From the IMG/VR virus record IMGVR_UViG_3300003878_000001, positions 1 through 64,000 of that record: a DNA stretch of 64,000 bases, one strand, 5' to 3'. Below are positions 1 to 64,000 of the stretch, one piece after another. Both the position numbers and the translations under genes were made by a program. Every line of letters starts with the position of its first letter. Positions within the stretch are counted from its first letter, which is position 1. This stretch comes from a virus. A model generated the notes under the pieces. It did not search any database, was not told the DNA's origin, and saw only the letters and a list, made by a program, of their open reading frames with translations.

Positions 1-293
1 AAATTCTAAAATTAATTTACAACAGTTTTTCTACGAGTTTTCAATGGTTTCAGCCGATTAGAGTTTATTGCTTACTCCTTAGCTTATCGAGATAGTGTAT
101 ATATTTATAATAATTTATACATATACAAGAGTAGAGTATTTAGTAATAGGTGTGACAGTTGTACCAATCTGTTGTTCTCTTGATGCGTAGCATGTTCTTT
201 GTAATTGGTCTGCTGAGCTTTGCTCACATAAAAAATAGACCCTCACCAATAGGCAAGAGTCTAAGGAGTGTATATTCAAAAGTTGTTACATTT

Positions 294-331
294 ATGATAA
301 CCAGAAAAGAGTAATAAAGTCTACCCAGTAT
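294..331 (-). promoter_or_regulatory. promoter-like element: ATACTGGGTA box, 22-nt spacer, TATCAT -10, reading leftwards
   Basis: Minus-strand reading of 322-331 is ATACTGGGTA and of 294-299 is TATCAT. The same 10-mer with 21-nt spacing to TATAAT recurs at 23704-23740 and 33816-33852. Confidence 0.4.
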
Positions 332-363
332 GGTCATTCCTTTAGTTTGATCGTTAGATAGGT

Positions 364-576
364 TTAACCGACCTCGTAGAGAGGCATCCAGAAATCTTGT
401 TCAAACTCTCGTCCAGTTGAACGCAATGAGGGAATTTGGAAACCCTTCAGATTTTCCTCAAGAAGAACTTTTTCTAGTCCCTCTAAAAGAGGTAGATGTT
501 CAGCCGCTTTCTGTCCCATGATTTTTTCAATCATCGTTTGAGACAATACTTTATAGCCTAGCGAATTAGTGACCAT
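364..576 (-). CDS. hypothetical protein (70 aa)
   Basis: Minus-strand ORF in the dominant gene direction. No motif recognised. Confidence 0.45.
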   Translation of the reverse strand: MVTNSLGYKVLSQTMIEKIMGQKAAEHLPLLEGLEKVLLEENLKGFQIPSLRSTGREFEQDFWMPLYEVG

Positions 577-673
577 TGATCCCTTTTTGTTTGTGTTCTC
601 TTATTGTAGCAAATGAATCTGTAAAAACATATGGCATATGAGAAAAGATTTGACCTATTGTTGAACAAATCTT

Positions 674-724
674 CTCGCATTACTATAGTTTATACTATCG
701 TTTTTTTAATGAAATAGTTAAACT
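674..724. repeat. quasi-palindromic intergenic repeat, copy R1 (GCGAG box at left end)
   Basis: CTCGCATTAC-TATAGTTTAT...TTTTTTTAATGAA-ATAGTTAAACT, the same building blocks as the copies at 8354, 34553, 34797, 45967, 53257 and 63070. It overlaps the 3' end of ORF 695-1057. Confidence 0.6.
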
Positions 725-1057
725 TTGATTGGCTTCGATAGAGTTGTAATAATCGGTTTTCAGATGAATAGCACATCTATTTGTTCGCAAATTGTTATCA
801 ATAGGAACAACAAAGAGTCCAAAGTAACACTCATAGTACTGACGTACCATTGCAGCGTCTTGAGTTTCACCATCAACCAATACAAGCCATTCTTCAGCAT
901 CTAATTTCCAACCCTCAGGAAAACCATTTACAATGAATGGAGCATTCTCAAAGGGCAACAGCTTGACCTGTTTACCCCTTTGTTCGCCTACGATAGCTCC
1001 ACTCTCATCATATATATGATCAGTTTTTTCATCAATATATAAGTTGAGATGTGTCAT
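695..1057 (-). CDS. hypothetical protein (120 aa)
   Basis: ATG at 1057, 3 nt after the stop of the upstream gene. No motif recognised. Confidence 0.5.
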   Translation of the reverse strand: MTHLNLYIDEKTDHIYDESGAIVGEQRGKQVKLLPFENAPFIVNGFPEGWKLDAEEWLVLVDGETQDAAMVRQYYECYFGLFVVPIDNNLRTNRCAIHLKTDYYNSIEANQSLTISLKKR

Positions 1058-1060
1058 TAA

Positions 1061-1438
1061 TTAGTCTCCTGTAATAGAAATAGGATTACTATCGTTAGTA
1101 ACCTGTTCTGTTTCATATCCAAGTTGTGTTTTTACTTGAGAGGAAACTTTAGAATAGACACTTTTCAATTGGTCTGTGCTACGACCGGAACGAATTTGTT
1201 CCACGGCATAACCAAATAGACGTTTTCCAAAAAGAACGTAATTAAGTGTTTCAGAATACGAGCATTTTTCAGCGGGAAGAATGTATTCACCTTCAGCTTG
1301 AGCAAAATTGGCTGTGGTTTCATCTGTCAATCCATTAGCGTCTTCAATGGCTCGTACACCAGAAGTCTCTAACAAGTCACGAATGATGACAAATGCACCA
1401 ATATGAGCAAGGGTAAATACGGTTAAGTCAGTAATCAT
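1061..1438 (-). CDS. hypothetical protein (125 aa)
   Basis: Minus-strand ORF tightly packed with its neighbours. Confidence 0.5.
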   Translation of the reverse strand: MITDLTVFTLAHIGAFVIIRDLLETSGVRAIEDANGLTDETTANFAQAEGEYILPAEKCSYSETLNYVLFGKRLFGYAVEQIRSGRSTDQLKSVYSKVSSQVKTQLGYETEQVTNDSNPISITGD

Positions 1439-1450
1439 TGTTTTTCAGTT

Positions 1451-1927
1451 TTATTGTTTTAGGAGGAGTGTATCATACTCTAGTGCTGCAATCTCTTTCT
1501 CAATTTCTTTTATGTTGTTTTCAAGATTATGCTTAGTTTTACGAAGAACAGAAATTTGTTCTTGAGCCTCTTGAGATTTTTTAAGATTTCTTTGTTGTTC
1601 GTGAATTGGCTCACAAGTATGTGTGTACCAAATTGCCCCAAAAACATTATCCTTAAAGACTTTAATATCACGAACAAAATTGATGGCATCCTCCGCCATT
1701 TGTTCACATTCTTTAGTGGGATCTGTCATTTGAACAGGACAAATTGTAGAGATTACAACACCATGACCATCAATCACATCAAACCAACCAGAATACTCAC
1801 TAGATGGTTGAAAACGATACCCATAATCTTTTGATAGCATCATTGCTGCATCATAGATTTCACTAAGCTCAGTTTTAATCCGATTAGCAAGCTCTTGACG
1901 GGCAGCGAGTACTTTAGGGTTGGTCAT
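1451..1927 (-). CDS. hypothetical protein with C-terminal coiled-coil-like region (158 aa)
   Basis: Minus-strand ORF with a heptad-like C-terminus rich in Glu, Lys and Leu. The ORFs at 1510-1707 and 1529-1834 lie inside it and are treated as spurious. Confidence 0.5.
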   Translation of the reverse strand: MTNPKVLAARQELANRIKTELSEIYDAAMMLSKDYGYRFQPSSEYSGWFDVIDGHGVVISTICPVQMTDPTKECEQMAEDAINFVRDIKVFKDNVFGAIWYTHTCEPIHEQQRNLKKSQEAQEQISVLRKTKHNLENNIKEIEKEIAALEYDTLLLKQ

Positions 1928-2017
1928 GTCTTTTTCTTAACTCTACTCTTTTATAATGACATAATTTAATCCCAATTGTAACCGTATAATTACTTATTTA
2001 CAATTGGGATTGGTTAA

Positions 2018-3955
2018 TTAGCCGTCACATCCTGCACAATCAGGATCAGAGGTTGCCCAACCCTCATGGATAGGTTCAACAGAATTTGATACTTTTATCG
2101 TATCTTTATATAGGTCATATAGATCTGTAAATCCTCCAATTAGTTCGCCATTTTTGAAAATTTGTGGTACTCTTCCGGTTTCTTGTACTACCATAGTAGG
2201 ATTAAAACCAAATCTATTTAATAAATCTTTGGCTTTATGACACCAAGGACAATCAGCCCTATAATTTATTACCCAATCAGGTTTTTCTTCTTTCAAAGTA
2301 GTAGGTCTTCTATTGTTTAACTCATTGTTACTACGAACATAATAAAGAGATTTCAATCCTTTTTTCCATGCAACAATATGTAGTTTAGCAATTAGACTTG
2401 CATCAGCATCATGACCAATGAAAAGGTTAACAGATTGTCCTTGATCTATATACTTTTGACGGTCAGCAGCTTGTTGAATGATAGTGAATTGGTCAATCTC
2501 ATGAGCTGTCTTAAACACAGACAAATCTTTATCAGATAGATCAAGATGTTGAACAGAACCATTAGCTTTTTGAATGCTTTCCCAGATTTCCGGGGTATCC
2601 ATATTCAAATAAGATAGAACTCTTTTTAGATGCTTATTTTTGCGAACAAAAGTACCTTTGGAACCTGAATAAACATAGTAATTAGAGTGAATTGGTTCAA
2701 CACCAGCACTACCCGCATTACAAAGAACAGAATTAGTAAGTGTTGGAGCAATAGCCATTTTTACAACGTTTCTGTGCTTACTCTTTATACACCATTCAGG
2801 GAATCCTAGCTTTTCTGCCAACCATTTTGAAGCTCTTATTGTTCCTTTTTCGATAGATTGAACTATCTCAATATTTGCTTGCATTGATTCGGGAGAATTA
2901 AATGCCCAACCTTTTGACTGGTAATAAGAGTGTAACCCCATATATCCTAATCCTAAAGCTCTACCTTTGATGGCAGAACGAACAGAATTTTCAAATCCTG
3001 GCAATTGGAATGCCTTATCAATGAATTCTTGACAAACACCATCTAAGAAGATTGTTGCCAATTCTACAGCAGTAAATCCAGAATCCCCGATCCAACGTTG
3101 CCATTCATCAAATTTATCTGCATTCATAGAAGATAGAACACAAGTAAAAGAGTGCTTTGAATCGGAAGGCTGAAAAATCTCAGAACAAAGATTACTCGCA
3201 ACAATATCAAGAGCCAATGCCTTAAAGTCTTCTGGCTTGTACCTATTGGCTGTATCAATGAAGACAATATAGGGTGAACCCGTTTGAAGTCTTAGACGTA
3301 GAACTTTTGAAAAGAGTCTTCCTGCTTCGGCATCACCTGCCAAAATCTTTTCCATAAACTCATCTGTAATTGTAATACCAATATTACACTTTAACTTCTG
3401 AGTTTGATCTCCACGAGATTTATCACGAGCATCTAAAATAAGATCAATATCTCGATGTTCAATTGAAATATATAAGGCAATGGCTCCACGTCTGACACCA
3501 CCTTGATTTACTGTATCCGCCACCTTATCATAAACTTGTGCCCATGATGTAACAGGTGAAAGACCAATTAAATCATCTAACGATACAGATGTACCACCAC
3601 CCATTTTTGACAACATTGCCAATTCATGAGCTGTTGTAAAAATACCGTCAATAGAGTTTTCAGGAACAGAACCAAAACAGCTAACTGGCAAGCCTCGATC
3701 CGCCTCTTTAGGTGTATTGAAATTAGATGCAACTGGTGAAGCAGGGGATAGCCAACCATTTGATAGAATATAGAACAAATCATTTTCAATAGCATCAATG
3801 TTTAGTCCTGGTACAGGGTATAGTTGTCTTACACCACCGCTTGCAAGACGTTTATACATTTGATTAGGTGTTTCATTCTCTAAAAGATACCCACTTTTTA
3901 ATGTTGCATACCCTTCTTCTGAAATCCAATTAGGGGAATCGGGAAACTGTGTCAT
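2018..3955 (-). CDS. nrdA: class I ribonucleotide reductase alpha subunit fused to a C-terminal glutaredoxin/NrdH-like domain
   Basis: Start taken at ATG 3955. The ORF-track extension to 4042 begins at TTG and runs through a GGTTATAAT promoter-like box. Motifs present are LPVSCFG, ASNLCSEI (Asn-Cys-Glu site) and the LYYVRS tyrosine pair. There is no N-terminal ATP-cone. The last ~87 aa (2018-2281) contain CPWC in a thioredoxin-fold-like context and a terminal CAGC pair. Confidence 0.9.
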   Translation of the reverse strand: MTQFPDSPNWISEEGYATLKSGYLLENETPNQMYKRLASGGVRQLYPVPGLNIDAIENDLFYILSNGWLSPASPVASNFNTPKEADRGLPVSCFGSVPENSIDGIFTTAHELAMLSKMGGGTSVSLDDLIGLSPVTSWAQVYDKVADTVNQGGVRRGAIALYISIEHRDIDLILDARDKSRGDQTQKLKCNIGITITDEFMEKILAGDAEAGRLFSKVLRLRLQTGSPYIVFIDTANRYKPEDFKALALDIVASNLCSEIFQPSDSKHSFTCVLSSMNADKFDEWQRWIGDSGFTAVELATIFLDGVCQEFIDKAFQLPGFENSVRSAIKGRALGLGYMGLHSYYQSKGWAFNSPESMQANIEIVQSIEKGTIRASKWLAEKLGFPEWCIKSKHRNVVKMAIAPTLTNSVLCNAGSAGVEPIHSNYYVYSGSKGTFVRKNKHLKRVLSYLNMDTPEIWESIQKANGSVQHLDLSDKDLSVFKTAHEIDQFTIIQQAADRQKYIDQGQSVNLFIGHDADASLIAKLHIVAWKKGLKSLYYVRSNNELNNRRPTTLKEEKPDWVINYRADCPWCHKAKDLLNRFGFNPTMVVQETGRVPQIFKNGELIGGFTDLYDLYKDTIKVSNSVEPIHEGWATSDPDCAGCDG

Positions 3956-4013
3956 GTTTTTGTTTATTAATGTTCCTCTATTATAACCTAGTCCAATACT
4001 AAAAAGATACTGA

Positions 4014-4292
4014 CTATAAAATAGTCTTATATCGGGACTCAATCAGTCTATATTTTGTTGTCCCCCAACCGTCAAGATAATTCTCATCCAGTTGACGAAC
4101 ATAACGGAATAGTTCATGTGTACTATCTACTTTCTGGTCTAAACCTAATTCTGTTGCTTTATCCCAAGCATCTTTTATAGCTTTTTCCAGTTTTCTTTTT
4201 TCACGTATAGCAATCATCTTGTCACGAAAGTTTGCAACACCCCAGATTACCGATTCATCGTAAGTATCACATGTTCCAATTAATGTATACAT
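4014..4292 (-). CDS. hypothetical protein (92 aa)
   Basis: Minus-strand ORF. Its start overlaps the stop of the upstream gene. Confidence 0.5.
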   Translation of the reverse strand: MYTLIGTCDTYDESVIWGVANFRDKMIAIREKRKLEKAIKDAWDKATELGLDQKVDSTHELFRYVRQLDENYLDGWGTTKYRLIESRYKTIL

Positions 4293-4486
4293 TTTTCAAA
4301 CCTATTAACTAACTTATTGTTTACTATCACTTTTTGTATAAACATTGAATAAGGTCTAACCCAAGTATTACCTAATTCATCAGAATATATTGCAAGAAGC
4401 TCTTGAGTCTCAGTGTGTCTTCCAATGAAATGAACAAAATATTTTGTACCCTTATAATGCCGATATGTTGTACGATTTACAATCAT
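4280..4486 (-). CDS. DUF1653-like small protein
   Basis: YRHYKGTKY...HTETQELLAIY...WVRPYSMF pattern. ATG 4486 forms an ATGA overlap with the DHFR stop. An alternative ATG lies at 4498. Confidence 0.55.
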   Translation of the reverse strand: MIVNRTTYRHYKGTKYFVHFIGRHTETQELLAIYSDELGNTWVRPYSMFIQKVIVNNKLVNRFEKCIH

Positions 4487-4974
4487 CGCTTCACCCATTT
4501 ATAACATTCAAGTTTTCCATATTGAAATAGCTTGTCTTCCTTTTGAAATTGTTTTTCAGGGTTCCAAAAAGTATCACAAGGAGAATAGTTAAACGTAGGA
4601 TTATGCATAATGATTGCCTCATCTGCAAAATGTGCCCAATTTTCCAGCAAAGAAGCACCACCAATTAAAAATATGTCTCCAGGTAAATCTTGGTACATAT
4701 TAAGGAATTTCAATAACTCAGATCCACACATTGAAGACCATTGATCCCATTTTCCAATGTTATCTTTTCGAGAACTGGACAAGTAAATAAGTCTTCGTCC
4801 ATTCTCAGGTACATTACGCATTGATTCAGCCGTATGTCTGCCTGCAATTAGCGTAGATCCTTGTACAGATGTTAACAACTTAAAAAGTTGATAGTCCAAG
4901 GGATCTTTATAAATGGTTTTTCCTTCATACCCTAATTCACCATTAGGGCCAACGTTCAGAATTATTTTAATCAT
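4483..4974 (-). CDS. folA: dihydrofolate reductase
   Basis: MIKIILNV, LIAGRHTAESM, GRRLIYLSS, IFLIGGASLLENW and DTFWNP are collinear with E. coli FolA motifs (VIMGRHTWESI, GRKNIILSS, VIGGGRVYEQF). Confidence 0.75.
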   Translation of the reverse strand: MIKIILNVGPNGELGYEGKTIYKDPLDYQLFKLLTSVQGSTLIAGRHTAESMRNVPENGRRLIYLSSSRKDNIGKWDQWSSMCGSELLKFLNMYQDLPGDIFLIGGASLLENWAHFADEAIIMHNPTFNYSPCDTFWNPEKQFQKEDKLFQYGKLECYKWVKR

Positions 4975-5452
4975 AATTGTTTTGTATCTCTTGATATCTA
5001 ATTAGCGTGATTGCTTTCATGTAATCGGAATTTTCGTCATGATTGACAAGTGTATATCTATTGTCAAGTATTGTTCTTAGTTTAGTTGATGAATAGTTCA
5101 GACCAATATCTGATTCAAGCTTCTTAACAATGACTGCCTCATTAACTACATTTAATCTTATGGCGGTTTCCGCTAGACTCGCGTTATCGAGTGCAACAAA
5201 TAATGTAGATTCTGAAAAACCTTTTATGGTTGTGATATTAGACCAGCGTGTAAAGTCAACACGAAGTAGTTCATCCGCAGTCAATAGGCAAGTAAAAGCA
5301 TGAACTCTAAGATACCAATCAGCCGCTTTAGAATTTTTCTTTGACGTAGATAAGGCTACAGTCACCCGTTCACAACTTTTTAGAGCACGTTTAATTAATG
5401 AAACATGACCTTCATGAGGAATATTAAAACGACCAATTACTAAACCAAACAT
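4967..5452 (-). CDS. nucleotidyltransferase of the HxGH/cytidylyltransferase superfamily, NMN adenylyltransferase-like
   Basis: N-terminal GRFNIPHEGH (GRFxPxHxGH as in NadM/NadR NMNATs) and C-terminal SSTKLR (ISxTxxR-like). Confidence 0.6.
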   Translation of the reverse strand: MFGLVIGRFNIPHEGHVSLIKRALKSCERVTVALSTSKKNSKAADWYLRVHAFTCLLTADELLRVDFTRWSNITTIKGFSESTLFVALDNASLAETAIRLNVVNEAVIVKKLESDIGLNYSSTKLRTILDNRYTLVNHDENSDYMKAITLIRYQEIQNNYD

Positions 5453-5549
5453 TTAACATTACCGTTAACTGATTCTATTATACCAATTGACAATGATCAT
5501 GTCAATAGGTTATATATTAAATAATGAGTTTAAGGATGATCTAATCTAT

Positions 5550-6704
5550 ATGGCTACCAAACCTAAATGTGCTAAGGAGAACTACCCTTGCGAAGGCCCT
5601 AAAGGTACCGCTTGTATCAGTAGATCTAAAAAATGCAAAGGGAAACCTAGTGAGGAATCTCAAAAAAATGCTACCAAGTTAAAGGAAACCGTTGCTAAAG
5701 CCAAAGAACGGAAACCTAAAACAGATGAACCAGAACAGAAAAAAGAAGTTGAAAACGTCAGTCCAGAACAAGCAGGCGAAGAACTTAAACAAGTTGCTAA
5801 AGCTGGTCAAGCAAGTTTTCTTGGTGGAGAAACAAATGAATTAGCAATGGTTCAAGCAGTCAACAAAAAAATTGGTGTAGAAACTGATTCAGAAATCACA
5901 GACAAGATTGAAGCCAATCGTCAACTTCTTGGTGATAAGAATACAAATGAACGTATTCGACAAGCTGAGGACATGATTAATAAGTCTCTAGATTGGGCAA
6001 AGGCAAACGGTTTTGAAGGTAATGTAACTGGAGTTGTTTGGACGGCTAGACCGGGCTCTATGGCGGCTGCTGGTATCTCTGGACAAGACGGCAAAGCTAT
6101 CACCCAAGCAAAACACCCTGCTGATGTTGTTCTCCAATTTGATGACGGTAAAAATCTTGGTCTATCTGCTAAATCCACATTAGGGAAATCAGACATTACA
6201 TTTAAGAACAGAGGAGCGGGTACTCTTGGTAGTTCTTTAGGTGTAGATTTATCTGCTGCAAATAATAATGCTATGAACAGATTCACACAAGAAAATGGTT
6301 TAAGCTCATCTTCTAAAGAAAGAAAAGCACAAATTAGAGCTAATCCCGATCTAGTATCTAGTGCAAATGCTGCTAGAACTCAGGCATTAGGTGAAACTCG
6401 TGATACATTATTAAACAGCATCAAAGACCGTGGTGGAGATTTTCTAAGAAGTGAATTCCTTGATACAGATGATCAAGGTTTACGATACATTAAAGTAACG
6501 GGTACTTCTGGAGATTCAAGAATCAGTGACCCCAACGATAATAGGATTACACGAGCTATTGCAAGTGGTCAACCTATTTCTTATGAACCCAAAGGAAACG
6601 ACACTGTAAACGTTATTATTGGTGGAGAAAAAGTGTTTGGCATTAGAGCAAAAGCAGCCGGTCAAGCAATGGCATCATCAATTAAATTTGACGTTAAAGC
6701 ATAA
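5550..6704 (+). CDS. unknown protein, paralog 1: Cys4 plus Lys/Glu-rich N-terminus and a PD-(D/E)XK-like core
   Basis: Plus-strand ORF. The start is ambiguous (TTG 5487, ATG 5493/5499/5550). It shares blocks with 6767-7666: GGETNELAMV, VVWTARPG, KHPADVVLQFDDGKNLGLSAKS, FKNRGAG and LRYIKVTG. Confidence 0.6.
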   Translation: MATKPKCAKENYPCEGPKGTACISRSKKCKGKPSEESQKNATKLKETVAKAKERKPKTDEPEQKKEVENVSPEQAGEELKQVAKAGQASFLGGETNELAMVQAVNKKIGVETDSEITDKIEANRQLLGDKNTNERIRQAEDMINKSLDWAKANGFEGNVTGVVWTARPGSMAAAGISGQDGKAITQAKHPADVVLQFDDGKNLGLSAKSTLGKSDITFKNRGAGTLGSSLGVDLSAANNNAMNRFTQENGLSSSSKERKAQIRANPDLVSSANAARTQALGETRDTLLNSIKDRGGDFLRSEFLDTDDQGLRYIKVTGTSGDSRISDPNDNRITRAIASGQPISYEPKGNDTVNVIIGGEKVFGIRAKAAGQAMASSIKFDVKA

Positions 6705-6766
6705 AATATACCCCATAGGTTTTTCTCTATTATATTTGATATGATGGAGAAAATTATGGTAAAGTT

Positions 6767-7666
6767 ATGAAAGTTTCATCCGGTTCAAAGGGAGCATTAG
6801 GTGGAGTCGCCACAGAATTAGGTGTAGTAGCAGAAATGAACCGTATTCTTAAACTACCTGTTGACCCTGTTGTACATGAAAAGAGAATAAAAGTCTCAGA
6901 AAAGATTGGTGACGATTTTTGGTATCGTTCGGAACAATCTTTTTCTATTGCAATCGGTGTTATGTGTTGGATGCAAACCAATTACTACACAGAAAAAGTC
7001 AAACAAATAGTTTGGACTGGCCCTAAAGGAACATTTTCAAAATTTGGAATTTGTGAAAAACATCCGGCAGATTTGTTAATTCTTTTTGAATCAGGAAACA
7101 AAATTGGAGTTTCAATTAAAAGCTCCACGACAAATGGATCAAAATTAAATTTCAGGAACAGAGGAATCAGCAGCCTATGTAATGATATGGGTTGTAATTT
7201 TGTCTCAAAGAAAGCTCAATTGTCTGAGGAAAGATTTCTTCAAATCTACCACTGTTCAACCCGTAAAGAATTACTTATTAAACAGAAAAATGATATAAAT
7301 GTATTACGTTCTAGTAAGGAGTATGGAACAAAAATATTGCAACAAGTTAGATGGGATCTATTGAATTTCTTTTCATGTTGTTCTATAGAAGAAAACAAAC
7401 AAAAACTATTAGATTGTTTCCTGAAATTTACAAATGATGATTTAACTTATATCAAGGTGACTGGACTCAAAACTAAAGCTCCTATTATTGAAAACCCTCT
7501 TGATAATAGAGTCATCAATTTATTAAAGAATTGCAATAACTTAACCTTTGAATCAAGTGGTAAATATGTTATCAAAGTTAAAGCCGACAATGAAAACATT
7601 ATCGACCTGTCACCCAAATATTCTAATCAGAAAATTAGCACTGGAATAATTGTTATTGCCCGCTAG
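6767..7666 (+). CDS. unknown protein, paralog 2 of 5550-6704 (PD-(D/E)XK-like core)
   Basis: GGVATELGVV, IVWTGPKG, KHPADLLILFESGNKIGVSIKS, FRNRGIS and LTYIKVTG are collinear with paralog 1. Confidence 0.6.
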   Translation: MKVSSGSKGALGGVATELGVVAEMNRILKLPVDPVVHEKRIKVSEKIGDDFWYRSEQSFSIAIGVMCWMQTNYYTEKVKQIVWTGPKGTFSKFGICEKHPADLLILFESGNKIGVSIKSSTTNGSKLNFRNRGISSLCNDMGCNFVSKKAQLSEERFLQIYHCSTRKELLIKQKNDINVLRSSKEYGTKILQQVRWDLLNFFSCCSIEENKQKLLDCFLKFTNDDLTYIKVTGLKTKAPIIENPLDNRVINLLKNCNNLTFESSGKYVIKVKADNENIIDLSPKYSNQKISTGIIVIAR

Positions 7667-7925
7667 GAAAATCAAACACATCAATTTCATCAGCTATAAA
7701 TTGTGATGTTTGTTGTATGGAGAGGTGACCTCCGTATCGTTGACCCATCTCTCTAAACATTGAATTTCCATTTGCATTTCTACATCTAGCTTCCGGCTCT
7801 AAATTAGTAGCACATTCTTGACCGTAGGCTCTAGCCATTTGATCTAAAGTCATCTTCCCATCAAAATGTTGCAATGTTCTGCCTAGAACAATTTGCATTT
7901 CACCGTGAGTCATCTCATTCTTCAT
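7653..7925 (-). CDS. hypothetical protein (90 aa)
   Basis: ATGA overlap with the upstream kinase-like gene. Its 3' end converges on 6767-7666 with a 14-nt overlap. Confidence 0.45.
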   Translation of the reverse strand: MKNEMTHGEMQIVLGRTLQHFDGKMTLDQMARAYGQECATNLEPEARCRNANGNSMFREMGQRYGGHLSIQQTSQFIADEIDVFDFPSGQ

Positions 7926-8350
7926 CTTAAAAATCTCCGTTTGATTACCTTTAATGATTCATCATCGTTTCGTCTCTCAGGATCAGGGAAAATAGTTGTA
8001 CCTGCTCCCCAATCAATTATCTCAACACCCTCCTTTGTTAACATTACATTGGTTCCACCTGATAAATCATTATGATGTAAACCATTGTCATTTGCCAATT
8101 GAACTTTCTCTTCCAATTCGTTATATTGTTCTTCAGTTAAACCTTGATTTTGCCAAACGGTTTTACCCTTGACTTTTCTCATGGTCAAAGAATTATGGCT
8201 GTGATCTAGGACTTCAGGAGAAATTCCTAGTTCAGCGGCTTCAATCTGACATTGAACCTCATTCTCTCCTAATTGTCCTATTTTCGTTACTGTCCCATCA
8301 CCTTGATCATATACTCTTCCATGACCACCTTTACCAATTGATTTCCACAT
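7922..8350 (-). CDS. minimal protein-kinase-like protein (142 aa, Bud32/RIO-like)
   Basis: G-loop IGKGGHGRVY, Lys in TVTKIG, catalytic loop HHNDLSGGTN, DFG-like IIDWG. Confidence 0.6.
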   Translation of the reverse strand: MWKSIGKGGHGRVYDQGDGTVTKIGQLGENEVQCQIEAAELGISPEVLDHSHNSLTMRKVKGKTVWQNQGLTEEQYNELEEKVQLANDNGLHHNDLSGGTNVMLTKEGVEIIDWGAGTTIFPDPERRNDDESLKVIKRRFLR

Positions 8351-8353
8351 ATT

Positions 8354-8400
8354 CTCGCATTACTATAGTTTATTTAATGAAAAAAGTAATAATAAACTAT
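8354..8400. repeat. quasi-palindromic intergenic repeat, copy R2
   Basis: CTCGCATTAC-TATAGTTTAT-TTAATGAAAAAAG-TAATAATAAACTAT. On the minus strand it reads ...AAACTATAGTAATGCGAGAAT directly before ATG 8350. Confidence 0.7.
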
Positions 8401-8404
8401 TACT

Positions 8405-9013
8405 TTAGAGAGCAGACAAAGGAGTAAAAGTGAACTTGGAACGGCATCGAGCACAGCAATAAGTCTTTTTGATTCCTTTGTAACGTCCACGAGTCGAAAC
8501 ATACCCATTAACTTTTCTTTCTGCAACCATAGAGGTTAAAGTAATAGGGTTAAGATGGTTAGTGCATTTGGAATTGGAACAACGGATAGAAGTTGTAGAG
8601 ACAGAATCAGATGAATTAATTCTTTTCAGAGCAACCAGTTCTTCATAGTTATGACGAGTGTTTGACTTGATGTTAGGGTATAAACCAGCAGCATTAAGGG
8701 CAATAGTATTGTAGTTATGAAAATACCGTCCGTGACCTGTTTTACCACGAAGGTCAAATTCTACACCATGAGCCATCTCATGAAATAAGCAGCTAAGAAA
8801 ATTGTTTACTGTTTTGAAATTAGAATTCATTCTGATTTGATGCTTTGCGGGTCTCATTGTCCCACCAGTAGTCTTGAGACGAGAATTAAATTCAATTGTG
8901 TATACAGAAAAATCAACGCTTCTGAATGTAGGTTCAAAAACCTCTTTAATCAATCTCTTAAGTACTGCCTTAAGTTGACGATTAGTAGTAGGAACCTTAG
9001 CAATCTGAAACAT
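8405..9013 (-). CDS. SprT-like zinc metalloprotease with C-terminal zinc ribbon
   Basis: HEMAHG (HExxH) after a SprT-like N-terminal region (RLKTTGGTM...HQIRMN). Cys clusters CSNSKC and CCARC lie near the C-terminus. Confidence 0.7.
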   Translation of the reverse strand: MFQIAKVPTTNRQLKAVLKRLIKEVFEPTFRSVDFSVYTIEFNSRLKTTGGTMRPAKHQIRMNSNFKTVNNFLSCLFHEMAHGVEFDLRGKTGHGRYFHNYNTIALNAAGLYPNIKSNTRHNYEELVALKRINSSDSVSTTSIRCSNSKCTNHLNPITLTSMVAERKVNGYVSTRGRYKGIKKTYCCARCRSKFTFTPLSAL

Positions 9014-9030
9014 GGTTTAATCTCTTAGCT

Positions 9031-9046
9031 CTATGTTCTAATTATA
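9031..9046 (-). promoter_or_regulatory. promoter-like TATAATTAGAACATA box upstream of 8405-9013
   Basis: The minus strand reads TATAATTAGAACATAG about 20 nt before the ATG. A near-identical box lies at 9472-9486. Confidence 0.4.
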
Positions 9047-9054
9047 CTCAAGAA

Positions 9055-9089
9055 AAAGCTCAGCATCTTGAGTAAAAACACTGAGCTTT
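9055..9089 (-). terminator. Rho-independent terminator after 9124-9453
   Basis: Perfect 9-bp stem AAAGCTCAG/CTGAGCTTT, followed on the minus strand by TTTTTCTT. Confidence 0.65.
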
Positions 9090-9123
9090 ATTTAGAGTTA
9101 AGTCGAAAATTGTGAGTATTTAC

Positions 9124-9453
9124 TTAGTCGTAATGTGCCTCTTGTCGAGTAAGAATCGCCCCTTCGAAATCAAAACCAGAATCACCGAAGTTAATTTTGT
9201 TGATATCTGCCTGAGTGAGAGGCTTATATGTAGGGGGAATTGGGTGAAGTCTTTCATGCACACGTCCAGCCAGATCATAACGATCTTTACGAGAAAGACG
9301 AAAGGTAGCACCAATACGACGATATGTCAAGTACTTAGTGATATCTGCTTTGCTAATTTTCAACCAATCAGGCTCTTCAAAAACACCTGCTTCTCTGATT
9401 CTTTTTAACTCTTCAGCCCATTGTGCTTCTGTAAGTTTCAAATCAAGGTTCAA
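9124..9453 (-). CDS. hypothetical protein (109 aa, TTG start)
   Basis: TTG at 9453 is preceded by AGAGGAAAAACC. No motif recognised. Confidence 0.5.
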   Translation of the reverse strand: MNLDLKLTEAQWAEELKRIREAGVFEEPDWLKISKADITKYLTYRRIGATFRLSRKDRYDLAGRVHERLHPIPPTYKPLTQADINKINFGDSGFDFEGAILTRQEAHYD

Positions 9454-9471
9454 AGGTTTTTCCTCTTTGCT

Positions 9472-9486
9472 TATGTTCTAATTATA
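9472..9486 (-). promoter_or_regulatory. promoter-like TATAATTAGAACATA box upstream of 9124-9453
   Basis: The minus strand reads TATAATTAGAACATAAGC followed by an SD sequence. It duplicates the box at 9031-9046. Confidence 0.4.
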
Positions 9487-9517
9487 GTTTAAGTTTTAAG
9501 GAAAAACCTGAGTAATT

Positions 9518-10492
9518 TTACTTATATCCTCCTGCATCAAATAATTCTGCTCTAATACTTTTTTGAGGGTGATAGTTAGCCAATTGAAAATCAGCCGGTT
9601 CAAAATCTTTTAGACTTTTTTGATTTCTATCTTCTATCAACAGTCGAGTAGAGTTAAATTCTTGAATTTGTTCAGCTTGTTCAAACTGTTGATTAATAGC
9701 AGCAAAATGCTTGGAATAAAGGTGAGCATCATGAACCATAACAACAAGCTCATCTGAAGTCCAAACCGTTCCTGTTCTGTTTGTTAGACACAGACAATAC
9801 ATTTCTAAAAGAGCTGCATACTGAGCCACATTAAACGGATTCCCAAGAAACAAATCATTTGAACGAATATCAACCACAAGAGAAAGACAATTGTTGTGAT
9901 TGCTTACCAATTGGTGAGCGAAATGACACGCAGGCAAAACAACAGATGTCCTATTACATTCTTCTGCTTGATGGTAAACTGTGGCAGGATTCCATAGTGA
10001 AACTAGATATGATTTCCTGTGTGGTGCTTGTGGAAGTTGTTCTAGAATCCAATCAGTTTGATTATGACCTGTTTCATCCCAATTGGTAATATTTCCGTAA
10101 TGGAGAGGAACTTCAAACGGCATAGCTTCAGAATCAGGATTCTCTCTAACGACTTGAAAGAAACGATCTTTGCTCATAGACGATTGAGGGTAACAAAGTT
10201 TGTGAGCTTTATAGATCCAGTCATCCCAGATACGTACATTATTTTCAATAAGCCATTTTGGATCACCATCACCACGAATAAACCAAAGCATTTCTTTGAT
10301 GGCAGTACGCCACATTACTTTCTTGGAGCTATAAACAGGGAAACCTAGATCGAAATCATGTTTCAACATGGCACCAAGAATAGTCTTGATATATTGACCA
10401 TCGCCTTGATATAGATCTTTTCTTGAACCTTTTGTCATGATGTCTTTACATAGACTCAAGTATTGTTCTTCTATTGGTAATAGGTTAGTCAT
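9518..10492 (-). CDS. thyA: thymidylate synthase (ThyA family)
   Basis: Start taken at ATG 10492 (SD GAGGAAG). Motifs KEMLWFIRGD, LPACHFAHQ and RSNDLFLGNPFNVAQYAALL are present. Asn in PFN indicates a dUMP substrate. There is a long internal insertion as in the large ThyA forms. Confidence 0.85.
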   Translation of the reverse strand: MTNLLPIEEQYLSLCKDIMTKGSRKDLYQGDGQYIKTILGAMLKHDFDLGFPVYSSKKVMWRTAIKEMLWFIRGDGDPKWLIENNVRIWDDWIYKAHKLCYPQSSMSKDRFFQVVRENPDSEAMPFEVPLHYGNITNWDETGHNQTDWILEQLPQAPHRKSYLVSLWNPATVYHQAEECNRTSVVLPACHFAHQLVSNHNNCLSLVVDIRSNDLFLGNPFNVAQYAALLEMYCLCLTNRTGTVWTSDELVVMVHDAHLYSKHFAAINQQFEQAEQIQEFNSTRLLIEDRNQKSLKDFEPADFQLANYHPQKSIRAELFDAGGYK

Positions 10493-10907
10493 AAATCTCT
10501 TCCTCGTCTGTTCCTTCACATGTTACTAAATAAGTTTGTTCTATACAAGGTGAACTAATGAAATCATTAAATTCTTCACCAAAATAAAACCTGTCAATAT
10601 GACATTCTGATGCTTGTTCAATCTCATACCTGTCAATTAGTCCGATTATATCTTTTTCATCTATATTATGAATATAAGTATAATCATTAAATAATATACA
10701 CTTACCTTCTCGATTGGCGACAAAAAGAACACAATCAACAAGTATGAAATTTTCTTCAATGATTAGAGGCAAGTTTTCAGGTATGCTTACCTTAATCATG
10801 TCATACCGTTGTTTTCCCAATTGACAAAAACCCTCAAGAGTTAATTGTACTTTCAAGTCTTCAACGGCATTGTCCATAAGTTTTGTAATAATCATAGAAT
10901 ACTCCAA
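10485..10907 (-). CDS. hypothetical acidic protein (140 aa)
   Basis: Minus-strand ORF overlapping both neighbours by a few codons. Confidence 0.5.
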   Translation of the reverse strand: MEYSMIITKLMDNAVEDLKVQLTLEGFCQLGKQRYDMIKVSIPENLPLIIEENFILVDCVLFVANREGKCILFNDYTYIHNIDEKDIIGLIDRYEIEQASECHIDRFYFGEEFNDFISSPCIEQTYLVTCEGTDEEEIYD

Positions 10908-11467
10908 TTGATGTATTCAGGTTTTCCAGCTAAGAAAGAGCTATAAAATGACTCGTCACCAGCAACAATTTTATAAGCTTTATCCATGAGTTCGGTAGGA
11001 ATAACGGCTAAGCCCATTTCAGAAGCTTCAGCAATAAGTTGATCTACATTCATGTTGCTTGTTGCTTCCAATTCAACAATCCGACCAAAACCAGAGTTAA
11101 GAGCTGGTTCAATTAGAAAGTCTCCAGCATCATAGCTATCTCTATTGCGAAACCATTGAGATTCGATCTTAAATCCTTGACCTTCCAGTTCAACACCAAG
11201 ATCCCATTGTGTGAGTCCTGTCTCTATTTCAATCTCTATCCTGTCTTGCCCATTTACAGCGTTCTTTCCGTATTTCTGCACCAATAGGCATTCACGATCA
11301 TTATCAGGACTGTATGAGCGTGTACGATAGCTTACACCCGTTAATTGAGGGTGTGAATAGTACCAATTGTGTTGAATGATACTATCCCCAACTTTGATGG
11401 CTCGTTCTAGCCCCTTAATATACTTCCACTCGTCAACCACTTGACACTTGATTTCAATCTCTCGCAT
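10892..11467 (-). CDS. CYTH-domain protein (CyaB/thiamine-triphosphatase-like triphosphate tunnel enzyme)
   Basis: Start at ATG 11467 with SD AAGGAA. N-terminal EIEIK signature plus later acidic strands IEIEIE and IVELEA. Confidence 0.6.
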   Translation of the reverse strand: MREIEIKCQVVDEWKYIKGLERAIKVGDSIIQHNWYYSHPQLTGVSYRTRSYSPDNDRECLLVQKYGKNAVNGQDRIEIEIETGLTQWDLGVELEGQGFKIESQWFRNRDSYDAGDFLIEPALNSGFGRIVELEATSNMNVDQLIAEASEMGLAVIPTELMDKAYKIVAGDESFYSSFLAGKPEYINWSIL

Positions 11468-11520
11468 TTTTATTCCTTGTATATTAGTGTTTCTATTGTA
11501 ATGTATTTGCGACAATAAAC

Positions 11521-12111
11521 CTATTCAGTATAAAAATATTCACTGTGTTTAGGGTTTCTAACTTTTCTGCTCATGTAGGATTTGTCTATCCCATGAGCAC
11601 TAGCAGCTTCTTTACAAGAATTAAAGGTACCAAGAGGAGTTGTTACTTTTTTCATCCTTGATTTACTCATTTGGTCTTTTGTTCCTTGGGAATGTGTTGC
11701 ACCATATCTAACACTGTTAGAACCAGTTTTACCAAAATGATAAGAATTTTCTCCTGAGTTAGCTTTACTAATTTTCTCCTTGGTCTGTTCTGTTCTAGGT
11801 ATGCCTTTGTTCCAGGCTATTAGTCCTGTTGTTCCTTCTCCACCATTTGTCATATTGGTTAAACAGCCTGTCTCCAGATCCAATCTACCATACAAATCAA
11901 TCAGCTCAATTTCTTTTTGGCAAGCTTCTTCTAATGTGAGATTACTGAATAGTATACGAATTTCAAATGTGTTGTTCCTTTCTGCTTTGACTCTCTTATT
12001 CGTACAATAAGGGTTTCTTCTGCATCTAAGGTTGGCTCGGTTTCTAGTGCCTAGCCCTACATAGAAAATCTTGTTATTATCAAACCATCCATATACTACT
12101 TTATCTCTCAT
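11521..12111 (-). CDS. GIY-YIG homing endonuclease (Seg/I-TevI-like) with NUMOD3 repeats and C-terminal HTH
   Basis: VVYGW...IFYVGLG, EIELI and NMTNGGEG. NUMOD3-like WNKGIPRTEQTKEKIS and HFGKTGSNS repeats. Paralogous to 22444-23031, 26741-27274 and 63425-64000. Confidence 0.85.
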   Translation of the reverse strand: MRDKVVYGWFDNNKIFYVGLGTRNRANLRCRRNPYCTNKRVKAERNNTFEIRILFSNLTLEEACQKEIELIDLYGRLDLETGCLTNMTNGGEGTTGLIAWNKGIPRTEQTKEKISKANSGENSYHFGKTGSNSVRYGATHSQGTKDQMSKSRMKKVTTPLGTFNSCKEAASAHGIDKSYMSRKVRNPKHSEYFYTE

Positions 12112-12136
12112 AGTTTAACTATTTAATGAAAAAACC
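12111..12136. repeat. half copy (R9) of the quasi-palindromic repeat abutting the GIY-YIG start codon
   Basis: The minus strand reads TTTTTTCATTAAATAGTTAAACT followed directly by ATG 12111, at the position where other copies carry the GTAATGCGA box. Confidence 0.5.
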
Positions 12137-12205
12137 AAAGAAACATATAAACGTTTCAATGGTCTTATTATAACTGATGACTGCCCTCAATGTGTAGGAG
12201 GTATG

Positions 12206-13174
12206 TTATAGACTACTAAAATCAAATCCCTCTAGGTCTGATCCAGCAGTGGCAGAATAGGCTCCGCCATTGTGAGCTTCAGCGAAGAAATCAATTTTAA
12301 CTGTTCCTAATGTCATCGGATAAAACCATTCGCTGATATTGTTCTTGGTGAATGTATCAGTAAACATAGGATCATAACCCAAGGCATCCAATCGGTCATT
12401 ACATCTATGACGTAGAAAACTCATTACATTTTCATAGTCTACATTTAGTAATGTACTTCCATTGTTAAATGCATTAGCAATAAAGTCTTGTTCAATGTTG
12501 TATGATTGAAAGAAAGCAGCCTCAATTTTATCTTGTGAAGGACGATATTGAGGATATTCTGTAATCAATTCTTTGAATAATTGAGCAGCCGTATCACTAT
12601 GGAGATTTTCATCTCTTACCGACCAAGAAAGAATTTGTCCGAGACCTTTTAAGTATCCCGCTTTTCGATAACTTAAAAGAACAGCAAATGATGCGAATAG
12701 GCTTACACCTTCTCCACAACCACTCATCAAAGCTATTTGATAAGGTAAATCTTGAATTGGTGTCAATGAGGGAAGTTGAAAATGACTCAATTTGGATTGT
12801 GCATACACATTGGTATTCATTTTTTCCCAAGTGTTTAGTCCTAGAGTATCTTCAAGATGTTTATATCCATATCCGTGAATAGTTTCAGAATAGGAGAAAG
12901 CGGTGAAAGCTGCAATTAGTTCAGGATAAGAGAATCTAATTGCTAAATCTCGCCAATACTCTCCGATCCCTTGTTCAAGTTCTGTGAACGCTAGTAGAAT
13001 GCCAGCAATGGCTTCTTTATCTGCATCAGGAATATTGTCTTTCCAATCAGAAATATCACTTGTCATATTAGGTTCACGATATGACCAAGGATTTTTCATA
13101 ACAGCTTCGAAAGCGGTTTGAGCCCATTGATATGTTGCAGGTGTCAAGGGGCCAGTGTATGTGTCAAATAGCAT
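12206..13174 (-). CDS. nrdB: class I ribonucleotide reductase beta subunit
   Basis: Ferritin-like di-metal motifs: SYSETIHGYGY (ExxH plus Tyr), GCGEGVSLFASF and VRDENLHS (ExxH). Confidence 0.9.
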   Translation of the reverse strand: MLFDTYTGPLTPATYQWAQTAFEAVMKNPWSYREPNMTSDISDWKDNIPDADKEAIAGILLAFTELEQGIGEYWRDLAIRFSYPELIAAFTAFSYSETIHGYGYKHLEDTLGLNTWEKMNTNVYAQSKLSHFQLPSLTPIQDLPYQIALMSGCGEGVSLFASFAVLLSYRKAGYLKGLGQILSWSVRDENLHSDTAAQLFKELITEYPQYRPSQDKIEAAFFQSYNIEQDFIANAFNNGSTLLNVDYENVMSFLRHRCNDRLDALGYDPMFTDTFTKNNISEWFYPMTLGTVKIDFFAEAHNGGAYSATAGSDLEGFDFSSL

Positions 13175-13208
13175 GTATTTTCTTTTGTTATGGGTTTAGA
13201 TAAATAAC

Positions 13209-13565
13209 CTAAGTAAATTGTGACTGATTAAATGCAACACATTCATCAAAGGACTCTGAAGTCATATTCCATGTACCAATTTCCATAAATTGAGAAGAAG
13301 TAATGGCACGGTCTGTAACAAGAAATTGAGAGTCATTTGTAACAACTTCGATTCCTTCAAACCAACATTCAATATTGTTTTCATCCAAAAACGAATTCAA
13401 TTGAGAAAAACTAAAGTTGGTTAGACATACACGCAGAACAAGTTCATGTTCATCTTTGAGTTTTCCTAATAATTCAATTAGTTCATGATTTAATACACCT
13501 GAATCTAGATCATCTGGTGTTGAAAGATTGTGAATTAGTGTGTGAAAGTCAATGGCAATTTTCAT
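13209..13565 (-). CDS. hypothetical protein (118 aa)
   Basis: Minus-strand ORF. No motif recognised. Confidence 0.5.
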   Translation of the reverse strand: MKIAIDFHTLIHNLSTPDDLDSGVLNHELIELLGKLKDEHELVLRVCLTNFSFSQLNSFLDENNIECWFEGIEVVTNDSQFLVTDRAITSSQFMEIGTWNMTSESFDECVAFNQSQFT

Positions 13566-13583
13566 AAGGTCTTAAATAGAATA

Positions 13584-13618
13584 AGGGAACAATTCAGTTA
13601 TAACCTGAATCGATCCCT
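13584..13618 (-). terminator. hairpin, possible terminator after 13642-13854
   Basis: AGGGA-ATTCAG...CTGAAT-TCCCT two-part stem with a symmetric internal loop. The downstream tract is only moderately T-rich. Confidence 0.35.
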
Positions 13619-13641
13619 CTTGTCAAGTGGTAGTTTACCAA

Positions 13642-13854
13642 TCAGATGCAATAAGCGGAAGGCAATTCTGAAATACGACAATTGCGGGCTCCAGTCATGA
13701 CGAGAGTAGAACCTTCCACATAAGCTGTGATATTCATACTTCTTAAATCGGAGATATATCTTTTCACTCCTTCAGCATATGCAGGATTGATAAAATCACT
13801 AATGGAACGCACTGTGCTCCGGGTTCTTAGATATGTAGCGGTAGATTTTGCCAT
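13642..13854 (-). CDS. hypothetical protein (70 aa)
   Basis: Minus-strand ORF. Confidence 0.45.
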   Translation of the reverse strand: MAKSTATYLRTRSTVRSISDFINPAYAEGVKRYISDLRSMNITAYVEGSTLVMTGARNCRISELPSAYCI

Positions 13855-13867
13855 GAGTTATTACTCC

Positions 13868-13993
13868 TTAGTATCCTTTCTTCTGATCAAGTTCTGAACG
13901 TTTGAAATCTGCCATGTAATAGGAATATAGTACCCATTGTGTATCAGAGGCAGGTGTACCATCAAGCCAATCTTCGTATGATAACATAGTCAT
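13868..13993 (-). CDS. possible small protein (41 aa), below the ORF-track cutoff
   Basis: ATG 13993 to TAA 13868, translating as MTMLSYEDWLDGTPASDTQWVLYSYYMADFKRSELDQKKGY. It fills an otherwise empty gap. Confidence 0.3.
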   Translation of the reverse strand: MTMLSYEDWLDGTPASDTQWVLYSYYMADFKRSELDQKKGY

Positions 13994-14137
13994 GTCCTTT
14001 ACGTCTGTATATCTATACTACACAAATAAACAAAATAAACAATCAGTACATTCACTGAATTTATATTTGTATCAACATTATTTATAGTATTTTCACGGTT
14101 ATTTATTGTATACGAAACAAATCATGGAGTCAAAATC

Positions 14138-14551
14138 ATGCCTAGTCCTGCACAGTTAGAAAATGTAGCAAGAGTAGAACGATTAGCGTTTTACCCTATT
14201 TTAGAAGAAACAATTTTAATGGATGCTGCTACTCCGCGTGATTGTTGGAAAGGTATCAAAGCAGATGGTACATATCCAGCGGCAACAACTGAAGTTGTTC
14301 GTGGAATCATTCACTACTTTTCTGAGGATCAAGCACCTGATGTATATGCTTCTGCTATGTCAGAAGGGATTGCAATTGTGATGATTGAACCGGGTCAAAC
14401 TATTACATTAGATGAGCCAATTGCTATTAATGCAAATGGTAACGCTGTTGTTGGTGTTCCTGGTACAGATTACATTGTTGGTTATGCTCGTAACCCATCA
14501 ACAGGTTCAACCGCTGCATTGCCTCATTACACAGAAATCAAGTTAGCGTAA
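14138..14551 (+). CDS. hypothetical protein, first gene of the plus-strand virion/tail-fibre module
   Basis: SD GGAG lies 8 nt upstream of the ATG. The gene is followed by a strong terminator. Confidence 0.5.
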   Translation: MPSPAQLENVARVERLAFYPILEETILMDAATPRDCWKGIKADGTYPAATTEVVRGIIHYFSEDQAPDVYASAMSEGIAIVMIEPGQTITLDEPIAINANGNAVVGVPGTDYIVGYARNPSTGSTAALPHYTEIKLA

Positions 14552-14576
14552 TTCTTACCCTTTGATTTCAACAGAA

Positions 14577-14612
14577 AGACCGCTAGAGTTATATACTTTA
14601 GTGGTCTTTTTG
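14577..14612 (+). terminator. Rho-independent terminator (plus strand)
   Basis: 12-bp stem AGACCGCTAGAG/CTTTAGTGGTCT. Its two G-T pairs are wobbles only on the plus strand. Loop TTATATA, then a TTTTT tract. Confidence 0.65.
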
Positions 14613-14642
14613 GTTATTAACATATACTGAAGGAGATGAAAA

Positions 14643-15521
14643 ATGGGTACTAGACTTCCAAGAAACTTTGCTGAAGACCCTGTTAACGGGGCATATGGGG
14701 ACGAAGAGGATCGTTTAGCCCAAGCCATCGGTGATGCTGTGAATGGCCCTGGTGGCCCTTCTAGCGGTACTTCAGCAGCCACAATATCAAGTGGTATCGA
14801 TCAATCTGCCAACTCTACAGCGACTAGAACAGCAGCAGAAAATCTTTCAACTAAAATTGATTCAATTGATACTAATGTAAATGACATTGAAGATTCTGTT
14901 GGTAAATTAGGTGATGCTCCTACAGCCAATACAATTGTAGGAATCTTAAAATCACTTAGAGCATCGTTTAGTTCTCTTTTAACTTCTCTTGGTACAGAGG
15001 TTGGTGACCTATTAGAGGAAATCCGTGATGGAACTGGTGGAATTGAAACATCAGGAATTAACCTTAATACCGCTGTTGGTGAGATAACAGATAGTCCAAC
15101 GGTAAATCCAACAACAGATGGCAGTCTAATTGGTACATTAAAAGGTTTTTGGACAGATACCGCTAATAAGTTAGACCAGTTAATAAACAGTTCTAACGGT
15201 AAAGTAGAAATTACACCAATCTCTCATGATGTGTCAATAGCACCCAACACAACAACAACTTTACTAGCTGCAACAAGTGAACAGTTTAATATCTTGAGAG
15301 TAGAAATCTCTGTTGATACACCTTGTTTTGTTGAAGTATCACTTGGTACTCTTTCAGTTGTAAAATTCTTTAATGCTGATTTAATTACTTTACCATTTGA
15401 AGAGTTTGGGTTTTTATCTAATGGTTCTGCAAGTGATTTGACTGTTACGGTTAGAGAGACAGCAAGTAACGTGAGACTGACAGGAACAACTTGGTATGAA
15501 GCAACAGGAGCCTTTATCTAA
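14643..15521 (+). CDS. virion structural protein, fibre-associated (292 aa)
   Basis: SD AAGGAG. Ser/Thr/Asn/Gly-rich with heptad-like segments. TAATG coupling to the next gene. Confidence 0.5.
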   Translation: MGTRLPRNFAEDPVNGAYGDEEDRLAQAIGDAVNGPGGPSSGTSAATISSGIDQSANSTATRTAAENLSTKIDSIDTNVNDIEDSVGKLGDAPTANTIVGILKSLRASFSSLLTSLGTEVGDLLEEIRDGTGGIETSGINLNTAVGEITDSPTVNPTTDGSLIGTLKGFWTDTANKLDQLINSSNGKVEITPISHDVSIAPNTTTTLLAATSEQFNILRVEISVDTPCFVEVSLGTLSVVKFFNADLITLPFEEFGFLSNGSASDLTVTVRETASNVRLTGTTWYEATGAFI

Positions 15522-17668
15522 TGACTAGCATATTTCAACCTGCCCCAATTGGCGGGTCAGTTTCAGATGTTCTTGTTGGAAAACTATTTTGGGCAACAAA
15601 TGATACACCAAAAGATGGTCTTTGTTTCTCTGGAAGAACATATTCATGGGTAGAAAACCCAAAGCTTAAACAACAATTTGACGATCAAGGTCACGCTTTT
15701 ATTGAAGATAATCTTGATGGTACTTTTAATGTTGTAGTTGTACAAGAATTAATTAGAGGAACACAATCTAATTCCTCAATTGGTGTGAAACCTATTCGAG
15801 GTGATAACTTGACCAGTACTCCTTCACCCGGTTCTGGTGAAGAGAGATTAGCTATTTTTGGTATTTATGGTGATCAAGCTGTTGTTGCCGTTGATACAAC
15901 TTTGGCTTCACAAGGTTCATTAAGTACACCAAATTCTAATGAATGGTTAAGTTCACAAGATGCAATTTCACTAATAAGTGATGTAAATTTAGATCAACCT
16001 GGAACGACAAATACTGACAGAGCACCAACACAAAGAGTAGTTAAAGGATTTGTTAATCAACAACTCTTTCCATACACTCAAGATTCAATAATTGACATTG
16101 GCCCTGGTTTAGCACCTGCTATCAATATTAATAATTTCACTACGAAAGAGGATTTTCCTATTCGTATCCGAAATATTTTTACCTCGGGAGTCATAACACT
16201 ATCTAGATCATCAGGCAGCTATAGTACATATGCACTAGATGTGGATGGATTTAATTTTGCGTCAAATACTATTGTACCTAATTCTGTTGTTGAAGTACCT
16301 TTTGGTGAAATTGCTGAGGTTTTTGTTTCTAGTCGTGAACAAACCGTTTATATTAGACCTTCATCATTAGGGTCAGCAATTCCCGAGGTAACACAGGCAG
16401 AATTAGATCAAGTAGTTACTGATTATCAAACAGCCGATTCAAATATAGCAACAGCACTTGTTACAGAAACAACAAACCGTATCGATGCTGACAACTTGTT
16501 ACAGACAGACATTAATACAAGAGCATTGCAAGCTAATTTACTTCAAGAGGTTTCAGACAGAATTCAAGATGATAACCTAATCCTTAACGATGTAGGGACA
16601 AGAGCAACACAAACGGCTTTAGCACAAGAGATTGCAGACAGACAACAAGCGGATCAAGATTTGGCTGATGATATTCCTGTTGTTTGGGAAGATTTAGACA
16701 ATGTTGATTTTACAAATGCACCTGTAACAGGTGGTCTATTTGTTTTTAATGGGACTGATGTTGTCCCTAACTCAACTGTCTTAATTGATGTTGACGGTTG
16801 TTCATTAGAAACAAAAGATGAGACAGGTAAAGATTGGTGTAATTGGCAATTTGGAACAAATGGTTCTGCCTTTCTTGTTCTTAAAAAATCTTTGGGTTCC
16901 ATTGATACACCAGCAGCCATCACATCAAATACTAAGATTGGTGGTTTTGCCTTTATTGGTGAAGATTTAGTTAATAGTGAACCTGGATATGTTGGTGCTG
17001 AAGTTTCTGCTTTTGCAACAGAGAATCATAGTGGCACAACTGGAGGAACTCGATTAGAATTATCTGCCACTCCTACGGGAACAAAAACAAGAGTAAATCT
17101 TCTTGAAACTAACTCTCTTTCTGAACCTATTTTTCCACAATATCCTAACACAAGAGATGATGGAGAAACTGATTCAGCATTATACACTGATGCAAATGGA
17201 GAACTTAAGAGAGGCAAAATTCAAAACATTCCTGAAAATGTCAAAATCTTTGGTGGAAACATTAATGGTTCTCTATCTCAAGTATTCTATGATGACGATT
17301 TTGTTTCTTTCTCATGGGATACAGGTTTTAATCAACCTCAATTTTTATTGAAATCCACAGCTCCTACAGCATGGTCTAGACCTTGTATAACATTTGATAA
17401 GCTTGATGGAAATGGATCTACCACAGCAACGGGTGAATCAGCCGATAGACGCCTTACAGGTCGTCCTCAGCTAGTTCTTGATACTCTAAGATACTTTAGC
17501 CGTTCTGGCAATAGAATCGGTGCATGGGATCTTGAAAGTTTCGGCTCATCTGCCAATTTACATCTAATGAGACAGAATTTTGTTTCTGGTTTTCCTGCTT
17601 ATCAGATTACTCTGTTTGCAGGGGATGTAAATAATATCTCATATATCGTCAATATTATCAATCTATAA
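15521..17668 (+). CDS. tail fibre / receptor-binding-type protein (715 aa)
   Basis: Large Ser/Thr/Asn/Gly-rich protein with tandem coiled-coil-like repeats (NRIDADNLLQTDINTRALQANLLQEVSDRIQDDNLILNDVGTRATQTALAQEIADRQ). Confidence 0.6.
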   Translation: MTSIFQPAPIGGSVSDVLVGKLFWATNDTPKDGLCFSGRTYSWVENPKLKQQFDDQGHAFIEDNLDGTFNVVVVQELIRGTQSNSSIGVKPIRGDNLTSTPSPGSGEERLAIFGIYGDQAVVAVDTTLASQGSLSTPNSNEWLSSQDAISLISDVNLDQPGTTNTDRAPTQRVVKGFVNQQLFPYTQDSIIDIGPGLAPAININNFTTKEDFPIRIRNIFTSGVITLSRSSGSYSTYALDVDGFNFASNTIVPNSVVEVPFGEIAEVFVSSREQTVYIRPSSLGSAIPEVTQAELDQVVTDYQTADSNIATALVTETTNRIDADNLLQTDINTRALQANLLQEVSDRIQDDNLILNDVGTRATQTALAQEIADRQQADQDLADDIPVVWEDLDNVDFTNAPVTGGLFVFNGTDVVPNSTVLIDVDGCSLETKDETGKDWCNWQFGTNGSAFLVLKKSLGSIDTPAAITSNTKIGGFAFIGEDLVNSEPGYVGAEVSAFATENHSGTTGGTRLELSATPTGTKTRVNLLETNSLSEPIFPQYPNTRDDGETDSALYTDANGELKRGKIQNIPENVKIFGGNINGSLSQVFYDDDFVSFSWDTGFNQPQFLLKSTAPTAWSRPCITFDKLDGNGSTTATGESADRRLTGRPQLVLDTLRYFSRSGNRIGAWDLESFGSSANLHLMRQNFVSGFPAYQITLFAGDVNNISYIVNIINL

Positions 17669-17678
17669 GGAGTGAAAA

Positions 17679-18719
17679 ATGGTTTACGGAAGATTCGATA
17701 ATGATGGAAACCCAATTGAAATATCTTTTGATGTGGAATACATTAATTTATCAGGATATGATGATTGGCTTGAAATAACAATTGATTTTGATCCTCAATA
17801 TCAAGAAGTATATATTTCAGGTGGTCAGCAACTGGTCAGAGAATTAGTAATTGACGAACAAGAAGATGATCCAATTGTTGAATGTTGTTCATATGTTCCA
17901 GTTGTCATCAATCCTAAAACAATTAAATATCCTATTGATAAAAATATCAGTAGAGAGATAGTAGGTGCATTCTTCACACCTGAAATGACTATTGAATGTT
18001 CAGGTTTAACTAATATTAGTTATCAGTTTATTGATGATAATAACATAGTTATATCTGGTAAAACAATAAGTACTTTAGGTTTTTATGACTTGACTATCTC
18101 AAATGGTTCAACTTATGTCTATACTGACTTTATAGAGGTTGCAATAATTAATTGGATTGATTTACGTAATGGTGGAGACACCGTAAGTCCCCGTGCTCGC
18201 AATCAGGGAAACATTGTTCGTGATGCAAATGGTCTAGGAATCTCAGGTCAAACGGGTTGGGATGAATGGGTTGTTTTTGAAGAATACGAATGGGAAAGAA
18301 CAATTAAAAATACTTATTCTGTTGTTGTTGATGTAGGTGGAGCCTTTATGGTTGGACTGATGGCTGAAGGATGGAATGAAACATCAACAGCTCAGTATTC
18401 ACAACAACAGGTTTCTTGTTACTTTAATTCAGATACAAATCTCTGGGGTCTATATCAGGCGAGCAATACTCAAAATTTGAATGTAAATATTTCTGGAGTA
18501 AATCTTGTTAAATGTGTATTCACCTTTAATGGTAGACAATCTGAGGGAGGTCAATTTTCTGCATATAATGTTTCTTCAGGTGATTGGGATGATAATTCTT
18601 TGCCACTGATTGAAAATGTTAACATTAATGCAGATAATGGGGGTACACCTATTTTTCCTTGTCTAGTCCCTAACACTGGTACAGTACGTATGCAAGCATT
18701 TCTCATTGAGGCATCATAA
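17679..18719 (+). CDS. hypothetical virion/tail-fibre module protein (346 aa)
   Basis: SD AAGGAG. Position in the module. TAATG coupling to 18719. Confidence 0.45.
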   Translation: MVYGRFDNDGNPIEISFDVEYINLSGYDDWLEITIDFDPQYQEVYISGGQQLVRELVIDEQEDDPIVECCSYVPVVINPKTIKYPIDKNISREIVGAFFTPEMTIECSGLTNISYQFIDDNNIVISGKTISTLGFYDLTISNGSTYVYTDFIEVAIINWIDLRNGGDTVSPRARNQGNIVRDANGLGISGQTGWDEWVVFEEYEWERTIKNTYSVVVDVGGAFMVGLMAEGWNETSTAQYSQQQVSCYFNSDTNLWGLYQASNTQNLNVNISGVNLVKCVFTFNGRQSEGGQFSAYNVSSGDWDDNSLPLIENVNINADNGGTPIFPCLVPNTGTVRMQAFLIEAS

Positions 18720-19321
18720 TGGACTACAAAATTTACAGATACGTTTCGCCTGAATTAGCTCAGTTTCCAACAAAATTTCCACGCCATATTATCTTCCCTG
18801 ATATGCTTGATGTGTATTTACCAAGAAAAAAGTACATGGCGTTAGGAGAAAGAGTCAAGAGACTTTATTTTGATCCCGGTTCTGACTATGGTGAACCAAT
18901 CATTAGAACTACTCACCGTTTTGATCGAGATGGTGATGGGATTTATTTAGAGAATCACAACAAGAAAATTTTCTTTACTTTGGAAGATGGTTCATGGTCT
19001 AAAGATTTTATCGAATTCAATATTCCTGTCACTTCTTTTGATGACAAAGAAGAAGAAATTGAAAGACGACGAAAGAACATAGTTTCAGAACTTAAAACTT
19101 TAGCGTCATCAATGGATATTCGTCCATATATGGTAGAACTATTTGATGAATATGCCAATGAAACTTATTCTTATGTATCAAGTGGGAGTGATAAGCTTGT
19201 TAAAGCAATTGAAAGCTCGCCCATTAGTTTTCTTAATGGAAGCCTCCCTAACGGGGCACCAGCTAGAGAGGCAATTTTGAACTATCTACGAATCGGTGTA
19301 ATCAAGAATCAACAAGCATAA
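18719..19321 (+). CDS. hypothetical protein (200 aa), last gene of the plus-strand module
   Basis: Start is coupled to the upstream stop. The position would fit a fibre assembly factor, but this rests on position only. Confidence 0.4.
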   Translation: MDYKIYRYVSPELAQFPTKFPRHIIFPDMLDVYLPRKKYMALGERVKRLYFDPGSDYGEPIIRTTHRFDRDGDGIYLENHNKKIFFTLEDGSWSKDFIEFNIPVTSFDDKEEEIERRRKNIVSELKTLASSMDIRPYMVELFDEYANETYSYVSSGSDKLVKAIESSPISFLNGSLPNGAPAREAILNYLRIGVIKNQQA

Positions 19322-19497
19322 GGGTTAACAGAGGTGAAACCGAGTGACTGTCCACCTTGAGTCATTTCCCATTCACCTTTGTGTAGACCACTTTTTACAT
19401 AGGTATATTCTACAGACATTGCAGTAGAATAGGGAGAACCTGATTGAGTAGAACCATTTACTACAGCCGCAGACCAATCAGCAGTACTTTTTGACAT
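19309..19497 (-). CDS. hypothetical protein (62 aa)
   Basis: Minus-strand ORF converging on 18719-19321. Confidence 0.35.
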   Translation of the reverse strand: MSKSTADWSAAVVNGSTQSGSPYSTAMSVEYTYVKSGLHKGEWEMTQGGQSLGFTSVNPYAC

Positions 19498-19572
19498 AAT
19501 CTTTTCCTCGAACTCATTACAACTATTATACTAAATTGTCCTATAGGACACCTCAGTAATTATACTGAATAA

Positions 19573-20448
19573 CTATATATCTTCTCTGAGATGTTTAACT
19601 CCCCATTTAATCCCGTTATCGATGGTTTTTTCAATATCCTTGTCCCAATCATCCCAAACATCGGGAAACTTATTAGTTTCATTGATCAATGATTCAACTA
19701 TTTGATTATACGAAAAGTGATCTAATTGTGCCATCTTGCGGGCAGAATTCCAAAGGGCTTGATATCTGCTATCAGGTGGTTCAGCAATCAGTTTTTTGCA
19801 ATCAGAAATTACTAATTTCAGAATAGCTAGATCACTGGAGAAAATTCTGTTTCGAGGTTCTTGACGTACATCACCTGAAATTGCTTTCTTTTTTGATTTT
19901 ATTTTTAATGTTTCCTTATCAACAAACCATGAAAGAGATAAACATTTTGCATTAGGTTCTATTATATGTATTTTGTTTGTTGTTGTTCCATATAAGAATC
20001 TTGCAGGCTCAACACAAGAAGGATCTGCCTTAAATATTGCAGCTAAAACACCAATTGCATGATATGCTTCATCAATATCTGTTATCATATCGGATAGTTG
20101 AAATATTACTCTCCACTTTCTTTGTGAAACGGTACTACTGAAACTCTCGTGAATTATACACGGTTCAATATCAAATTTCACACATTCTTGAATAATATCT
20201 TCAAGCTCAATATTCCATTTATCAATATCAACGGCAATGATTGACATTTGCTTAAACGTCTCTAGTGTACGTTTCTTATTACTAAATGTTGATGGTGTCC
20301 AAGATTTCCCACAACCTAAAGCACTAGCCAATTGTTCAACTGTTACTTCGGTTGCATGGCTGGCTATTTGTGCTGAGATATATCCAGCAAACTGTTTAGG
20401 TTTACTTGTATAGGTTTCGGGATGAATACAAACGTTATGACTTTTCAT
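19573..20448 (-). CDS. archaeo-eukaryotic primase (AEP)-like domain protein
   Basis: IIAVDIDKW (DxD), IIHESFS and ADPSCVEPARFLYGT resemble AEP motifs I-III. It lies immediately downstream of the SF3 helicase gene. Confidence 0.45.
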   Translation of the reverse strand: MKSHNVCIHPETYTSKPKQFAGYISAQIASHATEVTVEQLASALGCGKSWTPSTFSNKKRTLETFKQMSIIAVDIDKWNIELEDIIQECVKFDIEPCIIHESFSSTVSQRKWRVIFQLSDMITDIDEAYHAIGVLAAIFKADPSCVEPARFLYGTTTNKIHIIEPNAKCLSLSWFVDKETLKIKSKKKAISGDVRQEPRNRIFSSDLAILKLVISDCKKLIAEPPDSRYQALWNSARKMAQLDHFSYNQIVESLINETNKFPDVWDDWDKDIEKTIDNGIKWGVKHLREDI

Positions 20449-20459
20449 TATTTTATTAT

Positions 20460-20496
20460 GTTCTTGACTAATTATAACATTGAATTAGTCAAGAAC
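20460..20496. repeat. perfect 12-bp inverted repeat enclosing a TATAAT box
   Basis: GTTCTTGACTAA (20460-20471) and TTAGTCAAGAAC (20485-20496). The loop carries the minus-strand TATAAT (20471-20476) upstream of ATG 20448. Confidence 0.55.
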
Positions 20497-20503
20497 ACAT
20501 CTC

Positions 20504-22441
20504 CTATAGATTTTCGTACTTTTGGTCAAGTTGTTTCACATGGTATTTAGGATCGTAATGAGCCTGTTTAGTGTAGTCTAAATTCAAGACTTCACTAGAA
20601 AATATTTTCACAATATCTCCCAATTTTTTCAGTTTGACATCTTCAATTAGTTGTTCACGGATCTTATTAGATAGTCTTACTATTCTCTTTCCTTTTAATC
20701 CCGTACAAGCAGCACTGTATCCTGTATTCAAATACTTTGGAGCAGAACCGATCTTTGTTCCATCTGTGTCTTTCAATTGGTCAAACACAAGCTTTTGCAG
20801 TTCACCAATTGGCATCTGACCATTACTAGACAGATGAGAAAAGGCAGCAATTAAACTATATTTGTTAATTAGTCTAATTCCTTTCCAAGGGTGTTTTGAA
20901 GGTTTTCCATTATCAATCCAATCTTGTTTAATTAGATTTCTCGCCTGATTAGCACCCAATGAATCGGAACCAACAAGCCAAAAATAATCAACCATGACTT
21001 GTTGAAACCCTTTGACGTTGAAAAACTTGTTTGTACGTTCTTGAGGACTTCTCTTCTCCTTTAATAAGTGAGCTAAACGGGCAGCTTCCATCATGTTCGG
21101 AACAACTTCAGTCACATAAGGAAATCTTAAATTGGCAGAGATTTTTGTTGTGTATGATTCCAAATTATCAGAATATTTTGAACAGAAGAAATCAATACAA
21201 TGACGCATAAAACGACCCATTAACATATGTTCATTGCAACCGTGTTGTTCTTTTAATCGAGCAATTTGATCATATGGTTTTACACTATAGCCAAGTTCTT
21301 CTTCAAGAGAGGCAAATTCATCGTGTGTATGCGTGTACAAGACGCTTAGACGGCTGATTGCTCCAGTATCTAAGGTGTAAATCGAATTTTGGTCAAATGT
21401 ATTAGTGATGGCCATTAAAGCACAAGTAGGAACAACATCAATTCTGTCCTTACCTTTTGACTCTGTTCCTAAAGTTGATGTTCCTGTAATCAATGACTTA
21501 AATGCTTGACCATTGATGAATTTTCCCATGCTCTCTTGTGTTAAGTCATCAGTAACAGATAAATCCGAAGTATAATTGTTGTACTGATTGAACCGGCTAT
21601 TCAAGTCAAGAGGTTGAGCAATAGAATATCCATACTTTGCCATTGTTGAGATCAACAAATTTTTGAAATATGATTTTCCTGTTCCACCGTCTTCACCATA
21701 GATGATCGCCATTTTTCGGAACATATGATTTATGACGCCACCATTCAATAATTTAGAACCAGATCTACCGATCATAGCTCTACCCATTACAAGCATGAAC
21801 AATTTCAATTCTGCTTCTGGAAATAAAGTACAAATCTGTTCAGCAGTCAGCTTTTGAATTTCTTCAGGAAACCAATCTAATTGAGGGACTATAGCACGAG
21901 GGATCTCATCCATTTCTGTTACAGGATTTATACAAATTCCTTGGCTATATGGTCTATCATCTTTCAAGGAAGTGATAGCTTGTGCATTACTGTTTTCTTC
22001 TGTTGCAATGAATTTAGCTAAAGCGGTATCAGGGTTGTCTTGAAAGAAGAAAGGTGCCCAAAACTTTTGAAGTTTCTCACCGTACTCTTGTTGTCCTAAG
22101 TCAGCAAAGATTTGGTTGATTTGCCGGTTCCATCTTGTTCTTTGCCCATTGAAAACAGGATACTTTAGTTTAATGTTTTCAGGACAAACAATACCTTTAG
22201 GTGGACTGTCTACTGTATACACACCAAGGTATGCATTATATGATTTGCTTGCATCTGGTTCAACAATATAACCATAATTCTCATAAATGAAATCTCTTCC
22301 CCATTCATACAAATCAATATAATTAGGTTCTAACTCGTCTAATTTTTTTGCCTTTTTTGCGTGACTGACAGGTGTATTATTAGCCTGATTCATCAATTCG
22401 TCTAAATCTGTTTCTGTTGATGCGTTGACAGAGATTACCAT
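20504..22441 (-). CDS. D5/P4-type SF3 primase-helicase
   Basis: Walker A GEDGGTGKSYF, downstream acidic Walker-B-like segment and a LMAITN-type motif C. Large N-terminal region. Confidence 0.75.
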   Translation of the reverse strand: MVISVNASTETDLDELMNQANNTPVSHAKKAKKLDELEPNYIDLYEWGRDFIYENYGYIVEPDASKSYNAYLGVYTVDSPPKGIVCPENIKLKYPVFNGQRTRWNRQINQIFADLGQQEYGEKLQKFWAPFFFQDNPDTALAKFIATEENSNAQAITSLKDDRPYSQGICINPVTEMDEIPRAIVPQLDWFPEEIQKLTAEQICTLFPEAELKLFMLVMGRAMIGRSGSKLLNGGVINHMFRKMAIIYGEDGGTGKSYFKNLLISTMAKYGYSIAQPLDLNSRFNQYNNYTSDLSVTDDLTQESMGKFINGQAFKSLITGTSTLGTESKGKDRIDVVPTCALMAITNTFDQNSIYTLDTGAISRLSVLYTHTHDEFASLEEELGYSVKPYDQIARLKEQHGCNEHMLMGRFMRHCIDFFCSKYSDNLESYTTKISANLRFPYVTEVVPNMMEAARLAHLLKEKRSPQERTNKFFNVKGFQQVMVDYFWLVGSDSLGANQARNLIKQDWIDNGKPSKHPWKGIRLINKYSLIAAFSHLSSNGQMPIGELQKLVFDQLKDTDGTKIGSAPKYLNTGYSAACTGLKGKRIVRLSNKIREQLIEDVKLKKLGDIVKIFSSEVLNLDYTKQAHYDPKYHVKQLDQKYENL

Positions 22442-22443
22442 AA

Positions 22444-23031
22444 TTAGTCAATGTAGTAGAATTCTAGGTTATTTTCATTTTGTACATATCGTTGCAAAGT
22501 AGAGTAGGAAAATGGCAAATTTTCAGATGCCTCTTTCATTGTTTCAAATTTTCCTAAAGGTGTCATCACTGCTTGCGTATGTAACTTCCCGCCTAAACCT
22601 CTTTCTTTTGCTCTTTGGCTCATCTTTGTTTTTGTCTCTGCTGTTTTTCTCTTTCCCTTTTTACCCTTAGATATTTGTTCTTTATGATGTTGACTCAAGG
22701 GGTTCCCCGATCTGAAATCAGAGATTTTTTGCTTTGCGGTGGATGTGTGTCTATATCCTGAGCAGCCATCTCCACCGTTTGTCATATTGGTTAAACATCC
22801 AGTACCTAAATCTAGTCTACCAAATTCAGAGATTAATTTACACTCCATATAACAGGCTTGATCCCAAGAAAGATTTGTGTATATTATTTTTACAGAGAAA
22901 GAGTTATTCTTTTCTGCCTTTCTCTTTTTGTTTAGACAATATCTATCTCTGTTTGAATAGGCTCTACTGGGTTTTCCTATTCCGACATAGAAAGGTGTAT
23001 CTCCATCTAACCATATGTATACAACATTCAT
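22444..23031 (-). CDS. GIY-YIG homing endonuclease
   Basis: VVYIWLDGDTPFYVGIG, CKLISEFGRLDLGTGCLTNMTNGGDG, NUMOD3-like repeats and a C-terminal HTH-like tail. Confidence 0.85.
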   Translation of the reverse strand: MNVVYIWLDGDTPFYVGIGKPSRAYSNRDRYCLNKKRKAEKNNSFSVKIIYTNLSWDQACYMECKLISEFGRLDLGTGCLTNMTNGGDGCSGYRHTSTAKQKISDFRSGNPLSQHHKEQISKGKKGKRKTAETKTKMSQRAKERGLGGKLHTQAVMTPLGKFETMKEASENLPFSYSTLQRYVQNENNLEFYYID

Positions 23032-23681
23032 CAGGGTCTCAACTTTTTGATGTATACAATTTGTTCCAAGGTCTCTTCACTAATCTCTGTTCCTTTCTCT
23101 TCTGTTCTTTGTTTAATATATTGATCAAATAACTCACTATTAAACTTAAGACTGAACCAGAAAGACAACCAAGTTGCCTCACTGATTCTTAGATCTCTTA
23201 GTACTAAATCATGAGGAATTTCACAAACAAATAAGTTCTCTTTGAACATCCATTGTTTTAGAACTGGCATCCAATCAGCATTAAATGTATGAATAATCCA
23301 ATACATTAAACACTTTGATTTAAGACTAGACTCTTTAATGTTTTGTTCGATATTGTCAATATACTTACTATCTCTTGAAGAGAAGGTGGAGTCATCAACC
23401 GAAAACATTTGACCAAAGAAAGACAACCAGTAAGCCTCATCGAGTTTTTTACGATTTTGACCAATTCTAAATTCTTGTTTAGGTCGAGCCAATTCTATTA
23501 CCTCTGTCATAAAGGTATTAGCTCTTCTCTTATATGCAAGAAGTTTTGTTGTCTCTTTTTTGGCTCGTTCTAAATTCAAAAGCCGTTCATATAGGTCACA
23601 TACATGATCTGCTATTTGTTCTGGAGAATCACAATATTGATCAATATGCTCAACATATGTTGAAAGCGTAGCATCTAGCAT
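23031..23681 (-). CDS. hypothetical protein (216 aa)
   Basis: Its stop overlaps the start of the GIY-YIG gene by 1 nt. Confidence 0.5.
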   Translation of the reverse strand: MLDATLSTYVEHIDQYCDSPEQIADHVCDLYERLLNLERAKKETTKLLAYKRRANTFMTEVIELARPKQEFRIGQNRKKLDEAYWLSFFGQMFSVDDSTFSSRDSKYIDNIEQNIKESSLKSKCLMYWIIHTFNADWMPVLKQWMFKENLFVCEIPHDLVLRDLRISEATWLSFWFSLKFNSELFDQYIKQRTEEKGTEISEETLEQIVYIKKLRP

Positions 23682-23703
23682 CTTTTTCCTTATTTGTATT
23701 ACA

Positions 23704-23740
23704 ATTATACTTGATCATCATGGCAAAGCCTACCCAGTAT
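23704..23740 (-). promoter_or_regulatory. promoter-like element: ATACTGGGTA box, 21-nt spacer, TATAAT
   Basis: Minus-strand ATACTGGGTA (23731-23740) and TATAAT (23704-23709), about 22 nt upstream of ATG 23681. Confidence 0.5.
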
Positions 23741-23844
23741 ATTTTATCCATAGATAGAGCAAACTTATAGTTTCTTGCCATTGCATAAGAAAACCTTTGC
23801 GGTTACTTATAGTAGAAGAATAAACAAATACAAGGACTAGAGTA

Positions 23845-24708
23845 ATGAAATATCTTTTTGAGAATGTATGGAATCCTGATTCGAAGGATTTACCAATTGT
23901 AGTATATGATTATAGAGTTTTCTTGTATTCAATAATCAATTGTGTTACACAAGCGAATAAGACTCGTGTAAAAGAACTGGAAGGTGAGGAACTTGAGAAA
24001 TATATTTCTGCCTGTTGGATGATGTTATTTAATAACCCGGTTCCTCAAACTCGCAATAGGTCAAAGATTGGGTATCAAGTATGTGTTGTAGATGATCAAA
24101 GATATAAAACAAAAAACACATACTGGAGAAACAATCTCTTTCCAGAATATAAGGGCAATCGAAACACGGAACGATCTAGTCTTTATAAGTTAATCTACGA
24201 TAGAGGAATGGAGTACATAGAGAAAGTAAATCTGACGGTATTTCGTCAGAACGGTTTTGAAGCAGATGATCAGGCTGCTATGTTTGCCCGCTTGAAGCGT
24301 CAAGGTGTTGCCGAAGGACGTACATTATTCCTTTGTACAAGTGATTTCGATTGGGCACAATTAGTTAATAATGAACATAAAACCTATTGGTCAAATGCTC
24401 TACGATATCTACCAAGATTGAGAGATGAGAAAGCTTTCATGGAGGTATTTACAGAAAGAAACTATGGACTTGAAAAATTAACCGATCTGGCAGAATGGAA
24501 GCGTGTAAATGGTGATGCAGGGGATAACCTTTTGCCTGAACTTAATCCACCTGTTGAAGTCATTGACTTATTAGATCCACCAAAAAAACCCAAATCAAAA
24601 CAGATTCAGGCTTTCATGGAAAAAAGATTTAATAATGTAAATGAGGTACATTTCAAATCCGCTAGACATTGGATGTTAGAATCAAGACTTCCTGTTCCTC
24701 AGTTTTAA
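23845..24708 (+). CDS. 5'-3' exonuclease / flap endonuclease (T4 RNase H / T5 D15 class)
   Basis: PEYKGNR, GFEADDQAA, LCTSDFDWAQL and GDAGDNL motifs. Confidence 0.75.
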   Translation: MKYLFENVWNPDSKDLPIVVYDYRVFLYSIINCVTQANKTRVKELEGEELEKYISACWMMLFNNPVPQTRNRSKIGYQVCVVDDQRYKTKNTYWRNNLFPEYKGNRNTERSSLYKLIYDRGMEYIEKVNLTVFRQNGFEADDQAAMFARLKRQGVAEGRTLFLCTSDFDWAQLVNNEHKTYWSNALRYLPRLRDEKAFMEVFTERNYGLEKLTDLAEWKRVNGDAGDNLLPELNPPVEVIDLLDPPKKPKSKQIQAFMEKRFNNVNEVHFKSARHWMLESRLPVPQF

Positions 24709-25256
24709 TCTGAACGGCATTCATTATAAATATAGGACTTTAGAGCCTCTAGACTCGTCAGAAAGTCATCTTGAGTCCTATATCTATCGATAGCATTATT
24801 AACCAAACGTCTCTTTAATCGGTGTCTGGTGCCCTTATAGAGGTCTCTAGACCATACTAACCAGTCATGCTCAGGTAAATTAGGAGAAAATAAACTTGTA
24901 TCTCCTTGAACATGATCTAATGTATCTAAATCAGGAAACACTAAACAATAGTTTCTTGAAAGTTTAATGATATAATCATAGATAGCATCAGCGGTAAAAG
25001 GTATTGAATGCTTCTCTAGCATTTGATCAGAAAATTCTGTTTTAACAATCAGATTCTCACCCAATTTATACCAATTGACCCTTACACGAATTTTACCCGG
25101 ACTCATTCTAAATGGTCGAGCATCTTGTAAGCCAAACCGATCAATCCAATAGGCAATATGCCGATATTTTTCCGCATCCCAATCTTCGGGTTCTGGTTTA
25201 TCGTAAGGAATTGGATATAATCGGGAAGCTTCTAATTCGTATTGAGATAGTTTCAT
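24705..25256 (-). CDS. hypothetical protein (183 aa)
   Basis: 4-nt overlap with the upstream gene. Converges on 23845-24708. Confidence 0.5.
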   Translation of the reverse strand: MKLSQYELEASRLYPIPYDKPEPEDWDAEKYRHIAYWIDRFGLQDARPFRMSPGKIRVRVNWYKLGENLIVKTEFSDQMLEKHSIPFTADAIYDYIIKLSRNYCLVFPDLDTLDHVQGDTSLFSPNLPEHDWLVWSRDLYKGTRHRLKRRLVNNAIDRYRTQDDFLTSLEALKSYIYNECRSD

Positions 25257-25777
25257 ACTGTGATTTTTCTGTTTAATTGGGAATAATCAACAAAGTATAA
25301 ACCATTGAAAGATCCTTGAAATCGGCTATAGTGAGAAAGAATACGTTTATCTACATCATCAACAAATGGTTCTGCCAATTGTTTGATACGTTTCTTATAT
25401 TCATCATATTTTGCATTCAAGTTAATCTCTATAGTCCACACCGCTCTAAATCGTGGGTGCTCTGGCTTGTGATTCTGAGTAGTATAGATAAAATAGGGTT
25501 TACCAAATTCTGTATCATTACACACTTCAAGTAGTGTATCAGGTGATAAACCCGTATCAAAATCTAAACTAAACATACTGCTAAACAAAAAGTTAGCAGA
25601 CACATTTTCATTTCCTTTATACCAAGATCCTCTATAAGCATGTCCAAGATTACCAATTAGAATGGGTAATTGCTCAGGACTTATCAGCTTTTTTCTCATG
25701 TCCATCTCTTGTACTGTGTATAGTTCACGTTGAACAGGTTTAGACCAAGGAGATTGAGTCAGAGTTAACGGGATCAT
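25253..25777 (-). CDS. second AEP-like domain protein
   Basis: FSLDFDTG (DxD), YTTQNH...PRFRAVW and VDDVDKRILSHYSRFQGS are collinear with the motifs in 19573-20448. Confidence 0.4.
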   Translation of the reverse strand: MIPLTLTQSPWSKPVQRELYTVQEMDMRKKLISPEQLPILIGNLGHAYRGSWYKGNENVSANFLFSSMFSLDFDTGLSPDTLLEVCNDTEFGKPYFIYTTQNHKPEHPRFRAVWTIEINLNAKYDEYKKRIKQLAEPFVDDVDKRILSHYSRFQGSFNGLYFVDYSQLNRKITV

Positions 25778-25838
25778 AGTTCTCTTTATACTTCACTTTA
25801 TACTTTATTATATCATATTTCCATTGAAAATACAATAC

Positions 25839-26360
25839 TTAGAAACCTTTGATAGTTTTAATGAGGTCATCAAGACGGATATATTGGGAAGTATTAGCAG
25901 GCAATAGGATATCTGCATCTTCATACAATTGAGGCAAATCTGCAAAGCTAGGCTCAAGTTTTTGCTCGTCCGTAAGATTGGCATCTCCTACAAAAAGTGT
26001 GATCACATTGTGATTAGTATTCATCAATGTGGAACGCTCAAGAGCATATCTCATATCATGAATAATTGTTGTAGGAATATTATTAGGAACTCGTTCAACT
26101 AAAGCAGAAGCCCAAATATTATGTCCAAAACGATCTTTGTATGCCTGAGATCGCTGTCTCAAGATTCTCCTTGTTCCTGCTGTTGTTGGTTTAGCATAAG
26201 CTTTCTCTCGGGTCAAATGACCGTCAAGAATGCACCTCTCACGTAACTCTGTTGCAAAAGCCAAAAATGAGCAATTGCCAAAGTAGGGAGCCAATTCGCC
26301 TGCAAGTGTTGATTTTCCTGTGCCATCTTTGCCACAGATAGCAATGATTGTATTTTCCAT
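25839..26360 (-). CDS. P-loop nucleotide kinase-like protein (possible dNMP kinase)
   Basis: Start taken at ATG 26360, 1 nt after the upstream stop. Walker A CGKDGTGKST near the N-terminus. Small single-domain size. Confidence 0.45.
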   Translation of the reverse strand: MENTIIAICGKDGTGKSTLAGELAPYFGNCSFLAFATELRERCILDGHLTREKAYAKPTTAGTRRILRQRSQAYKDRFGHNIWASALVERVPNNIPTTIIHDMRYALERSTLMNTNHNVITLFVGDANLTDEQKLEPSFADLPQLYEDADILLPANTSQYIRLDDLIKTIKGF

Positions 26361-26361
26361 G

Positions 26362-26577
26362 TTATGTTTCAATTTGTTCAATATGTCCACTCTCAATCAG
26401 CTTCTCTCTTAGATCTTCAGCTCTATTGGACATTCTTCTTTGTGCTGTTTCTTTTGGAGCCTCTAATTTGGATAACCTATAATCTGTTGCCCAAAGCTCG
26501 ACAGCCAATTGTGAATTTGTTAGTCTATGTGCTGGTGTTTTTTGTCTCATCCAATTAGGTAAACCTCCTCTACTCAT
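26362..26577 (-). CDS. hypothetical protein (71 aa)
   Basis: ATGA overlap with the small ORF upstream. Confidence 0.5.
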   Translation of the reverse strand: MSRGGLPNWMRQKTPAHRLTNSQLAVELWATDYRLSKLEAPKETAQRRMSNRAEDLREKLIESGHIEQIET

Positions 26578-26744
26578 TCTGTGTCAATCCTCAAGTCATT
26601 AACCAATGCTTCTAGAAAAGTCACGTCAGGCCCGCTGTTGAGCTTATTGAATGTGTTCATTTCTATCATTGTGTTGAAAGAGTGAACAAGGACAGATGCA
26701 ACAATAAACCCAATAATGTATTTCTTTTGAAAGTAGTTTCTCAT
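26574..26744 (-). CDS. small membrane-like protein (56 aa), below the ORF-track cutoff
   Basis: ATGA overlaps at both ends (26741-26744 and 26574-26577). Hydrophobic segment YIIGFIVASVLVHSF. Confidence 0.45.
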   Translation of the reverse strand: MRNYFQKKYIIGFIVASVLVHSFNTMIEMNTFNKLNSGPDVTFLEALVNDLRIDTE

Positions 26745-27274
26745 TTCATATCTCCTGTTTTATGCCAAAATGGATAGTTTTTTGAAGTCACCCTATTGTT
26801 TACACAGTTTCGACTGAGTTTCAATATTCTTGATGCTTCACTTATGCTATTAAATATACCATGAGGTGTTTGAATTTTTCCTTTACTCATCGATAAGGAG
26901 ATTTTGTCTTTGGTTTTTTGGTCTCTTGTTGTTCCTTGTTTGGCTTTTCTCATTTTTTCTTTAGAAAGTTCAGAATGAGTTCTACCATACATAGGGTGTA
27001 GATCTCCAGGCATACTGTTACCACCAAGGCAGTAATTGGTAAGTGTTGAATAATTATCCTTGATATATGCTTTCTCTCGCTTTATAGCTTGTTCTTTAGA
27101 CAATCCATCTTCAAGGATTTTTACTGAAAAAGTGTTCTTAAGTTGAGCATTGCGATACCTTTCCATGCACTCTTGATTGTTTCTAGACAGGTGATAGGCT
27201 CTTTCAGTTGTTCCCATTCCTATATAAAATGGGACATAAAGATCACACCATGCATATACCACATATTCACCCAT
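26741..27274 (-). CDS. GIY-YIG homing endonuclease
   Basis: YVVYAWCDLYVPFYIGMG and NUMOD3-like MYGRTHSELSKEKM. C-terminal HTH-like FNSISEASRILKLSRNCV. Confidence 0.8.
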   Translation of the reverse strand: MGEYVVYAWCDLYVPFYIGMGTTERAYHLSRNNQECMERYRNAQLKNTFSVKILEDGLSKEQAIKREKAYIKDNYSTLTNYCLGGNSMPGDLHPMYGRTHSELSKEKMRKAKQGTTRDQKTKDKISLSMSKGKIQTPHGIFNSISEASRILKLSRNCVNNRVTSKNYPFWHKTGDMK

Positions 27275-27449
27275 TTCTCAAAAGCTCCTTCACCAAATTG
27301 TCTTTTACCATCATTTGTCGCATGACTTCAACAACCATTTCTTGAGCCTGTTTTAATGATAAATTTCCTGCTTGATTTTTGATCTGTTGGAGCTTAAACT
27401 GTTGCTCCATAGAAAGAGAACCGGGTAGATTGTTATCTTGCGTACTCAT
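27267..27449 (-). CDS. hypothetical protein (60 aa)
   Basis: Overlaps both neighbours by 4-8 nt. Confidence 0.45.
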   Translation of the reverse strand: MSTQDNNLPGSLSMEQQFKLQQIKNQAGNLSLKQAQEMVVEVMRQMMVKDNLVKELLRNG

Positions 27450-28285
27450 TGATTATCCTCAATATATTGATTAGCAATTCCGATAAGTGTATCGTAATGT
27501 TTTCCATGACTAGCGATCCATTTTTCAATTGTTGTCACTCTCGGAATTTTTTTCTTCAAAGATTTTTTAATGTGATTTCTCACTTTTTCCGCTAAAGTAG
27601 GAGGCTTGGGCTCTTTCTTTTTACGTTTTTTCTTGAAGGATTCGGCTAATTCATAGGTGTCTGCATTGTCTGATTCATTGATCAATCTGTATAGGTCAAC
27701 TTGATCAATTTCCTCGAAGTATGCTTTGTTCAATCTGCAAAATGCCATACCAGCTACAAATTGATTGTATATCCACCAATCAGGGATATCAAGGAAAGCC
27801 CATGAAGCAAAATGCGTTTTGTGTTCAATATAGTATTTCCGGTATAGTGTAACAATATCACTGTCACTCACTATTCTATCATGAGGGTAAATTGAATCAG
27901 GAAGAGCCGTTGCCCAACCAAGAAATTCATCAGTATCCCAATCATCGGCAGCATAAGCCAATTCTTGAATTTTTGAGAATTCAGCCAATGATCCATGATC
28001 ATGATTGTGATTGTAACGAATCTGCCATTCATCATTGAGTGCTATAACAAGATCACATAGCCATCTAAAGTGTGCTTTAGACTCAAAAATCCAAGTTGTA
28101 CAAGGATGATTTCTATAACCTTTAACAGGTTTACCCTTTTTTGTCATGAAATAAGGTTTATCGATTACAGAGTTAACATAGACTTTCATCATATGTATAG
28201 ATTCCATAATCATTTTTGAAACGTGAAGATCACAATGGTATTGAGCAGCAACACTAGGATCAGTGTCAAGGACGAAAATATTCAT
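27446..28285 (-). CDS. conserved-looking hypothetical protein (279 aa)
   Basis: N-terminus MNIFVLDTDPSVAAQYHCDLHVSKM and a Lys-rich C-terminal segment. I could not assign a function. Confidence 0.55.
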   Translation of the reverse strand: MNIFVLDTDPSVAAQYHCDLHVSKMIMESIHMMKVYVNSVIDKPYFMTKKGKPVKGYRNHPCTTWIFESKAHFRWLCDLVIALNDEWQIRYNHNHDHGSLAEFSKIQELAYAADDWDTDEFLGWATALPDSIYPHDRIVSDSDIVTLYRKYYIEHKTHFASWAFLDIPDWWIYNQFVAGMAFCRLNKAYFEEIDQVDLYRLINESDNADTYELAESFKKKRKKKEPKPPTLAEKVRNHIKKSLKKKIPRVTTIEKWIASHGKHYDTLIGIANQYIEDNQ

Positions 28286-28590
28286 TAAACATCACCTTTT
28301 GTAGTGAACTTTTCCCGAGCAAATTCTAAATCTTCGACATAAGCAATATCAACAACAATCATAACTTTTGTTCCCCAAAAATTAGGAGTCCAAACCCAAG
28401 CCCAACATCCTCCATCGTATCCTTCAATCTCAATAGGGTGAATGCCTTCTTCTGGCATACCAGTCGGAACATTTAACAAATCATACCCTAAAACAGATTC
28501 TAGTTCACCATGAGCATAACAAAAACTTGTTGCCTGATTAGCACCTGTACGAAAATCACCTTGGTTAACTGGAATTGCTTTGAGATTCAT
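28285..28590 (-). CDS. hypothetical protein (101 aa)
   Basis: 1-nt stop/start overlap with the downstream gene. Confidence 0.5.
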   Translation of the reverse strand: MNLKAIPVNQGDFRTGANQATSFCYAHGELESVLGYDLLNVPTGMPEEGIHPIEIEGYDGGCWAWVWTPNFWGTKVMIVVDIAYVEDLEFAREKFTTKGDV

Positions 28591-28663
28591 AATCCTTTAT
28601 CGCTATTGTTACTACATTATACTGAGAACTTCTATGTTAAGCCCTCAGTATAATTACTCGAAT

Positions 28664-29008
28664 TTAAGAGAATGATAAATACAGACCAGTGAAGTCTTCG
28701 AACAACCCTTTCAATTGGTCACAGTAGACTCCGGTCTTTGTCTCTCTTTCGGTAAAATTCATGCCATGAATATAACCAAATGTAACATCATACTCATCAG
28801 AAGAATTCAATTCGATTTTCAGATGATTAGCTTGTTTACCATCTACACATTTTGTACGAGGAAACTTAAAAGTCAAGTTTTGAAAATCTGCTTTGCCATC
28901 ATAGCTAAAGTTTTTCGCACCAACAAAACTACTTAAGACACCGAAACCACGCTTTGATTGAGTCAACTGGTTAGCAATCTCGGTAACTTGTTCACGAGTG
29001 AATTTCAT
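28664..29008 (-). CDS. hypothetical protein (114 aa)
   Basis: Minus-strand ORF with its own upstream TATAAT-like box. Confidence 0.5.
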   Translation of the reverse strand: MKFTREQVTEIANQLTQSKRGFGVLSSFVGAKNFSYDGKADFQNLTFKFPRTKCVDGKQANHLKIELNSSDEYDVTFGYIHGMNFTERETKTGVYCDQLKGLFEDFTGLYLSFS

Positions 29009-29070
29009 CTTTTTCCTTTTGCTCTATGTACCTATTATACATAACTACCAGAGCAAAAGGATCAGTGATT

Positions 29071-30870
29071 TTACTTATTTTCTTTGGCTATAGCTCGCCT
29101 AATTGCTGATTCACTACCATGATCTTTCCATAGTTCTGTAAATCGTTTTTTGCGTATACCTTTGTATGTTTGACGTTTACACCATGTATTAATCCTTTTG
29201 ATCATTGCATCGCGTTCAATAGGTGCAGGCATTGCAACAGCTTCAAATTTAATGAATTTAAGACCTTTTTTAGAGCAATAGTCTTTTACATATTGATTCC
29301 AAGCAGTTGACAAAGGAACTCCATCATGATCTTCTTTGATGAATTTGTTTCGTAGATGATTACTAATACCTATTTCAGCGGCATGTTCTCTTATACGAGC
29401 TTTTAAGGACTTGGGACGAGCTTTTTTGACTGCAACCGATTTTTCAGTCCATTTTGAAGAAGTTACTACTTCTGTTGTTTCACTATTTGAGAAAGCAATT
29501 AAAGATCGCAATTGGAGACTCATTAAAGATTCAGGTGTCTTGATGACAGCATTAACTCCTCTTAAATCATTCGTAAGTTTCTTTTTTTCTTCTTTGAATT
29601 CTTTACCAGTTGAATTGTTGATCTTATATAACTGCATTTCAACAATAAATTGAGCCTGATCCTCATCAATGTTAAGTATCTTAATTAAACGATCTTGAGC
29701 ATTTTTCTTGTCTGAGGAAAGTCTAATTTGTCTAATTGTCTCGTCCAAACGTTTTACAGCCAAAAGGAACCCGTCAATGAATCGAATTCTTTTTTGAAGT
29801 AATAGTTTTTTATGAGTATATTCATTAATTACATACTGTTTACGAGCAGTAATCCAATGTTCAATAATTTCTATTGAATTCAATACTTTAGGTACACCAT
29901 TAACTAATACCGTATTGTTTCCGCCAAAAGTATCTTCAAGAGGTGTGGTGGCTAATAGGTTTGCAACAGTTTCTTTTGTTGAAATTCCTTTTGCAGGCGT
30001 AATATGTACATCAACACTATTTTTTGAATAGTCTTTAACGTCTTTGATAATTAGTTTGCCAGCAGAGACAGCTCCACGAATCTTTTCACAAAAAGTTTCC
30101 GCATCAACAAAAGGTAATTCTGTGACAATTATAGTTCCATCACGTTTACAAGTCCATTTGCCTTGTACTGAAATAGTACCACGACCTTCAAGAAGATAAT
30201 CTTTATATCCTTGATCTTTAAGAATACGACAACCAGACGGAAAAGAGATTCTAGGAATATCAATTTGTTCTGATTGCTCTAACAATTGTATTGAAGTATT
30301 GATGACTTGTTCCAATTTATAGGGAGCCATTTTGGTAGCGTACCCTACGGATATACCCATATTCCCCAATAGAAGAGCTAAAGGGATCATAGGAACAAAT
30401 TCAACTATTTCACGAGTTTGCTCATCATAGCTTGGACGGGTTATCAAATGTTTGGAGTCATTATCGAAGACCTTATCAGCAAAAGATGATAGCTTAGTTT
30501 CCAGATATCGAGCAGCAGCCGGATTATCTGCACTAATTCTCCTTCCTGTTTCTACTGCCCAACCACCAACATTACCATGAATATGAGTCAATGCATAAGG
30601 TGTTACAGATCTATCACCCATTGTAATAATTGTTCCTTCTGCTCCCGCATGAGGATGAAGCAAACCTGTCACAAGTCCACTTACTTTCATTACCTTAGAT
30701 AATTTGTCTGTATGTCTATACCCTTTCAGCATAATTTGCATGATACGACGTTGACTAATTTTTAGCCCGTCAATCACTGAAGGTAAAGAGCGATTCAAAG
30801 TTTCCATTGCATAAGACAAATAATCTTGCTGCAATTGGTCACTCAAATTTACAGATTCAATTTGTTTCAT
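29071..30870 (-). CDS. type II DNA topoisomerase, GyrA/ParC-like cleavage subunit (T4 gp52-like)
   Basis: LPSVIDGLKISQRRIM, LLHPHAGAEG and AAARYLETKL (active-site Tyr region). No ATPase subunit is present in this window. Confidence 0.85.
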   Translation of the reverse strand: MKQIESVNLSDQLQQDYLSYAMETLNRSLPSVIDGLKISQRRIMQIMLKGYRHTDKLSKVMKVSGLVTGLLHPHAGAEGTIITMGDRSVTPYALTHIHGNVGGWAVETGRRISADNPAAARYLETKLSSFADKVFDNDSKHLITRPSYDEQTREIVEFVPMIPLALLLGNMGISVGYATKMAPYKLEQVINTSIQLLEQSEQIDIPRISFPSGCRILKDQGYKDYLLEGRGTISVQGKWTCKRDGTIIVTELPFVDAETFCEKIRGAVSAGKLIIKDVKDYSKNSVDVHITPAKGISTKETVANLLATTPLEDTFGGNNTVLVNGVPKVLNSIEIIEHWITARKQYVINEYTHKKLLLQKRIRFIDGFLLAVKRLDETIRQIRLSSDKKNAQDRLIKILNIDEDQAQFIVEMQLYKINNSTGKEFKEEKKKLTNDLRGVNAVIKTPESLMSLQLRSLIAFSNSETTEVVTSSKWTEKSVAVKKARPKSLKARIREHAAEIGISNHLRNKFIKEDHDGVPLSTAWNQYVKDYCSKKGLKFIKFEAVAMPAPIERDAMIKRINTWCKRQTYKGIRKKRFTELWKDHGSESAIRRAIAKENK

Positions 30871-30871
30871 A

Positions 30872-31159
30872 CTAGGATACCAATTCTAAGTTCAATTCTC
30901 TAGGAGTCATATTTTTGACTCTTTCTCTTTCAGCAGCATATTTTTCACGAGCTACTTCAAAGACTGTTTTGGCGGGAGTCTCACCTCTAGCGGGAACTGA
31001 CCACACCCAATCATAACGGGGCATAGTCTTTGTGTGAGTACGGATCAAAATAAGACCATTAAAGACAAAGAATTTCAGGTGACCAATTGCAAATACGCCT
31101 TCGCCTTCTGTTTCAGACTCAGTTGCATTGCTCATGTGACGTACTTGTTCAATGGTCAT
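30872..31159 (-). CDS. hypothetical protein (95 aa)
   Basis: Preceded by the conserved TATAAT-AGGGTATCAGAGTTAAGGAA leader. Confidence 0.5.
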   Translation of the reverse strand: MTIEQVRHMSNATESETEGEGVFAIGHLKFFVFNGLILIRTHTKTMPRYDWVWSVPARGETPAKTVFEVAREKYAAERERVKNMTPRELNLELVS

Positions 31160-31165
31160 GACTGG

Positions 31166-31192
31166 TTCCTTAACTCTGATACCCTCATTATA
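31166..31192 (-). promoter_or_regulatory. conserved promoter plus leader: TATAATGAGGGTATCAGAGTTAAGGAA
   Basis: Near-identical to 37740-37766 (TATAATTAGGGTATCAGAGTTAAGGAA). It ends in a strong SD just before ATG 31159. Confidence 0.55.
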
Positions 31193-31227
31193 TTTGATCC
31201 TTACCGTAATGTACTCCGAAAATATAC

Positions 31228-31686
31228 TTAAATCATATATTCAGGTTCAGGTTTAATCAGATGTATACTTCTTACACCTGCATGACTCATATAGTATTCT
31301 GCTTCTCTTTGATTTTCAGACCAGTTACCATCAGGATTAATAGGTGGACAAACAACCGTAGAAATACCTGATTGTATGATAGCTAATGAACAGGCTAAAC
31401 AAGGAGCATAAGTACAATATATTGTTGCATTTTCGGGTTTTACAGGACAGTTATATATTGCGTTTGCTTCAGCATGTACAACATGTTGATTTTTGAATTC
31501 CCTATTAGCATATAAATCTAGTGAATCAGATAAACCTCTTGGAAATCCGTTGTATCCACAAGATAACACCAATCGATCCTTAACTATGACTGCCCCAACT
31601 TTTCGTCTAGGATCTTTAGACCAATTGGCAACTAGATGAGCCATTTCTAAGAATCTATGATCCCATTTTTCATCTGTTTTTTGCAT
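31228..31686 (-). CDS. dCMP deaminase
   Basis: HAEANAI and PCLACSLAI zinc-binding motifs, with typical size. Confidence 0.9.
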   Translation of the reverse strand: MQKTDEKWDHRFLEMAHLVANWSKDPRRKVGAVIVKDRLVLSCGYNGFPRGLSDSLDLYANREFKNQHVVHAEANAIYNCPVKPENATIYCTYAPCLACSLAIIQSGISTVVCPPINPDGNWSENQREAEYYMSHAGVRSIHLIKPEPEYMI

Positions 31687-31900
31687 AATCTTTCACTATT
31701 CTCAATAAATCTTTTTTACGTCTATTATTTAACAAGGTCTTCCATCTGTCATCATCCCAATCAGCGGCAAAGACAATTCCTTCCATCTTAGAGAAGATAA
31801 TTGAACACTTTTCCACATGATTTGAGAATATTTCAAACGAGTTAGTTCCAATATTTATCTGTCCAATTGGATGATATACTCCATTCCATGTTACAATCAT
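31670..31900 (-). CDS. hypothetical protein (76 aa)
   Basis: Overlaps both neighbours. Confidence 0.45.
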   Translation of the reverse strand: MIVTWNGVYHPIGQINIGTNSFEIFSNHVEKCSIIFSKMEGIVFAADWDDDRWKTLLNNRRKKDLLRIVKDYAKNR

Positions 31901-32757
31901 TTTATCCCTCTTAGAATACTGGTAATAATGTCAATTGTCCATCCGTTGCCTATACATTTTACTGATTGACTTTTAGAAATCACTCCATTAAAATAGTCAT
32001 CAGGAAGATTTTGAAGCCTGCACATCTCTGCAATTGTCAAATATCTATAGCTTTTCCTATTGGGTAGAACGTAATTTCCAACAGGCTTGTTTGTTAGAAC
32101 ATTGTTTTTTTGTACTGTTGTAATACAATTAGTTTTTAGCTTATTAACCACTTCCATCACCTGTAAAGTTTTGGAGCCTGCTGGGAGCCTTTGACCAGAC
32201 TCATTAACATAACGTCCTCTAACTGATCCGATGTTTCTATAGTTTAGATCATCAAGAATGTCATGATAATGAATATGTTTATTAATAGGAATATTGAAAG
32301 GTATATTAGTCCAATATAGTCTTAAACGAGTTTGACCCGAGACAAGAGATGAATTCATTGGAACAGGTTTTACACCTAGTTCATCAGATATGATATCAAT
32401 ATATTCTTGTTTCATCTTGACGTTTTCTAAAAGAAAAAACCTTGGTTTTAATTCTCTCAAAAGACGAACAAATTCAAAGAATAATTTAGAACGAGGGTCT
32501 TCAAAATTCAGGTTTTTGCCAGCATATGAGAATCCTTGACAAGGGGAACCACCCATTAATAAATCAATAGGTGGCAACGTTTTAGAATCAATTTGTTGTA
32601 CATCACCTAGTTGAATTGTTTTCGGAAAATGGTGTTGTGTAACCTTTATAGCAAACTTATCAATCTCAGAGGAAAAATAGTTATCATATTGAATACCAAG
32701 CCGGTTCAATGCCACTTGACCACAACTTACACCATCAAAAAGAGATAAAACATTCAT
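31897..32757 (-). CDS. DNA (cytosine-5)-methyltransferase
   Basis: LSLFDGVSCG (motif I), GGSPCQGFS (motif IV), LLENV (motif VI), QNLPDDY and GNGWTIDI (motif X). Confidence 0.9.
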   Translation of the reverse strand: MNVLSLFDGVSCGQVALNRLGIQYDNYFSSEIDKFAIKVTQHHFPKTIQLGDVQQIDSKTLPPIDLLMGGSPCQGFSYAGKNLNFEDPRSKLFFEFVRLLRELKPRFFLLENVKMKQEYIDIISDELGVKPVPMNSSLVSGQTRLRLYWTNIPFNIPINKHIHYHDILDDLNYRNIGSVRGRYVNESGQRLPAGSKTLQVMEVVNKLKTNCITTVQKNNVLTNKPVGNYVLPNRKSYRYLTIAEMCRLQNLPDDYFNGVISKSQSVKCIGNGWTIDIITSILRGIK

Positions 32758-32770
32758 ATCATACTATGGT

Positions 32771-32811
32771 AAAATACTTAAGAACGGGCAAAGACAACTC
32801 CTTACCCGTTC
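32771..32811 (-). terminator. Rho-independent terminator after 32829-33749
   Basis: 10-bp stem GAACGGGTAA/TTGCCCGTTC on the minus strand. The single G-U is a wobble only on that strand. A T-rich tail follows. Confidence 0.6.
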
Positions 32812-32828
32812 AATTTAATCAACAGATT

Positions 32829-33749
32829 CTAGCCAAGAATTGTATCAAGAGAAACAACTTGAGCATCAGCCGCGTATGTTTCATCAATCAAAGCAAATCG
32901 AGCAGTCATCTTTGTTTCGTCCTTTTTGTTGGGTGTGTGATCCAACTCGAATTTAACGGGCAATTGAACACCAGCATCAAGATAAGAGTTAATCCCGTTA
33001 TGACCCCACATATCCCATTCTTCACCCCGTTCAGCAATTTGAGGATCACCAACTTGAGGAACAACAGTAATAATATAGGAACCACCGTGCTTAGTTTTGA
33101 TTGAACGTACTTTAGTGATGGTAAAGACGCCACCAGTTGTCATATCACGAGGATCAACAGGATCGCCATTTGAAGAACCACCATTGCCGGGTTCTGCTAC
33201 CATTTCAAGAATCTTTTCAATCTTACCTTTTTCAAGGTGACGCTTAATCTGAGAGATACCTTCTTCACCAATTGGGTTGTTCCAATCAACGTCTTTAACA
33301 ACAACAGGAAGAACAATCATATCCTCATCTACATCAAGCTTAACAAGCAAAGTAGGTTCGTCATATTGAATTTTTTCCCATGAGAATTCGAAGGATAGAT
33401 CTTCATTTTCAACAGGGCCAGCAATTGAATTTTTCCCAAGTGTCAGAGGAATATACTCATTACCCCAGCGAATAGTTAGAGTGTTAGGTTCTGTACCACG
33501 ATACAGAGCAGGGCCATACAATTTGGTGATCCCTTTACCTTCCTGGTTTCGTGCTTGAATAAAGGTGTCAGACGGCATAGTCTCACCTGTCAAAGCTGTA
33601 TAGATTGCCTCATAGCGTTCTAGCATTTGAGAGGGAAGAGCAGCAGGAGGCAAACCAATATATTCAGGCTGACCAGCAAACAACTTAGGATTTTTTAGAG
33701 AGATGAATTCAGGTGCTTGTAGGCTCAGAAGAATCTTGAAAGTTTCCAT
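32829..33749 (-). CDS. hypothetical protein (306 aa) in a self-contained promoter-to-terminator unit; possible ssDNA-binding protein
   Basis: It has its own promoter (33816-33852), a leader inverted repeat and a terminator. The Gly/Ser/Asp linker followed by the beta-rich C-terminal part (FTITKVRSIKTKHGGSYIITV) is only suggestive of an OB fold. Confidence 0.55.
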   Translation of the reverse strand: METFKILLSLQAPEFISLKNPKLFAGQPEYIGLPPAALPSQMLERYEAIYTALTGETMPSDTFIQARNQEGKGITKLYGPALYRGTEPNTLTIRWGNEYIPLTLGKNSIAGPVENEDLSFEFSWEKIQYDEPTLLVKLDVDEDMIVLPVVVKDVDWNNPIGEEGISQIKRHLEKGKIEKILEMVAEPGNGGSSNGDPVDPRDMTTGGVFTITKVRSIKTKHGGSYIITVVPQVGDPQIAERGEEWDMWGHNGINSYLDAGVQLPVKFELDHTPNKKDETKMTARFALIDETYAADAQVVSLDTILG

Positions 33750-33780
33750 TTTGTGTTTCCTTTTGTTTTAGTTTTTAGTT

Positions 33781-33813
33781 TTGTACAAGAGCTTTTCTTT
33801 TTCTCTTGTACAA
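33781..33813. repeat. perfect 11-bp inverted repeat in the leader of 32829-33749
   Basis: TTGTACAAGAG (33781-33791), an 11-nt spacer, then CTCTTGTACAA (33803-33813), immediately downstream of the -10 box. Confidence 0.6.
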
Positions 33814-33815
33814 CT

Positions 33816-33852
33816 ATTATAACCAAACCATTTTTCAAAAGGTACCCAGTAT
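33816..33852 (-). promoter_or_regulatory. promoter-like element: ATACTGGGTA box, 21-nt spacer, TATAAT
   Basis: Minus-strand ATACTGGGTA (33843-33852) and TATAAT (33816-33821). Confidence 0.5.
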
Positions 33853-33868
33853 AAGAAGAAAGTTTCGA

Positions 33869-34543
33869 TTATGTGTAACTAATATTGTGGTTTTCTTCAA
33901 ACCCATGAGGTAATAAGGGGAAATGCACCCGAGGATTTACACCAGTTTTCCACATTTTTTGAATTAGTTCCACAAACGAGATTTGAGAATCAGGATGGAT
34001 GCCAATTAGCCACCCGTACTCTAAAGGAAGTTTTGCTTCTAATCGATAAATGCCAGATTCTAAAGTTGTTACTGTTCCAAATCTTTCATAAGTTATTTGA
34101 GTATCAATAAACTGATTAATTAGTTTATCTTCCAAAGGTTTCAAACTGTTCTGAGCATAGCGTTTGGCTCCAAACCCTTGACTAGAAAATGCACAAGTAG
34201 AACATGTATCAATAACAACCCATTCATCACATTTCTGTTCCTCTATTCTATAATCCGTTAAAGAGATAGAGCAAATGTCATTATAAATCTGTTCTTTGAC
34301 TCTCTCAATTCTTTCATTATAATCAGTAGCTATCAAACTGTATTTTTCAAAAGTTTTCTGACGAAATTCAACACTAACATGTTTTGATATTTTGTTTGAA
34401 TCCCATTTTTTGTTCTTTGGTTTAAGCCTCTTACCCTCTGCCAATAGTTCAGCATCAAATTTAGCTTGAAGTTGTTCCAACTTATAGTAACTATTGATTT
34501 TTGTATATCTTGTGTACAGCCGCTTGAGTTTTCTCGGTGTCAT
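33869..34543 (-). CDS. hypothetical protein (224 aa)
   Basis: The ATG is preceded by repeat copy R3. Confidence 0.5.
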   Translation of the reverse strand: MTPRKLKRLYTRYTKINSYYKLEQLQAKFDAELLAEGKRLKPKNKKWDSNKISKHVSVEFRQKTFEKYSLIATDYNERIERVKEQIYNDICSISLTDYRIEEQKCDEWVVIDTCSTCAFSSQGFGAKRYAQNSLKPLEDKLINQFIDTQITYERFGTVTTLESGIYRLEAKLPLEYGWLIGIHPDSQISFVELIQKMWKTGVNPRVHFPLLPHGFEENHNISYT

Positions 34544-34552
34544 TCTAACTTT

Positions 34553-34601
34553 CTCGCATTACTATAGTTTATATAATCACTTTTTTAATAAAATAAAGTA
34601 T
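34553..34601. repeat. quasi-palindromic intergenic repeat, copy R3 (GCGAG box at left end)
   Basis: CTCGCATTAC-TATAGTTTATATAATCA-CTTTTTTAATAAA-ATAAAGTAT. Confidence 0.65.
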
Positions 34602-34780
34602 CAATTGAGAGAAGACAAGTAAATCCTCTCAAATAGAATAGACTCTTTGAAATTCACTAACCAATATAAACCCTGTTGATCTCTATGTCTCCAAACCACT
34701 CCTAAATCTTCCTCATGCCTAACTAATAATCCTTGCTTTAAGGCATATCGTATGGATCGCATTTGATCTGTTGTTATCAT
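34601..34780 (-). CDS. hypothetical protein (59 aa) flanked by inverted repeat copies R3 and R4
   Basis: ATG 34780 with a GAGAGAAA upstream. The track start at 34795 is TTG. Confidence 0.45.
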   Translation of the reverse strand: MITTDQMRSIRYALKQGLLVRHEEDLGVVWRHRDQQGLYWLVNFKESILFERIYLSSLN

Positions 34781-34796
34781 TTTCGTTTCTCTCAAG

Positions 34797-34845
34797 TATA
34801 TAGTTTATTACTTTTTTGATTAAATAGTTAAACTGTAATGCGATG
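34797..34845. repeat. quasi-palindromic intergenic repeat, copy R4 (GCGA box at right end)
   Basis: TATATAGTTTATTA-CTTTTTTGATTAA-ATAGTTAAACT-GTAATGCGATG, the near-exact reverse complement of copy R5. Confidence 0.7.
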
Positions 34846-34853
34846 ATTTTGAA

Positions 34854-35072
34854 TCAGTTCATGGTATCAGGTAGTCTAATTGGTTTCATTTGCAAATGTC
34901 TAGGCACACCAGATAAATCAAATTTCTCATCAATTGGAAGTTCAGACTTATCTGAGGGAATAGCGAAAACACATTGATTTCCATACATGTCTATAAACTG
35001 ATACTGTGACCAGCCGAAAACTTTATTGAAATAGTCTTTTGTTCTTTGTATTTTTCGTTGTCTATAGTTCAT
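34854..35072 (-). CDS. hypothetical protein (72 aa)
   Basis: 4-nt overlap with the upstream gene. Confidence 0.45.
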   Translation of the reverse strand: MNYRQRKIQRTKDYFNKVFGWSQYQFIDMYGNQCVFAIPSDKSELPIDEKFDLSGVPRHLQMKPIRLPDTMN

Positions 35073-35461
35073 AATCTTTCAGGAAATAATGATTCAATGA
35101 GTATTATTGTATCATCTAATAATCGATGATCAGTAATTGATTGATAGCATACAGGTATTTTAACAGGTCTATAAGCAGAAAGATAGCATCGAGTACATTC
35201 AATCTGAGGAGTGATACCATGTGTGTCAAAAGAAACTATAATATCCAACTTTCTAGAGTAGTACTGGATGCAAACATCTTTATATTGATAGTTCAATCTA
35301 TCGAATCTTAAGACAAATCCCGCTTTCTTTAGTCTATCGATCAATAGACAAGTGAATCGGTGTATATCTTCATGACTTGGATCATAAGTCCCTGTAAACA
35401 GGTTTTCTCCTTTTTGAAGTTGAGTTTGAAGATCGGCTTGGTCTGCACGAATACAAGTCAT
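35069..35461 (-). CDS. hypothetical protein (130 aa)
   Basis: Minus-strand ORF downstream of a terminator region. Confidence 0.5.
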   Translation of the reverse strand: MTCIRADQADLQTQLQKGENLFTGTYDPSHEDIHRFTCLLIDRLKKAGFVLRFDRLNYQYKDVCIQYYSRKLDIIVSFDTHGITPQIECTRCYLSAYRPVKIPVCYQSITDHRLLDDTIILIESLFPERL

Positions 35462-35475
35462 GATAATATCCTATT

Positions 35476-35532
35476 AAAAACAAAAAAGACCTCTTACAGT
35501 TACCAATTGCAAGAGGTGAAACCCGAAGGTTT
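35476..35532 (-). terminator. tandem hairpins plus T-tract (terminator)
   Basis: On the minus strand AAACC-UUCG-GGUUU (35519-35532), then ACCTCTT...AAGAGGT (35489-35517), followed by CTTTTTTGTTTTT. Confidence 0.6.
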
Positions 35533-35583
35533 TGTGTCTGGGTTTTTAATCCTCATAAATTACATAATGGTAAGCTCCGTTCA

Positions 35584-35715
35584 TTACTTATTTTTCATTC
35601 TATGAAAAACTGCCATGATTTGAGGATCAGACTCAAACATCTTAAACAAATTAGCGGCATGTGCTGCCAAAAATTCATCATATGTATAAGGCTGATTACA
35701 AGTGACATTTTTCAT
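35584..35715 (-). CDS. possible small protein (43 aa), below the ORF-track cutoff
   Basis: ATG 35715 to TAA 35584 (MKNVTCNQPYTYDEFLAAHAANLFKMFESDPQIMAVFHRMKNK), just upstream of the terminator. Confidence 0.35.
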   Translation of the reverse strand: MKNVTCNQPYTYDEFLAAHAANLFKMFESDPQIMAVFHRMKNK

Positions 35716-35794
35716 TTTTCAGATGTATCCTTTTCGCTAAACCTATTATAACATGGTCAACTATATTAATTTCTCAGTATAATTGACCAAATAT

Positions 35795-36100
35795 TTAGAT
35801 TACAGAGTCGAGACCAGCAATCATATCACCAGCGGAAATATCAGAACTATAGTCCCAATCAGCATCCATCAGGTCAAAACGATTGTCAATAGCAACATAC
35901 GAGACATAACCATCACGAACTCCATTTAATGAAGAATCTCCGTTGAAGATATCTACATCACAAGAGGAACCAACAGCAGCACGGATTGCAGCAATATTAT
36001 CAGCATCAACAATAATGTCTCTCCAGGAGAGATCATCGTGAGAGATACGAACACTGTCACCATCTACAACACTGAAATCAAAACCGTTTATGTTTGTCAT
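35795..36100 (-). CDS. strongly acidic hypothetical protein (101 aa)
   Basis: Asp-rich throughout. Has its own upstream TATAAT-like box. Confidence 0.5.
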   Translation of the reverse strand: MTNINGFDFSVVDGDSVRISHDDLSWRDIIVDADNIAAIRAAVGSSCDVDIFNGDSSLNGVRDGYVSYVAIDNRFDLMDADWDYSSDISAGDMIAGLDSVI

Positions 36101-36180
36101 CTTTCTTTCCCTCTCTATATACTTATTATAACATTTATATTCACCAGAACATTAGTACAAATACATAGATAGAGATACTT

Positions 36181-36921
36181 CTAGTCGGTCATTCCACCCA
36201 TGACAAGAGGTTTGAAATCATATTTTATGTCGGAGGGATAGCCAACAGGACTAGAAACATATCGGGTTATCCCCTTGATTAGATTTATTTCGTGATGTGT
36301 ATGACCCGAAACAGCGATAGAAGGAGCAATACGATCTACTAATTCACCACAATTATGATGATAATACTTGTTGAGATATGGATTGTTTGCAGCTAGGATC
36401 GGGTTCATTCCTTCCTCAATTAGAGGAACATGTGTAATCAATACGTCAATACCCTTACCAATCAGACCTTTTAGAAAAGTCTTATCAAGATGTGATTCAG
36501 TTTTAGTAAAGTTTACTGCATCATGAATACGTCTTAAATCATTCATAGCACAAACTTGATCCAATTCATACCAAGCAGTACAACCAGCAAATTTGTATCC
36601 GTCTAATTCAATGATGTTTCTGTTAAGTAGATGGAATTTATTGTAAAGTTCAGATATTTCCACAAGGCAGGATCTTTGCTCGGGTAGATACGGAGCACGC
36701 CACCAATCATGATTACCAGATACAGCAAGGATATAATCAAAACGGTCATATACAGAACGAATGAAGTGTTCAAGCTTTTCCGATGAATCTTCCTCACACA
36801 AGTCTCCAGCAAGGATCAGAAATTTTCCTCCAGTAAAGAGGTTTGCCAAAGGGTCAATATCTATGAAACCATCATAGAAGTTCAGGTGTAAATCAGAAGA
36901 AATCGTGATAAGGGGCTTCAT
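36181..36921 (-). CDS. calcineurin-like metallophosphoesterase
   Basis: SDLHLN, LAGDL, SGNHDWW, ITHVP and SGHTHH motifs in canonical order. Confidence 0.8.
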   Translation of the reverse strand: MKPLITISSDLHLNFYDGFIDIDPLANLFTGGKFLILAGDLCEEDSSEKLEHFIRSVYDRFDYILAVSGNHDWWRAPYLPEQRSCLVEISELYNKFHLLNRNIIELDGYKFAGCTAWYELDQVCAMNDLRRIHDAVNFTKTESHLDKTFLKGLIGKGIDVLITHVPLIEEGMNPILAANNPYLNKYYHHNCGELVDRIAPSIAVSGHTHHEINLIKGITRYVSSPVGYPSDIKYDFKPLVMGGMTD

Positions 36922-37111
36922 AAGATTGCAATAGGTTAGATTTTTCGAGTTTGGATAGTAGAGTGCTTTCTAAAAGGAGAACAGCGTCATCATACTGTAA
37001 TTCACGCATGAAACGTAATAACCGTGGATATTCTAGTTCACATCGAACTTTTGAACCGGGAGCACCAACCGCTGTGATGCACTCCCCATAATCATTATAA
37101 GTTGTTTTCAT
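36893..37111 (-). CDS. hypothetical protein (72 aa)
   Basis: Overlaps its neighbours. Confidence 0.45.
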   Translation of the reverse strand: MKTTYNDYGECITAVGAPGSKVRCELEYPRLLRFMRELQYDDAVLLLESTLLSKLEKSNLLQSYEAPYHDFF

Positions 37112-37419
37112 AGTCCTGTAGAATCAATCCAACCAATTAGAGCGAGATACTGTAGAAATTCAAAATATGAAAGCGTTACACTTTCCTCATCATCATAATC
37201 AATGAATTCAATTAAATCTTTCTCAGGATTACAATAGATAGTCCCATCTTCTGTATTATCAATTGTTTCTGTACCTTCTGCCTTCATTAGACGTAAGACA
37301 TCATCCGGGCTTAAAGAAACTGGACTACACATACATACAAATTCTACTTTGAATGCATTTGAATCGATCATTGAAAATTTAAGATCTTGCTTTGGTCTAG
37401 GATTGGTGACAGCCATCAA
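37108..37419 (-). CDS. hypothetical acidic protein (103 aa)
   Basis: Preceded by a GAGTTAAGGAG leader. Confidence 0.5.
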   Translation of the reverse strand: MMAVTNPRPKQDLKFSMIDSNAFKVEFVCMCSPVSLSPDDVLRLMKAEGTETIDNTEDGTIYCNPEKDLIEFIDYDDEESVTLSYFEFLQYLALIGWIDSTGL

Positions 37420-37482
37420 TTAACTCCTTAACTCTTATACAAATAGTATAACCCAATTAAGGACTATACTATATCCGAAATA

Positions 37483-37731
37483 TTACGCAACTGGCAAAGC
37501 ATTTAATTCAGAAAGAGAGTTCCCGTTTGCTTTCAATGAGTCAGTGAACACCTCATAAGCTTCTCCTGTTGCAACCCAAGTCATTGAGTCATCATCAGTC
37601 ATAGCGACAACACGAACCTTTGATGTAAAATCATTTCCAGACACCACTACAACGAAACACTCACCCAAATGAGCAGGATTTACGATGTCGGAAGGAGTGT
37701 GAAAGAAAAAGACGGAATCGTTGAAGACCAT
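37483..37731 (-). CDS. hypothetical protein (82 aa)
   Basis: Preceded by the conserved TATAAT-AGGGTATCAGAGTTAAGGAA leader. Confidence 0.5.
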   Translation of the reverse strand: MVFNDSVFFFHTPSDIVNPAHLGECFVVVVSGNDFTSKVRVVAMTDDDSMTWVATGEAYEVFTDSLKANGNSLSELNALPVA

Positions 37732-37739
37732 AGGTTGTA

Positions 37740-37766
37740 TTCCTTAACTCTGATACCCTAATTATA
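37740..37766 (-). promoter_or_regulatory. conserved promoter plus leader: TATAATTAGGGTATCAGAGTTAAGGAA
   Basis: Near-identical to 31166-31192. Confidence 0.55.
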
Positions 37767-37788
37767 ACTAGGATAGACTTATAAAGTC

Positions 37789-38193
37789 TCAGTGATAATC
37801 CTCAAGACTTAGGAAAATGCCATCATCAGGATCAGTGTTTTCCATATTGTCAACATCAATCACATTCAGAAGATTTGAACGGGATACTCTGTAGAACTTA
37901 GACCGATCTTCAGAGTAAATCCTGTATAGGTTTTCACCTATTACAAAGTCTATTGATCCTTTCAATAGTTTAATTGTTTGACTAATAAAATGATGATTAT
38001 ATATGTCTAACAGGTTTTCATCTGAAAATTGAACCTCAAATTCTGCACTAGGATGTGATAGAGTCAAGATTTGTTTTCCATCGTAATCCAGGTTATGACC
38101 ACATAATGTAATCAATTTTCCTTGTCCTTTAGGATCTTGGTTGTCATAGAATACTCCACGAGGAAAAATATATTCAAAAAGTTTGAAAATCAT
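37789..38193 (-). CDS. hypothetical protein (134 aa)
   Basis: Minus-strand ORF, divergent from the plus-strand HNH gene. Confidence 0.5.
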   Translation of the reverse strand: MIFKLFEYIFPRGVFYDNQDPKGQGKLITLCGHNLDYDGKQILTLSHPSAEFEVQFSDENLLDIYNHHFISQTIKLLKGSIDFVIGENLYRIYSEDRSKFYRVSRSNLLNVIDVDNMENTDPDDGIFLSLEDYH

Positions 38194-38241
38194 GGTTTTT
38201 CGGTTATTTACTTATGAGTAATTAATTAGTGAACAAATACA

Positions 38242-38907
38242 ATGAAAAAGAAAACAGTTCTACAATTGGCAAAACTTCAACGGTCAGGGACAATACTTCA
38301 AGAACCGCTAGCAAGCCAATTAAAAAAGGAATTACTTGAGTGTAGTTCATATCAAAAGGCAGCAGGAAAAGAGAATATGGTTCTTAAGGTTTTGACTCGA
38401 AAAATCTATAGACGATCTATGAAAACTGTGTTCATAACTTATGGTAACACATGTATTCCTATTGTGGCAACTAAATTATATGCATCTAAAAATAAAAGAG
38501 GTTGCAGAACATGTGGAAATGTGAAATGCCATAAAACGACAAATAACTCTTTATTGAGACGTTCAATCGAATCACAAATCAAATCTTTTAGATATAAGAT
38601 TGCTCGAAAGGTGGCAAAGCTTAGAGGTGTAGGCAGTAAAAGAACAGCAGAGGAGGGGGCAGAATTGAAACGATTAGCTAGTTGTGCTCTAACTGGTAAA
38701 CCTCTTGTAGGAAATATACATGTAGATCATATCGTTCCTTTTTCTGTGATTGTTAATGACTGGTGTAAAGAACAAAAAATATCTTTATGCGATAAGAAAC
38801 TTGGAATCCAACAATTGAAACAATTTGAAAAATATCACAACGAGGTAGCTCAATTGCAACTTACTTTGGCTAAAGCAAACATGAAAGCCGGAGCCAAAGG
38901 TTATTAG
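38242..38907 (+). CDS. HNH endonuclease (free-standing, plus strand)
   Basis: NIHVDHIVPFSVI...KYHNEV...LAKANMKAG (H-N-H arrangement). N-terminal Cys cluster CRTCGNVKCH. Confidence 0.6.
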   Translation: MKKKTVLQLAKLQRSGTILQEPLASQLKKELLECSSYQKAAGKENMVLKVLTRKIYRRSMKTVFITYGNTCIPIVATKLYASKNKRGCRTCGNVKCHKTTNNSLLRRSIESQIKSFRYKIARKVAKLRGVGSKRTAEEGAELKRLASCALTGKPLVGNIHVDHIVPFSVIVNDWCKEQKISLCDKKLGIQQLKQFEKYHNEVAQLQLTLAKANMKAGAKGY

Positions 38908-39163
38908 GATGGTTTTCAAATTCATACGCATCATCGCAACGTGGGCAAGGTTCATTATTGATTGTTCCTTTCCCACCATTACACCCGTTGTTACCACATC
39001 CTCCACAAATGACGGTGTTACACTGACACAGACTACAAAACACCCATTTGTGTTCATCAACCCCTACTGTTTGATACTTAGACCAATTGGCAGGAACAGT
39101 AGAGAGTGAAACATTTTTCTCTCCAAATATTCTTTTTAATAAATCTTGTTCTAACCGTTCCAT
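38870..39163 (-). CDS. Cys-rich zinc-finger protein (97 aa)
   Basis: CSLCQC...CGGCGNNGCNGGKG...CPRC (DnaJ-like CxxCxGxG pattern). Confidence 0.5.
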   Translation of the reverse strand: MERLEQDLLKRIFGEKNVSLSTVPANWSKYQTVGVDEHKWVFCSLCQCNTVICGGCGNNGCNGGKGTINNEPCPRCDDAYEFENHPNNLWLRLSCLL

Positions 39164-39519
39164 ACGGGTAAAGTCTCGTCTTCGGGTTGATAAATGGATG
39201 ATAGATGATTGATTAAACCGTCTACTTTTCTTGTTCCTCTTTTTCGAGCATTAATTTTTGCTTGAATTGGATTGTTTTCAAAGAAAATTACTTCAAGTTC
39301 TGCATCAGGAAAAGATTCAGCTAAAACTTGAAGAGCTAATTCTCTGATATGAGTCTCACAGAAAAAGGGATCAGCAATCACAATGTTGCCATCACTTTTC
39401 TCTAAGAAATCCATATCAGTAGGATCATCAATTAATTGTCTTCCGGTTGATTGTGCAATTTGTTTTGCTAATTCTGTTTTTCCTGAACCCGGAAGACCAA
39501 CCACCATTGTTATTTTCAC
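39151..39519 (-). CDS. P-loop kinase-like protein (122 aa)
   Basis: Walker A GLPGSGKT near the N-terminus. Confidence 0.55.
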   Translation of the reverse strand: MKITMVVGLPGSGKTELAKQIAQSTGRQLIDDPTDMDFLEKSDGNIVIADPFFCETHIRELALQVLAESFPDAELEVIFFENNPIQAKINARKRGTRKVDGLINHLSSIYQPEDETLPVWNG

Positions 39520-39932
39520 GTCAGAAGATTTTCCTTCTCTAGAAAGTCTAAAAGTTTACTGAGATCAATCCTTTTGATTGCATAGTCCGTATGATTCCCA
39601 TAGTACTCATATTCAGTATCAAAATCTTCTTGAACGAGACCAATAATAGATTGATATTTACTAAGAGGAAAATCAGGAACTAATTCAATTATCAATTGGT
39701 CAAGTGAACTAAAACCTTGTGGATTATGATCTGAACTATATGAATAATGAGGATCATCTTCTCCAGTATCCCAACAAGATCCGCCACTAACTCCACCTGT
39801 CTGCCATTTCATTTGAAGAACACCAGATTCTATACTATGGTCTTCATCATAATGGTGTTCTTGTTCATTGATGACAAATTGAGCTATAGAGATTATACTG
39901 TTCAATTTGTCATTAGGGTTATACGATGGCAT
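39516..39932 (-). CDS. hypothetical protein (138 aa)
   Basis: 4-nt overlap with the downstream gene. Confidence 0.5.
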   Translation of the reverse strand: MPSYNPNDKLNSIISIAQFVINEQEHHYDEDHSIESGVLQMKWQTGGVSGGSCWDTGEDDPHYSYSSDHNPQGFSSLDQLIIELVPDFPLSKYQSIIGLVQEDFDTEYEYYGNHTDYAIKRIDLSKLLDFLEKENLLT

Positions 39933-40221
39933 GAATGATTGCTCCGATTGCTAGCATGAATATAGGGTGAATAACAAACCGGGAAGCTACTTCTGTATTT
40001 GTTTTCATTGTGTTTTCTGTTTTTGCCGTCATAAAACCATGAACCATAGAAAGACCAATGGCAGAACCTGTCTTAAGAACTGGAGCGGCAACAAATACAG
40101 AAGGAATGAACCAGTTCCAAAGAATCGATAAAACCCAACCATTTAGAGGAATTGCAATCACAACACAAACAAGAACAAACCAAGGGTTAGGAGTGGTTTC
40201 AGAGTCAGAATTAAAGGTCAT
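39919..40221 (-). CDS. membrane protein (100 aa, about 3 hydrophobic segments)
   Basis: Long hydrophobic stretches (WFVLVCVVIAIPLNGWVLSILWNWFIP, IFMLAIGAIIHAIV). Confidence 0.5.
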   Translation of the reverse strand: MTFNSDSETTPNPWFVLVCVVIAIPLNGWVLSILWNWFIPSVFVAAPVLKTGSAIGLSMVHGFMTAKTENTMKTNTEVASRFVIHPIFMLAIGAIIHAIV

Positions 40222-40799
40222 TTTAGTACAGTTTTAAGGGTCATGAGAATTTGAGAATAATCGGCTACACCTAATTCAACAACATTTAATTTCCCTGTAT
40301 CAGGGTTACATGCAAGAATAATTGCTTTATCAGCAAGTACACCAGTCATATTATAAATGTGTTGAACATATGAGACTAATTGTTGAAACCAACGTGTTTT
40401 TGTCTCATGTAGTTTTTCAGGCAATTGAGTGATCTTATTATCAATAATAACTAATTCGCCTGCTTTATTGTATCCGATAGTATCAATATAACCGATTAAA
40501 TCACGATTGTATACCGTAGATCCAACGAATACTTCAGATTTCCATTCAGTAAGATTACTATTGTACCAATCTAGAATTGCATTAGAGGCAATATGAGATC
40601 TATCTCCTTTTTCAATCAATTCATGTACATTGATACCTCTTTTCATTGCCTTGGTCTTCGTCTTGCGTGGTTCATAAAGATATGTTGAGATACCTCTTCC
40701 TGAATAGGTTTCACCATTTGGCAACAAGTAACTGTAATTCCCAGTATACGTGACTTTATCTTTTGAGCAGAGTAATTTTAACATTTCTTTAGATTTCAT
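40218..40799 (-). CDS. PD-(D/E)XK nuclease, RecB/Cas4-like
   Basis: GYIDTIG...LVIIDNK (D...DxK) plus QQLVSY (QxxxY). Confidence 0.6.
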   Translation of the reverse strand: MKSKEMLKLLCSKDKVTYTGNYSYLLPNGETYSGRGISTYLYEPRKTKTKAMKRGINVHELIEKGDRSHIASNAILDWYNSNLTEWKSEVFVGSTVYNRDLIGYIDTIGYNKAGELVIIDNKITQLPEKLHETKTRWFQQLVSYVQHIYNMTGVLADKAIILACNPDTGKLNVVELGVADYSQILMTLKTVLK

Positions 40800-40837
40800 T
40801 AGGTTATTTATATATGTCCAATAGATAAGGAGTGGTC

Positions 40838-41185
40838 ATGGATGAGAATCGATTAATTGAAACAGTCTCCGATTTGGTAAGAGAAATGGCTGTTGTTGCA
40901 AATAAGATGGAAAATCTTACTGAAGCTGTTGTTGCCAGTAATATTGAATCCAAGGATCAAAATAAAAGAATTGATCTTTTAGAGAAAAGTCGTACCCAAT
41001 TGTTGACTTTATTTGGTGCTTCAGTTGCCGTTGTTGGTGTTGTGTCATCAATTGGTTTATGGGGTCTTAGCCGTTATGTTGATGAAAGATTTGATAGTAA
41101 GATCGGACAAGTTGATTTTCAATATCGACTGTGTTTAGAGTATAAAGGAATCGATATTGAAAATAGACCATCTATTTGTCAATAA
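40838..41185 (+). CDS. small single-pass membrane protein (115 aa), plus strand
   Basis: AGGAG lies 5 nt before ATG 40838. Coiled-coil-like N-terminus, then a TM segment LFGASVAVVGVVSSIGLWGL. Confidence 0.5.
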   Translation: MDENRLIETVSDLVREMAVVANKMENLTEAVVASNIESKDQNKRIDLLEKSRTQLLTLFGASVAVVGVVSSIGLWGLSRYVDERFDSKIGQVDFQYRLCLEYKGIDIENRPSICQ

Positions 41186-41642
41186 GTCTCAAGAAATAAG
41201 CATCAGGAAATACATCAGAAATAATCTCACGGACAAAAGACCAATTCCCTCCACCAAGTCCGCAACCCATACCGTAAGGAAAAATAATGCGTGACTTTGG
41301 TTTTTCAATAAGGTCACGCATTGTTATTAATGCTTTACCCAATTGAGCATAATTGGTATACCTTTTGTCTGTACCATATCGATCTTGACCAAATAGATTT
41401 ACAACAAACTTGCCAGGGTATTCTTCAAGATAACACATTTGAGATACACCTAAAAGCTCACCTTCAACTCTAGCTGTACAACGATGCCGATATAGATCAT
41501 TCACAATAGGAAACTCTTGAGCAATCTGTCTTGCTATACCTGCTCCCATTATACCTTGACAATTGACTTGATGTCCAATTAAAATGTCTCCTTTATAATT
41601 TCTAAAATATTCAATGGCATCACCATTAATAATCTGAGTCAT
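41172..41642 (-). CDS. macro-domain protein (Macro_2/Poa1-like ADP-ribose-binding or hydrolase)
   Basis: HQVNCQGIMGAGIARQI, NLFGQ and GMGCGLGGGNW. Start at ATG 41642 (TAATG coupling). Confidence 0.8.
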   Translation of the reverse strand: MTQIINGDAIEYFRNYKGDILIGHQVNCQGIMGAGIARQIAQEFPIVNDLYRHRCTARVEGELLGVSQMCYLEEYPGKFVVNLFGQDRYGTDKRYTNYAQLGKALITMRDLIEKPKSRIIFPYGMGCGLGGGNWSFVREIISDVFPDAYFLRLIDK

Positions 41643-41881
41643 TACATTAAGCCCCAATTCTCATAAATATCATCAATTGTTGGAACAGGACTATGGACAC
41701 TCTCAAATGTTGGATCAACAGTCGGATACATAAGAGAATGCCAAGCCCGTACCACATAGAAAAACTCTGAGAAAGGGTGAAACATTACAACAATCTTCCA
41801 CAGATTCAATTGCCAAAGAGCTTTAGACAGAATCAGATTTACCCCTGAACTTCTTTTATTCCACATTATAACAAATGTCAT
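41642..41881 (-). CDS. hypothetical protein (79 aa)
   Basis: Coupled to the macro-domain gene. Confidence 0.45.
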   Translation of the reverse strand: MTFVIMWNKRSSGVNLILSKALWQLNLWKIVVMFHPFSEFFYVVRAWHSLMYPTVDPTFESVHSPVPTIDDIYENWGLM

Positions 41882-41936
41882 TACGAATCTCCTATATAGT
41901 ACTTTTTCTCAAAATCCAGAAGCCTGGAGTATTGTT

Positions 41937-42305
41937 CTACTTCGATGTAAGTTTCTCCTTCTGGGTGCTGCTTTGTTGATCTGTAAATGTGTTGTGCAAT
42001 CGACATAAGCTCATCCCCCAATTCTCAGCATACTGTTTTTCCCAAAGGTCGAAATCCATACGACCATAGAAATCAAAGTCTTCTAATTGGAAGTTTATCA
42101 CGTCATCAACAGAATAGGATTTCTTTTCCGCACCAATCCACCAGCGTTTGAGTCTAGACATCCTGTTCAATTTATTAACAAGGTCGTTTGCCCACTCTCT
42201 TACTTTCTCTATTCTTTTTAGACTTATAGTTTTTATGACTTTTTCACTTAAAACTATAAGTTCAGTATTAGAGATTTGTTGTAGTCCAATTAGTTTCTGT
42301 TTCAT
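41937..42305 (-). CDS. hypothetical basic protein (122 aa)
   Basis: Start taken at ATG 42305, forming an ATGA overlap with the stop of 42302-42784. Confidence 0.45.
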   Translation of the reverse strand: MKQKLIGLQQISNTELIVLSEKVIKTISLKRIEKVREWANDLVNKLNRMSRLKRWWIGAEKKSYSVDDVINFQLEDFDFYGRMDFDLWEKQYAENWGMSLCRLHNTFTDQQSSTQKEKLTSK

Positions 42306-42784
42306 AGCTTGAAGAATGATTTGATAGGAAAACCGTCTGCCATCCAGTGTAAAAAATCGTTGATACATAGTCCACCAAAGAACCATACAACAATCTCTCT
42401 ATTGCTCCAAAGGAATTCACTAGCCTGTTCATGATATTGATGGTCATATCCGGTATAGACGAAATGAACCCAACACAATAAGCTAGGCAACAGGAACCAA
42501 GCATAAATATAGACACATCTCCAAAATGTTGACCAAATTGGAATGTGTGTATGAAAACTACGGTGTGTTGTAAAATCCTGATATGGTTTCCAAATAAATT
42601 CAAGAAGAAGCCAATGATTTGTAATATGTGAATTCAAATCGTTATCAGGATTTAGCAACCAAGTAGAGAATAGACAACCACTTGCCAAAGCGATAGAATC
42701 ACCCGATTGATCTGCTATTGCTAGAACACCTAATAAGGTGGAAGCAAACAAACCTTGACCAATATGTATTTTACCGCTTGCCAT
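42302..42784 (-). CDS. membrane protein with a metal-binding-like HRSFHTH motif (DUF2227/YdjM-like)
   Basis: Several hydrophobic segments and a His-rich motif. The competing frames 42268-42603 and 42730-43020 are judged spurious. Confidence 0.45.
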   Translation of the reverse strand: MASGKIHIGQGLFASTLLGVLAIADQSGDSIALASGCLFSTWLLNPDNDLNSHITNHWLLLEFIWKPYQDFTTHRSFHTHIPIWSTFWRCVYIYAWFLLPSLLCWVHFVYTGYDHQYHEQASEFLWSNREIVVWFFGGLCINDFLHWMADGFPIKSFFKL

Positions 42785-42787
42785 ATC

Positions 42788-43351
42788 TTAATAGTTATCT
42801 CCAATATGAATATCATTACCACAGAAATCGCCGCCATTGGTTCGGATATTGATACTATTACCAAAATGTTGATTAACTTGTCCAACAACATTTCCATTTC
42901 CACCAATGATAGTGCCACCATTGACAGAACCAATTGTAATATTATTGTTTCCTCGGACGGTCTGTTTAATTCTGTTTCCTCTAAATTGTGTTCGACCTGT
43001 GTTAACAAAGAACAATTCAAAGGGAATCAGCTTAAGAATACCACAAGCCTCATTAAAGTATGTGTTCAATTCGTGGTGTTCTACATCTCCAAATGTCATT
43101 GGAAAGCCAAAAGATTTTACAATCTCGTCTAAATGGCTTTGGACATTATTTTGAAGGAATTGATTCAATCGTTGGTTTTTCTCTGCCTTACGTCCCATTG
43201 TTGCTATGCCTTTGAATAATGGAACAAAGGTATTAACTGTAATCCCGTCAACTTCTAGCTCATCTACAAACTTCATTAAAGCAGCCAGATAAGCGGTAAT
43301 ATAAGGAGTCAGTTTAATTTCTGTGGTTTGAATTGTTTGAATTTGAAGCAT
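42788..43351 (-). CDS. hypothetical protein with C-terminal Gly/Asn-rich beta-helix-like repeats
   Basis: C-terminus GNNNITIGSVNGGTIIGGNGNVVGQVNQHFGNSINIRTNGGDFCGNDIHIGDN. Confidence 0.5.
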   Translation of the reverse strand: MLQIQTIQTTEIKLTPYITAYLAALMKFVDELEVDGITVNTFVPLFKGIATMGRKAEKNQRLNQFLQNNVQSHLDEIVKSFGFPMTFGDVEHHELNTYFNEACGILKLIPFELFFVNTGRTQFRGNRIKQTVRGNNNITIGSVNGGTIIGGNGNVVGQVNQHFGNSINIRTNGGDFCGNDIHIGDNY

Positions 43352-43412
43352 AGTATTGTTTAATTGGATACTCTCATTATATTGCTCTATAGTTTATATA
43401 GTGAGAGTAAAT

Positions 43413-44081
43413 TTACTGAACTAGAGAACGAAGTTGAAGCTTATCTTGCAACAAAGCAGAAGCCAAACGGTCATGTTGAGCAAAGAATTGAAACACATGT
43501 ACTACATTCCCTCGCTTAAACATTCTGTCTGCCTGTTGAGCCAATCTATCACGGTTTGCAGATTGCACGACAGAAAGCAAATCGGGATCATCAGCCAATT
43601 GATGTAGAACCGGGCTCAAAGAAAATCCCTTTGCTTGAAATCTTACGGCTCTAAATACTCTTTCTGGAGACTGCAAAAAACAATCCATATGGCAAGGTCT
43701 GAGAACTTTATCGTTCAAATCGGCTTGTCCAAAAAGAGGGTCTACCAATTGTTGAGTCTTACAGTTCAACGCCATAGCATTAACTGTGAAATCACGAGAA
43801 GCAAGATCAGCATCTAGACTGTCTACTACTTTGAAATCCAATACCCCTAGATCGTGCTTTGCTTTTGCAGTTTTGGCATCAGCATTAAGAACGAAACTAG
43901 ATCCAGATTTTTGAGGCAATGGGGAACATCCAAGCTGTACAAGCAGTGCAGGAAGTTGGTCAAAACTATCAAGCCCTACTACCACAAAATCTAGATCATT
44001 AGGTGCTACGTTCATCAATTGGTCACGTACTCCTCCTCCAACTAGAAAGACATCAACGTTATCAGGTATAAATTTGAACAT
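43413..44081 (-). CDS. short CCA-adding / poly(A) polymerase-family nucleotidyltransferase (head-neck only)
   Basis: Start at ATG 44081 (SD GAGG). Motifs LVGGGVRDQL, DLDFVV, RDFTVNAMA and SPERVFRAVRF. At ~222 aa it lacks the usual body/tail half. By eye the gene looks richer in G+C than its neighbours. Confidence 0.8.
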   Translation of the reverse strand: MFKFIPDNVDVFLVGGGVRDQLMNVAPNDLDFVVVGLDSFDQLPALLVQLGCSPLPQKSGSSFVLNADAKTAKAKHDLGVLDFKVVDSLDADLASRDFTVNAMALNCKTQQLVDPLFGQADLNDKVLRPCHMDCFLQSPERVFRAVRFQAKGFSLSPVLHQLADDPDLLSVVQSANRDRLAQQADRMFKRGNVVHVFQFFAQHDRLASALLQDKLQLRSLVQ

Positions 44082-44099
44082 TTGATGCCTCACTTTTGT

Positions 44100-44294
44100 T
44101 TAGAGCTTTACGGTACGGGTTAAATCAAAACCAATGGTTCTTTTCGCCCCTGTCTTCTTAATTATAGCCTGAATTTGTTTGTCTGTCAAGGATGAATTTT
44201 TGCCTTGAACGATTGTATTATCCGATCTGCGTAGCATGTTATTAATGATTGATCCACCTGATCTTAATTCTTTGATTGCATCCAATTGATTCAT
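44100..44294 (-). CDS. hypothetical protein (64 aa)
   Basis: Minus-strand ORF. Confidence 0.45.
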   Translation of the reverse strand: MNQLDAIKELRSGGSIINNMLRRSDNTIVQGKNSSLTDKQIQAIIKKTGAKRTIGFDLTRTVKL

Positions 44295-44329
44295 GGTAAT
44301 TTTTGTCTTAAAGGTATGATTATCCGTAT

Positions 44330-45712
44330 TTATACTACAGATTCAGGGAGAACAAAATCCTTTTCAGCAGCATATGCACGGTTTAACATGATCCATTGAT
44401 CCTTATTCTTAAATCTAAAGTGACCAGTTCCTTTTTTATAGAACTTCGCCTCCCAGAAATTAAAATCATACCATTCTCCAGGGTAAATAGTGCCTTCACG
44501 TTCCTTTAACTTTCGTAAAGTAATCATGTTGTCATAATTGGAGCCTGTCAAGTTGCACATTACTTTTAACAGGTCATCAATATAATCTTGTTTCCCTCTG
44601 TAACAGAAATCTAAGGAGGTGCCATTCCAATTAACTTCAACGAGATAATCTACAATAAATTTTTGATTTAACATGTGACCGCTATTAGTTTTCCAACCAG
44701 CAACGCCCCAACGATTTTTATCTGTATATCGTGTAAAATGATCAACAGATTCAACTAAAGCCTGTTTTAATGTTTCCTGTCGAGTCATCATGATCATTTC
44801 AATCATGACATAGACATTTTTCATTGTAAAAGGTACATTTGTTTGAGTTTCAACAAACTTGTTAATCTTGTCAATCATACCTCTTGTGACATATTTTCTC
44901 ATATTTAGCATATCAATCGCTTTTGACCAAGCAACCTTTTGCATATGTTTGGAAAATTGTTGACGAGTAGTCACTTCGTTGTTATGACCATATGATACAG
45001 AGAATCGGATACCCGAAAAATCAAGACTTGAAGTCGTATATTTCATCTCTTTTTGAAGAACTAGCAGCTTATCAAAAACTTTCATCGCTCCAACATGAGA
45101 TTGAACAAGACGCCTAACACTGTTATTCTCTGCCAAGCCTATTCTAGTTTCTTCTTCATCAGGTTCCATAAAGAACATACTTTCATAGTCGAAGTCTTCT
45201 GAGACAACAGGAACATACAACTTAATGAGTCCAACAGTTACATTTGTTTTACGTTCTGCATCTGTAAACACTTCACCAAGATTTACTGTTAACCCATAAT
45301 TACGAATCAATGAACTAAGTTTACTATAGTGATAGTCTTTTGAAATAGTTTCCCAATTACAAAGACTAATGATTTCACAACCTTCCGGAGCAATATCAAA
45401 AGCATGTTGAATATGTTCGTGAGCATTGGCAAAAGGTGGATTCATGACAATCATATCCACATGAGAAATGTCTGAGGATTGGACATCAAGAAAATCTTGA
45501 CCAACAAATTCACAATCTTTGGTCTGAAGAATAGCTCGTAAATCCTCTTCAATCTCACAAACAAGAATACGACTTGCTCCAATATCTTTAAGATAGTCAA
45601 CTAGATCGCCTTTACCTGCTGAAGGTTCTAAAACAATTTTACCCGTGACATCTAAACCCATTAGTTCTGATACAGATCTTGGAGTAGGGTAAAAACCAGC
45701 ATTAAACATCAA
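44330..45712 (-). CDS. N6-adenine DNA methyltransferase with a large C-terminal extension
   Basis: LEPSAGKGDL (motif I) and IVMNPPF (motif IV). About 270 aa of extra C-terminal domain. Confidence 0.85.
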   Translation of the reverse strand: MMFNAGFYPTPRSVSELMGLDVTGKIVLEPSAGKGDLVDYLKDIGASRILVCEIEEDLRAILQTKDCEFVGQDFLDVQSSDISHVDMIVMNPPFANAHEHIQHAFDIAPEGCEIISLCNWETISKDYHYSKLSSLIRNYGLTVNLGEVFTDAERKTNVTVGLIKLYVPVVSEDFDYESMFFMEPDEEETRIGLAENNSVRRLVQSHVGAMKVFDKLLVLQKEMKYTTSSLDFSGIRFSVSYGHNNEVTTRQQFSKHMQKVAWSKAIDMLNMRKYVTRGMIDKINKFVETQTNVPFTMKNVYVMIEMIMMTRQETLKQALVESVDHFTRYTDKNRWGVAGWKTNSGHMLNQKFIVDYLVEVNWNGTSLDFCYRGKQDYIDDLLKVMCNLTGSNYDNMITLRKLKEREGTIYPGEWYDFNFWEAKFYKKGTGHFRFKNKDQWIMLNRAYAAEKDFVLPESVV

Positions 45713-45963
45713 TTCATCCTCATATATTCAAATACAATATCGTCAAACATAGAACTTTGACAATCCATCATTTTCCTTAGAAATCCAAGTTTAACTTCTG
45801 TAGAAATCTCGGGATCAGTATCCATCTGGTTTAATGCCAATTGCATCAATTCCATTTTACCTGATCCTCCTGCTCTAAAACATAGGTGAGGATATTTAGG
45901 GGTGATTATGTCTTCAGGATAATCTGAAACCTCATCCCATTTGTAATAGATTTTATCTTTCAT
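45709..45963 (-). CDS. hypothetical protein (84 aa)
   Basis: The ATG is directly preceded by repeat copy R5 (...GTAATGCGAGAAT-ATG). Confidence 0.5.
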   Translation of the reverse strand: MKDKIYYKWDEVSDYPEDIITPKYPHLCFRAGGSGKMELMQLALNQMDTDPEISTEVKLGFLRKMMDCQSSMFDDIVFEYMRMN

Positions 45964-45966
45964 ATT

Positions 45967-46013
45967 CTCGCATTACAGTTTAACTATTTAATCAAAAAAG
46001 TAATAAACTATAG
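45967..46013. repeat. quasi-palindromic intergenic repeat, copy R5
   Basis: CTCGCATTAC-AGTTTAACTAT-TTAATCAAAAAAG-TAATAAACTATAG. Confidence 0.7.
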
Positions 46014-46017
46014 TTAG

Positions 46018-46194
46018 TTACCCTGCATAGATAGTAAGCTGACTATTTCGCTTCAATTGGCGAAGATGCATAGCATAAGTTGCTTGTGAAGCATCTCGTT
46101 GAATGGCGTCATAATCAGATTGTTTCATTCTTGTATTCTTGACTGCTTGAACGTTTGCACCAATTTTAGTTAATCGGTTTGAGGATTTTGCCAT
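46018..46194 (-). CDS. possible small protein (58 aa), below the ORF-track cutoff
   Basis: ATG 46194 shares one base with the upstream TAA (TAATG). Translates as MAKSSNRLTKIGANVQAVKNTRMKQSDYDAIQRDASQATYAMHLRQLKRNSQLTIYAG. Confidence 0.4.
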   Translation of the reverse strand: MAKSSNRLTKIGANVQAVKNTRMKQSDYDAIQRDASQATYAMHLRQLKRNSQLTIYAG

Positions 46195-46346
46195 TAGATT
46201 ACACCTTGTAAAGACTCTATGATAGAATCAGGAAAACGTTTTAATATGTCTTGAATCACCGATTCAGCATCAGGGTATTTTTCTTGATCTTTTGGTATAC
46301 TCAGTTCTTTGACTGTACCATTCCACTTGAATTTTACTGTCACCAT
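46194..46346 (-). CDS. possible small protein (50 aa), below the ORF-track cutoff
   Basis: ATG 46346 follows directly after the stop of 46347-46562. Tight packing supports coding. Confidence 0.4.
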   Translation of the reverse strand: MVTVKFKWNGTVKELSIPKDQEKYPDAESVIQDILKRFPDSIIESLQGVI

Positions 46347-46562
46347 TTAATAGTCACCAATATGTAGAGTTCTTTCCTCAGATATGTTGTCAGGAATATT
46401 TGACATTTGATTATCAAAGTCGCTGGTTTTCTCTACGTTAACGTGGTTTTGAGTCATAGGGACAGACTGATCATAGCCATATTCACCACAACAGGAACAC
46501 ACTAAATCACCCTCCAATACTTTGATTTCTTGAAGTTTAGCGATTAGTTCACTGATTCTCAT
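46347..46562 (-). CDS. hypothetical protein (71 aa)
   Basis: Start taken at ATG 46562 with SD AAGGAA. The track start at 46598 lacks an SD. Confidence 0.5.
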   Translation of the reverse strand: MRISELIAKLQEIKVLEGDLVCSCCGEYGYDQSVPMTQNHVNVEKTSDFDNQMSNIPDNISEERTLHIGDY

Positions 46563-46650
46563 TATCTTGGTTTCCTTTATTGTACTAACATTATACAATA
46601 AGTCCCAAGAAATACATCTCAGGACTTACACGGATCTTTTTGAATTGTGC

Positions 46651-47100
46651 TTAGAATTGGTATCCGTATCCTACGGTAGTAAACGCTCTATCGAAATTAT
46701 AAAACGTATCGACCCGTAAAACATGGCTAGGAGCCAATTCTAGAGCTGTATTGATGTTAAGTGAAGGATCTAGCTCGTCATCAATCCAAGCCACTCCAGC
46801 ACCCGCAGAAACGTCAATCAGAGCCGTATCTATGATATCATAGGTTAGTGCAGCGGAGGCATCTACACCATGATCAAACATAAACACAGAGTAGAGGTTG
46901 ATATTCTCTGTCAATGGTAAATTTGTACCAACGGTAAGATCACCGTTTTGTAATGTGTATCCGACAAAAAGCTCCGGTTGGTTTTCGGGTTGTTCAACGA
47001 TTTCAACAGGGATAGAATAACCAGACAGTTGAATTGGTGGTGTGTAATCCATAGTTTTTGTTAGTTTACTTGTGAATAAAATCTGTGGTTGGCATATCAT
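46651..47100 (-). CDS. hypothetical protein with a beta-barrel-like C-terminal signature
   Basis: Ends in TTVGYGYQF (terminal aromatic residue as in outer-membrane barrels), but I see no clear signal peptide. The start is uncertain (47100 or 47052). Confidence 0.4.
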   Translation of the reverse strand: MICQPQILFTSKLTKTMDYTPPIQLSGYSIPVEIVEQPENQPELFVGYTLQNGDLTVGTNLPLTENINLYSVFMFDHGVDASAALTYDIIDTALIDVSAGAGVAWIDDELDPSLNINTALELAPSHVLRVDTFYNFDRAFTTVGYGYQF

Positions 47101-47260
47101 ATTTCTGATGCCAAAGTAAAGTATCTATGACATTTGTTGTCACTTTTTCTGTGATCCATTTCTCTTTACCAAACCACTTTTCTCGTTTGGATTCTGGAAC
47201 ATATCTCATTAATGAATAAACCATTCGACCAAACGAGAGTTTCACTTTGATTCTATACAT
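47066..47260 (-). CDS. hypothetical basic protein (64 aa)
   Basis: Starts right after the Pnkp stop. Confidence 0.45.
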   Translation of the reverse strand: MYRIKVKLSFGRMVYSLMRYVPESKREKWFGKEKWITEKVTTNVIDTLLWHQKYDMPTTDFIHK

Positions 47261-48136
47261 TTAGAAATTTCCCTCAGCTACTTGGAAACATTGTAACCCA
47301 ATTGATCGCCACATGTCAACCACTTGTTGACGATCATCAAAGACAGCAATCACATTAAAATCAGGTTCAACATGTTTTCTAAACAACTCTTCCTTGACAA
47401 TATTGTCTTTTCGAGTGTCTCCCTCCATACGCATGAATAGGGATAGCTCACCCTTTAGCAAACCATGCCGTAATAACCATTCTGTTGTCTGTCGGTAACA
47501 CTCAAGAGTACCTTCACGACCGCTCATAAAGATGATTTTATGAGTTTTTGCCCAACGTTGAATAGTTTCGATAACAGGCGTATTAGGCAAGTCTTCACCT
47601 ACTCTATCCCACTCATAAGGGGAGCGTTCATCCATTAGAGCAACAGTACCATCAATATCGCAAAGAATTACATCCACCTTATCAGGATCATGAATAACAG
47701 GAGTGATAGGCTTTCTGATGAATTGGTTATACATCCGTTTGATGACTTTTTCACCAACAGAAACAGGACGCTTAAGATCTCTGGCAATACACTCTTCCAA
47801 TGAAACATTAAGAAAAGAACGATTAACAGTGACTTTAACAGTTGCTCCAAAATTTTCACGAACAATTTGACGAATTCTCGCTTCGTGGGATGGAGCCAAA
47901 TTGGTATCACTGACAACAACATGTTTACCTGCTTTTAGACAAGAAATAATCAATTGGTCTCTCATCTCAAGAATGAATTTCTCGTTATTCTTTGACCAGT
48001 GAGAATCATGAAGCATCGCCCTAAGACAATCTTTTTCAACTCTAAACCATGAACGGTTTTTAGAATTGACCAATTCTTTTGCATAGGTTGATTTACCACT
48101 TGCAGGTAAACCCATTAAAATTTGTACTTGTAACAT
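47261..48136 (-). CDS. polynucleotide 5'-kinase / 3'-phosphatase (T4 PseT-like Pnkp)
   Basis: N-terminal P-loop GLPASGKST. C-terminal HAD phosphatase CDIDGTVA...IFMSGRE...FDDRQQVVDMW. Confidence 0.85.
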   Translation of the reverse strand: MLQVQILMGLPASGKSTYAKELVNSKNRSWFRVEKDCLRAMLHDSHWSKNNEKFILEMRDQLIISCLKAGKHVVVSDTNLAPSHEARIRQIVRENFGATVKVTVNRSFLNVSLEECIARDLKRPVSVGEKVIKRMYNQFIRKPITPVIHDPDKVDVILCDIDGTVALMDERSPYEWDRVGEDLPNTPVIETIQRWAKTHKIIFMSGREGTLECYRQTTEWLLRHGLLKGELSLFMRMEGDTRKDNIVKEELFRKHVEPDFNVIAVFDDRQQVVDMWRSIGLQCFQVAEGNF

Positions 48137-48154
48137 TACATAACTCCGTTTTGT

Positions 48155-48466
48155 TTATTTGCCTACATTACACATTTTTCCAATTGTCCATATTCCAGCA
48201 GTTAGAAAGATGCTGCCAACATATGTAATGGGTGTGAGACTAGGTATCATAACTACAATAGCAAAATTCCAAGCACCCCATAAAAAGAATGATGAGATCA
48301 ACCAAGGAGATAAAATCAATAGCAAATACATTGCAACTGCTGATCCTGAAAGAACCAAAGCAAATAATACCAATGAGATATCACCTACAATATCCATTCT
48401 ATCATGGTAGTAGGCTGCTGCAATTAGACTTGCAATCAGAGAAATAGCGGCAATAGTAATAAGCAT
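48155..48466 (-). CDS. membrane protein (103 aa)
   Basis: Almost entirely hydrophobic, with about 3 TM segments. Confidence 0.5.
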   Translation of the reverse strand: MLITIAAISLIASLIAAAYYHDRMDIVGDISLVLFALVLSGSAVAMYLLLILSPWLISSFFLWGAWNFAIVVMIPSLTPITYVGSIFLTAGIWTIGKMCNVGK

Positions 48467-48469
48467 GAT

Positions 48470-48625
48470 TTATCCTAGATTATAATCAGACATTTCAACA
48501 CCATTAAAGAAGATGGTGACAGCACACGAGGATGAATTGTACTCAGAAACGGCTTCATTAAATAATCCCTTCCAAGCGTGGAGCACTTGTCCTCTAATGT
48601 CCACAATCTCAATTAGTGCTTCCAT
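48470..48625 (-). CDS. possible small protein (51 aa), below the ORF-track cutoff
   Basis: ATG 48625 to TAA 48470, ending 3 nt before ATG 48466. Confidence 0.35.
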   Translation of the reverse strand: MEALIEIVDIRGQVLHAWKGLFNEAVSEYNSSSCAVTIFFNGVEMSDYNLG

Positions 48626-48677
48626 TGTTTTCTCCCTTCATTACACTCATTATATCAATTAGTACAACAAATGAACA

Positions 48678-49103
48678 TCAGCATATACACTGATTAATCC
48701 ATATGGCTTGCTCTTGTGGTACACTCAAATCTAATGTCCATATTTGTGAAGGACGTGATAAGTAGTGTAAAGTTAAGGTAATACAGTTTTCAGGATCTAC
48801 TTCTTGATCATAGCCATTGCAATAGAGCATATGTACTATCATTTCTGTACTTGTTTTAGGTGATAAACTGTCAGGAGTATGTACAATTAACATTAATTTA
48901 TGTAAGTCCAATCGTGAGGAGTGTTCATGCGATATTTTTCTAAAACACATTTCACCTGTATATTGTTTATTATCATATTCTTGAATAAGAACTATATCAT
49001 TGGGTTTGAATTTTTGTGATTCGTCAACAATGATATAGTTCTTATTTCTTTTGAGAATAAGATTATATTCAATAGAATCCATCGTTCTGTATTTAAGAAC
49101 CAT
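48678..49103 (-). CDS. ASCH/DUF3850-like (PUA-fold) protein
   Basis: FKPNDIVLIQEYDNKQYTGE matches the DUF3850-type pattern (ND..VGD.L.L.E....YTG). Confidence 0.45.
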   Translation of the reverse strand: MVLKYRTMDSIEYNLILKRNKNYIIVDESQKFKPNDIVLIQEYDNKQYTGEMCFRKISHEHSSRLDLHKLMLIVHTPDSLSPKTSTEMIVHMLYCNGYDQEVDPENCITLTLHYLSRPSQIWTLDLSVPQEQAIWINQCIC

Positions 49104-49384
49104 TAGTGATCTCTCATTGGTCTGATGTTATTGGTTCCGAGATGGGTAGGGATGTCAGCAGAAAAATCACTAGGGGCATCAAAAACAGTTCCTTCAGAGT
49201 CTACGATTCTAGTCATTTCCGCACCTAAAAACTTAGACAATTTACAAGAATTAGTTTTTGTTTTAACAAAAAGCTCTTCACTGTCATCATGACCACGAGA
49301 AAGATAGAAAGCAGTGTAATCTGGTAAACTGCCAATTGGCATATGTGCATCAGTCGGGTGAACTCTAGGCATAATATTTTTCAA
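49103..49384 (-). CDS. hypothetical protein (93 aa)
   Basis: 1-nt overlap with the downstream gene. Confidence 0.45.
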   Translation of the reverse strand: MKNIMPRVHPTDAHMPIGSLPDYTAFYLSRGHDDSEELFVKTKTNSCKLSKFLGAEMTRIVDSEGTVFDAPSDFSADIPTHLGTNNIRPMRDH

Positions 49385-50441
49385 TCATCTCCATAACAGA
49401 TTTTACATTAATCTTTGCAAAATACTCTTGAACAGTTTGTATTTTGCCTGCCCTCAATTGGAATAAAGCTCCTGAAAATTCAGCATCTTTTACAGTAAGA
49501 GCAAATTCTTTTTGTTCTTTGATATCTTGCGTGTTGAACCACACATGTTCTACCATTTGTACTAATTTTTGATACTTTGTTTCTAACTCAGTATAAATAT
49601 CAGCATATTCTTTGAAATAGGATAGCAATTCGCTGCCCTCATTAGCAATAGCAATAGCTAAAAGTTTGTTTCGTGTCATTCCATCTCTGAAATGTGAAAG
49701 TCTAACATATTGTTCTGTTTTGATTTTAATTCTATTGAAATTACTATCTCTAACAATATATCCCTCTTGAATCATAGGATCAAGAGTTTTAGACTGAATT
49801 AGCAAATATTGAAGATTTCCAATTGTTACACCTGAAAGAAAGTTAAACGGCATAGTACCTGTTAATTCAACTTCCTTCAATGTACGAAGATTACGAACTC
49901 CATGTAAAGTTAATAAGTTTGTCTCTTGTTTGACTACCACTCGATTAAGAGGTGTTTCTAATTCAAACATATAACAATAAGTACAATCTAAACCTTCGGT
50001 AGTGTATCCTTCTTCTTTGAATACTTGCCAGAATAGTTCTGCAAAAGTAATGTTGAAATCTCCAACTTGTCCACCACCATCCGCTGTACCACTTGATTGA
50101 ACTAACCATTCACCTTGATAGAAGTATAATGTCATCAAAGATCCATCAAGTTTGGGTACAAATGTTGCTGTTGTCCAATCAATTTCAGCAGCTAATTGTT
50201 CACCATGATTAAAGAACTTGTTGTAAGGATAACTGACTACAGCCCAATCGTTAGACTCATCAAGAATAATACCACGACATTCACAAACAATTTCCTCAGA
50301 GAAAGGTGATTCAATCTGAGAATATTTCAAACATACCAAGTTGTTAAAAGAATTATGTCTTTTAGATTTAATAGCATAGTCTCTTTTAAGAGTTTCTAAT
50401 GTGTTTTCTGATTGTCTTAAGTATGTCTGAATAGCTAACAT
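49365..50441 (-). CDS. RNA ligase, T4 RnlA (Rnl1)-like
   Basis: Start at ATG 50441 (SD AGAAGGAAA). ECRGIIL, YPYNKFFNHGE and motif I PKLDGSL are collinear with T4 Rnl1 (ECRGIMF, MEKFFNLNE, KEDGSL). Confidence 0.8.
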   Translation of the reverse strand: MLAIQTYLRQSENTLETLKRDYAIKSKRHNSFNNLVCLKYSQIESPFSEEIVCECRGIILDESNDWAVVSYPYNKFFNHGEQLAAEIDWTTATFVPKLDGSLMTLYFYQGEWLVQSSGTADGGGQVGDFNITFAELFWQVFKEEGYTTEGLDCTYCYMFELETPLNRVVVKQETNLLTLHGVRNLRTLKEVELTGTMPFNFLSGVTIGNLQYLLIQSKTLDPMIQEGYIVRDSNFNRIKIKTEQYVRLSHFRDGMTRNKLLAIAIANEGSELLSYFKEYADIYTELETKYQKLVQMVEHVWFNTQDIKEQKEFALTVKDAEFSGALFQLRAGKIQTVQEYFAKINVKSVMEMIEKYYA

Positions 50442-50485
50442 AATATATTTCCTTCTCTTGAACTTATTATAACTAATGAAAAACA

Positions 50486-50797
50486 CTATGTCAAATACTT
50501 TGTGGGGATGTAATCAGTATACAATAGGTAAGGAAGAACCATAAGAACTTCAATTTTTGTATCAAAACACCATTCCTTTAAGGTATCTGTTCTAGTTAGA
50601 ATGTATGTACATCCTCTTATGGAATAGGTAATGATCAACTTGTTACCAAAATTTAATCTTACTTGTTTTCCTGATAACTGTCTAACATGTTCCGGGCCAT
50701 CCATGTTACGAATTAGATCAGATAAAGGGCTTAAATAGTTCTTTGCTGCTACGTAAGCCCGAGGATGTAAACCATTAGGCAATTTCTGACTCATCAA
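50486..50797 (-). CDS. hypothetical protein (103 aa)
   Basis: Minus-strand ORF. Confidence 0.45.
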   Translation of the reverse strand: MMSQKLPNGLHPRAYVAAKNYLSPLSDLIRNMDGPEHVRQLSGKQVRLNFGNKLIITYSIRGCTYILTRTDTLKEWCFDTKIEVLMVLPYLLYTDYIPTKYLT

Positions 50798-51101
50798 AAT
50801 CCACCGATTCTATACAATAATCATATCTTGAATCAATACCTTCTTTATATTCTGGTAAAAGAGATTCCAATTTGTTTATGATCTCTAATTCACGAGAATC
50901 ATGTAAAAGAGTTTCCCAAGAATCGATATCTGATCGTTTTGAGCGAACATTATAATCAATACCACACCAAACATTATGTAAATGATTGACTAATTCCATG
51001 AATAAAACAGCCGATGTTTCATCAAGAAAAGCTTTTATATTTTCTTTAGAATACTCATCCCAATCAGTGTATTCACGATATACAATCCAAATCTTTTTCA
51101 T
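50775..51101 (-). CDS. hypothetical acidic protein (108 aa)
   Basis: Start taken at ATG 51101, just downstream of the stop of 51109-51411. Confidence 0.45.
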   Translation of the reverse strand: MKKIWIVYREYTDWDEYSKENIKAFLDETSAVLFMELVNHLHNVWCGIDYNVRSKRSDIDSWETLLHDSRELEIINKLESLLPEYKEGIDSRYDYCIESVDFDESEIA

Positions 51102-51108
51102 TATTCTT

Positions 51109-51411
51109 TTAGTTATTGTATTGTAACTGGTGTGACCAAAGAGCAGTTTTTTCTTCTTGTGACTCTGGCAGTTGAACCAGTTCAGTAAACCCTTTGTCAG
51201 TGTACTCAATGCGTGAATAGGAAGCCATACGACTTAAAGAGGGTTTGAAACCTTTCATAGTCATAGATAACATCTTATCAATAAACTCCGTATTCTCTGC
51301 TTTTTCATACTCTGATTGTAATACTGATTCCCAATCATAATCAAGAGCCTCTGACCCTTGAGAGTAGAGAAATGTAACACGAACTTCAATCATATGTTTC
51401 TTCTTTTTCAA
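51109..51411 (-). CDS. hypothetical protein (100 aa)
   Basis: Minus-strand ORF, the first gene after the tRNA-like RNA. Confidence 0.45.
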   Translation of the reverse strand: MKKKKHMIEVRVTFLYSQGSEALDYDWESVLQSEYEKAENTEFIDKMLSMTMKGFKPSLSRMASYSRIEYTDKGFTELVQLPESQEEKTALWSHQLQYNN

Positions 51412-51472
51412 TCTTTATACTAACCAGTATAATACCAAAAACATTAAAAGTCATTAGTAGAACTACTTAAAA

Positions 51473-51698
51473 TCAGGCTAACCGGACTCGAACCGGCAGA
51501 CATTAACTATAAGAGATGAAACGTGCTTCCCCTTGATTTGCCTTTTGAGCAAGATCCGACAAGTTAATGCCGTTAGGTGCCTCCGCAAAGCTCACTTATA
51601 GAAACTCCTTACGATACAAATGTACTCATGGGGAGTTTGACCAGCATAGCTGTTTCCTTTCCGTTTCAAAGGTGTTTTACCACTTAAACTATAGCCCG
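51473..51698 (-). ncRNA. 226-nt tRNA-like RNA with a ~150-nt insertion at the variable-arm position
   Basis: Hand fold: acceptor CGGGCTA/TAGCCTG (7 bp, one G-U), D arm GTTT-AAGTGGTA-AAAC, anticodon-like arm CCTTT-GAAACGG-AAAGG (A at position 33), ~150-nt branched insert closed by AGCTAT/ATAGTT, T arm GCCGG-TTCGAGT-CCGGT, discriminator A, no CCA. It lies 12 nt downstream of tRNA-Lys. Confidence 0.55.
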
Positions 51699-51710
51699 GT
51701 ATCTTGTGAG

Positions 51711-51784
51711 TGGGATACGTGGGACTCGAACCCACAACCTTGAGATTAAGAATCTCCTGCACTAACCAATTGTGCTAGTATCCC
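51711..51784 (-). tRNA. tRNA-Lys (anticodon CUU)
   Basis: Hand fold: GGGATAC/GTATCCC acceptor, GCAC-AATTGGTTA-GTGC D arm, anticodon loop TTCTTAA, GTGGG-TTCGAGT-CCCAC T arm. No encoded CCA. Confidence 0.8.
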
Positions 51785-51790
51785 GATTTT

Positions 51791-52099
51791 TTAGCTCATA
51801 TATTTCTCGAATGCGGACAAAAGTGAGCTTGGATTTTCGATTATTTTATTAACTTCTTGTTCTAATAGTTTAGGAGTGTTAATAATTCTATCCATTTCAG
51901 CAATTTGCTTCATCATGCGATTATTGTCATCTTCCATACGTTCACGACTTGTGTATGTAATATGACCATTATAACAGATAATAACGTGTTCATCAGTTAC
52001 AATACGAGGAATTCTCTCATCTAGTAATTTTACAAAATCACCAATAGGAATAGCTTCAGGTTCATGGTAATTCTTATGCAGATTATTCATTATAGGCAT
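51791..52099 (-). CDS. hypothetical protein (102 aa)
   Basis: Minus-strand ORF directly upstream of tRNA-Lys. Confidence 0.45.
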   Translation of the reverse strand: MPIMNNLHKNYHEPEAIPIGDFVKLLDERIPRIVTDEHVIICYNGHITYTSRERMEDDNNRMMKQIAEMDRIINTPKLLEQEVNKIIENPSSLLSAFEKYMS

Positions 52100-52293
52100 T
52101 CACTTTTGATGATGGAGTAGTAAGAAACGTCTTTTATGGGAAAATCAGGAAATCTACCTTTAGTTAATTGGTTAAAAATAGTAGAATTTCCATATTTGAG
52201 TTTATTATATACCTCATTAGCTTTGTGGTTAGAATCGGTATGACCTAGAACGGTACAGCCACCAGAAATGAAATTAGCAACAAGAATATACAT
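52090..52293 (-). CDS. hypothetical protein (67 aa)
   Basis: 10-nt overlap with the downstream gene. Confidence 0.45.
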   Translation of the reverse strand: MYILVANFISGGCTVLGHTDSNHKANEVYNKLKYGNSTIFNQLTKGRFPDFPIKDVSYYSIIKSECL

Positions 52294-52303
52294 GGTTTAT
52301 TTT

Positions 52304-52597
52304 TTAGGTTTTAGGTTTTACAAGTGGTAGACCAGCAGCTTTACGAAACCCTTCAGCCGCTTCAAAGCGGGAGGTAAAACCCTCACCATTAGTTCCAAAA
52401 TAGTTGTTTTGACCGACAAATCTCCAAACGCCATACGATTCAAATAAGCAAACTTTACCAAACAAACTGATTCGCTTTTTCAACTGGTTTTCCTCTTTCG
52501 TATTTCTATTATAATCAATAACATGAAAAGAATCATCAGTAGATTTACTTATCTTCGGTACAAACCTCATAAGATTGATGTTGAAGACATATTTCAA
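52304..52597 (-). CDS. hypothetical protein (97 aa; TTG start, or ATG at 52570)
   Basis: Minus-strand ORF. The start is uncertain. Confidence 0.4.
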   Translation of the reverse strand: MKYVFNINLMRFVPKISKSTDDSFHVIDYNRNTKEENQLKKRISLFGKVCLFESYGVWRFVGQNNYFGTNGEGFTSRFEAAEGFRKAAGLPLVKPKT

Positions 52598-52763
52598 GTT
52601 TTTTCAGTTCATAGGCATTATCTTGAGCCGTATCAATCAGAAGCATAGCTACTACACCTCCACCAATAAGAGTAACAAAAATTATACCAAGAATAGTAGA
52701 CATCCATTCATCAAAAGAGGTGTTTACATTTGCTACTGGTTCTGCTGTTTCGTTTGTTTCCAT
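52545..52763 (-). CDS. small membrane protein (72 aa)
   Basis: TM segment ILGIIFVTLIGGGVVAMLLI. Confidence 0.45.
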   Translation of the reverse strand: METNETAEPVANVNTSFDEWMSTILGIIFVTLIGGGVVAMLLIDTAQDNAYELKKLEICLQHQSYEVCTEDK

Positions 52764-52810
52764 TTTATTTGTACCACGATATGTGGTAAATTGACCACAA
52801 TGTGTGGTAA

Positions 52811-52883
52811 TGCGGGATGGCAGGATCGAACTGCCCTATGACGACTTATGAGGTCGTTGCTTTCACCAGAAAGCTAATCCCGC
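52811..52883 (-). tRNA. tRNA with CAU anticodon (elongator Met or Ile2-type)
   Basis: Hand fold: GCGGGAT/ATCCCGC, GCTT-TCTGGTGA-AAGC, ACGAC-CTCATAA-GTCGT, GGCAG-TTCGATC-CTGCC. No initiator features and no encoded CCA. Confidence 0.8.
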
Positions 52884-52886
52884 AAA

Positions 52887-52909
52887 TTACGAGTGTAACA
52901 GACTCGTAA
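52887..52909 (-). terminator. 8-bp hairpin between gene 52918-53226 and the tRNA (terminator or processing site)
   Basis: TTACGAGT / ACTCGTAA stem with a 7-nt loop. Only a short T run follows on the minus strand. Confidence 0.35.
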
Positions 52910-52917
52910 CTTTTGTT

Positions 52918-53226
52918 CTATTCTTCTACGGCTTCTACATCGATTATCTCTTCATTTGGATCATAGTCATCCCAACCTTTTGCAATAGTACCAGCGATTA
53001 GAACCGGATGTTTTACTGTTGCCAATTCGACAAGAGAAACAACATAACCTATCCGTTTGATGGCTCCTGTTTCATAGTCCATTTGTTGTAGAGCAAATTG
53101 AGCACCATCTTCAACACGAAAACAGTTCACACCAACATCTAGAGCAACACGTCTAGTAAGTTCTGCTTTGATCTCAATTAGTTTCTTTTGAGCAGCTTGA
53201 TTGAATTTTGGGGTTAATGCGGTCAT
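52918..53226 (-). CDS. hypothetical protein (102 aa)
   Basis: Preceded by repeat copy R6 and an SD AAGGAA. Confidence 0.5.
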   Translation of the reverse strand: MTALTPKFNQAAQKKLIEIKAELTRRVALDVGVNCFRVEDGAQFALQQMDYETGAIKRIGYVVSLVELATVKHPVLIAGTIAKGWDDYDPNEEIIDVEAVEE

Positions 53227-53256
53227 AGTATTCCTTGAATTTTGTTTATTACTACT

Positions 53257-53305
53257 TATAGTTTATTATCACTTTTTTCATTAAATAAACTATAAGTATG
53301 CGATG
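53257..53305. repeat. quasi-palindromic intergenic repeat, copy R6 (GCGA box at right end)
   Basis: TTATAGTTTATTATCA-CTTTTTTCATTAA-ATAAACTATAA-GTATGCGATGA. It equals copy R2 read on the opposite strand. Confidence 0.7.
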
Positions 53306-53320
53306 ATATTTACAATAGGT

Positions 53321-53803
53321 CTAGAAGAGGTCTAAACCTGTAATCGATATTACTGTTTCACCAATTAGATCACAAACCAGTTCAGCTTTAGTTGCAAAAG
53401 TCTTCTCAGGAAGAACTCCATATTCACTAAGATATTTGAATCCTGTATTATATGCGTTAGTATCTGTTGAAACTCTGTAGTCAATAGTCTTCACTTTGGA
53501 TGTGATAATCTGATTATCTGCCAAGTAGTAAACCGTTTGATCAAGAGCAAACTTCGCAACAGGAACTTCGAGACCATTTAGAGTAGGAATAATCTCGTTT
53601 TCAATTCGATATTGATTAGCCAAAATCTTGGCCATAGCATGTTCATTGCAATTTCCTGAAGCTCCATCAGGATTCATACCAAGTTCACTCATTAAAAGCA
53701 AAGTGATTGTCCCTAACGATGCATTCATAGTTTTTAACTCATGTTCATACATGCAATTAAGTTTACTTTCTACATATGCTTTGAACTGTTCAATTGTTGT
53801 CAT
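53321..53803 (-). CDS. hypothetical protein (160 aa)
   Basis: Start taken at ATG 53803. Confidence 0.45.
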   Translation of the reverse strand: MTTIEQFKAYVESKLNCMYEHELKTMNASLGTITLLLMSELGMNPDGASGNCNEHAMAKILANQYRIENEIIPTLNGLEVPVAKFALDQTVYYLADNQIITSKVKTIDYRVSTDTNAYNTGFKYLSEYGVLPEKTFATKAELVCDLIGETVISITGLDLF

Positions 53804-54080
53804 TATTCTTCTGTCCTTCAAGTATTGATTGTAACTTTTCAATGAGATTTCTAATTGTCTGTTCAAGCACCAAATATTGTGCAAGGCTTGACATAGAGTG
53901 ACCTATTGCTATGTCCTCTCTACCTTCAACTTCGTAACCATTACGCTGCATACCTCTACAAACAATAGTACCAAGATCTTTGTCTTGATATCTTACTGTT
54001 CTTTTGGTGATGGCAGACTCATTTGTTTTAATTAGTTCGTATTGAACTGTCTCTCCTAACAGGAGCATTGTTTTTTTCAT
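53790..54080 (-). CDS. hypothetical protein (96 aa)
   Basis: The ATG is adjacent to the upstream stop. Confidence 0.45.
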   Translation of the reverse strand: MKKTMLLLGETVQYELIKTNESAITKRTVRYQDKDLGTIVCRGMQRNGYEVEGREDIAIGHSMSSLAQYLVLEQTIRNLIEKLQSILEGQKNNDNN

Positions 54081-54386
54081 CTAGAATTTTGCCGTCCTAA
54101 ATCTCAGGGTTTGAACTTGCTCGTACAAATCATAAATTAAACTTTGTTGTTCCCGAAATATTCGTTCAGCAATCAACGGTTTTAACTCATTGTGAGCAAC
54201 AGAGTATACATCAATAAGATTAATTGTGTCACCTGTCTCAAGAAAAACAATATTCAGTCCATCAAGTTTTGTAGTAGAAAAAATTTTCCCACGAAACAGA
54301 CTTTCTAGCTCATGAGCTAAGAAAACATTTAGAATTTTTTCATCTTGAGTGAATTTGTATCCTATTCCTGTGTATTTAACAATCAT
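54081..54386 (-). CDS. hypothetical protein (101 aa)
   Basis: Start taken at ATG 54386. The longer track ORF overlaps 54376-54744. Confidence 0.45.
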   Translation of the reverse strand: MIVKYTGIGYKFTQDEKILNVFLAHELESLFRGKIFSTTKLDGLNIVFLETGDTINLIDVYSVAHNELKPLIAERIFREQQSLIYDLYEQVQTLRFRTAKF

Positions 54387-54744
54387 ATTCTCTACACTCT
54401 CTACTACTAGGAAAAGAAAGACAATATGCATCCATATGAGCACCTGAATAAGGAATACTAGGTTCGACAACAGGAAATGACTCTGCAAGCAAACGCTTAC
54501 ACAGTTCTTGTTGAGCAGAAAGTGCAATAGAGGTCATTCCCATTACAGTTTCGTCACTAATTTGTTGAGCCCATTGACGAAGAAGAGCATTATCTTGTAC
54601 TACACAAGTATTACACCACTCGTTATATTCTTCGTGAATTTGAATAAGTTGCTCCGTGGTTGGAGTCTCGCCATTATTTAGCATAGAAATTTGGTTTCTC
54701 TTCTTAGACTCTTTTATTATACTGTATATGTTTGGGACATACAT
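54376..54744 (-). CDS. hypothetical protein (122 aa)
   Basis: Minus-strand ORF downstream of the HNH gene. Confidence 0.45.
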   Translation of the reverse strand: MYVPNIYSIIKESKKRNQISMLNNGETPTTEQLIQIHEEYNEWCNTCVVQDNALLRQWAQQISDETVMGMTSIALSAQQELCKRLLAESFPVVEPSIPYSGAHMDAYCLSFPSSRECREYDC

Positions 54745-54783
54745 CAGTAATATTGCGGTTATATTAATGCCGGATGAGAGATT

Positions 54784-55215
54784 TTATCGTTTTCTATTTC
54801 TAAAGTTATCTGTTGTATAGTGACAATTTGGGCATAGTAACTGTAGATTTTCTCTAACATTATTTCTGTTGTTCCCGTCTATATGGTGTAACTCTAATCC
54901 AATTTTTTGACTAAGCCATTTTGATAATCCACAGTGTTCACACTTATGTTTTCTTTCTTTTATTAGTCTTGCTTTTATAGAAGAGGGTTTTAGTAAATCA
55001 TCAAATTTCTTAAACTCTTTTCCTGCATTATGAGCTTGATGTACCATGTGACTCGTATCCAATTGAAACTTATCTATGTTCCTTTGTAAATTGGAAAAAT
55101 TACCGCCTGCTGTTACAAGACCCATTTTTCTTAAACATTCTGCATAAGTATCAGAACTTGAAACAATAGGCTCAAGTTGTTCTTTAGTCCATCTTGTGTA
55201 TTTCTTGGAAGACAT
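54784..55215 (-). CDS. HNH homing endonuclease
   Basis: CEHCGLSKW...LELHHIDGNNRNNVRENLQLLCPNCH. Paralog of 60902-61423. Confidence 0.85.
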   Translation of the reverse strand: MSSKKYTRWTKEQLEPIVSSSDTYAECLRKMGLVTAGGNFSNLQRNIDKFQLDTSHMVHQAHNAGKEFKKFDDLLKPSSIKARLIKERKHKCEHCGLSKWLSQKIGLELHHIDGNNRNNVRENLQLLCPNCHYTTDNFRNRKR

Positions 55216-55287
55216 GGTGATAAATGATAACGTCTATACCATAAGTAACCGGTAATATAGTCTTATATATGTTATAAGTTTGGTTTA

Positions 55288-55361
55288 TGCCAGTAACAGG
55301 AGTCGAACCTGCACTTGACCGTGCTTAAAACGGTTGCCTCTTCCAATTGGGCTATACTGGC
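55288..55361 (-). tRNA. tRNA-Leu-type (anticodon UAA) with a short variable loop
   Basis: Hand fold: GCCAGTA/TACTGGC, ACCGT-TTTAAGC-ACGGT, 5-nt variable loop CAAGT, GCAGG-TTCGACT-CCTGT, A73. No encoded CCA. Confidence 0.7.
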
Positions 55362-55703
55362 AGATGTCTGTATCTCATTGGCTAGAGCAGACAGACGGCT
55401 GAGGTTTATATATCGGCATCCAGTCCGCTCAATAAGAACTAAACCTAGAGGCTATGCCATCGTTGGTTATCGTGGTTCATACGTTTAATGCTTACCCGAT
55501 TAAATTAGGCACGAGAGAGATTATTCATACATCGTGTTAACTCTTTGAACGATTCAAAGTCACCCTCCGATATTTTGACCTCGGGAACGGGAAACCGGAA
55601 AAGTCACCGGATATAATCTGATTGTTCCTTTCACAGATCATATTTAGCCTCCGATTGGTTGAGGCACCCCTTAGAACAGGTATGGAACAAACCTATTCAA
55701 AGC
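55362..55703 (-). ncRNA. ORF-free, hairpin-dense ~340-nt segment (candidate stable RNA; strand uncertain)
   Basis: No ORF of 60 aa or more in any frame. Visibly richer in G+C than its surroundings. Many local stems (CTTTGAA-CGA-TTCAAAG, GCCTC...GAGGC, CGG-GAAA-CCG, ATATAATCTG...CAGATCATAT). It shares AACCGGAAAAnTCnCCGG with 62345-62595. Confidence 0.3.
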
Positions 55704-55886
55704 TTAGGAGATTAAAGGAACTGTAACGTACCAGTAATCAGGAAACCATGTTTTAGGTCTACGTTGACCCTCGAATTGAGATTCAACCAATTCATCTACA
55801 CGAGTTTTACACTTTTCTTCATCTGTATAAGACTCAAATGGTGCTGAGCCTTCAGAATAGCTCTTTTTCATTATGATATAGATCAT
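55704..55886 (-). CDS. hypothetical protein (60 aa)
   Basis: ATG 55886 with SD AAGGA. Confidence 0.45.
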   Translation of the reverse strand: MIYIIMKKSYSEGSAPFESYTDEEKCKTRVDELVESQFEGQRRPKTWFPDYWYVTVPLIS

Positions 55887-55908
55887 CAATTCCTTTAATT
55901 AGTTGAAG

Positions 55909-55980
55909 AGCCTCCACTCGGAACCGAACCGAGATCTTGGCTTTACAAGAGCCGTATTCTTCCAGTTAAACTATAGAGGC
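55909..55980 (-). tRNA. tRNA-Thr (anticodon UGU)
   Basis: Hand fold: GCCTCTA/TGGAGGC, anticodon loop CTTGTAA, CTCGG-TTCGGTT-CCGAG. No encoded CCA. Confidence 0.7.
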
Positions 55981-55985
55981 AAAAA

Positions 55986-56213
55986 TTAAGCAGCTAAAAC
56001 GGCTTCTTTTAATTGGTCAGGTGTAATTGTTACGGTATCAAATACGGCAATTAAACCGGATTCTGTTGTTTTAATGGTAACATCTTGAGAATGTTCTGAT
56101 CCAGCTTCAAAAACCCCTTGAATCTCTGTGCTGGTGCCGTCAAGAAGATCTACTATGTCTAGTGGACCTGCTGTAATAGAACCAGCATATGTAGCAAAAG
56201 GTAAAGAAATCAT
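55986..56213 (-). CDS. hypothetical protein (75 aa)
   Basis: ATGA overlap with the basic-peptide ORF upstream. Confidence 0.45.
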   Translation of the reverse strand: MISLPFATYAGSITAGPLDIVDLLDGTSTEIQGVFEAGSEHSQDVTIKTTESGLIAVFDTVTITPDQLKEAVLAA

Positions 56214-56338
56214 GTTTTTAACTTTTTCGATAGTGTTTTCATTCTCTTTTTGTACTGACGTAACTTTGCAGATCCGCCACGACCTTTACGATTACGTCCT
56301 TTCTTACGAGGAGATTCATGGCTTTTTAATCGGTTCAT
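56210..56338 (-). CDS. 42-aa highly basic peptide, paralog A (below the ORF-track cutoff)
   Basis: MNRLKSHESPRKKGRNRKGRGGSAKLRQYKKRMKTLSKKLKT. SD GAGGG upstream and an ATGA overlap downstream. About three quarters of residues match 63182-63310 although the DNA has diverged. Confidence 0.6.
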   Translation of the reverse strand: MNRLKSHESPRKKGRNRKGRGGSAKLRQYKKRMKTLSKKLKT

Positions 56339-56388
56339 TGACTTGCCCTCGTTCGATTACTTATATTATAACCAAACTCAAACAAACC

Positions 56389-56598
56389 TCAATCAGTGAA
56401 ATTACTTAATAATGATTTTACAGTGGAGGTTATATGACTTGCCAATTGTTGAGGGTTTCTAGTACCTGATGAACGAGATAGATCAAGATTAGAGTAAGCA
56501 CCTTCTAAAGCTTTACCCAAAAGATAACGCTCTAAATATTGTCTTCGTGTCTCTGTTACTTGAATTAGATTAGTAGTTTCGGGTTGATTGGTTGGCAT
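56389..56598 (-). CDS. hypothetical protein (69 aa)
   Basis: Overlaps the 3' end of the NTase gene by 29 nt. Confidence 0.4.
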   Translation of the reverse strand: MPTNQPETTNLIQVTETRRQYLERYLLGKALEGAYSNLDLSRSSGTRNPQQLASHITSTVKSLLSNFTD

Positions 56599-57376
56599 AG
56601 TATGTCTCTATCATTTCAATGAAAAAATCACTTAATTGTTGCTCTGGTAAAGGCTTAGGAAATACATCAAAATCTAATTCATCCAGAATATTCATCATTC
56701 TTGAACATTCCTCTTGAACATAATCTAATCTAATTTGACCTGCTTTGATTTTTCTAAGAAGTAACTCTTGTTTATACGAAAAACCATTAATGTTAATAAC
56801 TAGATCACGCTTTAAGTAAATGTAGTGCAATTGGTAAAGTAATCGAAGACAATGCATAGCATGTTTAACAGGATAACCGGCATTCTCATCAGCTACTTTA
56901 CGAATTGACGTTTTCACAGGAGAAGGTAAGTCAATTTCAGAACATAGGTTTTGAGTCTTATTGCTTAATCGCTTTAATTGTGCATAAGCATAACCTTTAT
57001 ATGTTTTTATAACATTTCTGTTCAAAAACATAAACCTATTATCAATGAGTTTTTGACCTGTAGGTGTAATGATCTTGTGGTTAGGATTAAAAATAACTTC
57101 AAGAATATTTGGATTAGCTTTGTTCGCTAATTTCAAATATTTTTTCAAATCCCAAACAACAGTATCTTCAGATAGAAATTTAAGTTTTCCATCTTCCTCT
57201 AACCAACCACTATCTTTCTGTTCAAAACCTTCATAACGAACATAATCAGAAAAATATGGACGGATCATAATTCCACGCCAATCATAATCGCTGGAATCGG
57301 TCTCCATGCCATATGAACGACTACCCGCCAAAGCCATCAGAATGATGTTATTTTCAATGGTTTTTCTGTTATACAT
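56570..57376 (-). CDS. Pol-beta-superfamily nucleotidyltransferase, RlaP-like
   Basis: N-terminal LAGSRSYGMETDSSDYDWRG (G-S...D-x-D signature) and a helical C-terminal half. Confidence 0.55.
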   Translation of the reverse strand: MYNRKTIENNIILMALAGSRSYGMETDSSDYDWRGIMIRPYFSDYVRYEGFEQKDSGWLEEDGKLKFLSEDTVVWDLKKYLKLANKANPNILEVIFNPNHKIITPTGQKLIDNRFMFLNRNVIKTYKGYAYAQLKRLSNKTQNLCSEIDLPSPVKTSIRKVADENAGYPVKHAMHCLRLLYQLHYIYLKRDLVININGFSYKQELLLRKIKAGQIRLDYVQEECSRMMNILDELDFDVFPKPLPEQQLSDFFIEMIETYYANQSTRNY

Positions 57377-57379
57377 ATT

Positions 57380-57559
57380 TTATCTGCTTTTCCTGTCTAC
57401 CATTTCTACTACATTAACAGTTCCTGTGCAAAATGTCAAGAGAAAAAGCCCAAATCTAATGGAACCACCACTTTTATCAATATTAGGATCAAGGTGAGGT
57501 AAGAATATGAAACTAATTAGAGATAATACACAAATCAAGTTGTTAAACCAAATCAGCAT
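57380..57559 (-). CDS. small membrane protein (59 aa)
   Basis: ATG 57559 in a TAATG overlap. Hydrophobic N-terminus. Confidence 0.4.
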   Translation of the reverse strand: MLIWFNNLICVLSLISFIFLPHLDPNIDKSGGSIRFGLFLLTFCTGTVNVVEMVDRKSR

Positions 57560-57891
57560 TACCACATTACCTCGATTACATAGCTGCCAGGATGAAGCAT
57601 TTGAAGATTAACCAAATCTTGAATCAATGTGGAAAAATCCCATTGTCCAATATCCATTCTAACTCTCTCACCTGAAGAAGGTTTAACAAGAATCAGATCA
57701 TTGTTGATCGTGTTTAATGTTTCTGTTCTTTCTTCGGGCTTAATCTGATAGTTGACGTTATTGATGTAATAGGAAGTATCATTTGATACAGCATCCAATT
57801 CAACAGGTACATCATAAACCTGTTCTGCAAGGTTAAACAGTTCCCTGTAGGAGATAATGTAAACCAATTCACGTTTCAAGTTGTTTTTCAT
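57559..57891 (-). CDS. hypothetical protein (110 aa)
   Basis: Minus-strand ORF. Confidence 0.45.
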   Translation of the reverse strand: MKNNLKRELVYIISYRELFNLAEQVYDVPVELDAVSNDTSYYINNVNYQIKPEERTETLNTINNDLILVKPSSGERVRMDIGQWDFSTLIQDLVNLQMLHPGSYVIEVMW

Positions 57892-57892
57892 A

Positions 57893-58195
57893 TCAGATAT
57901 CCATGTAGTCCCAACAGTCGGGAGAATGATTGTTCAAAAAGTGTTCAAAAGCTTCAACAGAAGATGCGTAGATCTCTTGTTCAAAATCTCCCATTACAAA
58001 ACCAAAGTCTTCGTGAAAAGCTGCGAATTGGTTTACCCATTCGTAATAATCTTCAACAACTTCACCTTCAATATACCATCCAGAATCATTATGATCTAAA
58101 TAACAAGGTGAAACTGTTGTTGCTCCACCATAAATATTAATCAGTTCGTCATACCCTTGTAAGTCTATTTCAATGAGATTCTTTTGTCGATACAT
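57893..58195 (-). CDS. hypothetical acidic protein (100 aa)
   Basis: Minus-strand ORF just downstream of tRNA-Arg. Confidence 0.45.
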   Translation of the reverse strand: MYRQKNLIEIDLQGYDELINIYGGATTVSPCYLDHNDSGWYIEGEVVEDYYEWVNQFAAFHEDFGFVMGDFEQEIYASSVEAFEHFLNNHSPDCWDYMDI

Positions 58196-58217
58196 TTTCT
58201 GTTTTCTCTTTAGTAAA

Positions 58218-58289
58218 CCGATCTGGTAGGAATCGAACCCACGTATCCAGGGGTAGAAACCCTGAGCTAATCCCCTCAGCTACAGACCG
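58218..58289 (-). tRNA. tRNA-Arg (anticodon UCU)
   Basis: Hand fold: CGGTCTG/CAGATCG, CAGGG-TTTCTAC-CCCTG, GTGGG-TTCGATT-CCTAC. No encoded CCA. Its 5' end overlaps the last 10 nt of ORF 58280-58555. Confidence 0.75.
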
Positions 58290-58555
58290 TAATTTTTATA
58301 GCCGATTTTATCAATGTGTGTATCAAGAATACGGCAAAGCCCTGATATTTGAAAAGGAGACAGTATTGCAACATGTCTTATGTAATTTGGCTGAAGAATA
58401 TGTTTATTCGCCTGTTCAAGTATATCTTGTTCAAACTGTTTCGCATTTTTCAACCAATTACACATGATTTCATCAACTTTTTCTTCTCTTTCACCAAGAA
58501 AGAATCTAGCTAATGTCAGTATTTGTCTTCGGTTTAGCTCTAAACTTATCTGCAT
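58280..58555 (-). CDS. hypothetical protein (91 aa)
   Basis: Minus-strand ORF. Its 3' end runs into tRNA-Arg. Confidence 0.4.
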   Translation of the reverse strand: MQISLELNRRQILTLARFFLGEREEKVDEIMCNWLKNAKQFEQDILEQANKHILQPNYIRHVAILSPFQISGLCRILDTHIDKIGYKNYGL

Positions 58556-58706
58556 CTTTCTTTGAGATTTTAACTGTTTCTCTATTTACCAAAGAGATTA
58601 CCCATTGATCAGCATTAGGGATCTCTGTAATAGTCGTCACATTATCAAAATTGATAAGAGTAGTAATTAGTTTACCACCACCGTGAATTTGTTGAACTTC
58701 GATCAT
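58506..58706 (-). CDS. hypothetical protein (66 aa)
   Basis: ATGA overlap with the upstream ORF. Confidence 0.4.
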   Translation of the reverse strand: MIEVQQIHGGGKLITTLINFDNVTTITEIPNADQWVISLVNRETVKISKKDADKFRAKPKTNTDIS

Positions 58707-58876
58707 GATTCAGAAATTTGTTTTTCAAGTTGTACAACTCTATCTTCTAAACTCTGAATTTTGTTCGCTTGTCTAATGTTGACATCACAAATTGTACTAA
58801 AACTACTTAACAAAAGTCTTACATCTCGTATGTTAGAATTTAGCTTATTAGTTACGTCCGTCATCCATTGATACAT
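58703..58876 (-). CDS. hypothetical coiled-coil protein (57 aa)
   Basis: Start moved to ATG 58876, because the track start at 58960 lies inside tRNA-Trp. Confidence 0.4.
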   Translation of the reverse strand: MYQWMTDVTNKLNSNIRDVRLLLSSFSTICDVNIRQANKIQSLEDRVVQLEKQISES

Positions 58877-58907
58877 AATATCACAAATTCTATTGTTATC
58901 CTGATAT

Positions 58908-58982
58908 TGGCTCGCCTTGTAGGATTTGAACCCACATCGCACGGTTTTGGAGACCGGCATGTTACCATTACACCAAAGACGA
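58908..58982 (-). tRNA. tRNA-Trp (anticodon CCA), CCA end encoded
   Basis: Hand fold: TCGTCTT/AAGGCGA, loop CTCCAAA, GTGGG-TTCAAAT-CCTAC, G73 followed by CCA. Confidence 0.75.
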
Positions 58983-58992
58983 TTAAGAATGT

Positions 58993-59069
58993 TGGTGATG
59001 AGAACAGGATTTGAACCTGTGACCTCTGGCTTATGAGACCAGCGAACTACCAGACTGTTCTATCTCATC
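58993..59069 (-). tRNA. tRNA with CAU anticodon (second copy), CCA end encoded
   Basis: Hand fold: GATGAGA/TCTCATC, GAAC-AGTCTGGTA-GTTC, CTGGT-CTCATAA-GCCAG, ACAGG-TTCAAAT-CCTGT, A73-CCA. Confidence 0.8.
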
Positions 59070-59094
59070 ATAAAAGAGAATACATTTTAACAAT

Positions 59095-59173
59095 TGGTAG
59101 CGAGAGGCAGGAGTCGAACCTGCAATCTCCAGCTTATGAGACTGGCATGGTATATCCGTTCCACTACTCCGCT
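59095..59173 (-). tRNA. tRNA with CAU anticodon (third copy), bulged acceptor stem, CCA end encoded
   Basis: Hand fold: AGCGGAG pairs with CTC(T)CGCT only if one T is bulged. CCAGT-CTCATAA-GCTGG, GCAGG-TTCGACT-CCTGC, A-CCA. Confidence 0.6.
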
Positions 59174-59236
59174 ATGTGATGTATTCTCTTTATGCTCTTA
59201 TTATAACCTCAATCTTATGAGCTTACTACCGTATAT

Positions 59237-59461
59237 TTACAGATATTCGTCTTTAATTAGAAAATAAGATAACTTATTTGCTCGACCAACAAAGATTAAA
59301 CGGCTGTCTTCCTTGACAATTTGATCATGGACACCACCACGAACCACAATAGAACCACCACAACGGCAAACAGAATTATATCCTAGTTGAATGTTTTCCC
59401 AGATACATCCCTTATTGTCAATGAGTTTGTCTAGTGCTGTTTGTGTTTTATTCTTTTTCAT
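59237..59461 (-). CDS. hypothetical protein (74 aa)
   Basis: Overlaps the HNH 3' end by 14 nt. Confidence 0.45.
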   Translation of the reverse strand: MKKNKTQTALDKLIDNKGCIWENIQLGYNSVCRCGGSIVVRGGVHDQIVKEDSRLIFVGRANKLSYFLIKDEYL

Positions 59462-59738
59462 TATCTACATACCTTTGTTTGTAATTGTTTTCTTGAGAAC
59501 AAGTATATTTTCTGTGACAATTAGAACAGAGTATTTCACATTTAGATATCTCTCTAAGAATCATATCTATAGGTTGTTTACCCATCATATGAGAAACATT
59601 CTCTTTCTTATTTCCTAAATGGTTGAACTCTAAACAGCGAACATCAGATTCACCACAATGAGCACACGGATTATTTGCCAAATGATCAAGAATAACTTGT
59701 CTATGAAAATTCTTGGTATTTCTGTCATACCTAATCAT
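59448..59738 (-). CDS. HNH endonuclease (small)
   Basis: CAHCGESD...LEFNHLGNKKENV...ILCSNCH. ATG 59738 forms an ATGA overlap with the small ORF upstream. Confidence 0.75.
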   Translation of the reverse strand: MIRYDRNTKNFHRQVILDHLANNPCAHCGESDVRCLEFNHLGNKKENVSHMMGKQPIDMILREISKCEILCSNCHRKYTCSQENNYKQRYVDNEKE

Positions 59739-59851
59739 CGAATTATCACAAGAGCTAAAGCAAACAAGAGAAACCAATCAAACTTAGTCCATCCTCCTGC
59801 TAAACCACGGCAAACCCATTGATAGGCACCATTGACCACTTCCATATTCAT
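59735..59851 (-). CDS. possible small membrane peptide (38 aa), below the ORF-track cutoff
   Basis: ATG 59851 to TGA 59735 with an ATGA overlap to the HNH start. C-terminal WFLLFALALVII. Confidence 0.35.
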   Translation of the reverse strand: MNMEVVNGAYQWVCRGLAGGWTKFDWFLLFALALVIIR

Positions 59852-59877
59852 CACTGTAAACTACAGTAGTAAATAAC

Positions 59878-60588
59878 CTAACTTCTTTGCTTTGAATTGG
59901 AAAGTAAGTTTAAGTTATGACCTTTTTCACTAAATAGTATCTTAGAAAGATCTGTGAAGTAAGAAAGAGCATCCATAGTTCTAATTACATCATATTGTAA
60001 ACACTTGTTAAGCTCTTTGACAATATAATTACGGTAACGAGGGTGATTTAGATAATCTAAGACATTATCATCAAACAGTGAAAGAGTTAATTCACGATCT
60101 GCACTTAAATCACATTGAACAATAAATCTTAATGCTCTCATGATTCTACGTGGGTCTTCAATTAGTCGTTCTGTAGCATTACCAATACATCTTAATCTTC
60201 GATACTTACAATCAGCTAAACCGCCAAAGTAATCTACAACAACTTGATCAAGAATATTGCGAGCAATAGCGTTAATAGTGAAGTCTCGACGTTCTAAATC
60301 TTGAAATAGTGACCCGGGTTCAGAGTAAACTAGAGTGCCATTGATATATTTTTCACCAGTTCGACAAAGAACAAAGTCATCCACTTGACCATCAATAGGA
60401 TTCTTACATTTTAATGTATGACGTTCAGGAATTTCATGTTTAATCTCATACCCTAGTGCATTCAACGTATATCTCATCACGTCAAAACTAGATGCCACAA
60501 CACAATGATCCCTGTCACCAGATCTTTCTCCTTTAATATGTAAATCTCGAAGTGAACCACCTACTTCATAAATTTCGATGCTTTCCAT
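59878..60588 (-). CDS. second short CCA-adding / poly(A) polymerase-family nucleotidyltransferase
   Basis: EVGGSLRD, GDRDHCVV, RRDFTINAIA and DPRRIMRALRF. At ~236 aa it also lacks the tRNA-binding body/tail. ATG 60588 is preferred over TTG 60606. Confidence 0.8.
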   Translation of the reverse strand: MESIEIYEVGGSLRDLHIKGERSGDRDHCVVASSFDVMRYTLNALGYEIKHEIPERHTLKCKNPIDGQVDDFVLCRTGEKYINGTLVYSEPGSLFQDLERRDFTINAIARNILDQVVVDYFGGLADCKYRRLRCIGNATERLIEDPRRIMRALRFIVQCDLSADRELTLSLFDDNVLDYLNHPRYRNYIVKELNKCLQYDVIRTMDALSYFTDLSKILFSEKGHNLNLLSNSKQRS

Positions 60589-60627
60589 ATTTAAGTCTTT
60601 AACCAATTCAATAATTCTATTATAGCA

Positions 60628-60709
60628 CGGAAGAAGGAGGAATTGAACCCCAACCTAAAGATCGATCTGTTTAGCAAACAGCCCTTGAAACCATTCAAGA
60701 TCATCTTCC
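60628..60709 (-). tRNA. tRNA-Ser (anticodon GCU), long variable arm
   Basis: Hand fold: GGAAGAT/TTCTTCC (6 bp plus a mismatch), loop TTGCTAA, ~14-nt variable arm, T loop TTCAATT, G73. No encoded CCA. Confidence 0.65.
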
Positions 60710-60710
60710 A

Positions 60711-60748
60711 ATAGTTTAATTTATTGAAAAACAGTGAACAAACTATAT
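60711..60748. repeat. divergent copy (R8) of the quasi-palindromic repeat, lacking the GCGA box
   Basis: ATAGTTTAAT-TTATTGAAAAACAG-TGAACAAACTATA, immediately upstream of tRNA-Ser(GCU). Confidence 0.45.
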
Positions 60749-60852
60749 CATAACTGGTTCAACAAACAGACACCTAAGACAAAAACAGAACCTGTTAGGA
60801 CAATTAGTGTTGCAATCTCAAAAAAGTATTTCATGTTCTTATGTAAATAGAA

Positions 60853-60935
60853 CGGAAGATAAAAGAATCGAACTCTTAGGGTTTCACTCCTAGCCACGGG
60901 TTCAAACCGTGTTTACCGCCTTGGTGCTATCTTCC
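60853..60935 (-). tRNA. tRNA-Ser (anticodon UGA), long variable arm
   Basis: Hand fold: GGAAGAT/ATCTTCC, CACGG-TTTGAAC-CCGTG, variable arm with TAGG/CCTA stem, AAGAG-TTCGATT-CTTTT, G73. No encoded CCA. The D arm is poorly resolved by hand. Confidence 0.65.
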
Positions 60936-61423
60936 AAATGTATTCTGTTTTTGTTCTTGTATGTTGGAGTTTGAGAATGACAATTAGGACAGATTACTCG
61001 TAAGTTCTCTAGTCTGTTGTCGTTTCTTACTCCATTGATGTGATCTAACTCTAGAGAGATAGGTTGCTCATTCCAAACAGAAAGATTGCAAATTTCACAC
61101 TGATGTTGTTTTATCCCTTCTCTAATGAGTTTCAATCTAAGCTTATGTGTTGAGATAAAATCACCGTTCAACTCTAGATATTCTTTTGCAGGTCTGTATT
61201 TACTTGTTCTTCTTGGTTTACTCTTGTACCAATCAGATTCTATCTCGTAACTTTTCTCTATTTTAGCACAAGCTCTGAAGTATTGACCATTCATTCTTTT
61301 AATCTCTATTCCTAGAAAGCTTTCAAGAAATTTTTGTTTGGTTGAACAGTTGTTCATTAATACCAAAACTTGTCCTTTAGTCCACTCTCTAATAGATTGA
61401 TTTACTAAATCAGATAGTCTCAT
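60902..61423 (-). CDS. HNH homing endonuclease whose last 11 codons lie inside tRNA-Ser(UGA)
   Basis: CEICNLSVW...LELDHINGVRNDNRLENLRVICPNCH. The ORF reads through tRNA positions 1-36 and stops at TGA, which is the anticodon triplet. Confidence 0.85.
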   Translation of the reverse strand: MRLSDLVNQSIREWTKGQVLVLMNNCSTKQKFLESFLGIEIKRMNGQYFRACAKIEKSYEIESDWYKSKPRRTSKYRPAKEYLELNGDFISTHKLRLKLIREGIKQHQCEICNLSVWNEQPISLELDHINGVRNDNRLENLRVICPNCHSQTPTYKNKNRIHLEDSTKAVNTV

Positions 61424-61463
61424 TGTTATATTTATGTGCTACAAAGGTAAGTAACCGATTAGT

Positions 61464-61494
61464 TAACCTGTTTGACACCTTGCCGCTATCTTCC
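61464..61494 (-). pseudogene. duplicated 5' half of a tRNA-Ser-like gene (no T arm follows)
   Basis: The minus strand GGAAGATAGCGGCAAGGTGTCAAACAGGTTA matches GGAAGATAGCACCAAGGCGGTAAACACGGTT of tRNA-Ser(UGA) at about 24 of 30 positions. Confidence 0.5.
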
Positions 61495-61740
61495 AAATTT
61501 ATCAACAATATCCTCTTTCATGTCAACAAAAGTCAGCCAAATATAGCTAAGACTTTTAACAACAGGTTTGAAAGTCTCTCCATCGTGGTTCACATTAGCA
61601 GAAGTGTAATAATCAAGACAATCCCAAAAATATCTAGGATCGGGATCTGCATCCATTTTGTTTAATGGGTATCGAGCTTGATTGTACCAATCTTCAAAAC
61701 AGATTGCCCAGCTTTCAGCTAATTGTTGTACTTTAGTCAT
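61486..61740 (-). CDS. hypothetical protein (84 aa)
   Basis: ATG 61740 with SD GGTGGA. The stop lies in the tRNA-like fragment. Confidence 0.45.
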   Translation of the reverse strand: MTKVQQLAESWAICFEDWYNQARYPLNKMDADPDPRYFWDCLDYYTSANVNHDGETFKPVVKSLSYIWLTFVDMKEDIVDKFGR

Positions 61741-61900
61741 CGAAAATCCACCATAAAAGAGCAATATCTAAAAACGCATCGAGAACATCAATAACCCAAC
61801 TATTATTTCCAGAAGAGTTTTCTTTTCGAGAATTGGCGATCGCCTTATTCCGATTATCAACCTCTTGTTGTGTTTCTCCCGGCCATCTGTCGTTAGTCAT
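61733..61900 (-). CDS. hypothetical protein (55 aa)
   Basis: ATG 61900. The track start at 61918 is TTG. Confidence 0.4.
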   Translation of the reverse strand: MTNDRWPGETQQEVDNRNKAIANSRKENSSGNNSWVIDVLDAFLDIALLWWIFDD

Positions 61901-62053
61901 TGTATACCCACTTGTCAATATTTAACCAATAAGTCCAACTCTCTGATCTGCCTGCATAGGAAACTGTTGCTGTAGATCTTCCGTTTGAATCCATTCCGGG
62001 AACAACACTTTTATCAGCCGTGTATTGTTCCCACTCTTGTAAAGTCTTATCCA

Positions 62054-62344
62054 TTATACTATTGCATACTCCTTTGTTGTTGTGTCTATATCTTCAACAG
62101 AGAATGTTTCTTTAACCCACTCTTCAAGTCTTTCTGCAATTGCAGCTACGTCTTTTGTCGTTTCTGCCCAAACTTCAATAACGAAGTTTTTTGCTTCTGT
62201 TGCTTGAGTAGTAACAAAGGCATCCCAATCATCAGACAAATCGTATCCTTCAAGATCAAGCTTTCGATTAGCTAGACGTTCCAGATAATCAAGATTAACA
62301 GAATCCTCTAGTGTAACAGTTGCTTTGACTTCAACAGATTGCAT
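62054..62344 (-). CDS. hypothetical acidic protein (96 aa)
   Basis: SD AAGGAA upstream of ATG 62344. Confidence 0.5.
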   Translation of the reverse strand: MQSVEVKATVTLEDSVNLDYLERLANRKLDLEGYDLSDDWDAFVTTQATEAKNFVIEVWAETTKDVAAIAERLEEWVKETFSVEDIDTTTKEYAIV

Positions 62345-62595
62345 ATCTTTATTCCTTGACTCTATACCGAGTATACTTTAATAAGAGTGTAATAGGTTCA
62401 GTGATATTGCTGAAATCCGGTTTGTTGGGTAACAAGGATAACCGGAAAATTCCCCGGCTCATCTAGGCAGCAACTAGGCTACGCTTACGAGCGAAAGGCA
62501 CAATGTTATTAGCAGTTGTGTTTAGTCGATTGATCAACAGTTAAGTCTCATCTTCTACCAGTCGAAACCAAGTAATACCCCGTGAGAGAAGAGAT
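62345..62595 (-). ncRNA. ORF-free, hairpin-dense ~250-nt segment downstream of the HNH gene (candidate stable RNA; strand uncertain)
   Basis: No long ORF. Visibly G+C-richer than its surroundings. Stems include TCCGGTT...AACCGGA enclosing TTGTT-ACCC-AACAA. It shares AACCGGAAAAnTCnCCGG with 55362-55703. Confidence 0.3.
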
Positions 62596-62916
62596 TTATT
62601 TATTCCAGGGAGTATGACCGTTCTGAAATCTTTTACCATGAGGAACAGAAATTCTGCCCTTTTGATAAGCGTCTTTCATATTGTCTGAATTAGTCCCTAG
62701 AAAGAGATGTTCAGGATTGACACATTTAGGATTGTCGCAATGATGGCATACCATTAAAGATTCGTCAAATTCGCCATTGGCTAGCCTGTAAGCTACTCTA
62801 TGAGCGGATTGGACTTTTCCGTTTACTTTGAAGGCACCATAAGATCCCCTGAAAGATGCTTGCCATTCGTGACAGCCTGTTGATGTTTCTTGAACTTTGT
62901 CGTAAAATCTCTTCAT
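62596..62916 (-). CDS. HNH endonuclease (HNH_3 type)
   Basis: AHRVAYRLANGEFDESLMVCHHCDNPKCVNPEHLFLGTNSDNMKD. Confidence 0.85.
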   Translation of the reverse strand: MKRFYDKVQETSTGCHEWQASFRGSYGAFKVNGKVQSAHRVAYRLANGEFDESLMVCHHCDNPKCVNPEHLFLGTNSDNMKDAYQKGRISVPHGKRFQNGHTPWNK

Positions 62917-62922
62917 AGTGTA

Positions 62923-62960
62923 TGGAGTATAGGGGAGTCGAACCCCTGTCCTGTTAGTTA
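62923..62960 (-). pseudogene. isolated tRNA 3' half (T arm plus acceptor strand) without a matching 5' half
   Basis: AGGGG-TTCGACT-CCCCT followed by ATACTCC-A. No GGAGTAT-type 5' strand was found within 250 nt upstream. Confidence 0.45.
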
Positions 62961-63069
62961 AGTATTCAACCTCTCAACCTATGACTATAATAACCAACCA
63001 ATTCATAAGATGTATCCGTATAATCAACCAATTGACTTCTTGCCACCTATTCAAATATCATCATGGTTA

Positions 63070-63120
63070 CATAGTTTATTTAATGAAAAAAGTGATAAAT
63101 AAAAGTATAAGTGTATGATG
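63070..63120. repeat. quasi-palindromic intergenic repeat, copy R7
   Basis: ACATAGTTTAT-TTAATGAAAAAAG-TGATAAATAAAAGTATAA-GTGTATGATG. Confidence 0.6.
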
Positions 63121-63131
63121 ATATTTAATGA

Positions 63132-63159
63132 GAAAAACCGCCTGAAAAGGTTCAAGCGG
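63132..63159 (-). terminator. Rho-independent terminator after the basic-peptide gene
   Basis: Minus strand CCGCTTGAA-CCTT-TTCAGGCGG (9 bp; the single G-U is a wobble only on this strand), followed by TTTTTCTC. Confidence 0.7.
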
Positions 63160-63181
63160 CTTCTTAAAGCGGATATTCATA

Positions 63182-63310
63182 TTAATGGGCCTTGAGCTTA
63201 CTGGATAGGCGTTTTTGACGCTTACGGTACTGTCTAGCCTTAGCAGAACCGCCCTTACCTTTACGATTTCGACCTGTCTTGCGTGGGCTTTCATGAGACT
63301 TTAGACGCAT
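63182..63310 (-). CDS. 42-aa highly basic peptide, paralog B
   Basis: MRLKSHESPRKTGRNRKGKGGSAKARQYRKRQKRLSSKLKAH. ATG 63310 with SD AAGGTGA. The track start at 63403 lies inside tRNA-Cys and is rejected. Confidence 0.6.
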   Translation of the reverse strand: MRLKSHESPRKTGRNRKGKGGSAKARQYRKRQKRLSSKLKAH

Positions 63311-63332
63311 GAGAATCACCTTTAGATTGAAT

Positions 63333-63409
63333 TGGAGTCTCTGACAGGATTTGAACCTGTGTCTGAAGATTTGCAGTCTTCCGCATGAACCGGACTCTAC
63401 CACAGAGAC
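63333..63409 (-). tRNA. tRNA-Cys (anticodon GCA), CCA end encoded
   Basis: Hand fold: GTCTCTG/CAGAGAC, GAAGA-CTGCAAA-TCTTC, ACAGG-TTCAAAT-CCTGT, U73 (Cys identity) followed by CCA. Confidence 0.75.
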
Positions 63410-63424
63410 GTATTTACATACTAT

Positions 63425-64000
63425 CTACTCATCCATAAAATACCAATCAGTGAAATTACTGCTTTTACATCTATAAGAAATAGTTGGTCTATTAATGCCT
63501 GTTTGTCTTTCTGCTTCTCCACAACTGAAAAATATTCCAAAGGGTGTTGATATTCTTTTACAATCAGGCTGAGACTTTGCGTTTTTCTTTTTCGTTTTAT
63601 TAGTATGCTTCTTGCCAAACCAAAAACCTTTCTCTCCTTTTTGTCTGTTGGAGTTTGCCGCTCTTTGTTCATCATTGAGCTTATTTCCTGGTTTACCTAA
63701 CTTGGCTTTTCGGAGTTTGTTTCTTGTTTCTGGTGAAGGATTTAGACTACCCTCACCTCCATCTGTCATATTTGTTAGACAGCCACCATTTGAGAATCTT
63801 CCAAATAAAGCAATTGTTTCTTGTTCTTTGGCGTAGGCTTGTTCTGTTGTTAATCCTTCGTATAAGATAATGATTTCAAACGTTCCTTCTCTTTCTGCCT
63901 TAGCTCGTTTACGTCTGCAATATTGATTCCTGCCATGCTTACTATATGCACGGTTTATATCTCCCATTCCAATATAGAATGGATCTCCATTATGCTTCCA
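63425..64000 (-). CDS. GIY-YIG homing endonuclease (5' end beyond the window)
   Basis: The reading frame is open to the window edge (..WKHNGDPFYIGMG..). Contains GGCLTNMTDGGEG, NUMOD3-like repeats and an HTH-like tail. Confidence 0.8.
   Translation of the reverse strand, partial: WKHNGDPFYIGMGDINRAYSKHGRNQYCRRKRAKAEREGTFEIIILYEGLTTEQAYAKEQETIALFGRFSNGGCLTNMTDGGEGSLNPSPETRNKLRKAKLGKPGNKLNDEQRAANSNRQKGEKGFWFGKKHTNKTKKKNAKSQPDCKRISTPFGIFFSCGEAERQTGINRPTISYRCKSSNFTDWYFMDE

Follow-up and report, generated by a model that had tools for sequence, protein, structure and literature searches.

A virus-borne protein family with a predicted HinP1I/MspI-type nuclease fold has a nucleotidyltransferase and DUF6267, not methyltransferases, as its conserved partners

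What are two plus-strand genes doing within the minus-strand nucleotide-metabolism block of a phage genome, and do they form a restriction-modification system with methyltransferases encoded far away on the same DNA? The question is raised by two neighbouring genes, here called p1 and p2 (Table 1), in the 64,000 nucleotides of viral DNA analysed here, the whole of which we refer to as the window. The original prediction was that they encode a pair of diverged nucleases with an E...PAD...S-x-K core, from whose action the phage genome could be protected by a C5 and an N6 methyltransferase. The two genes do oppose local transcription, as had been noted: the ORFs of at least 120 aa around them, from 695 to 13174, are all on the minus strand, and the GC skew flips its sign over 5001-7000.

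The two proteins are 27% identical over 296 aa in a collinear BLASTP alignment (E=7e-27), a likeness far above chance. The blocks GG..(N/T)EL, (V/I)VWT...G, KHPAD...G.S.KS, F(K/R)NRG and L.YIKVTG, which had been proposed as shared, were all found in alignments, and the KHPAD...SxKS segment is coded at 6111-6176 in p1 and 7058-7123 in p2, just where it had been placed. p1 consists, in this order, of an N-terminal Cys4 cluster, a Lys/Glu-rich linker (both recognized from the outset) and a domain with a predicted restriction-endonuclease fold; the N-terminal extension is absent from p2. An ortholog of p2, 65% identical, occupies the same position in a related phage (L086) that has three family copies, the closest relative of the window phage is without p2, and the number of family paralogs among close relatives ranges from 1 to 3. 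Judged from these comparisons, p2 is an old paralog, and the two genes are an anciently diverged tandem pair.

The p1 reading frame opens at the TTG at 5487, the first in frame, and the public gene call uses the ATG at 5493, but the true start is most likely the ATG at 5550, because the homologs P0002 and P0003 begin just ahead of the Cys cluster. All four cluster cysteines are conserved in these two closest homologs, and similar N-terminal four-Cys clusters are found in the p1-type relatives P0076, P0083, P0096 and P0113. The p1 cluster matched no Pfam domain and is possibly a zinc knuckle. The idea that it is a shared leader was rejected, as a search of the other credible window ORFs found no similar cluster and p1 alone has one. 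As consensus pattern matches alone, the divergent intergenic region holds a plus-strand sigma-70-like site upstream of p1 (5453-5481, 10/12 matches) and, serving the nucleotidyltransferase gene on the other side, a perfect site on the minus strand (5505 to 5477). Another promoter-like site lies upstream of p2 (6736-6765); it is not regarded as functional because its end is 2 nt ahead of the p2 ATG, and p2 is probably co-transcribed with p1.

Table 1. Positions in the window of p1, p2, their predicted functional residues and other genes and regions discussed in the text
Feature	Position	Strand	Evidence or description
Nucleotidyltransferase with HIGH motif (cytidylyltransferase-like, NMN-adenylyltransferase-like)	4967..5452	-	Pfam CTP_transf_like, E=3.9e-7
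Divergent intergenic region	5453..5549	.	Consensus scan; sigma-70-like pattern matches
p1	5550..6704	+	384 aa; canonical family member; family HMM E=1.5e-113
p1 four-Cys cluster (C7, C14, C22, C29)	5568..5636	+	CAKENYPCEGPKGTACISRSKKC, residues 7-29
p1 Lys/Glu-rich linker	5637..5813	+	59 residues, 13 K and 11 E
p1 domain with predicted nuclease fold	5796..6701	+	AlphaFold model, pLDDT 96.0, pTM 0.89
p1 predicted catalytic E97	5838-5840	+	Motif conservation
p1 predicted catalytic P190-x-D192	6117-6125	+	Motif conservation
p1 predicted catalytic S206-x-K208	6165-6173	+	Motif conservation
p2	6767..7666	+	299 aa; divergent paralog; family HMM E=7e-98
p2 predicted catalytic E17	6815-6817	+	Motif conservation
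p2 predicted catalytic P100-x-D102	7064-7072	+	Motif conservation
p2 predicted catalytic S116-x-K118	7112-7120	+	Motif conservation
C5 methyltransferase	31897-32757		C-5 DNA_methylase match, E=1e-43
N6A methyltransferase	44330-45712		EPSAGKG and NPPF motifs, DUF4942

Both proteins belong to a family, unnamed and essentially virus-only, that comprises 444 representative clusters at 50% identity and occurs on about 200 viral contigs. Among cellular genomes it is all but missing (1 of 185,579 species genomes), and it has a single representative among 50,697 GenBank phage genomes. A megablast search of the GenBank phages gave no match, and the sole tblastn match was in Synechococcus phage S-B68, where a hypothetical protein of 583 aa has the domain as its C-terminal half. 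No named family was returned when p1, p2 and other family members were scanned against Pfam, NCBIfam, PADLOC and PHROGs, in line with the earlier view that these blocks fit no characterised one; the only match in these libraries was a weak one to the unannotated phrog_2496. When the family profile was run against PDB sequences it found no nuclease, the single match being a nucleoprotein at a non-significant E-value of 2.2, so that neither Pfam nor the PDB-sequence profile search provided a sequence link to any nuclease family.

The proposed core is nonetheless very strongly conserved. Across 140 representatives E17, P100-x-D102 and S116-x-K118 (p2 numbering) are 97-99% conserved, and the positions conserved in at least 90% are N/E, W, PxD, GxSxK, N.G, R, P and R.K. 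The near-invariant Glu sits upstream of PxD in the first helix. Both models place the Asp immediately ahead of strand 2 and SxK on strand 3, the next strand of the hairpin, an arrangement that is canonical. Ser at the middle (D/E)xK position is a non-canonical variant; it takes away one of the usual metal ligands. Several residues of the C-terminal sheet, the part of the protein that would match a recognition domain, are near-invariant as well. The family also has conserved glycine-rich loops with K/S/T (GxSAKST, FKNxGxG and YIKVTGxG), which would be compatible with a small-nucleotide ligand too.

Foldseek searches with the AlphaFold models, that of p1 covering the domain only and leaving out the linker, returned nucleases as the best matches of both proteins. 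The p1 model matched HinP1I best among PDB entries (2fkc_A, E=3.2e-4, prob 1.0, TM 0.39/0.46) and then MspI (1sa3_A, E=4.8e-3), and MspI was the top PDB match of the p2 model (pLDDT 89.8). The alignments to the best matches extend over 297-322 columns, nearly the whole chain, with an absolute structural similarity that is low (TM 0.3-0.46, rmsd about 10 A). Both models run from a helix through three strands and then helices to one more strand, in the order of an alpha-beta-beta-beta-alpha-beta core; in the p1 domain the predicted first sheet is made of strands 77-82, 111-115, 120-127 and 231-236, the predicted C-terminal sheet covers 261-301, and the alignment to 2fkc_A spans 297 columns. Since two confident models match HinP1I and MspI best and E...PxD...SxK is near-invariant, a PD-(D/E)xK nuclease fold of the HinP1I/MspI type, rather than of the Cfr10I/NgoMIV type, is supported for p1 and p2 at the level of predicted structure. 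The expectation of a restriction-endonuclease-like core has thus held up, restriction enzymes being the best PDB matches of two independent models, and we regard p1 and p2 as members of a new family of the known PD-(D/E)xK superfamily.

HinP1I (2FKC; PF11463) and MspI (1SA3; PF09208), the best fold matches of both models, are monomeric type IIP enzymes. Yang et al. in 2005 are said to have given their motifs as SD-x18-QxK and TD-x17-NxK, respectively, and with these spellings a non-acidic residue in (D/E)xK would parallel the Ser of the family. HinP1I, MspI and HhaI are monomers of two sheets, one catalytic and one for recognition (PMC7026639). The family models may share this plan, with a predicted catalytic sheet and then a second one, and their chains are of similar size, about 300 aa against 247-262 aa; unlike HinP1I and MspI they have a three-helix N-terminal part, and an extra, long helical insert separates their strand 3 from strand 4. 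The two enzymes also differ from the family in that the latter is virus-only, usually without a partner methyltransferase, and conserved instead of variable in its putative recognition region. Neither p1 nor p2 matched PF11463 or PF09208 at E up to 10, and when the 140 members were scanned at E up to 1, the 25 families listed included neither Pfam entry.

An analogy with Cfr10I and NgoMIV, which the original prediction had drawn, did not survive the comparison. Enzymes of the Cfr10I/NgoMIV/Bse634I type share the PD...SxK spelling with the family, but in them the catalytic Glu comes after SxK, and the near-invariant Glu of the family is N-terminal to PxD. None of Cfr10I, NgoMIV and Bse634I was among the 50 PDB matches listed for either model, where HinP1I and MspI stood on top. 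Enzymes of this type are moreover alpha-class tetramers (PMC4081073). Further down the p1 matches were Cas4-like ACE1, an AdnAB chain, EcoO109I, the RecU-type protein 1rzn and SSO0001; at E=0.1-1 and with alignments limited to the core, Cas4/ACE1, the AdnAB nuclease domains, RecU and EcoO109I are consistent with a shared core, and, unlike Cas4/AdnAB-type nucleases, p1 and p2 have neither an iron-sulfur cluster Cys motif nor a helicase partner.

Resemblance to type IIP restriction enzymes would seem to favour a dispersed restriction-modification system, with p1 and p2 as sequence-specific enzymes and the genome guarded by the C5 and N6A methyltransferases. Both methyltransferases are indeed real, as their domain and motif matches confirm, and in a distant phage (L001) the gene immediately upstream of a family homolog encodes an N6_N4 methyltransferase. 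However, this is the only one of 82 loci in which a methyltransferase adjoins the family gene, and no homolog of the L001 enzyme was found in any other locus. The window methyltransferases are 24-37 kb away from p1 and p2, a restriction system sits poorly with a family almost confined to viruses and with paralog numbers that differ among close relatives, and the putative recognition-region residues are conserved where variability would be looked for. Palindrome usage points elsewhere too: GCGC is absent from the window (0 against 17.3 expected), GGCC and many 6-mers are depleted, and this avoidance fits defence of the phage against host restriction enzymes. We therefore consider it highly unlikely that the two methyltransferases protect the genome from p1 and p2.

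The same depletion can be read in another way, one that does without methyltransferases. As a counterpart in role of T4 endonuclease II, the enzyme might break up host DNA early and so supply the RNR, ThyA and DHFR reactions, the phage genome being spared through missing target sites; an enzyme for a GC-rich site would spare the window, where GCGC is lacking and GGCC low. The window phage and three related large phages, L083, L084 and L086, have the family gene between RNR/DHFR and ThyA, within the nucleotide-metabolism block, and p1 has its own promoter-like site. The T4 gene denA adjoins the nrd genes, and a phage nuclease gene among nrd, td and frd-type genes offers a possible functional analogy, although DenA, at about 136 aa, belongs to the GIY-YIG enzymes and its fold is unrelated to that of p1 and p2. 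Yet we found no palindrome avoided in common by family-carrying phages, GCGC being at expectation in L005 and L055, and the absence of GCGC from the window therefore cannot be tied to p1 and p2. In small phages, furthermore, the genes upstream of the family gene (DnaB, UvsX-like, MazG and DenV-type) make up a replication and repair context, not one of nucleotide synthesis, and degradation of host DNA leaves unexplained both the near-invariant residues of the C-terminal sheet and the gene partners described below. On balance this role appears rather doubtful.

The conserved partners of the family are not methyltransferases; they are a HIGH-motif nucleotidyltransferase and DUF6267. In the window the nucleotidyltransferase gene, which matches phrog_3462 (nicotinamide-nucleotide adenylyltransferase) at E=5e-10, is divergent from p1, and the same adjacency is seen in L083 and L086; in L084 the family gene has no adjoining nucleotidyltransferase. 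A nucleotidyltransferase lies at most four genes from the family gene in 24 of the 52 non-redundant loci, and DUF6267 and/or a nucleotidyltransferase within 3-4 genes in 36 of them. One protein (P0111) is a fusion of the nucleotidyltransferase with the family domain, and a single PHROG profile, phrog_455, spans DUF6267 and the nucleotidyltransferase. No DUF6267 was found among the six-frame ORFs of the window (64 kb). Synteny in phages can stem from shared ancestry and not from function.

DUF6267 itself is possibly ligase-like. This idea rests on motifs and on a weak match of 1 of its 22 members to RNA_lig_T4_1, because a profile search against PDB sequences gave no match and an hhalign comparison with the Rnl1-like ligase of the window gave none either. 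In the literature we found no mention of DUF6267 or PF19782.

NMN adenylyltransferase is the best PHROG name for the nucleotidyltransferase to which the family is persistently linked and fused, and this tie could also mean that the family proteins are not DNA endonucleases. Their nuclease-like scaffold might bind or hydrolyse RNA ends or a small nucleotide (an NAD-related compound, for instance, or an oligonucleotide used in signalling), as a partner of the NMN-adenylyltransferase-like enzyme in nucleotide metabolism or in counter-defence; it might also be catalytically inert. MazG and a Pnkp-like HAD phosphatase occur among the family-gene neighbours, the glycine-rich K/S/T loops are conserved and the fold matches are moderate. 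To our knowledge, however, the characterised PD-(D/E)xK enzymes all act on polynucleotides, the best matches with their nearly full-chain alignments are restriction enzymes bound to DNA, and the E/D/K triad is fully conserved, all of which makes such a role improbable.

The reading that we prefer, at a probability of about 0.45, is that of an incision enzyme in the metabolism of the phage itself. From the paralogy, the conservation, the predicted fold, the synteny and the fusions we infer a catalysis, a substrate, a pathway and a timing as follows. In the models an N-terminal helical part leads into a catalytic sheet with E...PxD...SxK, after which come a helical insert and then another sheet at the C-terminus; the nearest neighbours of this layout are HinP1I and MspI. 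p1 and p2 would be endonucleases or nickases that need a divalent metal and work as single chains on a nucleic acid duplex, most probably of DNA. They would be transcribed together, probably early, from the promoter-like site of p1. Because many polar residues outside the triad are near-invariant, those of the C-terminal sheet included, the substrate is probably one conserved feature, be it a structure, a lesion or a fixed site, and not a variable restriction site. The enzyme would act inside a module of phage DNA and nucleotide metabolism and be functionally coupled to the adjacent nucleotidyltransferase and, in many other phages, to DUF6267; it is this coupling that suggests a pathway of DNA processing or repair in which the enzyme makes the incision, rather than a restriction-modification pair. 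p1 has kept every residue that is near-invariant among the 140 representatives, and in p2 the N, R and K of the family are replaced by T16, S282 and I295, respectively. With three near-invariant polar or basic residues lost and the predicted catalytic residues retained, p2 is probably a sub-functionalised copy with changed substrate contacts.

An extension of the incision-enzyme reading, which we think unlikely, is an undescribed phage kit for nucleic-acid processing or repair that would be packed in the virion and delivered with the DNA, and in which the family would supply the incision enzyme next to DUF6267, the HIGH-motif adenylyltransferase and the Pnkp-like phosphatase. A decapeptide of the form MxxFxxFLxE, which agrees in pattern with the T4 capsid targeting sequence, stands at the N-terminus of these proteins in many uncultured phages. 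Such a kit might mend phage DNA that is nicked or damaged by sunlight before any phage gene is expressed, and the window phage would be a variant with two diverged copies expressed early, the Cys4 module of p1 replacing the leader.

In summary, the outcome for the window is negative, in that the proposed dispersed restriction-modification system is unlikely. For the family, its single representative among so many GenBank phage genomes points to a blind spot of cultured-phage biology. Its linkage and fusion with the HIGH-motif nucleotidyltransferase and DUF6267 provide a common, testable context for three proteins of unassigned function, and monomeric nickase-like enzymes of fixed specificity could serve as reagents. 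If the predicted fold is right, this would be a large, unnamed family of restriction-enzyme-like nucleases, almost exclusive to phages and unpaired with methyltransferases, in which the restriction-endonuclease fold has been put to use in the phage's own DNA or nucleotide metabolism.

The genes p1 and p2, putative nucleases, run on the plus strand against the local direction of transcription, as originally predicted: they are the sole plus-strand ORFs of at least 120 aa within 695-13174, the others lying on the minus strand, and the sign of the GC skew reverses over them. Their paralogy is also upheld (27% identity over 296 collinear residues, BLASTP E=7e-27), the conserved blocks listed for the two proteins were all found where they had been placed, and p1 does carry an additional N-terminal four-cysteine cluster (C7, C14, C22 and C29) and a Lys/Glu-rich linker (59 residues; 13 Lys and 11 Glu). 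Because its two closest homologs start directly ahead of the Cys cluster, p1 likely begins at ATG 5550. The 3' end of p2 overlaps a convergent 90-aa gene by 14 nt. In a consensus scan, a sigma-70-like pattern match upstream of p1 (10/12 matches) was weaker than, and back to back with, a perfect consensus facing the gene for a HIGH-motif, cytidylyltransferase-like enzyme (the nucleotidyltransferase), and this arrangement suggests that host RNA polymerase may transcribe both genes early. The single terminator-like site found lies inside p2, with none between the two genes or beyond p2. The surrounding large phage fragment is AT-rich (~36% GC) and encodes ribonucleotide reductase (RNR), DHFR, thymidylate synthase and tRNAs; a T4-type set of RNA repair and tRNA genes (see table) is accompanied by an RlaP-family gene.

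The expectation that no characterised family would be recognised holds, with Pfam, NCBIfam and PADLOC models giving no match and PHROGs only a weak one, to the unannotated phrog_2496. A word-indexed search gave 15 relatives, and searching 1.84 billion representatives with a profile gave 444 clusters at E<=1e-3, including 191 at E<=1e-30. Relatives are encoded on 198 IMG/VR viral stretches, as against one contig, from a metagenome-assembled archaeon, in 185,579 species genomes and one of 50,697 GenBank phages (Synechococcus phage S-B68, in which it makes up the C-terminal half of a hypothetical protein of 583 aa). The family thus belongs almost entirely to uncultured viruses. In a set of 140 diverse representatives, N16, E17, W83, P100, D102, S116, K118, N131, G133, R195, P244, R282 and K284 (p2 numbering) are at least 90% conserved, and G114 100%. 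Every residue of this set is retained in p1, and p2 retains E/PxD/SxK, with T16, S282 and I295 replacing the family N, R and K. The Cys module marks a p1-type subfamily (P0003, P0076, P0083, P0096 and P0113), is spelled roughly C-x2-G-x2/3-C-G-x2-C-[IQV]-x5-C, and had no Pfam domain and no counterpart in other credible ORFs of the window.

Structural models of the two proteins were built separately, the p1 alignment also including p2. The p1 domain model (127-sequence alignment; pLDDT 96.0, pTM 0.89) matched HinP1I best (2fkc_A, E=3.2e-4, probability 1.00; TM 0.39/0.46 over 297 columns), followed by MspI (E=4.8e-3), ACE1, AdnAB, EcoO109I, RecU-type 1rzn and Cas4 SSO0001. The p2 model (16-sequence alignment; pLDDT 89.8, pTM 0.73) matched MspI (1sa3_A, E=0.04, probability 0.60), then an AdnAB chain, Cas4-like ACE1 and EcoO109I, all at E>0.5, and matches in the BFVD library were uncharacterised phage and giant-virus proteins only. 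HinP1I, MspI and HhaI are mutual nearest structural relatives, and are monomers with one catalytic and one recognition sheet (PMC7026639). In both our models the conserved Asp lies directly ahead of strand 2 and SxK on strand 3, its hairpin partner, a canonical PD-(D/E)xK placement as modelled, and strand 3 is followed by a long helical insert and then a second, C-terminal sheet. The fold evidence is moderate, being consistent over two paralog models with TM <0.5. Thus the proposed restriction-endonuclease-like core stands, in its conserved E/PxD/SxK and predicted fold, but its assignment to the Cfr10I/NgoMIV type does not; the family is most like HinP1I/MspI, but without sequence membership and usually without a partner methyltransferase.

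The original prediction further linked the pair to two distant methyltransferases, C5 and N6, which would protect phage DNA in a dispersed restriction-modification-like arrangement. Both enzymes exist in the window. Against such a link, a methyltransferase adjoins the family gene in only one of 82 viral loci (L001), the family is essentially confined to viruses, and residues in its C-terminal sheet hardly vary, in contrast to recognition elements in true restriction enzymes. Several palindromes are strongly depleted in the window relative to expectation (GCGC 0 vs 17.3, GGCC 15 vs 59, CGCG 4 vs 12, TTTAAA 0 vs 41), and seven further 6-mers are at 0 (GGATCC, ACTAGT, CTGCAG, GAGCTC, CCATGG, GACGTC and CAGCTG). 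GCGC is the recognition site of HinP1I/HhaI; yet avoided words differ between phages carrying the family, so that the missing GCGC is not attributable to p1/p2. Palindrome depletion is the usual mark of host restriction pressure, and phage orphan methyltransferases commonly protect against host restriction systems; the avoidance seen here probably reflects such systems. We consider the methyltransferase-protected arrangement the least probable of the readings weighed here.

Calling genes in the 82 loci and clustering the neighbours pointed to different partners. DUF6267 (PF19782, E=1e-105), the most frequent downstream neighbour, lies directly downstream in ~40 loci, and of the ~50 loci with a nucleotidyltransferase most have it at +1 or +2. 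Among 52 non-redundant loci (distinct family proteins, at least two downstream genes), DUF6267 is at most three genes away in 30, the nucleotidyltransferase at most four genes away in 24, and one or both occur in 36. P0111 is a nucleotidyltransferase fused to the family domain, and a single profile, phrog_455, covers both DUF6267 (21-340) and nucleotidyltransferase (344-726), implying fused forms. By eye, the N-terminal extension of the family protein P0017 seems to share a short N-terminal module (~LGL-x-HVGYG-x-[WY]-x-D-x2-G) with the ~387-aa nucleotidyltransferases of L034-L054, which may again point to a link, whether physical or functional. There is no DUF6267 in the window's 64 kb. A Pnkp-like HAD phosphatase also occurs near the family gene, and small phages carry DnaB-like, UvsX/RecA-like, MazG and DenV-type pyrimidine-dimer glycosylase genes upstream of it. 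A T4 EndoII-like degrader of host DNA that supplies the adjacent nucleotide enzymes seems unlikely, and a role on small nucleotides or RNA, or a non-catalytic one, somewhat more so.

In an alignment of DUF6267 from 22 loci, KxDG near the N-terminus and E370-G371, V373, K384, V386 and R388 near the C-terminus are invariant, recalling motifs I, IV and V of ligases or capping enzymes. A single member of the 22 matched RNA_lig_T4_1 (E=0.003). Searching PDB sequences with the DUF6267 profile gave a negative result, as did hhalign comparison with the Rnl1-like ligase of the window; the ligase-like assignment therefore stays a lead.

Within the window's phage group (window, L083, L084 and L086) copy number is 1-3. 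The closest relative, L083, has no p2; L084 has a single p1 homolog (50% identical), co-directional with ThyA, DHFR and RNR and with no nucleotidyltransferase called nearby. The reversed orientation is thus a feature of the lineage, not of the family. The 298-aa paralog of L086 is a p2 ortholog (65% identical) sharing T16, S282 and I295, so the p1/p2 divergence is an old one.

Coordinates of features in the window and in related viral loci
Feature	Sequence	Position	Strand	Remarks
Class I RNR large subunit	window	2018-4042		glutaredoxin-like match at C-terminus, weak (E=1.2e-4, slightly below Pfam cut-off)
Nucleotidyltransferase	window	4967-5452	-	divergent neighbour of p1; best PHROG name nicotinamide-nucleotide adenylyltransferase
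Perfect sigma-70 consensus	window	5477-5505	-	TTGACA, 17 nt, TATAAT, extended TG
p1	window	5487/5550-6704	+	
p1 Cys cluster	window	5568-5636	+	
p2	window	6767-7666	+	
PolyA_pol/CCA-enzyme-like nucleotidyltransferases (two)	window	43413-44093, 59878-60606		
Pnkp (kinase + HAD_PNKP)	window	47261-48136		E=3e-50
Rnl1-like RNA ligase	window	49365-50486		E=3e-15
10 tRNA genes	window	51710-63409		three tRNA-Met among them
RNR ortholog	L083	729-4274		1181 aa; intein-interrupted (Hint/Intein_splicing matches)
p1 homolog region	L083	6001-7119	+	80% identical; layout as in window: nucleotidyltransferase (-), p1 homolog (+), then 90-aa gene and RIO-like kinase (-)
Three tandem paralogs	L086	1421-4421	+	296, 367, 298 aa; between nucleotidyltransferase and 87-aa gene
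DUF6267 (alignment A3)	L004	2106-3323		
Leader examples	L004, L009, L039	1166-5256, 5893-8493, 3588-4751		

In loci L001-L082, 83 of 985 predicted proteins start M-x(1-4)-[FYW]-x2-[FYWLIM]-[LIMV]-x-E (~2.5 expected by chance), 64 of them fitting the strict decapeptide MxxFxxFLxE. Twelve or more protein clusters contain this leader, among them those of the family, DUF6267, the nucleotidyltransferase and the Pnkp-like phosphatase, and it is carried by 16 of 163 retrieved family proteins (for example P0020, P0022 and P0084, the last reading MKTYQSFITE). The T4 capsid targeting sequence, MKTYQEFIAE, has the same pattern; targeting depends on its residues 4 and 7, and processing on 8 and 10 (PMC9026906). 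The match suggests, by analogy, that these enzymes may be packed into virions in some phages. The leader is absent from p1, p2 and every other ORF of the window. The conserved (N/T)-E at which the domain starts is preceded by the Cys module and its linker in p1-type proteins; other family members have the leader directly before it.

In summary, we file p1 and p2 under a new family of the PD-(D/E)xK superfamily, whose genomic association with its neighbours is possibly also new. Our preferred reading, held tentatively (probability about 0.45), is that both would act as single-chain, metal-dependent endonucleases or nickases through the predicted E/D/S-x-K site, on a conserved feature of DNA within phage DNA and nucleotide metabolism. 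They would be coupled to the nucleotidyltransferase and, in other phages, to DUF6267, with p2 a sub-functionalised copy.

Follow-up and report, generated by a model that had tools for sequence, protein, structure and literature searches.

The genome of an uncultured phage, represented by an IMG/VR virus record of 119,165 bp, carries a real and non-random family of AT-rich, palindromic elements of 50-80 bp that are dispersed over its intergenic spaces in both orientations. The stretch of DNA analyzed here, termed the window, comprises the initial 64 kb of this record. We tentatively regard the family as a lineage-specific intergenic promoter/hairpin 'punctuation' cassette that may also act as a recombination junction. 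This reading is preferred because the elements abut stop codons, fill gaps between genes exactly, lie in the early region, are retained at an orthologous site, evolve in concert and are replaced by members of another subfamily when the neighboring gene changes. A role as promoter or hairpin, like any protein partner, is what we infer from the sequence.

The phage genome has a G+C content of 35%, carries most of its genes on the minus strand and contains a tRNA array at about 51-79 kb. Encoded are a ribonucleotide reductase (RNR), thymidylate synthase, topoisomerase II, primase, RNA ligase and a family A DNA polymerase. The phage is a distant relative of cyanophage S-TIM5, whose capsid protein shares 38.7% identity with its own, and is not T4-like. 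Neither megablast with 5 kb nor tblastn with a 715-aa protein returned a match among cultured phages, protein clusters revealed no near-identical strains, and an IMG/VR scan with a capsid-protein peptide gave no match. Apart from those of the phage's own relatives, the nearest RNA ligases come from cyanobacteria. A further hint at the host is a permuted tmRNA match in the window (62463-62971, minus strand), since marine picocyanobacteria and alphaproteobacteria typically have such two-piece tmRNAs. The match scores 57 bits against an Rfam gathering score of 47 and covers the full model length across 509 nt, with an HNH endonuclease ORF (62596..62916) inside its span; it is absent from the ARAGORN output. 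The 'inverted terminal repeat' of the record amounts to 22 bp only (AAATTCTAAAATTAATTTACAA; window 1-22 and genome 119144-119165). Since the contig of one relative joins both ends of the source phage, with the DNA polymerase beside the RNR region, the ends of the record probably arose in the assembly of a circularly permuted genome. The first 65 residues of the phage DNA polymerase (113833..116757) recur in a 70-aa ORF close to the left end (window 364-576, minus strand); the duplication (364-576 versus genome 116564-116793) takes in the upstream TGCTACAAT promoter and shows 80% protein and 70% DNA identity. In one relative (L170/L251, SRR27352940_26867) the RNR large subunit bears an intein (1181 aa versus 674 aa here), and a 676-aa Hint/LAGLIDADG protein is encoded near the structural genes.

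An nhmmer profile made from the seven copies in the window and run on the whole 119,165-bp genome returned eight strong copies (E-values of 1e-12 to 4e-5). They comprise the seven copies named in the preliminary description (R1-R7), all of which are present, and an additional one, R8 (72916-72979, minus strand), outside the window. The profile matches of R4, R6 and R7 cover 34790-34852, 53251-53312 and 63065-63127, all on the plus strand. Three weaker full copies (R9, R10 and R11) and two half copies complete the set. R9 (105236-105284), about 80% like R7, lies outside the window as well; R10 (97983-98036) is the sole DNA between two genes, and R11 (~60700-60748, minus strand) is degenerate and immediately precedes a weak tRNA match within the tRNA array. 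Three partial copies had been put forward earlier. Those at 12111-12136 and 60711-60748 are real, the latter being R11, while the third, around 43388, has only one arm in common with the family: this sequence (CTATATAAACTATAGAG, 43380..43400, no strand assigned) lies within another promoter-bearing palindrome and is not a full member. The 8-mer TAATGCGA occurs six times in the genome, each time inside a copy. Sites reading TATAGTTTA are intergenic in 12 of 18 cases, with intergenic DNA making up 9% of the genome, and TATAGTTTAT with at most one mismatch occurs 28 times versus 11.5 +/- 3.4 times in shuffled sequences. The genome-wide motif search proposed in the preliminary description thus yielded an eighth strong copy and an intergenic enrichment, and the profile search bore out a dispersed family in two orientations. 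The copies are 0.2-27 kb apart, face both ways and have genes between them, in agreement with the earlier statement that they do not form a CRISPR array. All strong copies fall within 0-73 kb, the long early/non-structural region of small genes. At gathering score Rfam assigns no family to the copies, its matches in the window being tRNAs and the permuted tmRNA only; blastn with the consensus element produced chance-level matches only, and so did pattern scans of IMG/VR and JGI metagenomes, as checked with the family profile and by eye. Protein look-ups led to two related metagenomic contigs carrying the family, L248 (with copies L248a and L248b) and L165.

Arm pairing was tabulated directly, copy by copy, and every copy proved to have inverted arms, 7-18 nt in length. 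A full half-site has the sequence AAATATCATCGCATTAC-TATAGTTTAT, and the full form is a palindrome of ~75-80 bp in which this half-site is followed by a 16-22-nt loop with an A6/T6 run and by ATAAACTATA-GTAATGCGATGATATTT. The GTAATGCGA 'box', initially taken for a separate flanking element, is actually the outer part of the palindrome arm, as the tabulation of copies and relatives reveals. This outer part is retained on both sides in R7 and L248b and on one side in most copies. R7 (63052..63136, no strand assigned) is the full two-box palindrome AAATATCATCAT...ATGATGATATTT. The loop measures 16 nt in R2, R6, L248a and L248b and 13-26 nt in the remaining copies; its A6/T6 run occurs in either polarity relative to the box and to the genes. 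Three subfamilies can be distinguished: A (R4, R5 and R8), with arms of 7-9 nt only, B (R2, R6 and R7) and C (R1 and R3). The claims that R4 and R5 as well as R2 and R6 are reverse complements of each other proved correct (45/45 and 36/37 matching positions, respectively). In R4, R6, R7 and R9 the best or intact arm is antisense to the genes. A rule by which GCGAG runs along the genes and GCGATGAT antisense to them, also part of the preliminary description, fails beyond the window: R8 reads GCGATGATTTT along the genes and L248b reads GCGAGAA antisense.

The constant neighbor of the elements is the stop codon of the upstream gene. In 10 of 10 copies it lies at most 4 nt from the element start, with an overlap in some, and in R1 (666..719, minus strand; E=1.3e-9), which carries an intact arm and the box ...ATAAACTATAGTAATGCGAG along the gene direction, the stop codon at 695-697 is part of the element. 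On the other side, anything between 1 and 95 nt separates the element from the next start codon. The elements are therefore associated with stop codons more than with start codons. Adjacency to start codons, which had been emphasized before, holds for R2, R5 and R10 and is not the constant feature of the family. R2 (8346..8409, minus strand; arms of 10 nt, loop of 16 nt) occupies the entire 54-nt gap from an SprT-like gene to a RIO-kinase-like gene, and R5 (45960..46020, minus strand) likewise occupies a 54-nt gap. In both cases GCGAGAAT adjoins the ATG, at 8350 and 45963, respectively, just as described, and the source's own gene caller chose the same starts. Nothing but the element separates the two genes at R2, R5 and R10, where it stops 1-3 nt short of an ATG. 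The gene before R2 (8405-9013, minus strand) is the SprT-like one; the gene after it (7922-8350, minus strand) encodes a 142-aa RIO/protein-kinase-like protein that is kept in a relative with 79% capsid identity. R3 (34545..34610, minus strand), with its box along the genes and 7-9 nt before the ATG at 34543, and R4 (34790..34853, plus strand), with its box antisense to the genes, flank a 59-aa ORF (34601..34780). R6 (53251..53320, plus strand) combines perfect 15-nt arms and a 16-nt loop with an intact antisense box. R7 is situated between a canonical terminator on one side and a TTATACGG-type promoter on the other, upstream of the permuted tmRNA match. One half copy, TTTTTTCATTAAATAGTTAAACT (12112..12136, minus strand), adjoins the ATG of a GIY-YIG/NUMOD3 endonuclease gene (11521..12111), with an ordinary GTTATAAT promoter ~50 nt upstream; the second adjoins the ATG of the gene at 87910..88509. 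Constant abutment on a stop codon combined with a variable distance to the start codon is the layout of a stem-loop followed by a promoter. A Shine-Dalgarno sequence is absent at R2, R3, R5 and R10. This was rejected as a special feature of the family because the core is present in only 37% of all genes. Conserved mini-ORFs starting from ATGAT(A/T)TTT were likewise dismissed, as they range from 3 to 13 or more codons and share no conserved peptide.

Comparison with the relatives provides evidence for both retention and exchange. L248, an ENA contig of 17.2 kb, is syntenic with about 60 to 42 kb of the source genome. L248a is the orthologous counterpart of R6: it is flanked by orthologues of R6's neighbors, the proteins being 53% and 41% identical in amino acids, and has retained the core within arms that are perfect 18-mers. 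The arm extensions differ, ACTTATAG/CTATAAGT in R6 and TGTTCTATAG/CTATAGAACA in L248a, yet each pair is self-complementary, the arm changes between the two copies being compensatory. L248b occupies the position of R5 but belongs to subfamily B and has the opposite orientation; it is followed by a methyltransferase gene without the 84-aa ORF of the source phage. The Logan contig L165 (9.9 kb) starts inside a subfamily-C-like copy at the same locus as R5, with a GIY-YIG endonuclease gene downstream. In three phages, the site upstream of the DUF4942 methyltransferase gene is thus occupied by subfamily A, B or C, the corresponding downstream content being an 84-aa ORF, nothing and a GIY-YIG endonuclease gene. 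Within the source genome, R4, R5 and R8 are 100% identical over 45-56 nt (R5 and R4 over 45 nt, R5 and R8 over 52 nt). These comparisons demonstrate that gene conversion between sites keeps copies alike and that related phages differ in gene cassettes at the junction occupied by at least one copy; the evidence for cassette exchange comes from a single locus. An involvement in recombination, raised in the preliminary description, is thereby substantiated. Its suggestion that copies might mark rearrangement boundaries fits one of the two loci compared, the R5 site, where the neighbors differ in three phages, but not the R6 site, which is conserved. In the 79%-capsid-identity relative (L163, L170 and L251) the ~48 kb examined, which include the R1 and R2 positions, contain no copy, and neither do the parts examined of a 64% relative (L250). 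At the R2 position the 79% relative has an ordinary promoter, AAACCTATATAATTAAGG, ahead of the orthologous kinase-like gene.

Their position directly after stop codons, together with the compensatory arm changes, raises the question of whether the elements act as RNA. They could be intercistronic hairpins, that is RNase III or RNase E processing sites or protective 3'-end stem-loops of early transcripts, and by analogy with the RNase III sites of phage T7 such hairpins might separate and stabilize segments of a long early transcript. Complete palindromes do form strong stems of -15 to -25 kcal/mol, and G-U pairs restricted to one strand in subfamily A and R9 also point in this direction. Folding energies better than those of shuffled sequences are found in R6, R7, L248a and L248b only (z -3 to -7), whereas R1-R5 and R8 have z near 0, so that half of the copies fold no better than shuffled sequence. 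Furthermore, the polarity of the loop with respect to the sense strand varies, the better-folding strand is antisense to the genes in R4 and R9, and RNase III needs stems longer than 7-10 A-U pairs. All in all, a role confined to RNA hairpins appears improbable. Ordinary, possibly bidirectional intrinsic transcription terminators would also be expected at stop codons, and full copies are flanked by A-rich sequence on the left and T-rich sequence on the right (AAATAT...ATATTT). A terminator scan found none at the copies, however, with results at chance level. Their A-T rich stems and loops of 13-26 nt contrast with the G+C-rich stem and 3-8-nt loop of an intrinsic terminator, most sense-strand 3' flanks lack a U-tract, and canonical G+C-rich terminators exist elsewhere in the phage, one of them directly upstream of R7. 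We consider it very improbable that the elements are terminators of this kind. A motif of a different type, CGGTTA(T/C)TTAT, was observed directly after canonical terminators, e.g. at ~35480, 38200 and 14100.

For the promoter component of the proposed cassette, as for the phage-specific promoter/operator suggested earlier, the signals are mixed. Scans for sigma-70-type -35/-10 pairs over R2, R3/R4 and R6 gave 9/12 matches only, at the frequency found in shuffles; a sense-strand match is present in R3 only, the family alignment contains no conserved or consistent -35, and the key A or T is missing from several hexamers on the sense side (TGTAAT, TATAAG, TATATA). On the other hand, the intact arm AAACTATAGTAAT resembles the ordinary -10 context of the phage, AAACTATAAT, as well as the promoter of the more distant relative at the R2 position, AAACCTATATAAT, and the arm AAACTATAGT/AAACTATAAG matches ordinary -10 contexts such as TTAAACTATAATTAG at 9483. 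Inverted repeats also enclose many other promoters of the phage and many TATAAT boxes. Separate ordinary promoters follow R1, R7 and R8, indicating that the element is not needed as a promoter there. A second class of promoters consists of TTATACTG(G/A)G or TTATACGG at ~20-22 nt upstream of TATAAT-like boxes, with intergenic examples at 322-331, 28640-28663, 33843-33852, 35760-35794 and 63000-63040.

As we picture the cassette, which immediately follows the stop codon of a gene in the early region, its well-preserved arm (AAACTATAGTAAT plus GCGAG...) would act as a -10-only promoter and short leader for whatever follows, and the two arms would pair in read-through RNA, or extrude in DNA, and so mark the end of the upstream message. 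Being palindromic, the unit could work, or at least survive, in either orientation, and copies would overwrite one another. Several observations count against this: -35/-10 pairs occur at chance level, the best arm is antisense in four copies, the hairpins of R1-R5 and R8 have z near 0, separate promoters follow R1, R7 and R8, and R9 as well as a palindrome with the same arms lie in coding sequence. Promoters specific for a T7-type RNA polymerase or a phage sigma factor were rejected because neither is encoded, a search for T7-type RNA polymerase and sigma-70 region 2 in the phage having found none. NtcA, Pho-box and LexA-like host sites were rejected for unsuitable spacing, assessed by eye only. 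The earlier suggestions of a packaging-protein site or a homing site found no specific support. As for homing, the phage possesses six paralogous free-standing endonuclease genes of ~190 aa each with 29-46% mutual identity (window 11521-12111, 22444-23031, 26741-27274 and 63425-64021; genome 109952-110518 and 117595-118161). The paralog tested (11521..12111) matches NUMOD3, its GIY-YIG match lying below the family cut-off, and further paralogs occupy other sites in relatives (L165 191..787 and 8063..8698). That the elements are targets of these endonucleases was rejected, since only one of the six genome paralogs, plus the L165 paralog, adjoins a copy.

The two exceptions to the intergenic location deserve attention. 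R9 lies in frame within a sulfotransferase ORF (PF13469), where it encodes YPQISSYFLSLFNQKNDKSIIL; an insertion comparable to the RPE of Rickettsia was rejected because the ORF aligns to the CurM sulfotransferase without net insertion. A perfect 16-19-nt inverted repeat at 105703-105746 combines the family arms CTCTATAGTTTATTGT...ACAATAAACTATAGAG with a different loop and lies inside the ORF of a Dam-like D12 methyltransferase, encoding SIVYCDIPYSNTINYR including the catalytic DIPY motif. The in-frame position of R9 could be attributed to a selfish or neutral palindromic repeat (REP-, RPE- or MITE-like), spread and homogenized by recombination or template switching and tolerated only in gaps, without any regulatory role. 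Identical copies at distant sites in both orientations, the replacement of one subfamily by another at an orthologous site, the break of the L165 assembly at a copy and the lack of any copy in the ~48 kb examined of the more distant relative, R1 and R2 positions included, agree with such an origin. Nevertheless, this explanation is doubtful. The phage genome has no match to a Y1 (RAYT) transposase (PF01797), which was detected in control genomes and may be host-encoded, and target-site duplications are not visible in the flanks. Nor does R9 represent a net insertion with respect to CurM; the R6 copy has been kept at the same site although the flanking proteins are only 41-53% identical, the copies are few and placement is strictly at stop codons.

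The maintenance of R9 in an undisrupted sulfotransferase ORF and of the same-arm perfect palindrome in the methyltransferase ORF suggests selection at the DNA level that is independent of intergenic context. This would suit an array of operator- or 'stoperator'-like sites through which one dimeric regulator, of phage or host, controls the whole early region. Such an array is unlikely in our view, as is the accompanying notion that the arms are half-sites and the A-tract loop bends the DNA. Its merits lie in the half-site sequence CGCATTAC-TATAGTTTAT, which is conserved beyond mere pairing across subfamilies and relatives, in the loop of exactly 16 nt in R2, R6, L248a and L248b, and in the symmetry of the site, which fits an orientation-free placement. 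Against it speak the spacing of the arms, which ranges from 13 to 26 nt among copies, the short arms of subfamily A (7-9 nt), the presence of only one full half-site in most copies and the lack of a candidate regulator, HU/IHF and sigma factors being absent from the phage genome. Moreover, a fixed protein specificity would not call for complementarity in the arm extensions, which differ between the orthologous copies yet pair in each. In a more speculative version, which we consider quite unlikely, the palindromes would be recognition sites of a phage or host factor that reads the hairpin, the cruciform or the symmetric duplex and controls the early region, while the element copies itself between gaps without a transposase and even in frame into coding sequence. 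If this were true, the family would be a phage-borne, self-homogenizing counterpart of bacterial REP elements with a regulatory job.

REP/BIME elements of enterobacteria and RPE of Rickettsia are imperfect palindromes that follow stop codons in both orientations and form concertedly evolving subfamilies; RPE copies lie in frame within genes. The phage family shares the imperfect stop-adjacent palindromes, both orientations and the concerted evolution of subfamilies, and R9 is in frame like RPE. It differs from both in numbering about a dozen copies in a phage instead of hundreds in a chromosome, in a genome without RAYT/Y1, and in that the in-frame copy R9 is not a net insertion. Coming back to the cassette that we favor, the family is most likely a looser relative of the PeSL cassettes of T4 and not a new kind of system. 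PeSL and PmSL are the promoter-early and promoter-middle stem-loop cassettes of T4-type phages (Arbiol et al. 2010, PMC2839356; Comeau et al. 2014, PMC4122927). As in PeSLs, short conserved composite repeats fill gaps between small genes of early or hyperplastic regions (PMC2839356, PMC4122927), and copies alike enough to recombine adjoin gene-content differences between related phages. The PeSL order of a stem-loop beside the upstream gene, then a promoter-like -10 and a start codon, may be present as well: all copies have arms of 7-18 nt, which fold better than shuffles in R6, R7, L248a and L248b only. The location in a variable early region near indels is also shared, with R5 differing and R6 conserved at the two loci compared. 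Unlike in PeSLs, there is no sigma-70 -35/N17/-10 pair above chance, and a Shine-Dalgarno sequence and start codon at the 3' end in one orientation are replaced by distances of 1-95 nt in both orientations. Here a single long palindrome makes up the whole unit, with the -10-like box inside an arm.

A second point of comparison is offered by the SAS and ESAS repeats of Cluster K mycobacteriophages (Pope et al. 2011, PMC3203893), the function of which was still unverified in 2025 (PMC12699233). SAS (GGGATAGGAGCCC) is a Shine-Dalgarno-like, asymmetric box of 13 bp, situated 3-8 bp upstream of start codons and almost always facing the same way; ESAS is a pair of imperfect ~17-bp inverted repeats with a spacer of 4-13 bp just upstream of this box (PMC3203893). 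The phage family likewise resides mainly in the non-structural half of the genome and is conserved in related phages before unrelated genes, and it may correspond to these repeats in its asymmetric box a few nucleotides before start codons with an imperfect inverted-repeat pair ahead of it. Its sequence is unrelated to GGGATAGGAGCCC, though, it occurs in both orientations, and only 3 of ~11 full copies adjoin a start codon. Inverted repeats lie directly upstream of the box, the spacers measuring 13-26 nt and the box itself belonging to an arm; the constant neighbor, in addition, is the upstream stop codon. The family would function like PeSL and ESAS/SAS but belongs to neither, since a sigma-70 pair is lacking, the orientation varies and start codons lie at no fixed distance.

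Short conserved intergenic cassettes are among the few mechanisms proposed for the swapping of small accessory genes in large lytic phages and have so far been documented mainly in T4-type phages. The family described here displays cassette behavior, i.e. concerted evolution, retention at an orthologous site and replacement of subfamilies along with a change of neighboring genes, in the unrelated and uncultured S-TIM5-like lineage and in an orientation-free, palindromic form. If a promoter/hairpin role were confirmed, the elements would help to delineate transcription units in a phage group that lacks expression data and could serve as a simple marker of module boundaries in its metagenomic relatives.

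Follow-up and report, generated by a model that had tools for sequence, protein, structure and literature searches.

A candidate tRNA repair and supply region in a large, likely cyanobacterial phage

We analyzed positions 41172-63409 of a 64,000-nt stretch of viral DNA (positions 1 to 64,000 of record IMGVR_UViG_3300003878_000001, hereafter the window), and found that its content is best explained as a three-layer tRNA repair and supply region of a large, likely cyanobacterial phage, a reading to which we assign a probability of roughly 0.7. In the first layer, Rnl1, Pnkp, and an ASCH-like protein would form a conserved core for healing and sealing. The second would consist of RlaP and two class II enzymes without body and tail, all three of them nucleotidyltransferases that act on 3' ends without a template, and the third would supply phage RNAs, namely a two-piece tmRNA and 11 tRNAs. 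On this reading, the block serves translation maintenance within the leftward gene region of the phage. Its source is a new large phage of at least 119 kb, probably a cyanophage. The host is predicted to be most likely a cyanobacterium because the phage primase matches cyanophages only, the nearest named (NCBI-annotated) homologs of Rnl1 are cyanobacterial (many of them filamentous, 46-50% identity), and the tmRNA is of the two-piece type, which is typical of cyanobacteria and aquatic phages (PMC9004378).

Repair enzymes and co-located genes

Every protein call of the preliminary description was reproduced at the same position, all on the minus strand, and profile searches confirmed the Macro, Pnkp, Rnl1, and RlaP proteins and two half-length class II nucleotidyltransferases (NTases). 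The genes concerned, with two promoters, are:

41172-41642 (-): Macro domain protein of the DarG/TARG1/SCO6735-like type (PF01661, E 2.6e-5, over the gathering score)
42302-42784 (-): DUF2227 protein, hydrophobic and His-rich (PF09988, E 1.1e-22)
43413-44081 (-): NTase 1, mini class II nucleotidyltransferase, head and neck only (PolyA_pol head, E 3.5e-16)
44161-44189 (-): perfect sigma-70 consensus promoter (TTGACA-17-TATAAT) upstream of NTase 1
44330-45712 (-): DUF4942/N-terminal methyltransferase-like protein (PF13708, E 1.2e-23)
47261-48136 (-): Pnkp, T4-type bifunctional polynucleotide 5'-kinase/3'-phosphatase (HAD_PNKP, E 3e-50, and AAA_33)
48678-49103 (-): ASCH/PUA-like (DUF3850) protein, weak call (PF12961, E 7.6e-5)
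49365-50441 (-): Rnl1 (T4 RnlA family) RNA ligase (PF09511, RNA_lig_T4_1, E 3.4e-15)
50466-50494 (-): perfect sigma-70 consensus promoter (TTGACA-17-TATAAT), 25 nt upstream of the Rnl1 ATG
56570-57376 (-): RlaP-family Pol-beta nucleotidyltransferase (PF10127, E 1.8e-23)
59878-60588 (-): NTase 2, mini class II nucleotidyltransferase, head and neck only (PolyA_pol head, E 8e-14)

The alignment of Pnkp to T4 Pnkp (1LTQ, E 4.8e-42) runs from end to end, and the protein contains the GLPASGKST and DIDGT motifs, and Rnl1 matched both T4 Rnl1 (2C5U, E 6.6e-6) and NCBIfam TIGR02308 (E 1.7e-15) and contains KLDG, EGY, and IKIK. The ASCH-like gene lies between these two, and a 148-aa homolog occupies the equivalent position in the closest relative, the metagenomic contig L006. 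The match of this protein to DUF3850 exceeds the gathering cutoff, but the ASCH/PUA-like call stays weak because the margin is 0.4 bit (23.3 against 22.9 bits) and the AF2 model is unusable (pLDDT 35). RlaP, which carries the GS...DYD motif and has an ortholog in L006, had been described as an enzyme with no role assigned; however, RlaP is reported to extend the 3' ends of damaged RNA by 1-2 NMP, and the T4 protein NrdC.11 is an RlaP as well (PMC12776372). Beside phage tRNAs, the block encodes enzymes for healing (Pnkp), sealing (Rnl1), and 3'-nucleotide restoration (RlaP and the class II NTases), and their catalytic motifs are intact. Counting against the favored reading, the NCBIfam scores of the ligase and both NTases are far under the equivalog cut-offs, and the E and D of EDxxR are missing from NTase 1. 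Perfect TTGACA-17-TATAAT matches occur 3 times in the window (0.14 expected), and the predicted promoters at Rnl1 and NTase 1 are consistent with early transcription by unmodified host polymerase.

The Macro protein also matched PHROG 335 (E 2.7e-36), PDB 5E3B (E 1.5e-9), and the NCBIfam DarG macrodomain (E 3.3e-13), and a homolog is present in a second related contig, L004. This DarG/TARG1-like character indicates reversal of ADP-ribosylation at least as much as tRNA repair. The DUF4942 protein matched PHROG 32703 (E 5.8e-147) and DNA methyltransferase PHROGs; its gene is kept in relatives (approximately 73% nucleotide identity to L004 and L006) and, judged by homology, is not an RNA-repair gene. 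The DUF2227 gene comes after the NTase gene in L004, L005, and L006, whose DUF2227 regions are 72-76% identical to the window in nucleotide sequence, and a 187-aa ORF separates it from NTase 1 in the window. The Macro, DUF4942, and DUF2227 genes are co-located with the repair genes, as putative members of the pathway at most.

RNA genes and homing endonucleases

The RNA genes, the homing-endonuclease-type ORFs, and the small features among them are:

51473-51698 (-): 226-nt tRNA-shaped RNA, no CCA (ARAGORN intron option and brute-force deletion scan)
51711-51784 (-): tRNA-Lys(CUU), no encoded CCA (ARAGORN and Rfam, 67.6 bits)
52811-52883 (-): tRNA(CAU), Met or Ile2, no encoded CCA
54784-55215 (-): HNH homing-endonuclease-type ORF (PF01844/PF13392, E approximately 4e-4)
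55288-55361 (-): tRNA-Leu(UAA), no encoded CCA (ARAGORN and Rfam)
55363-55703 (-): 341-nt ORF-free segment, 43% GC, directly upstream of tRNA-Leu
55909-55980 (-): tRNA-Thr(UGU), no encoded CCA (ARAGORN and Rfam)
56210-56338 (-): ORF for a 42-aa highly basic peptide with 18 K/R, in a window-specific segment
58218-58289 (-): tRNA-Arg(UCU), no encoded CCA, conserved in L006 (ARAGORN and Rfam)
58911-59172 (-): tRNA-Trp(CCA) and two tRNA(CAU), all with encoded CCA (ARAGORN and Rfam)
59448-59777 (-): HNH endonuclease, C-terminal remnant (PHROG 2255, E 2.1e-16)
60629-60709 (-): weak type II tRNA, probably Ser(GCU), no encoded CCA (Rfam)
60852-60936 (-): tRNA-Ser(UGA), no encoded CCA (ARAGORN only)
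60902-61423 (-): HNH homing endonuclease (PF13392/PF01844)
62463-62971 (-): permuted (two-piece) tmRNA gene, no encoded CCA (RF04321, 57 bits)
62596-62916 (-): HNH_3 homing-endonuclease gene filling the tmRNA intervening segment (PF13392, E 2.1e-13)
63336-63409 (-): tRNA-Cys(GCA), with encoded CCA (ARAGORN and Rfam)
63425-63967 (-): I-TevI-like homing-endonuclease ORF with NUMOD3 and I-TevI DNA-binding domain (PF07460, E 1.6e-7; PF20987, E 2e-5)

Nine of the 11 tRNAs previously folded by hand are robust, being common to ARAGORN and Rfam (Lys-CUU, three CAU, Leu-UAA, Thr-UGU, Arg-UCU, Trp, and Cys), but the two Ser tRNAs are weak. Ser(GCU) scored 29.9 bits as an Rfam tRNA (gathering score 29) and 41 bits as tRNA-Sec and was called by ARAGORN only after the threshold was lowered, and the 5' end of Ser(UGA) overlaps the end of an HNH ORF. 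An encoded CCA is missing from 7 of the 11 tRNAs, from the 226-nt RNA, and from the tmRNA. The anticodons UAA, UGU, UCU, and UGA match the most used codons of the phage (TTA, ACA, AGA, and TCA, respectively), which fits plain codon supply. However, codon supply does not explain tRNA-Lys(CUU), because this tRNA reads the minority AAG codon (27%). It is indeed the tRNA nearest Rnl1, but its CUU anticodon is not that of the tRNA-Lys species cut by PrrC, which has UUU.

The 226-nt tRNA-like RNA was located with its acceptor stem, D arm, and T arm, and it matched no Rfam family. Its hairpin (CCUUU/GAAACGG/AAAGG) is not a decoding loop because of A33, and an insert of approximately 150 nt lies in the variable region; when this insert was removed in silico, the RNA scored on par with the genuine tRNAs of the window. 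One of the two ORF-free segments thought to be structured turned out to be the coding piece of the permuted tmRNA, and the other (55363-55703) matched no Rfam family, and its folding z-score of -1.2 was not significant. Likewise, only one of the two 42-aa peptides described as basic (56210-56338) is convincingly so.

The tmRNA scored above the RF04321 gathering score of 47 (E 2e-8) and was also called by ARAGORN after in silico removal of the HNH ORF. Its acceptor piece spans approximately 62971-62923, its coding piece starts at 62581 and encodes the tag ANNIVPFARKRSLVAA, then stop (62513-62463, ending ...LVAA), and a G3:U70 pair is present. The HNH_3 ORF starts 6 nt past the 3' end of the acceptor piece, and its stop lies 15 nt short of the coding piece. 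The HNH ORF at 60902-61423 has a duplicated tRNA-Ser 5' fragment upstream (61469-61502, repeat family D3, 82% identity) and the intact tRNA-Ser downstream, and the one at 54784-55215 falls in a segment missing from L006. The permuted tmRNA and the five homing-endonuclease-type ORFs had been missed in the preliminary description. RNA genes in this block are invaded by homing-endonuclease genes, which account for much of its length and of the variability between relatives.

Roles of the short nucleotidyltransferases and coherence of the region

The truncation reported for both NTases was borne out: their alignments reach only residues 11 to 215 or so of the 390-aa Aquifex aeolicus enzyme (1VFG, residues 13-215 for NTase 1 and 11-200 for NTase 2), and the AF2 model of NTase 1 (pLDDT 93.9) covers approximately half of the solved CCA-adding enzymes in Foldseek (TMq 0.75-0.78, TMt 0.41-0.49). 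NTase 2 belongs to a metagenomic group of proteins of approximately 235-245 aa and has canonical motifs A, B, and D (EDPRR). Because both lack the body and tail domains, which bind the tRNA elbow, tRNA may not be the substrate of either protein. Rather than a tRNA CCA enzyme, NTase 1 could be a 3'-tailing enzyme with another nucleotide or RNA specificity, acting perhaps on host RNAs by marking or inactivating them or on a different phage RNA by lengthening it. Its base-selecting motif D reads QSPER in place of EDxxR, with the metal-binding DxD, the RD of motif B, and the R of motif D retained; SPER is conserved in P0122-P0124 and P0285, xSPER or xHPER is found across P0122-P0124, P0285, P0286, and P0290, and the xSPER clade forms a distinct group of few members, with only 2 representatives at E <= 1e-30 among 1.84 billion. 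We nevertheless consider such a tailing role unlikely, since NTase 1 shares its fold and all remaining core motifs with A-adding or CCA-adding enzymes and the gene is located in a conserved repair neighborhood. A better, though still tentative, possibility is that the mini NTases, and perhaps RlaP, mainly finish the RNAs of the phage itself, putting CCA on the seven tRNAs, the tmRNA acceptor piece, and the tRNA-like RNA so that the CCA enzyme of the host would no longer be needed, with Pnkp and Rnl1 still forming the classical repair pair. The CCA-less tRNAs and tmRNA suggest this, and maturation of phage RNAs may explain the NTases equally well: NTase 2 lies inside the tRNA array beside the two CCA-less Ser tRNAs, and in an unrelated phage contig (L003), which also has TilS-like, MnmA-like, and Rnl2-like genes, a mini NTase of the same clade directly follows an 18-tRNA array with tRNA-modification genes nearby. 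However, CCA-adding activity is normally supplied by the host, and many cyanobacteria have tRNA genes without encoded CCA and therefore possess the enzyme. Moreover, NTase 1 sits among repair genes rather than tRNAs and has lost the C/A-selecting residues, and in another unrelated phage contig (L002) the mini NTase directly adjoins a split Pnkp and an RNA ligase, with no tRNA within 10 kb.

Alternatively, the 22 kb may form no single system. This would then be a hyperplastic accessory region of the ordinary kind, where functions with no bearing on one another have gathered: codon-supply tRNAs, a classical Pnkp-Rnl1 pair, homing endonucleases as selfish elements, a DNA methyltransferase, a Macro protein against ADP-ribosylation, and ORFans. 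The earlier picture of a discrete island has indeed to be abandoned, because the repair genes are scattered among ORFans, a DNA methyltransferase-like gene, and the five homing-endonuclease-type ORFs. RlaP is 6 kb and NTase 2 9.4 kb from Rnl1, approximately 50 ORFan ORFs between the repair genes had no Pfam match, and eight unknown ORFs of the block had no match when tested against PHROG. The similarity of the Macro protein to the DarG and SCO6735 macrodomains, the methyltransferase-like N-terminus of the DUF4942 protein, and the fit of four anticodons to top codons point the same way, as do the large parts of the block that differ between the window and L006, from which the tRNA-like RNA, the basic peptide, the 341-nt segment, tRNA-Thr, and tRNA-Leu are absent. 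Still, L006 is 66-83% identical to the window in nucleotide sequence over approximately 16.7 kb and, despite this 17-34% divergence, shares the order tRNA-Met/Arg, RlaP, tRNA-Lys(CUU) (5406-5478 in L006), Rnl1, ASCH-like, Pnkp, DUF4942, NTase 1, and DUF2227; part of the gene order is also kept in L004. Such conservation in related contigs indicates that the block is more than chance. These enzyme families are also found together in phage contigs that are not related to the window and in jumbo phages (PMC7824862), and tRNA-Lys(CUU) is not accounted for by codon use. Altogether, we regard the accessory-region reading as rather doubtful.

We thus favor the three-layer repair and supply reading, in which we infer both the enzymatic steps and the defense context. 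Host anticodon or acceptor-end nucleases would cut tRNAs to give 2',3'-cyclic phosphate and 5'-OH ends; the phosphatase domain of Pnkp would remove the 3' phosphate and its kinase domain would phosphorylate the 5' end. At a trimmed break RlaP would replace one or two nucleotides before Rnl1 seals it, and NTase 2, with its canonical EDxxR, would build or rebuild CCA on trimmed tRNAs and on the CCA-less tRNAs and tmRNA of the phage. The tRNAs of the phage would supplement host species or take their place, and stalled ribosomes would be released by the tmRNA. The layered counter-defense system proposed in the preliminary description is therefore upheld as far as healing, sealing, and 3'-restoration enzymes lie beside tRNAs in an order kept in L006, but it is weakened by the maturation and codon-supply alternatives and by the DarG-like Macro protein.

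Comparison with known systems

The genes identified here are real, but large phages with gene sets of this kind have been described before. Jumbo phages carry tRNAs, Rnl ligases, PKN-HAD kinase-phosphatases, RlaP, a CCA-adding enzyme, and Macro proteins together (Iyer et al. 2021, PMC7824862), so the block, which had been called far larger than the classical Pnkp-Rnl1 pair, does not go far beyond what was known, and a large-phage model of heal-and-seal, nucleotide restoration, and tRNA supply has been published in the same work. Against this background, the unusual parts are the two half-size tRNA-end enzymes and the homing-endonuclease gene within the tmRNA gene.

Enzymes of the 22-kb block and their conserved order

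The preliminary description had placed the following proteins on one strand, and Pfam recovered every one of them at the same position:

41172-41642, minus: Macro-domain protein (Macro)
43413-44081, minus: PolyA_pol head domain, half-length class II nucleotidyltransferase (NTase 1)
47261-48136, minus: HAD_PNKP and P-loop kinase domains (Pnkp)
48678-49103, minus: DUF3850, ASCH-like ORF
49365-50441, minus: RNA_lig_T4_1 ligase (Rnl1)
56570-57376, minus: RlaP nucleotidyltransferase (RlaP)
59878-60588, minus: PolyA_pol head domain, second half-length class II nucleotidyltransferase (NTase 2)

The profile searches thus confirmed Macro, Pnkp, Rnl1, both NTases and RlaP, and the ASCH-like match lies 0.4 bit over its cutoff. 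Pnkp has an N-terminal kinase P-loop (GLPASGKST, residues 9-17; AAA_33, E 5.1e-15) that lines up with the T4 P-loop, and a C-terminal HAD_PNKP domain (E 3e-50) in which DIDGT corresponds to T4 DVDGT and in which GDTRKD and DDR are conserved. T4 Pnkp aligns with it from end to end (E 4.8e-42), with the P-loop and the DxDGT motif present, and by both domains the 47261-48136 product is predicted to be a T4-type bifunctional kinase-phosphatase. In Rnl1, PKLDGSL corresponds to T4 TKEDGSL (motif I, KxDG), and EGY and IKIK to T4 EGY and FKIK (motifs IV and V). Its PF09511 match scores 56.9 bits against a cutoff of 28.3; TIGR02308 covers residues 53-357, but with 57 bits against a cutoff of 242, and the alignment to the T4 structure stops at about residue 294. 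RlaP (PF10127, 83.9 bits against a cutoff of 23) contains the Pol-beta site AGSRSYG...DYD and lies 6 kb from Rnl1 on the same strand (4.5 kb in the closest related contig, L006), a looser linkage than the operonic one described for bacteria. The DUF3850 match of the ASCH-like ORF (PF12961, 23.3 bits against a cutoff of 22.9) covers residues 14-60 only, no PHROG or NCBIfam match was obtained, and the single-sequence AF2 model (pLDDT 35) was unusable. Macro (PF01661, 24.6 bits against 22; PHROG 335, E 2.7e-36; PDB 5E3B, E 1.5e-9; DarG macrodomain, E 3.3e-13) is most similar to the macrodomains of SCO6735 and DarG and could equally reverse ADP-ribosylation of DNA or of RNA. The DUF4942 protein of the block resembles a DNA methyltransferase. 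Between about 39 kb and the end of the window, ORFs of at least 90 amino acids are almost all on the minus strand; no Pfam match was obtained for about 50 intervening ORFs, and none of the eight unknown ORFs tested matched a PHROG. Just outside the block, a calcineurin-like phosphoesterase (36181-36921, minus, E 1.9e-8) and a small P-loop AAA_33-like ORF (39151-39519, minus, E 1.6e-5, below the cutoff) could be candidate RNA-end-processing genes. A C5 cytosine DNA methyltransferase (31897-32757) and a DenV-like pyrimidine-dimer glycosylase (27446-28285), both on the minus strand, are ordinary phage accessory genes.

The window (35.8% G+C) also encodes ribonucleotide reductase, thymidylate synthase, primase and topoisomerase II, and therefore belongs to a large phage. 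Megablast against INPHARED (50,697 phage records) gave no near match, and neither exact-product look-ups of two window proteins, nor an IMG/VR scan with RlaP, nor two JGI metagenome scans found close relatives. Identical entries (100%) for 3 window proteins are present on one JGI contig of 119,165 bp. Two-piece tmRNAs, one of which is encoded in the window, are typical of Cyanobacteria, Alphaproteobacteria and aquatic phages (PMC9004378). Because of this tmRNA, and because the primase matches only cyanophages (26-30% identity) and the named (NCBI-annotated) Rnl1 homologs are cyanobacterial, many of them from filamentous species (46-50% identity), the host is probably a cyanobacterium.

Homologs of NTase 1 and Rnl1 were the only route to related metagenomic contigs (L004-L007). 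One of these, L006 (17.2 kb), runs colinear to positions 58955-42197 of the window at 66-83% nucleotide identity, in the order tRNA-Met, tRNA-Arg(UCU), RlaP, tRNA-Lys(CUU), Rnl1, ASCH-like homolog, HNH, Pnkp, DUF4942, NTase and DUF2227, and L004 extends to a Macro homolog. The enzyme core is therefore conserved. Segment 56597-53979 (tRNA-Thr, tRNA-Leu, a 341-nt ORF-free stretch, HNH and a basic peptide) is absent from L006. Perfect sigma-70 promoters (TTGACA-17-TATAAT) were found three times in the window against 0.14 expected:

44161-44189, minus: consensus promoter directly upstream of NTase 1
50466-50494, minus: consensus promoter directly upstream of Rnl1
5477-5505, minus: third perfect match

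The promoters before Rnl1 and NTase 1 are consistent with recognition by unmodified host polymerase, i.e. with early transcription. Exact conservation of the perfect promoters was not seen in the related loci.

A published phage model combines provisioned tRNAs, healing by a kinase-phosphatase, restoration of nucleotides by RlaP and a CCA enzyme, and sealing by an Rnl-type ligase (PMC7824862). This scheme is also the simplest and most likely reading of the block, with every enzymatic step predicted from homology: the phage would supply tRNAs to the infected cell, Pnkp would heal broken tRNAs, RlaP and a CCA enzyme would restore lost nucleotides, and the ligase would close the healed break. The RlaP-like enzyme had been described as having no assigned role, but later work showed that RlaP extends damaged RNA 3' ends by one or two nucleotides and that over-damaged tRNA is not re-aminoacylated without it, and T4 NrdC.11 is a member of the family (PMC12776372). 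The block had moreover been read as a layered counter-defence island. Its healing, sealing, nucleotide restoration and tRNA supply agree with the published large-phage model, so this part stands but is not new, and the CCA-less RNAs, the codon match of the tRNAs, the DarG-like Macro, the methyltransferase-like DUF4942 and the ORFans weaken the notion of an island. Altogether, the observation is confirmed and its interpretation is partly supported.

Two nucleotidyltransferases without body and tail domains

Both NTases end past the neck and align with residues ~11-215 of the 390-residue Aquifex aeolicus A-adding enzyme. The AF2 model of NTase 1 (pLDDT 93.9) overlays about half of solved CCA-adding enzymes (Foldseek TMt 0.41-0.49). 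The body and tail domains, which bind the tRNA elbow, are absent from both proteins, PF13735 is absent, and none of the window proteins matches PF12627. The earlier term "truncated" was thus apt, as both consist of head and neck only. Motifs A and B read GGSLRD...DRD and RRDFTINA in NTase 2, and GGGVRD...DLD and SRDFTVNA in NTase 1. At motif D (EDxxR) NTase 2 has EDPRR and NTase 1 has QSPER, and the relatives of NTase 1 have DSPER, KSPER, ASPER or KHPER at this position. In NTase 1 the DxD that binds metal is kept, as are the motif B RD and the motif D Arg. When 1.84 billion representatives were searched with a profile, only 2 members of the NTase 1 clade came out at E <= 1e-30; NTase 2 belongs to a group of metagenomic proteins of 235-245 residues that retain EDxxR. 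Against NCBIfam, the class II NTases score far under the equivalog cut-offs.

Class II enzymes select the incoming C or A by pairing it with the Asp and Arg of EDxxR. Because this Asp is lost in NTase 1, an altered nucleotide choice is predicted, and because the change in motif D is conserved in the clade, NTase 1 should not be filed as a CCA-adding enzyme. In its full form, this proposal holds that the two proteins are not redundant CCA enzymes: NTase 2 would keep the CTP/ATP-selecting EDxxR pocket, and the NTase 1 clade (xSPER/xHPER, ~220 amino acids, very rare in public data) would have a rewired base pocket and add a different nucleotide or use a different RNA 3' end. We give it roughly one chance in five. 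Candidate substrates of NTase 1 would be the CCA-less tmRNA piece, a tRNA-shaped RNA encoded in the block and host tRNAs. A division of labor between a CC-adding and an A-adding enzyme, suggested by an apparent flexible-loop deletion in NTase 1, was also considered; a 19-amino-acid gap appeared in one MAFFT alignment (A1), but HMMER against 1VFG and a further alignment (A2) give a difference of 2 amino acids, and this alternative was rejected. If the proposal of a rewired pocket is true, the NTase 1 clade would represent a new template-independent RNA 3'-end activity in phage-host conflict.

Mini NTases of the second type occur in two more distant phage contigs, adjoining a split Pnkp and an RNA ligase in one (L002) and straight after an 18-tRNA array in the other (L003). 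Downstream of the NTase 1 homolog in L004, L005 and L006 lies a gene for a DUF2227 protein (42302-42784 in the window), which is hydrophobic and has conserved His/Asp motifs. Its nucleotide identity to the window is 72-76%, against 66% for the NTase, and a functional link between DUF2227 and NTase 1 is possible.

tRNAs, a tmRNA gene with an endonuclease gene, and further RNAs

ARAGORN called 10 tRNAs, of which Rfam confirmed 9, adding a weak Ser(GCU)-like gene. An encoded CCA is missing in 7 of the 11 tRNAs, in the tmRNA and in the tRNA-shaped RNA, and CCA addition may therefore be routine maturation. The most used codons of the phage are matched by Leu-UAA, Thr-UGU, Arg-UCU and Ser-UGA; Lys-CUU reads AAG, a minority codon.

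A permuted tmRNA gene that the preliminary description had missed lies at 62463-62971 on the minus strand (RF04321, 57 bits against a gathering score of 47). Its acceptor piece is upstream of its coding piece, the acceptor stem pairs GGGGUAU with AUACUCC, which gives G3:U70, and the tag frame (ANNIVPFARKRSLVAA, then a stop) ends in a hydrophobic ..AA degron (LVAA). The intervening segment of about 340 nt is filled by an intact HNH_3 endonuclease ORF (62596-62916, minus, E 2.1e-13), which begins 6 nt past the acceptor piece and leaves 15 nt between its stop and the coding piece. ARAGORN missed the tmRNA in the native sequence and called it "Permuted" once the intervening ORF was deleted in silico; a standard finder can thus overlook a tmRNA gene that carries a homing-endonuclease insertion. 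None of 20 other viral loci with homologs of the HNH had a tmRNA. In the 2025 tmRNA database paper, T-loop group I introns are the only place where homing endonucleases are reported, and a tRNA-Ala and a repeat element are named as unusual contents of intervening segments (PMC11915505). No report of an endonuclease in this segment was found in the literature, and the HNH gene would be the first homing endonuclease reported there, a structural and not a functional point. The block contains four further endonuclease-type ORFs. Upstream of the HNH ORF at 60902-61423 (minus), positions 61469-61502 repeat, at 82% identity, the first ~27 nt of tRNA-Ser(UGA) together with 7 nt of flanking sequence, and the intact tRNA lies downstream; it looks as if this HNH had inserted and in doing so duplicated part of the tRNA that it targets. 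The window, L006 and L007 phages differ in their endonucleases at several points: an HNH_3 gene is present between the ASCH-like ORF and Pnkp in L006 (8729-9106) and L007 (1865-2242), where the window has small ORFs.

The remaining features of this region are:

51473-51698: tRNA-shaped RNA of 226 nt, with an acceptor stem of seven pairs, canonical D and T arms, a GAAACGG-loop hairpin and about 150 extra nt in the variable region
55363-55703, minus: ORF-free segment of 341 nt (43% GC against a background of 36%), directly upstream of tRNA-Leu(UAA)
56210-56338, minus: basic peptide ORF of 42 amino acids, 18 of them Lys/Arg (MNRLKSHESPRKKGRNRKGRGGSAKLRQYKKRMKTLSKKLKT), in a segment absent from L006

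Among 4,335 in-silico deletions of the 226-nt RNA, shortened forms score like the real tRNAs of the window, and the best models retain the GAAACGG hairpin, whose loop has A33 and is thus not a decoding loop. The RNA matches no Rfam family, and Intron_gpI gave no match at E <= 10. A group I intron was rejected on this result, on the insert of only ~150 nt and on the ARAGORN intron model, which yields an AUA anticodon and a mismatched stem. Identity as YrlA or a Y RNA was likewise dismissed: the match reaches 18.5 bits, where the gathering score is 69, and runs from the last part of tRNA-Lys into the first part of the 226-nt element. Within the insert, positions 51651-51600 include a strong Shine-Dalgarno sequence and AUG (AGGAAACAGCUAUG) followed by a 12-codon ORF (MLVKLPMSTFVS), which may be a coincidence. 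T4 species 1 and 2 (rnaC, rnaD) are stable RNAs with tRNA-like ends that are encoded among phage tRNA genes and whose function is unknown. The 226-nt RNA may be likened to them in general description and differs in its full D and T arms and its ~150-nt insert; it is absent from L006. For the 341-nt segment Rfam gave no match and the folding z-score was -1.2; this segment, too, is absent from L006. The preliminary description had listed two 42-residue basic peptides; one is the ORF at 56210-56338, and a second equally basic 42-residue ORF was not found.

Comparison with known repair systems

The block is a well-delimited example of a phage RNA-repair and tRNA-supply toolkit, probably from a cyanophage, and in cyanobacteria tRNA-targeting defences and their countermeasures are barely studied. 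It offers as reagents a compact Rnl1/ASCH-like/Pnkp core, RlaP and two ~230-residue class II NTases without the tRNA-binding half, and raises the questions of how a substrate is recognized without body and tail domains and whether a natural change in the EDxxR protein template alters the nucleotide added. Two leads are worth taking to the bench, the mini NTase with xSPER and the endonuclease gene within the tmRNA; the block also holds two unexplained RNAs.

The mini NTases resemble the class II CCA- and A-adding enzymes of A. aeolicus (1VFG/4WC2) and T. maritima (3H37/5HC9) in head and neck fold and share GGxxRD...DxD, (R)RDFTxNA and RxxRAxRF with them, but both lack body and tail, and NTase 1 has xSPER for EDxxR. 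With the two-piece tmRNAs of Alphaproteobacteria, Cyanobacteria and marine phages (Keiler 2000; Sharkady and Williams 2004; Buchholz et al. 2022, PMC9004378; PMC11915505) the tmRNA shares the acceptor-before-coding order, G3:U70 and an LVAA-ending tag, and it differs in that an intact HNH_3 ORF fills its intervening segment.

The T4 repair set (Pnkp, Rnl1 and NrdC.11), which counters the PrrC anticodon nuclease, comprises the same kinase/HAD-phosphatase, RnlA-family KxDG ligase and RlaP-family NTase. Phage tRNA genes and homing endonucleases in the tRNA region are likewise common to both, SegB being an example in T4. The window differs from T4 in the low identity of its proteins, in the clustering of the genes in one 22-kb co-directional block, in the tRNA-Lys anticodon (CUU, against UUU in the PrrC target) and in a host that is probably a cyanobacterium. 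The block also holds two class II NTases and a tmRNA; to our knowledge T4 has neither.

Jumbo phages have been reported to encode tRNAs, ATP-grasp RNA ligases, PKN-HAD kinase-phosphatases, RlaP, a CCA-adding enzyme and Macro (Iyer, Anantharaman, Krishnan, Burroughs and Aravind 2021, Viruses 13:63, PMC7824862). Component list and proposed logic of the window are alike (Iyer et al. 2021; Burroughs and Aravind 2016, NAR 44:8525, as cited by Iyer et al.), so that the concept of healing, sealing, rebuilding and replacing is already in the literature and the picture of the field is unchanged. What sets the window apart from these sets is that this phage has no close cultured relative, that its class II NTases are half-length and duplicated, one of them with an altered motif D, and that it adds a two-piece tmRNA carrying a homing-endonuclease gene.
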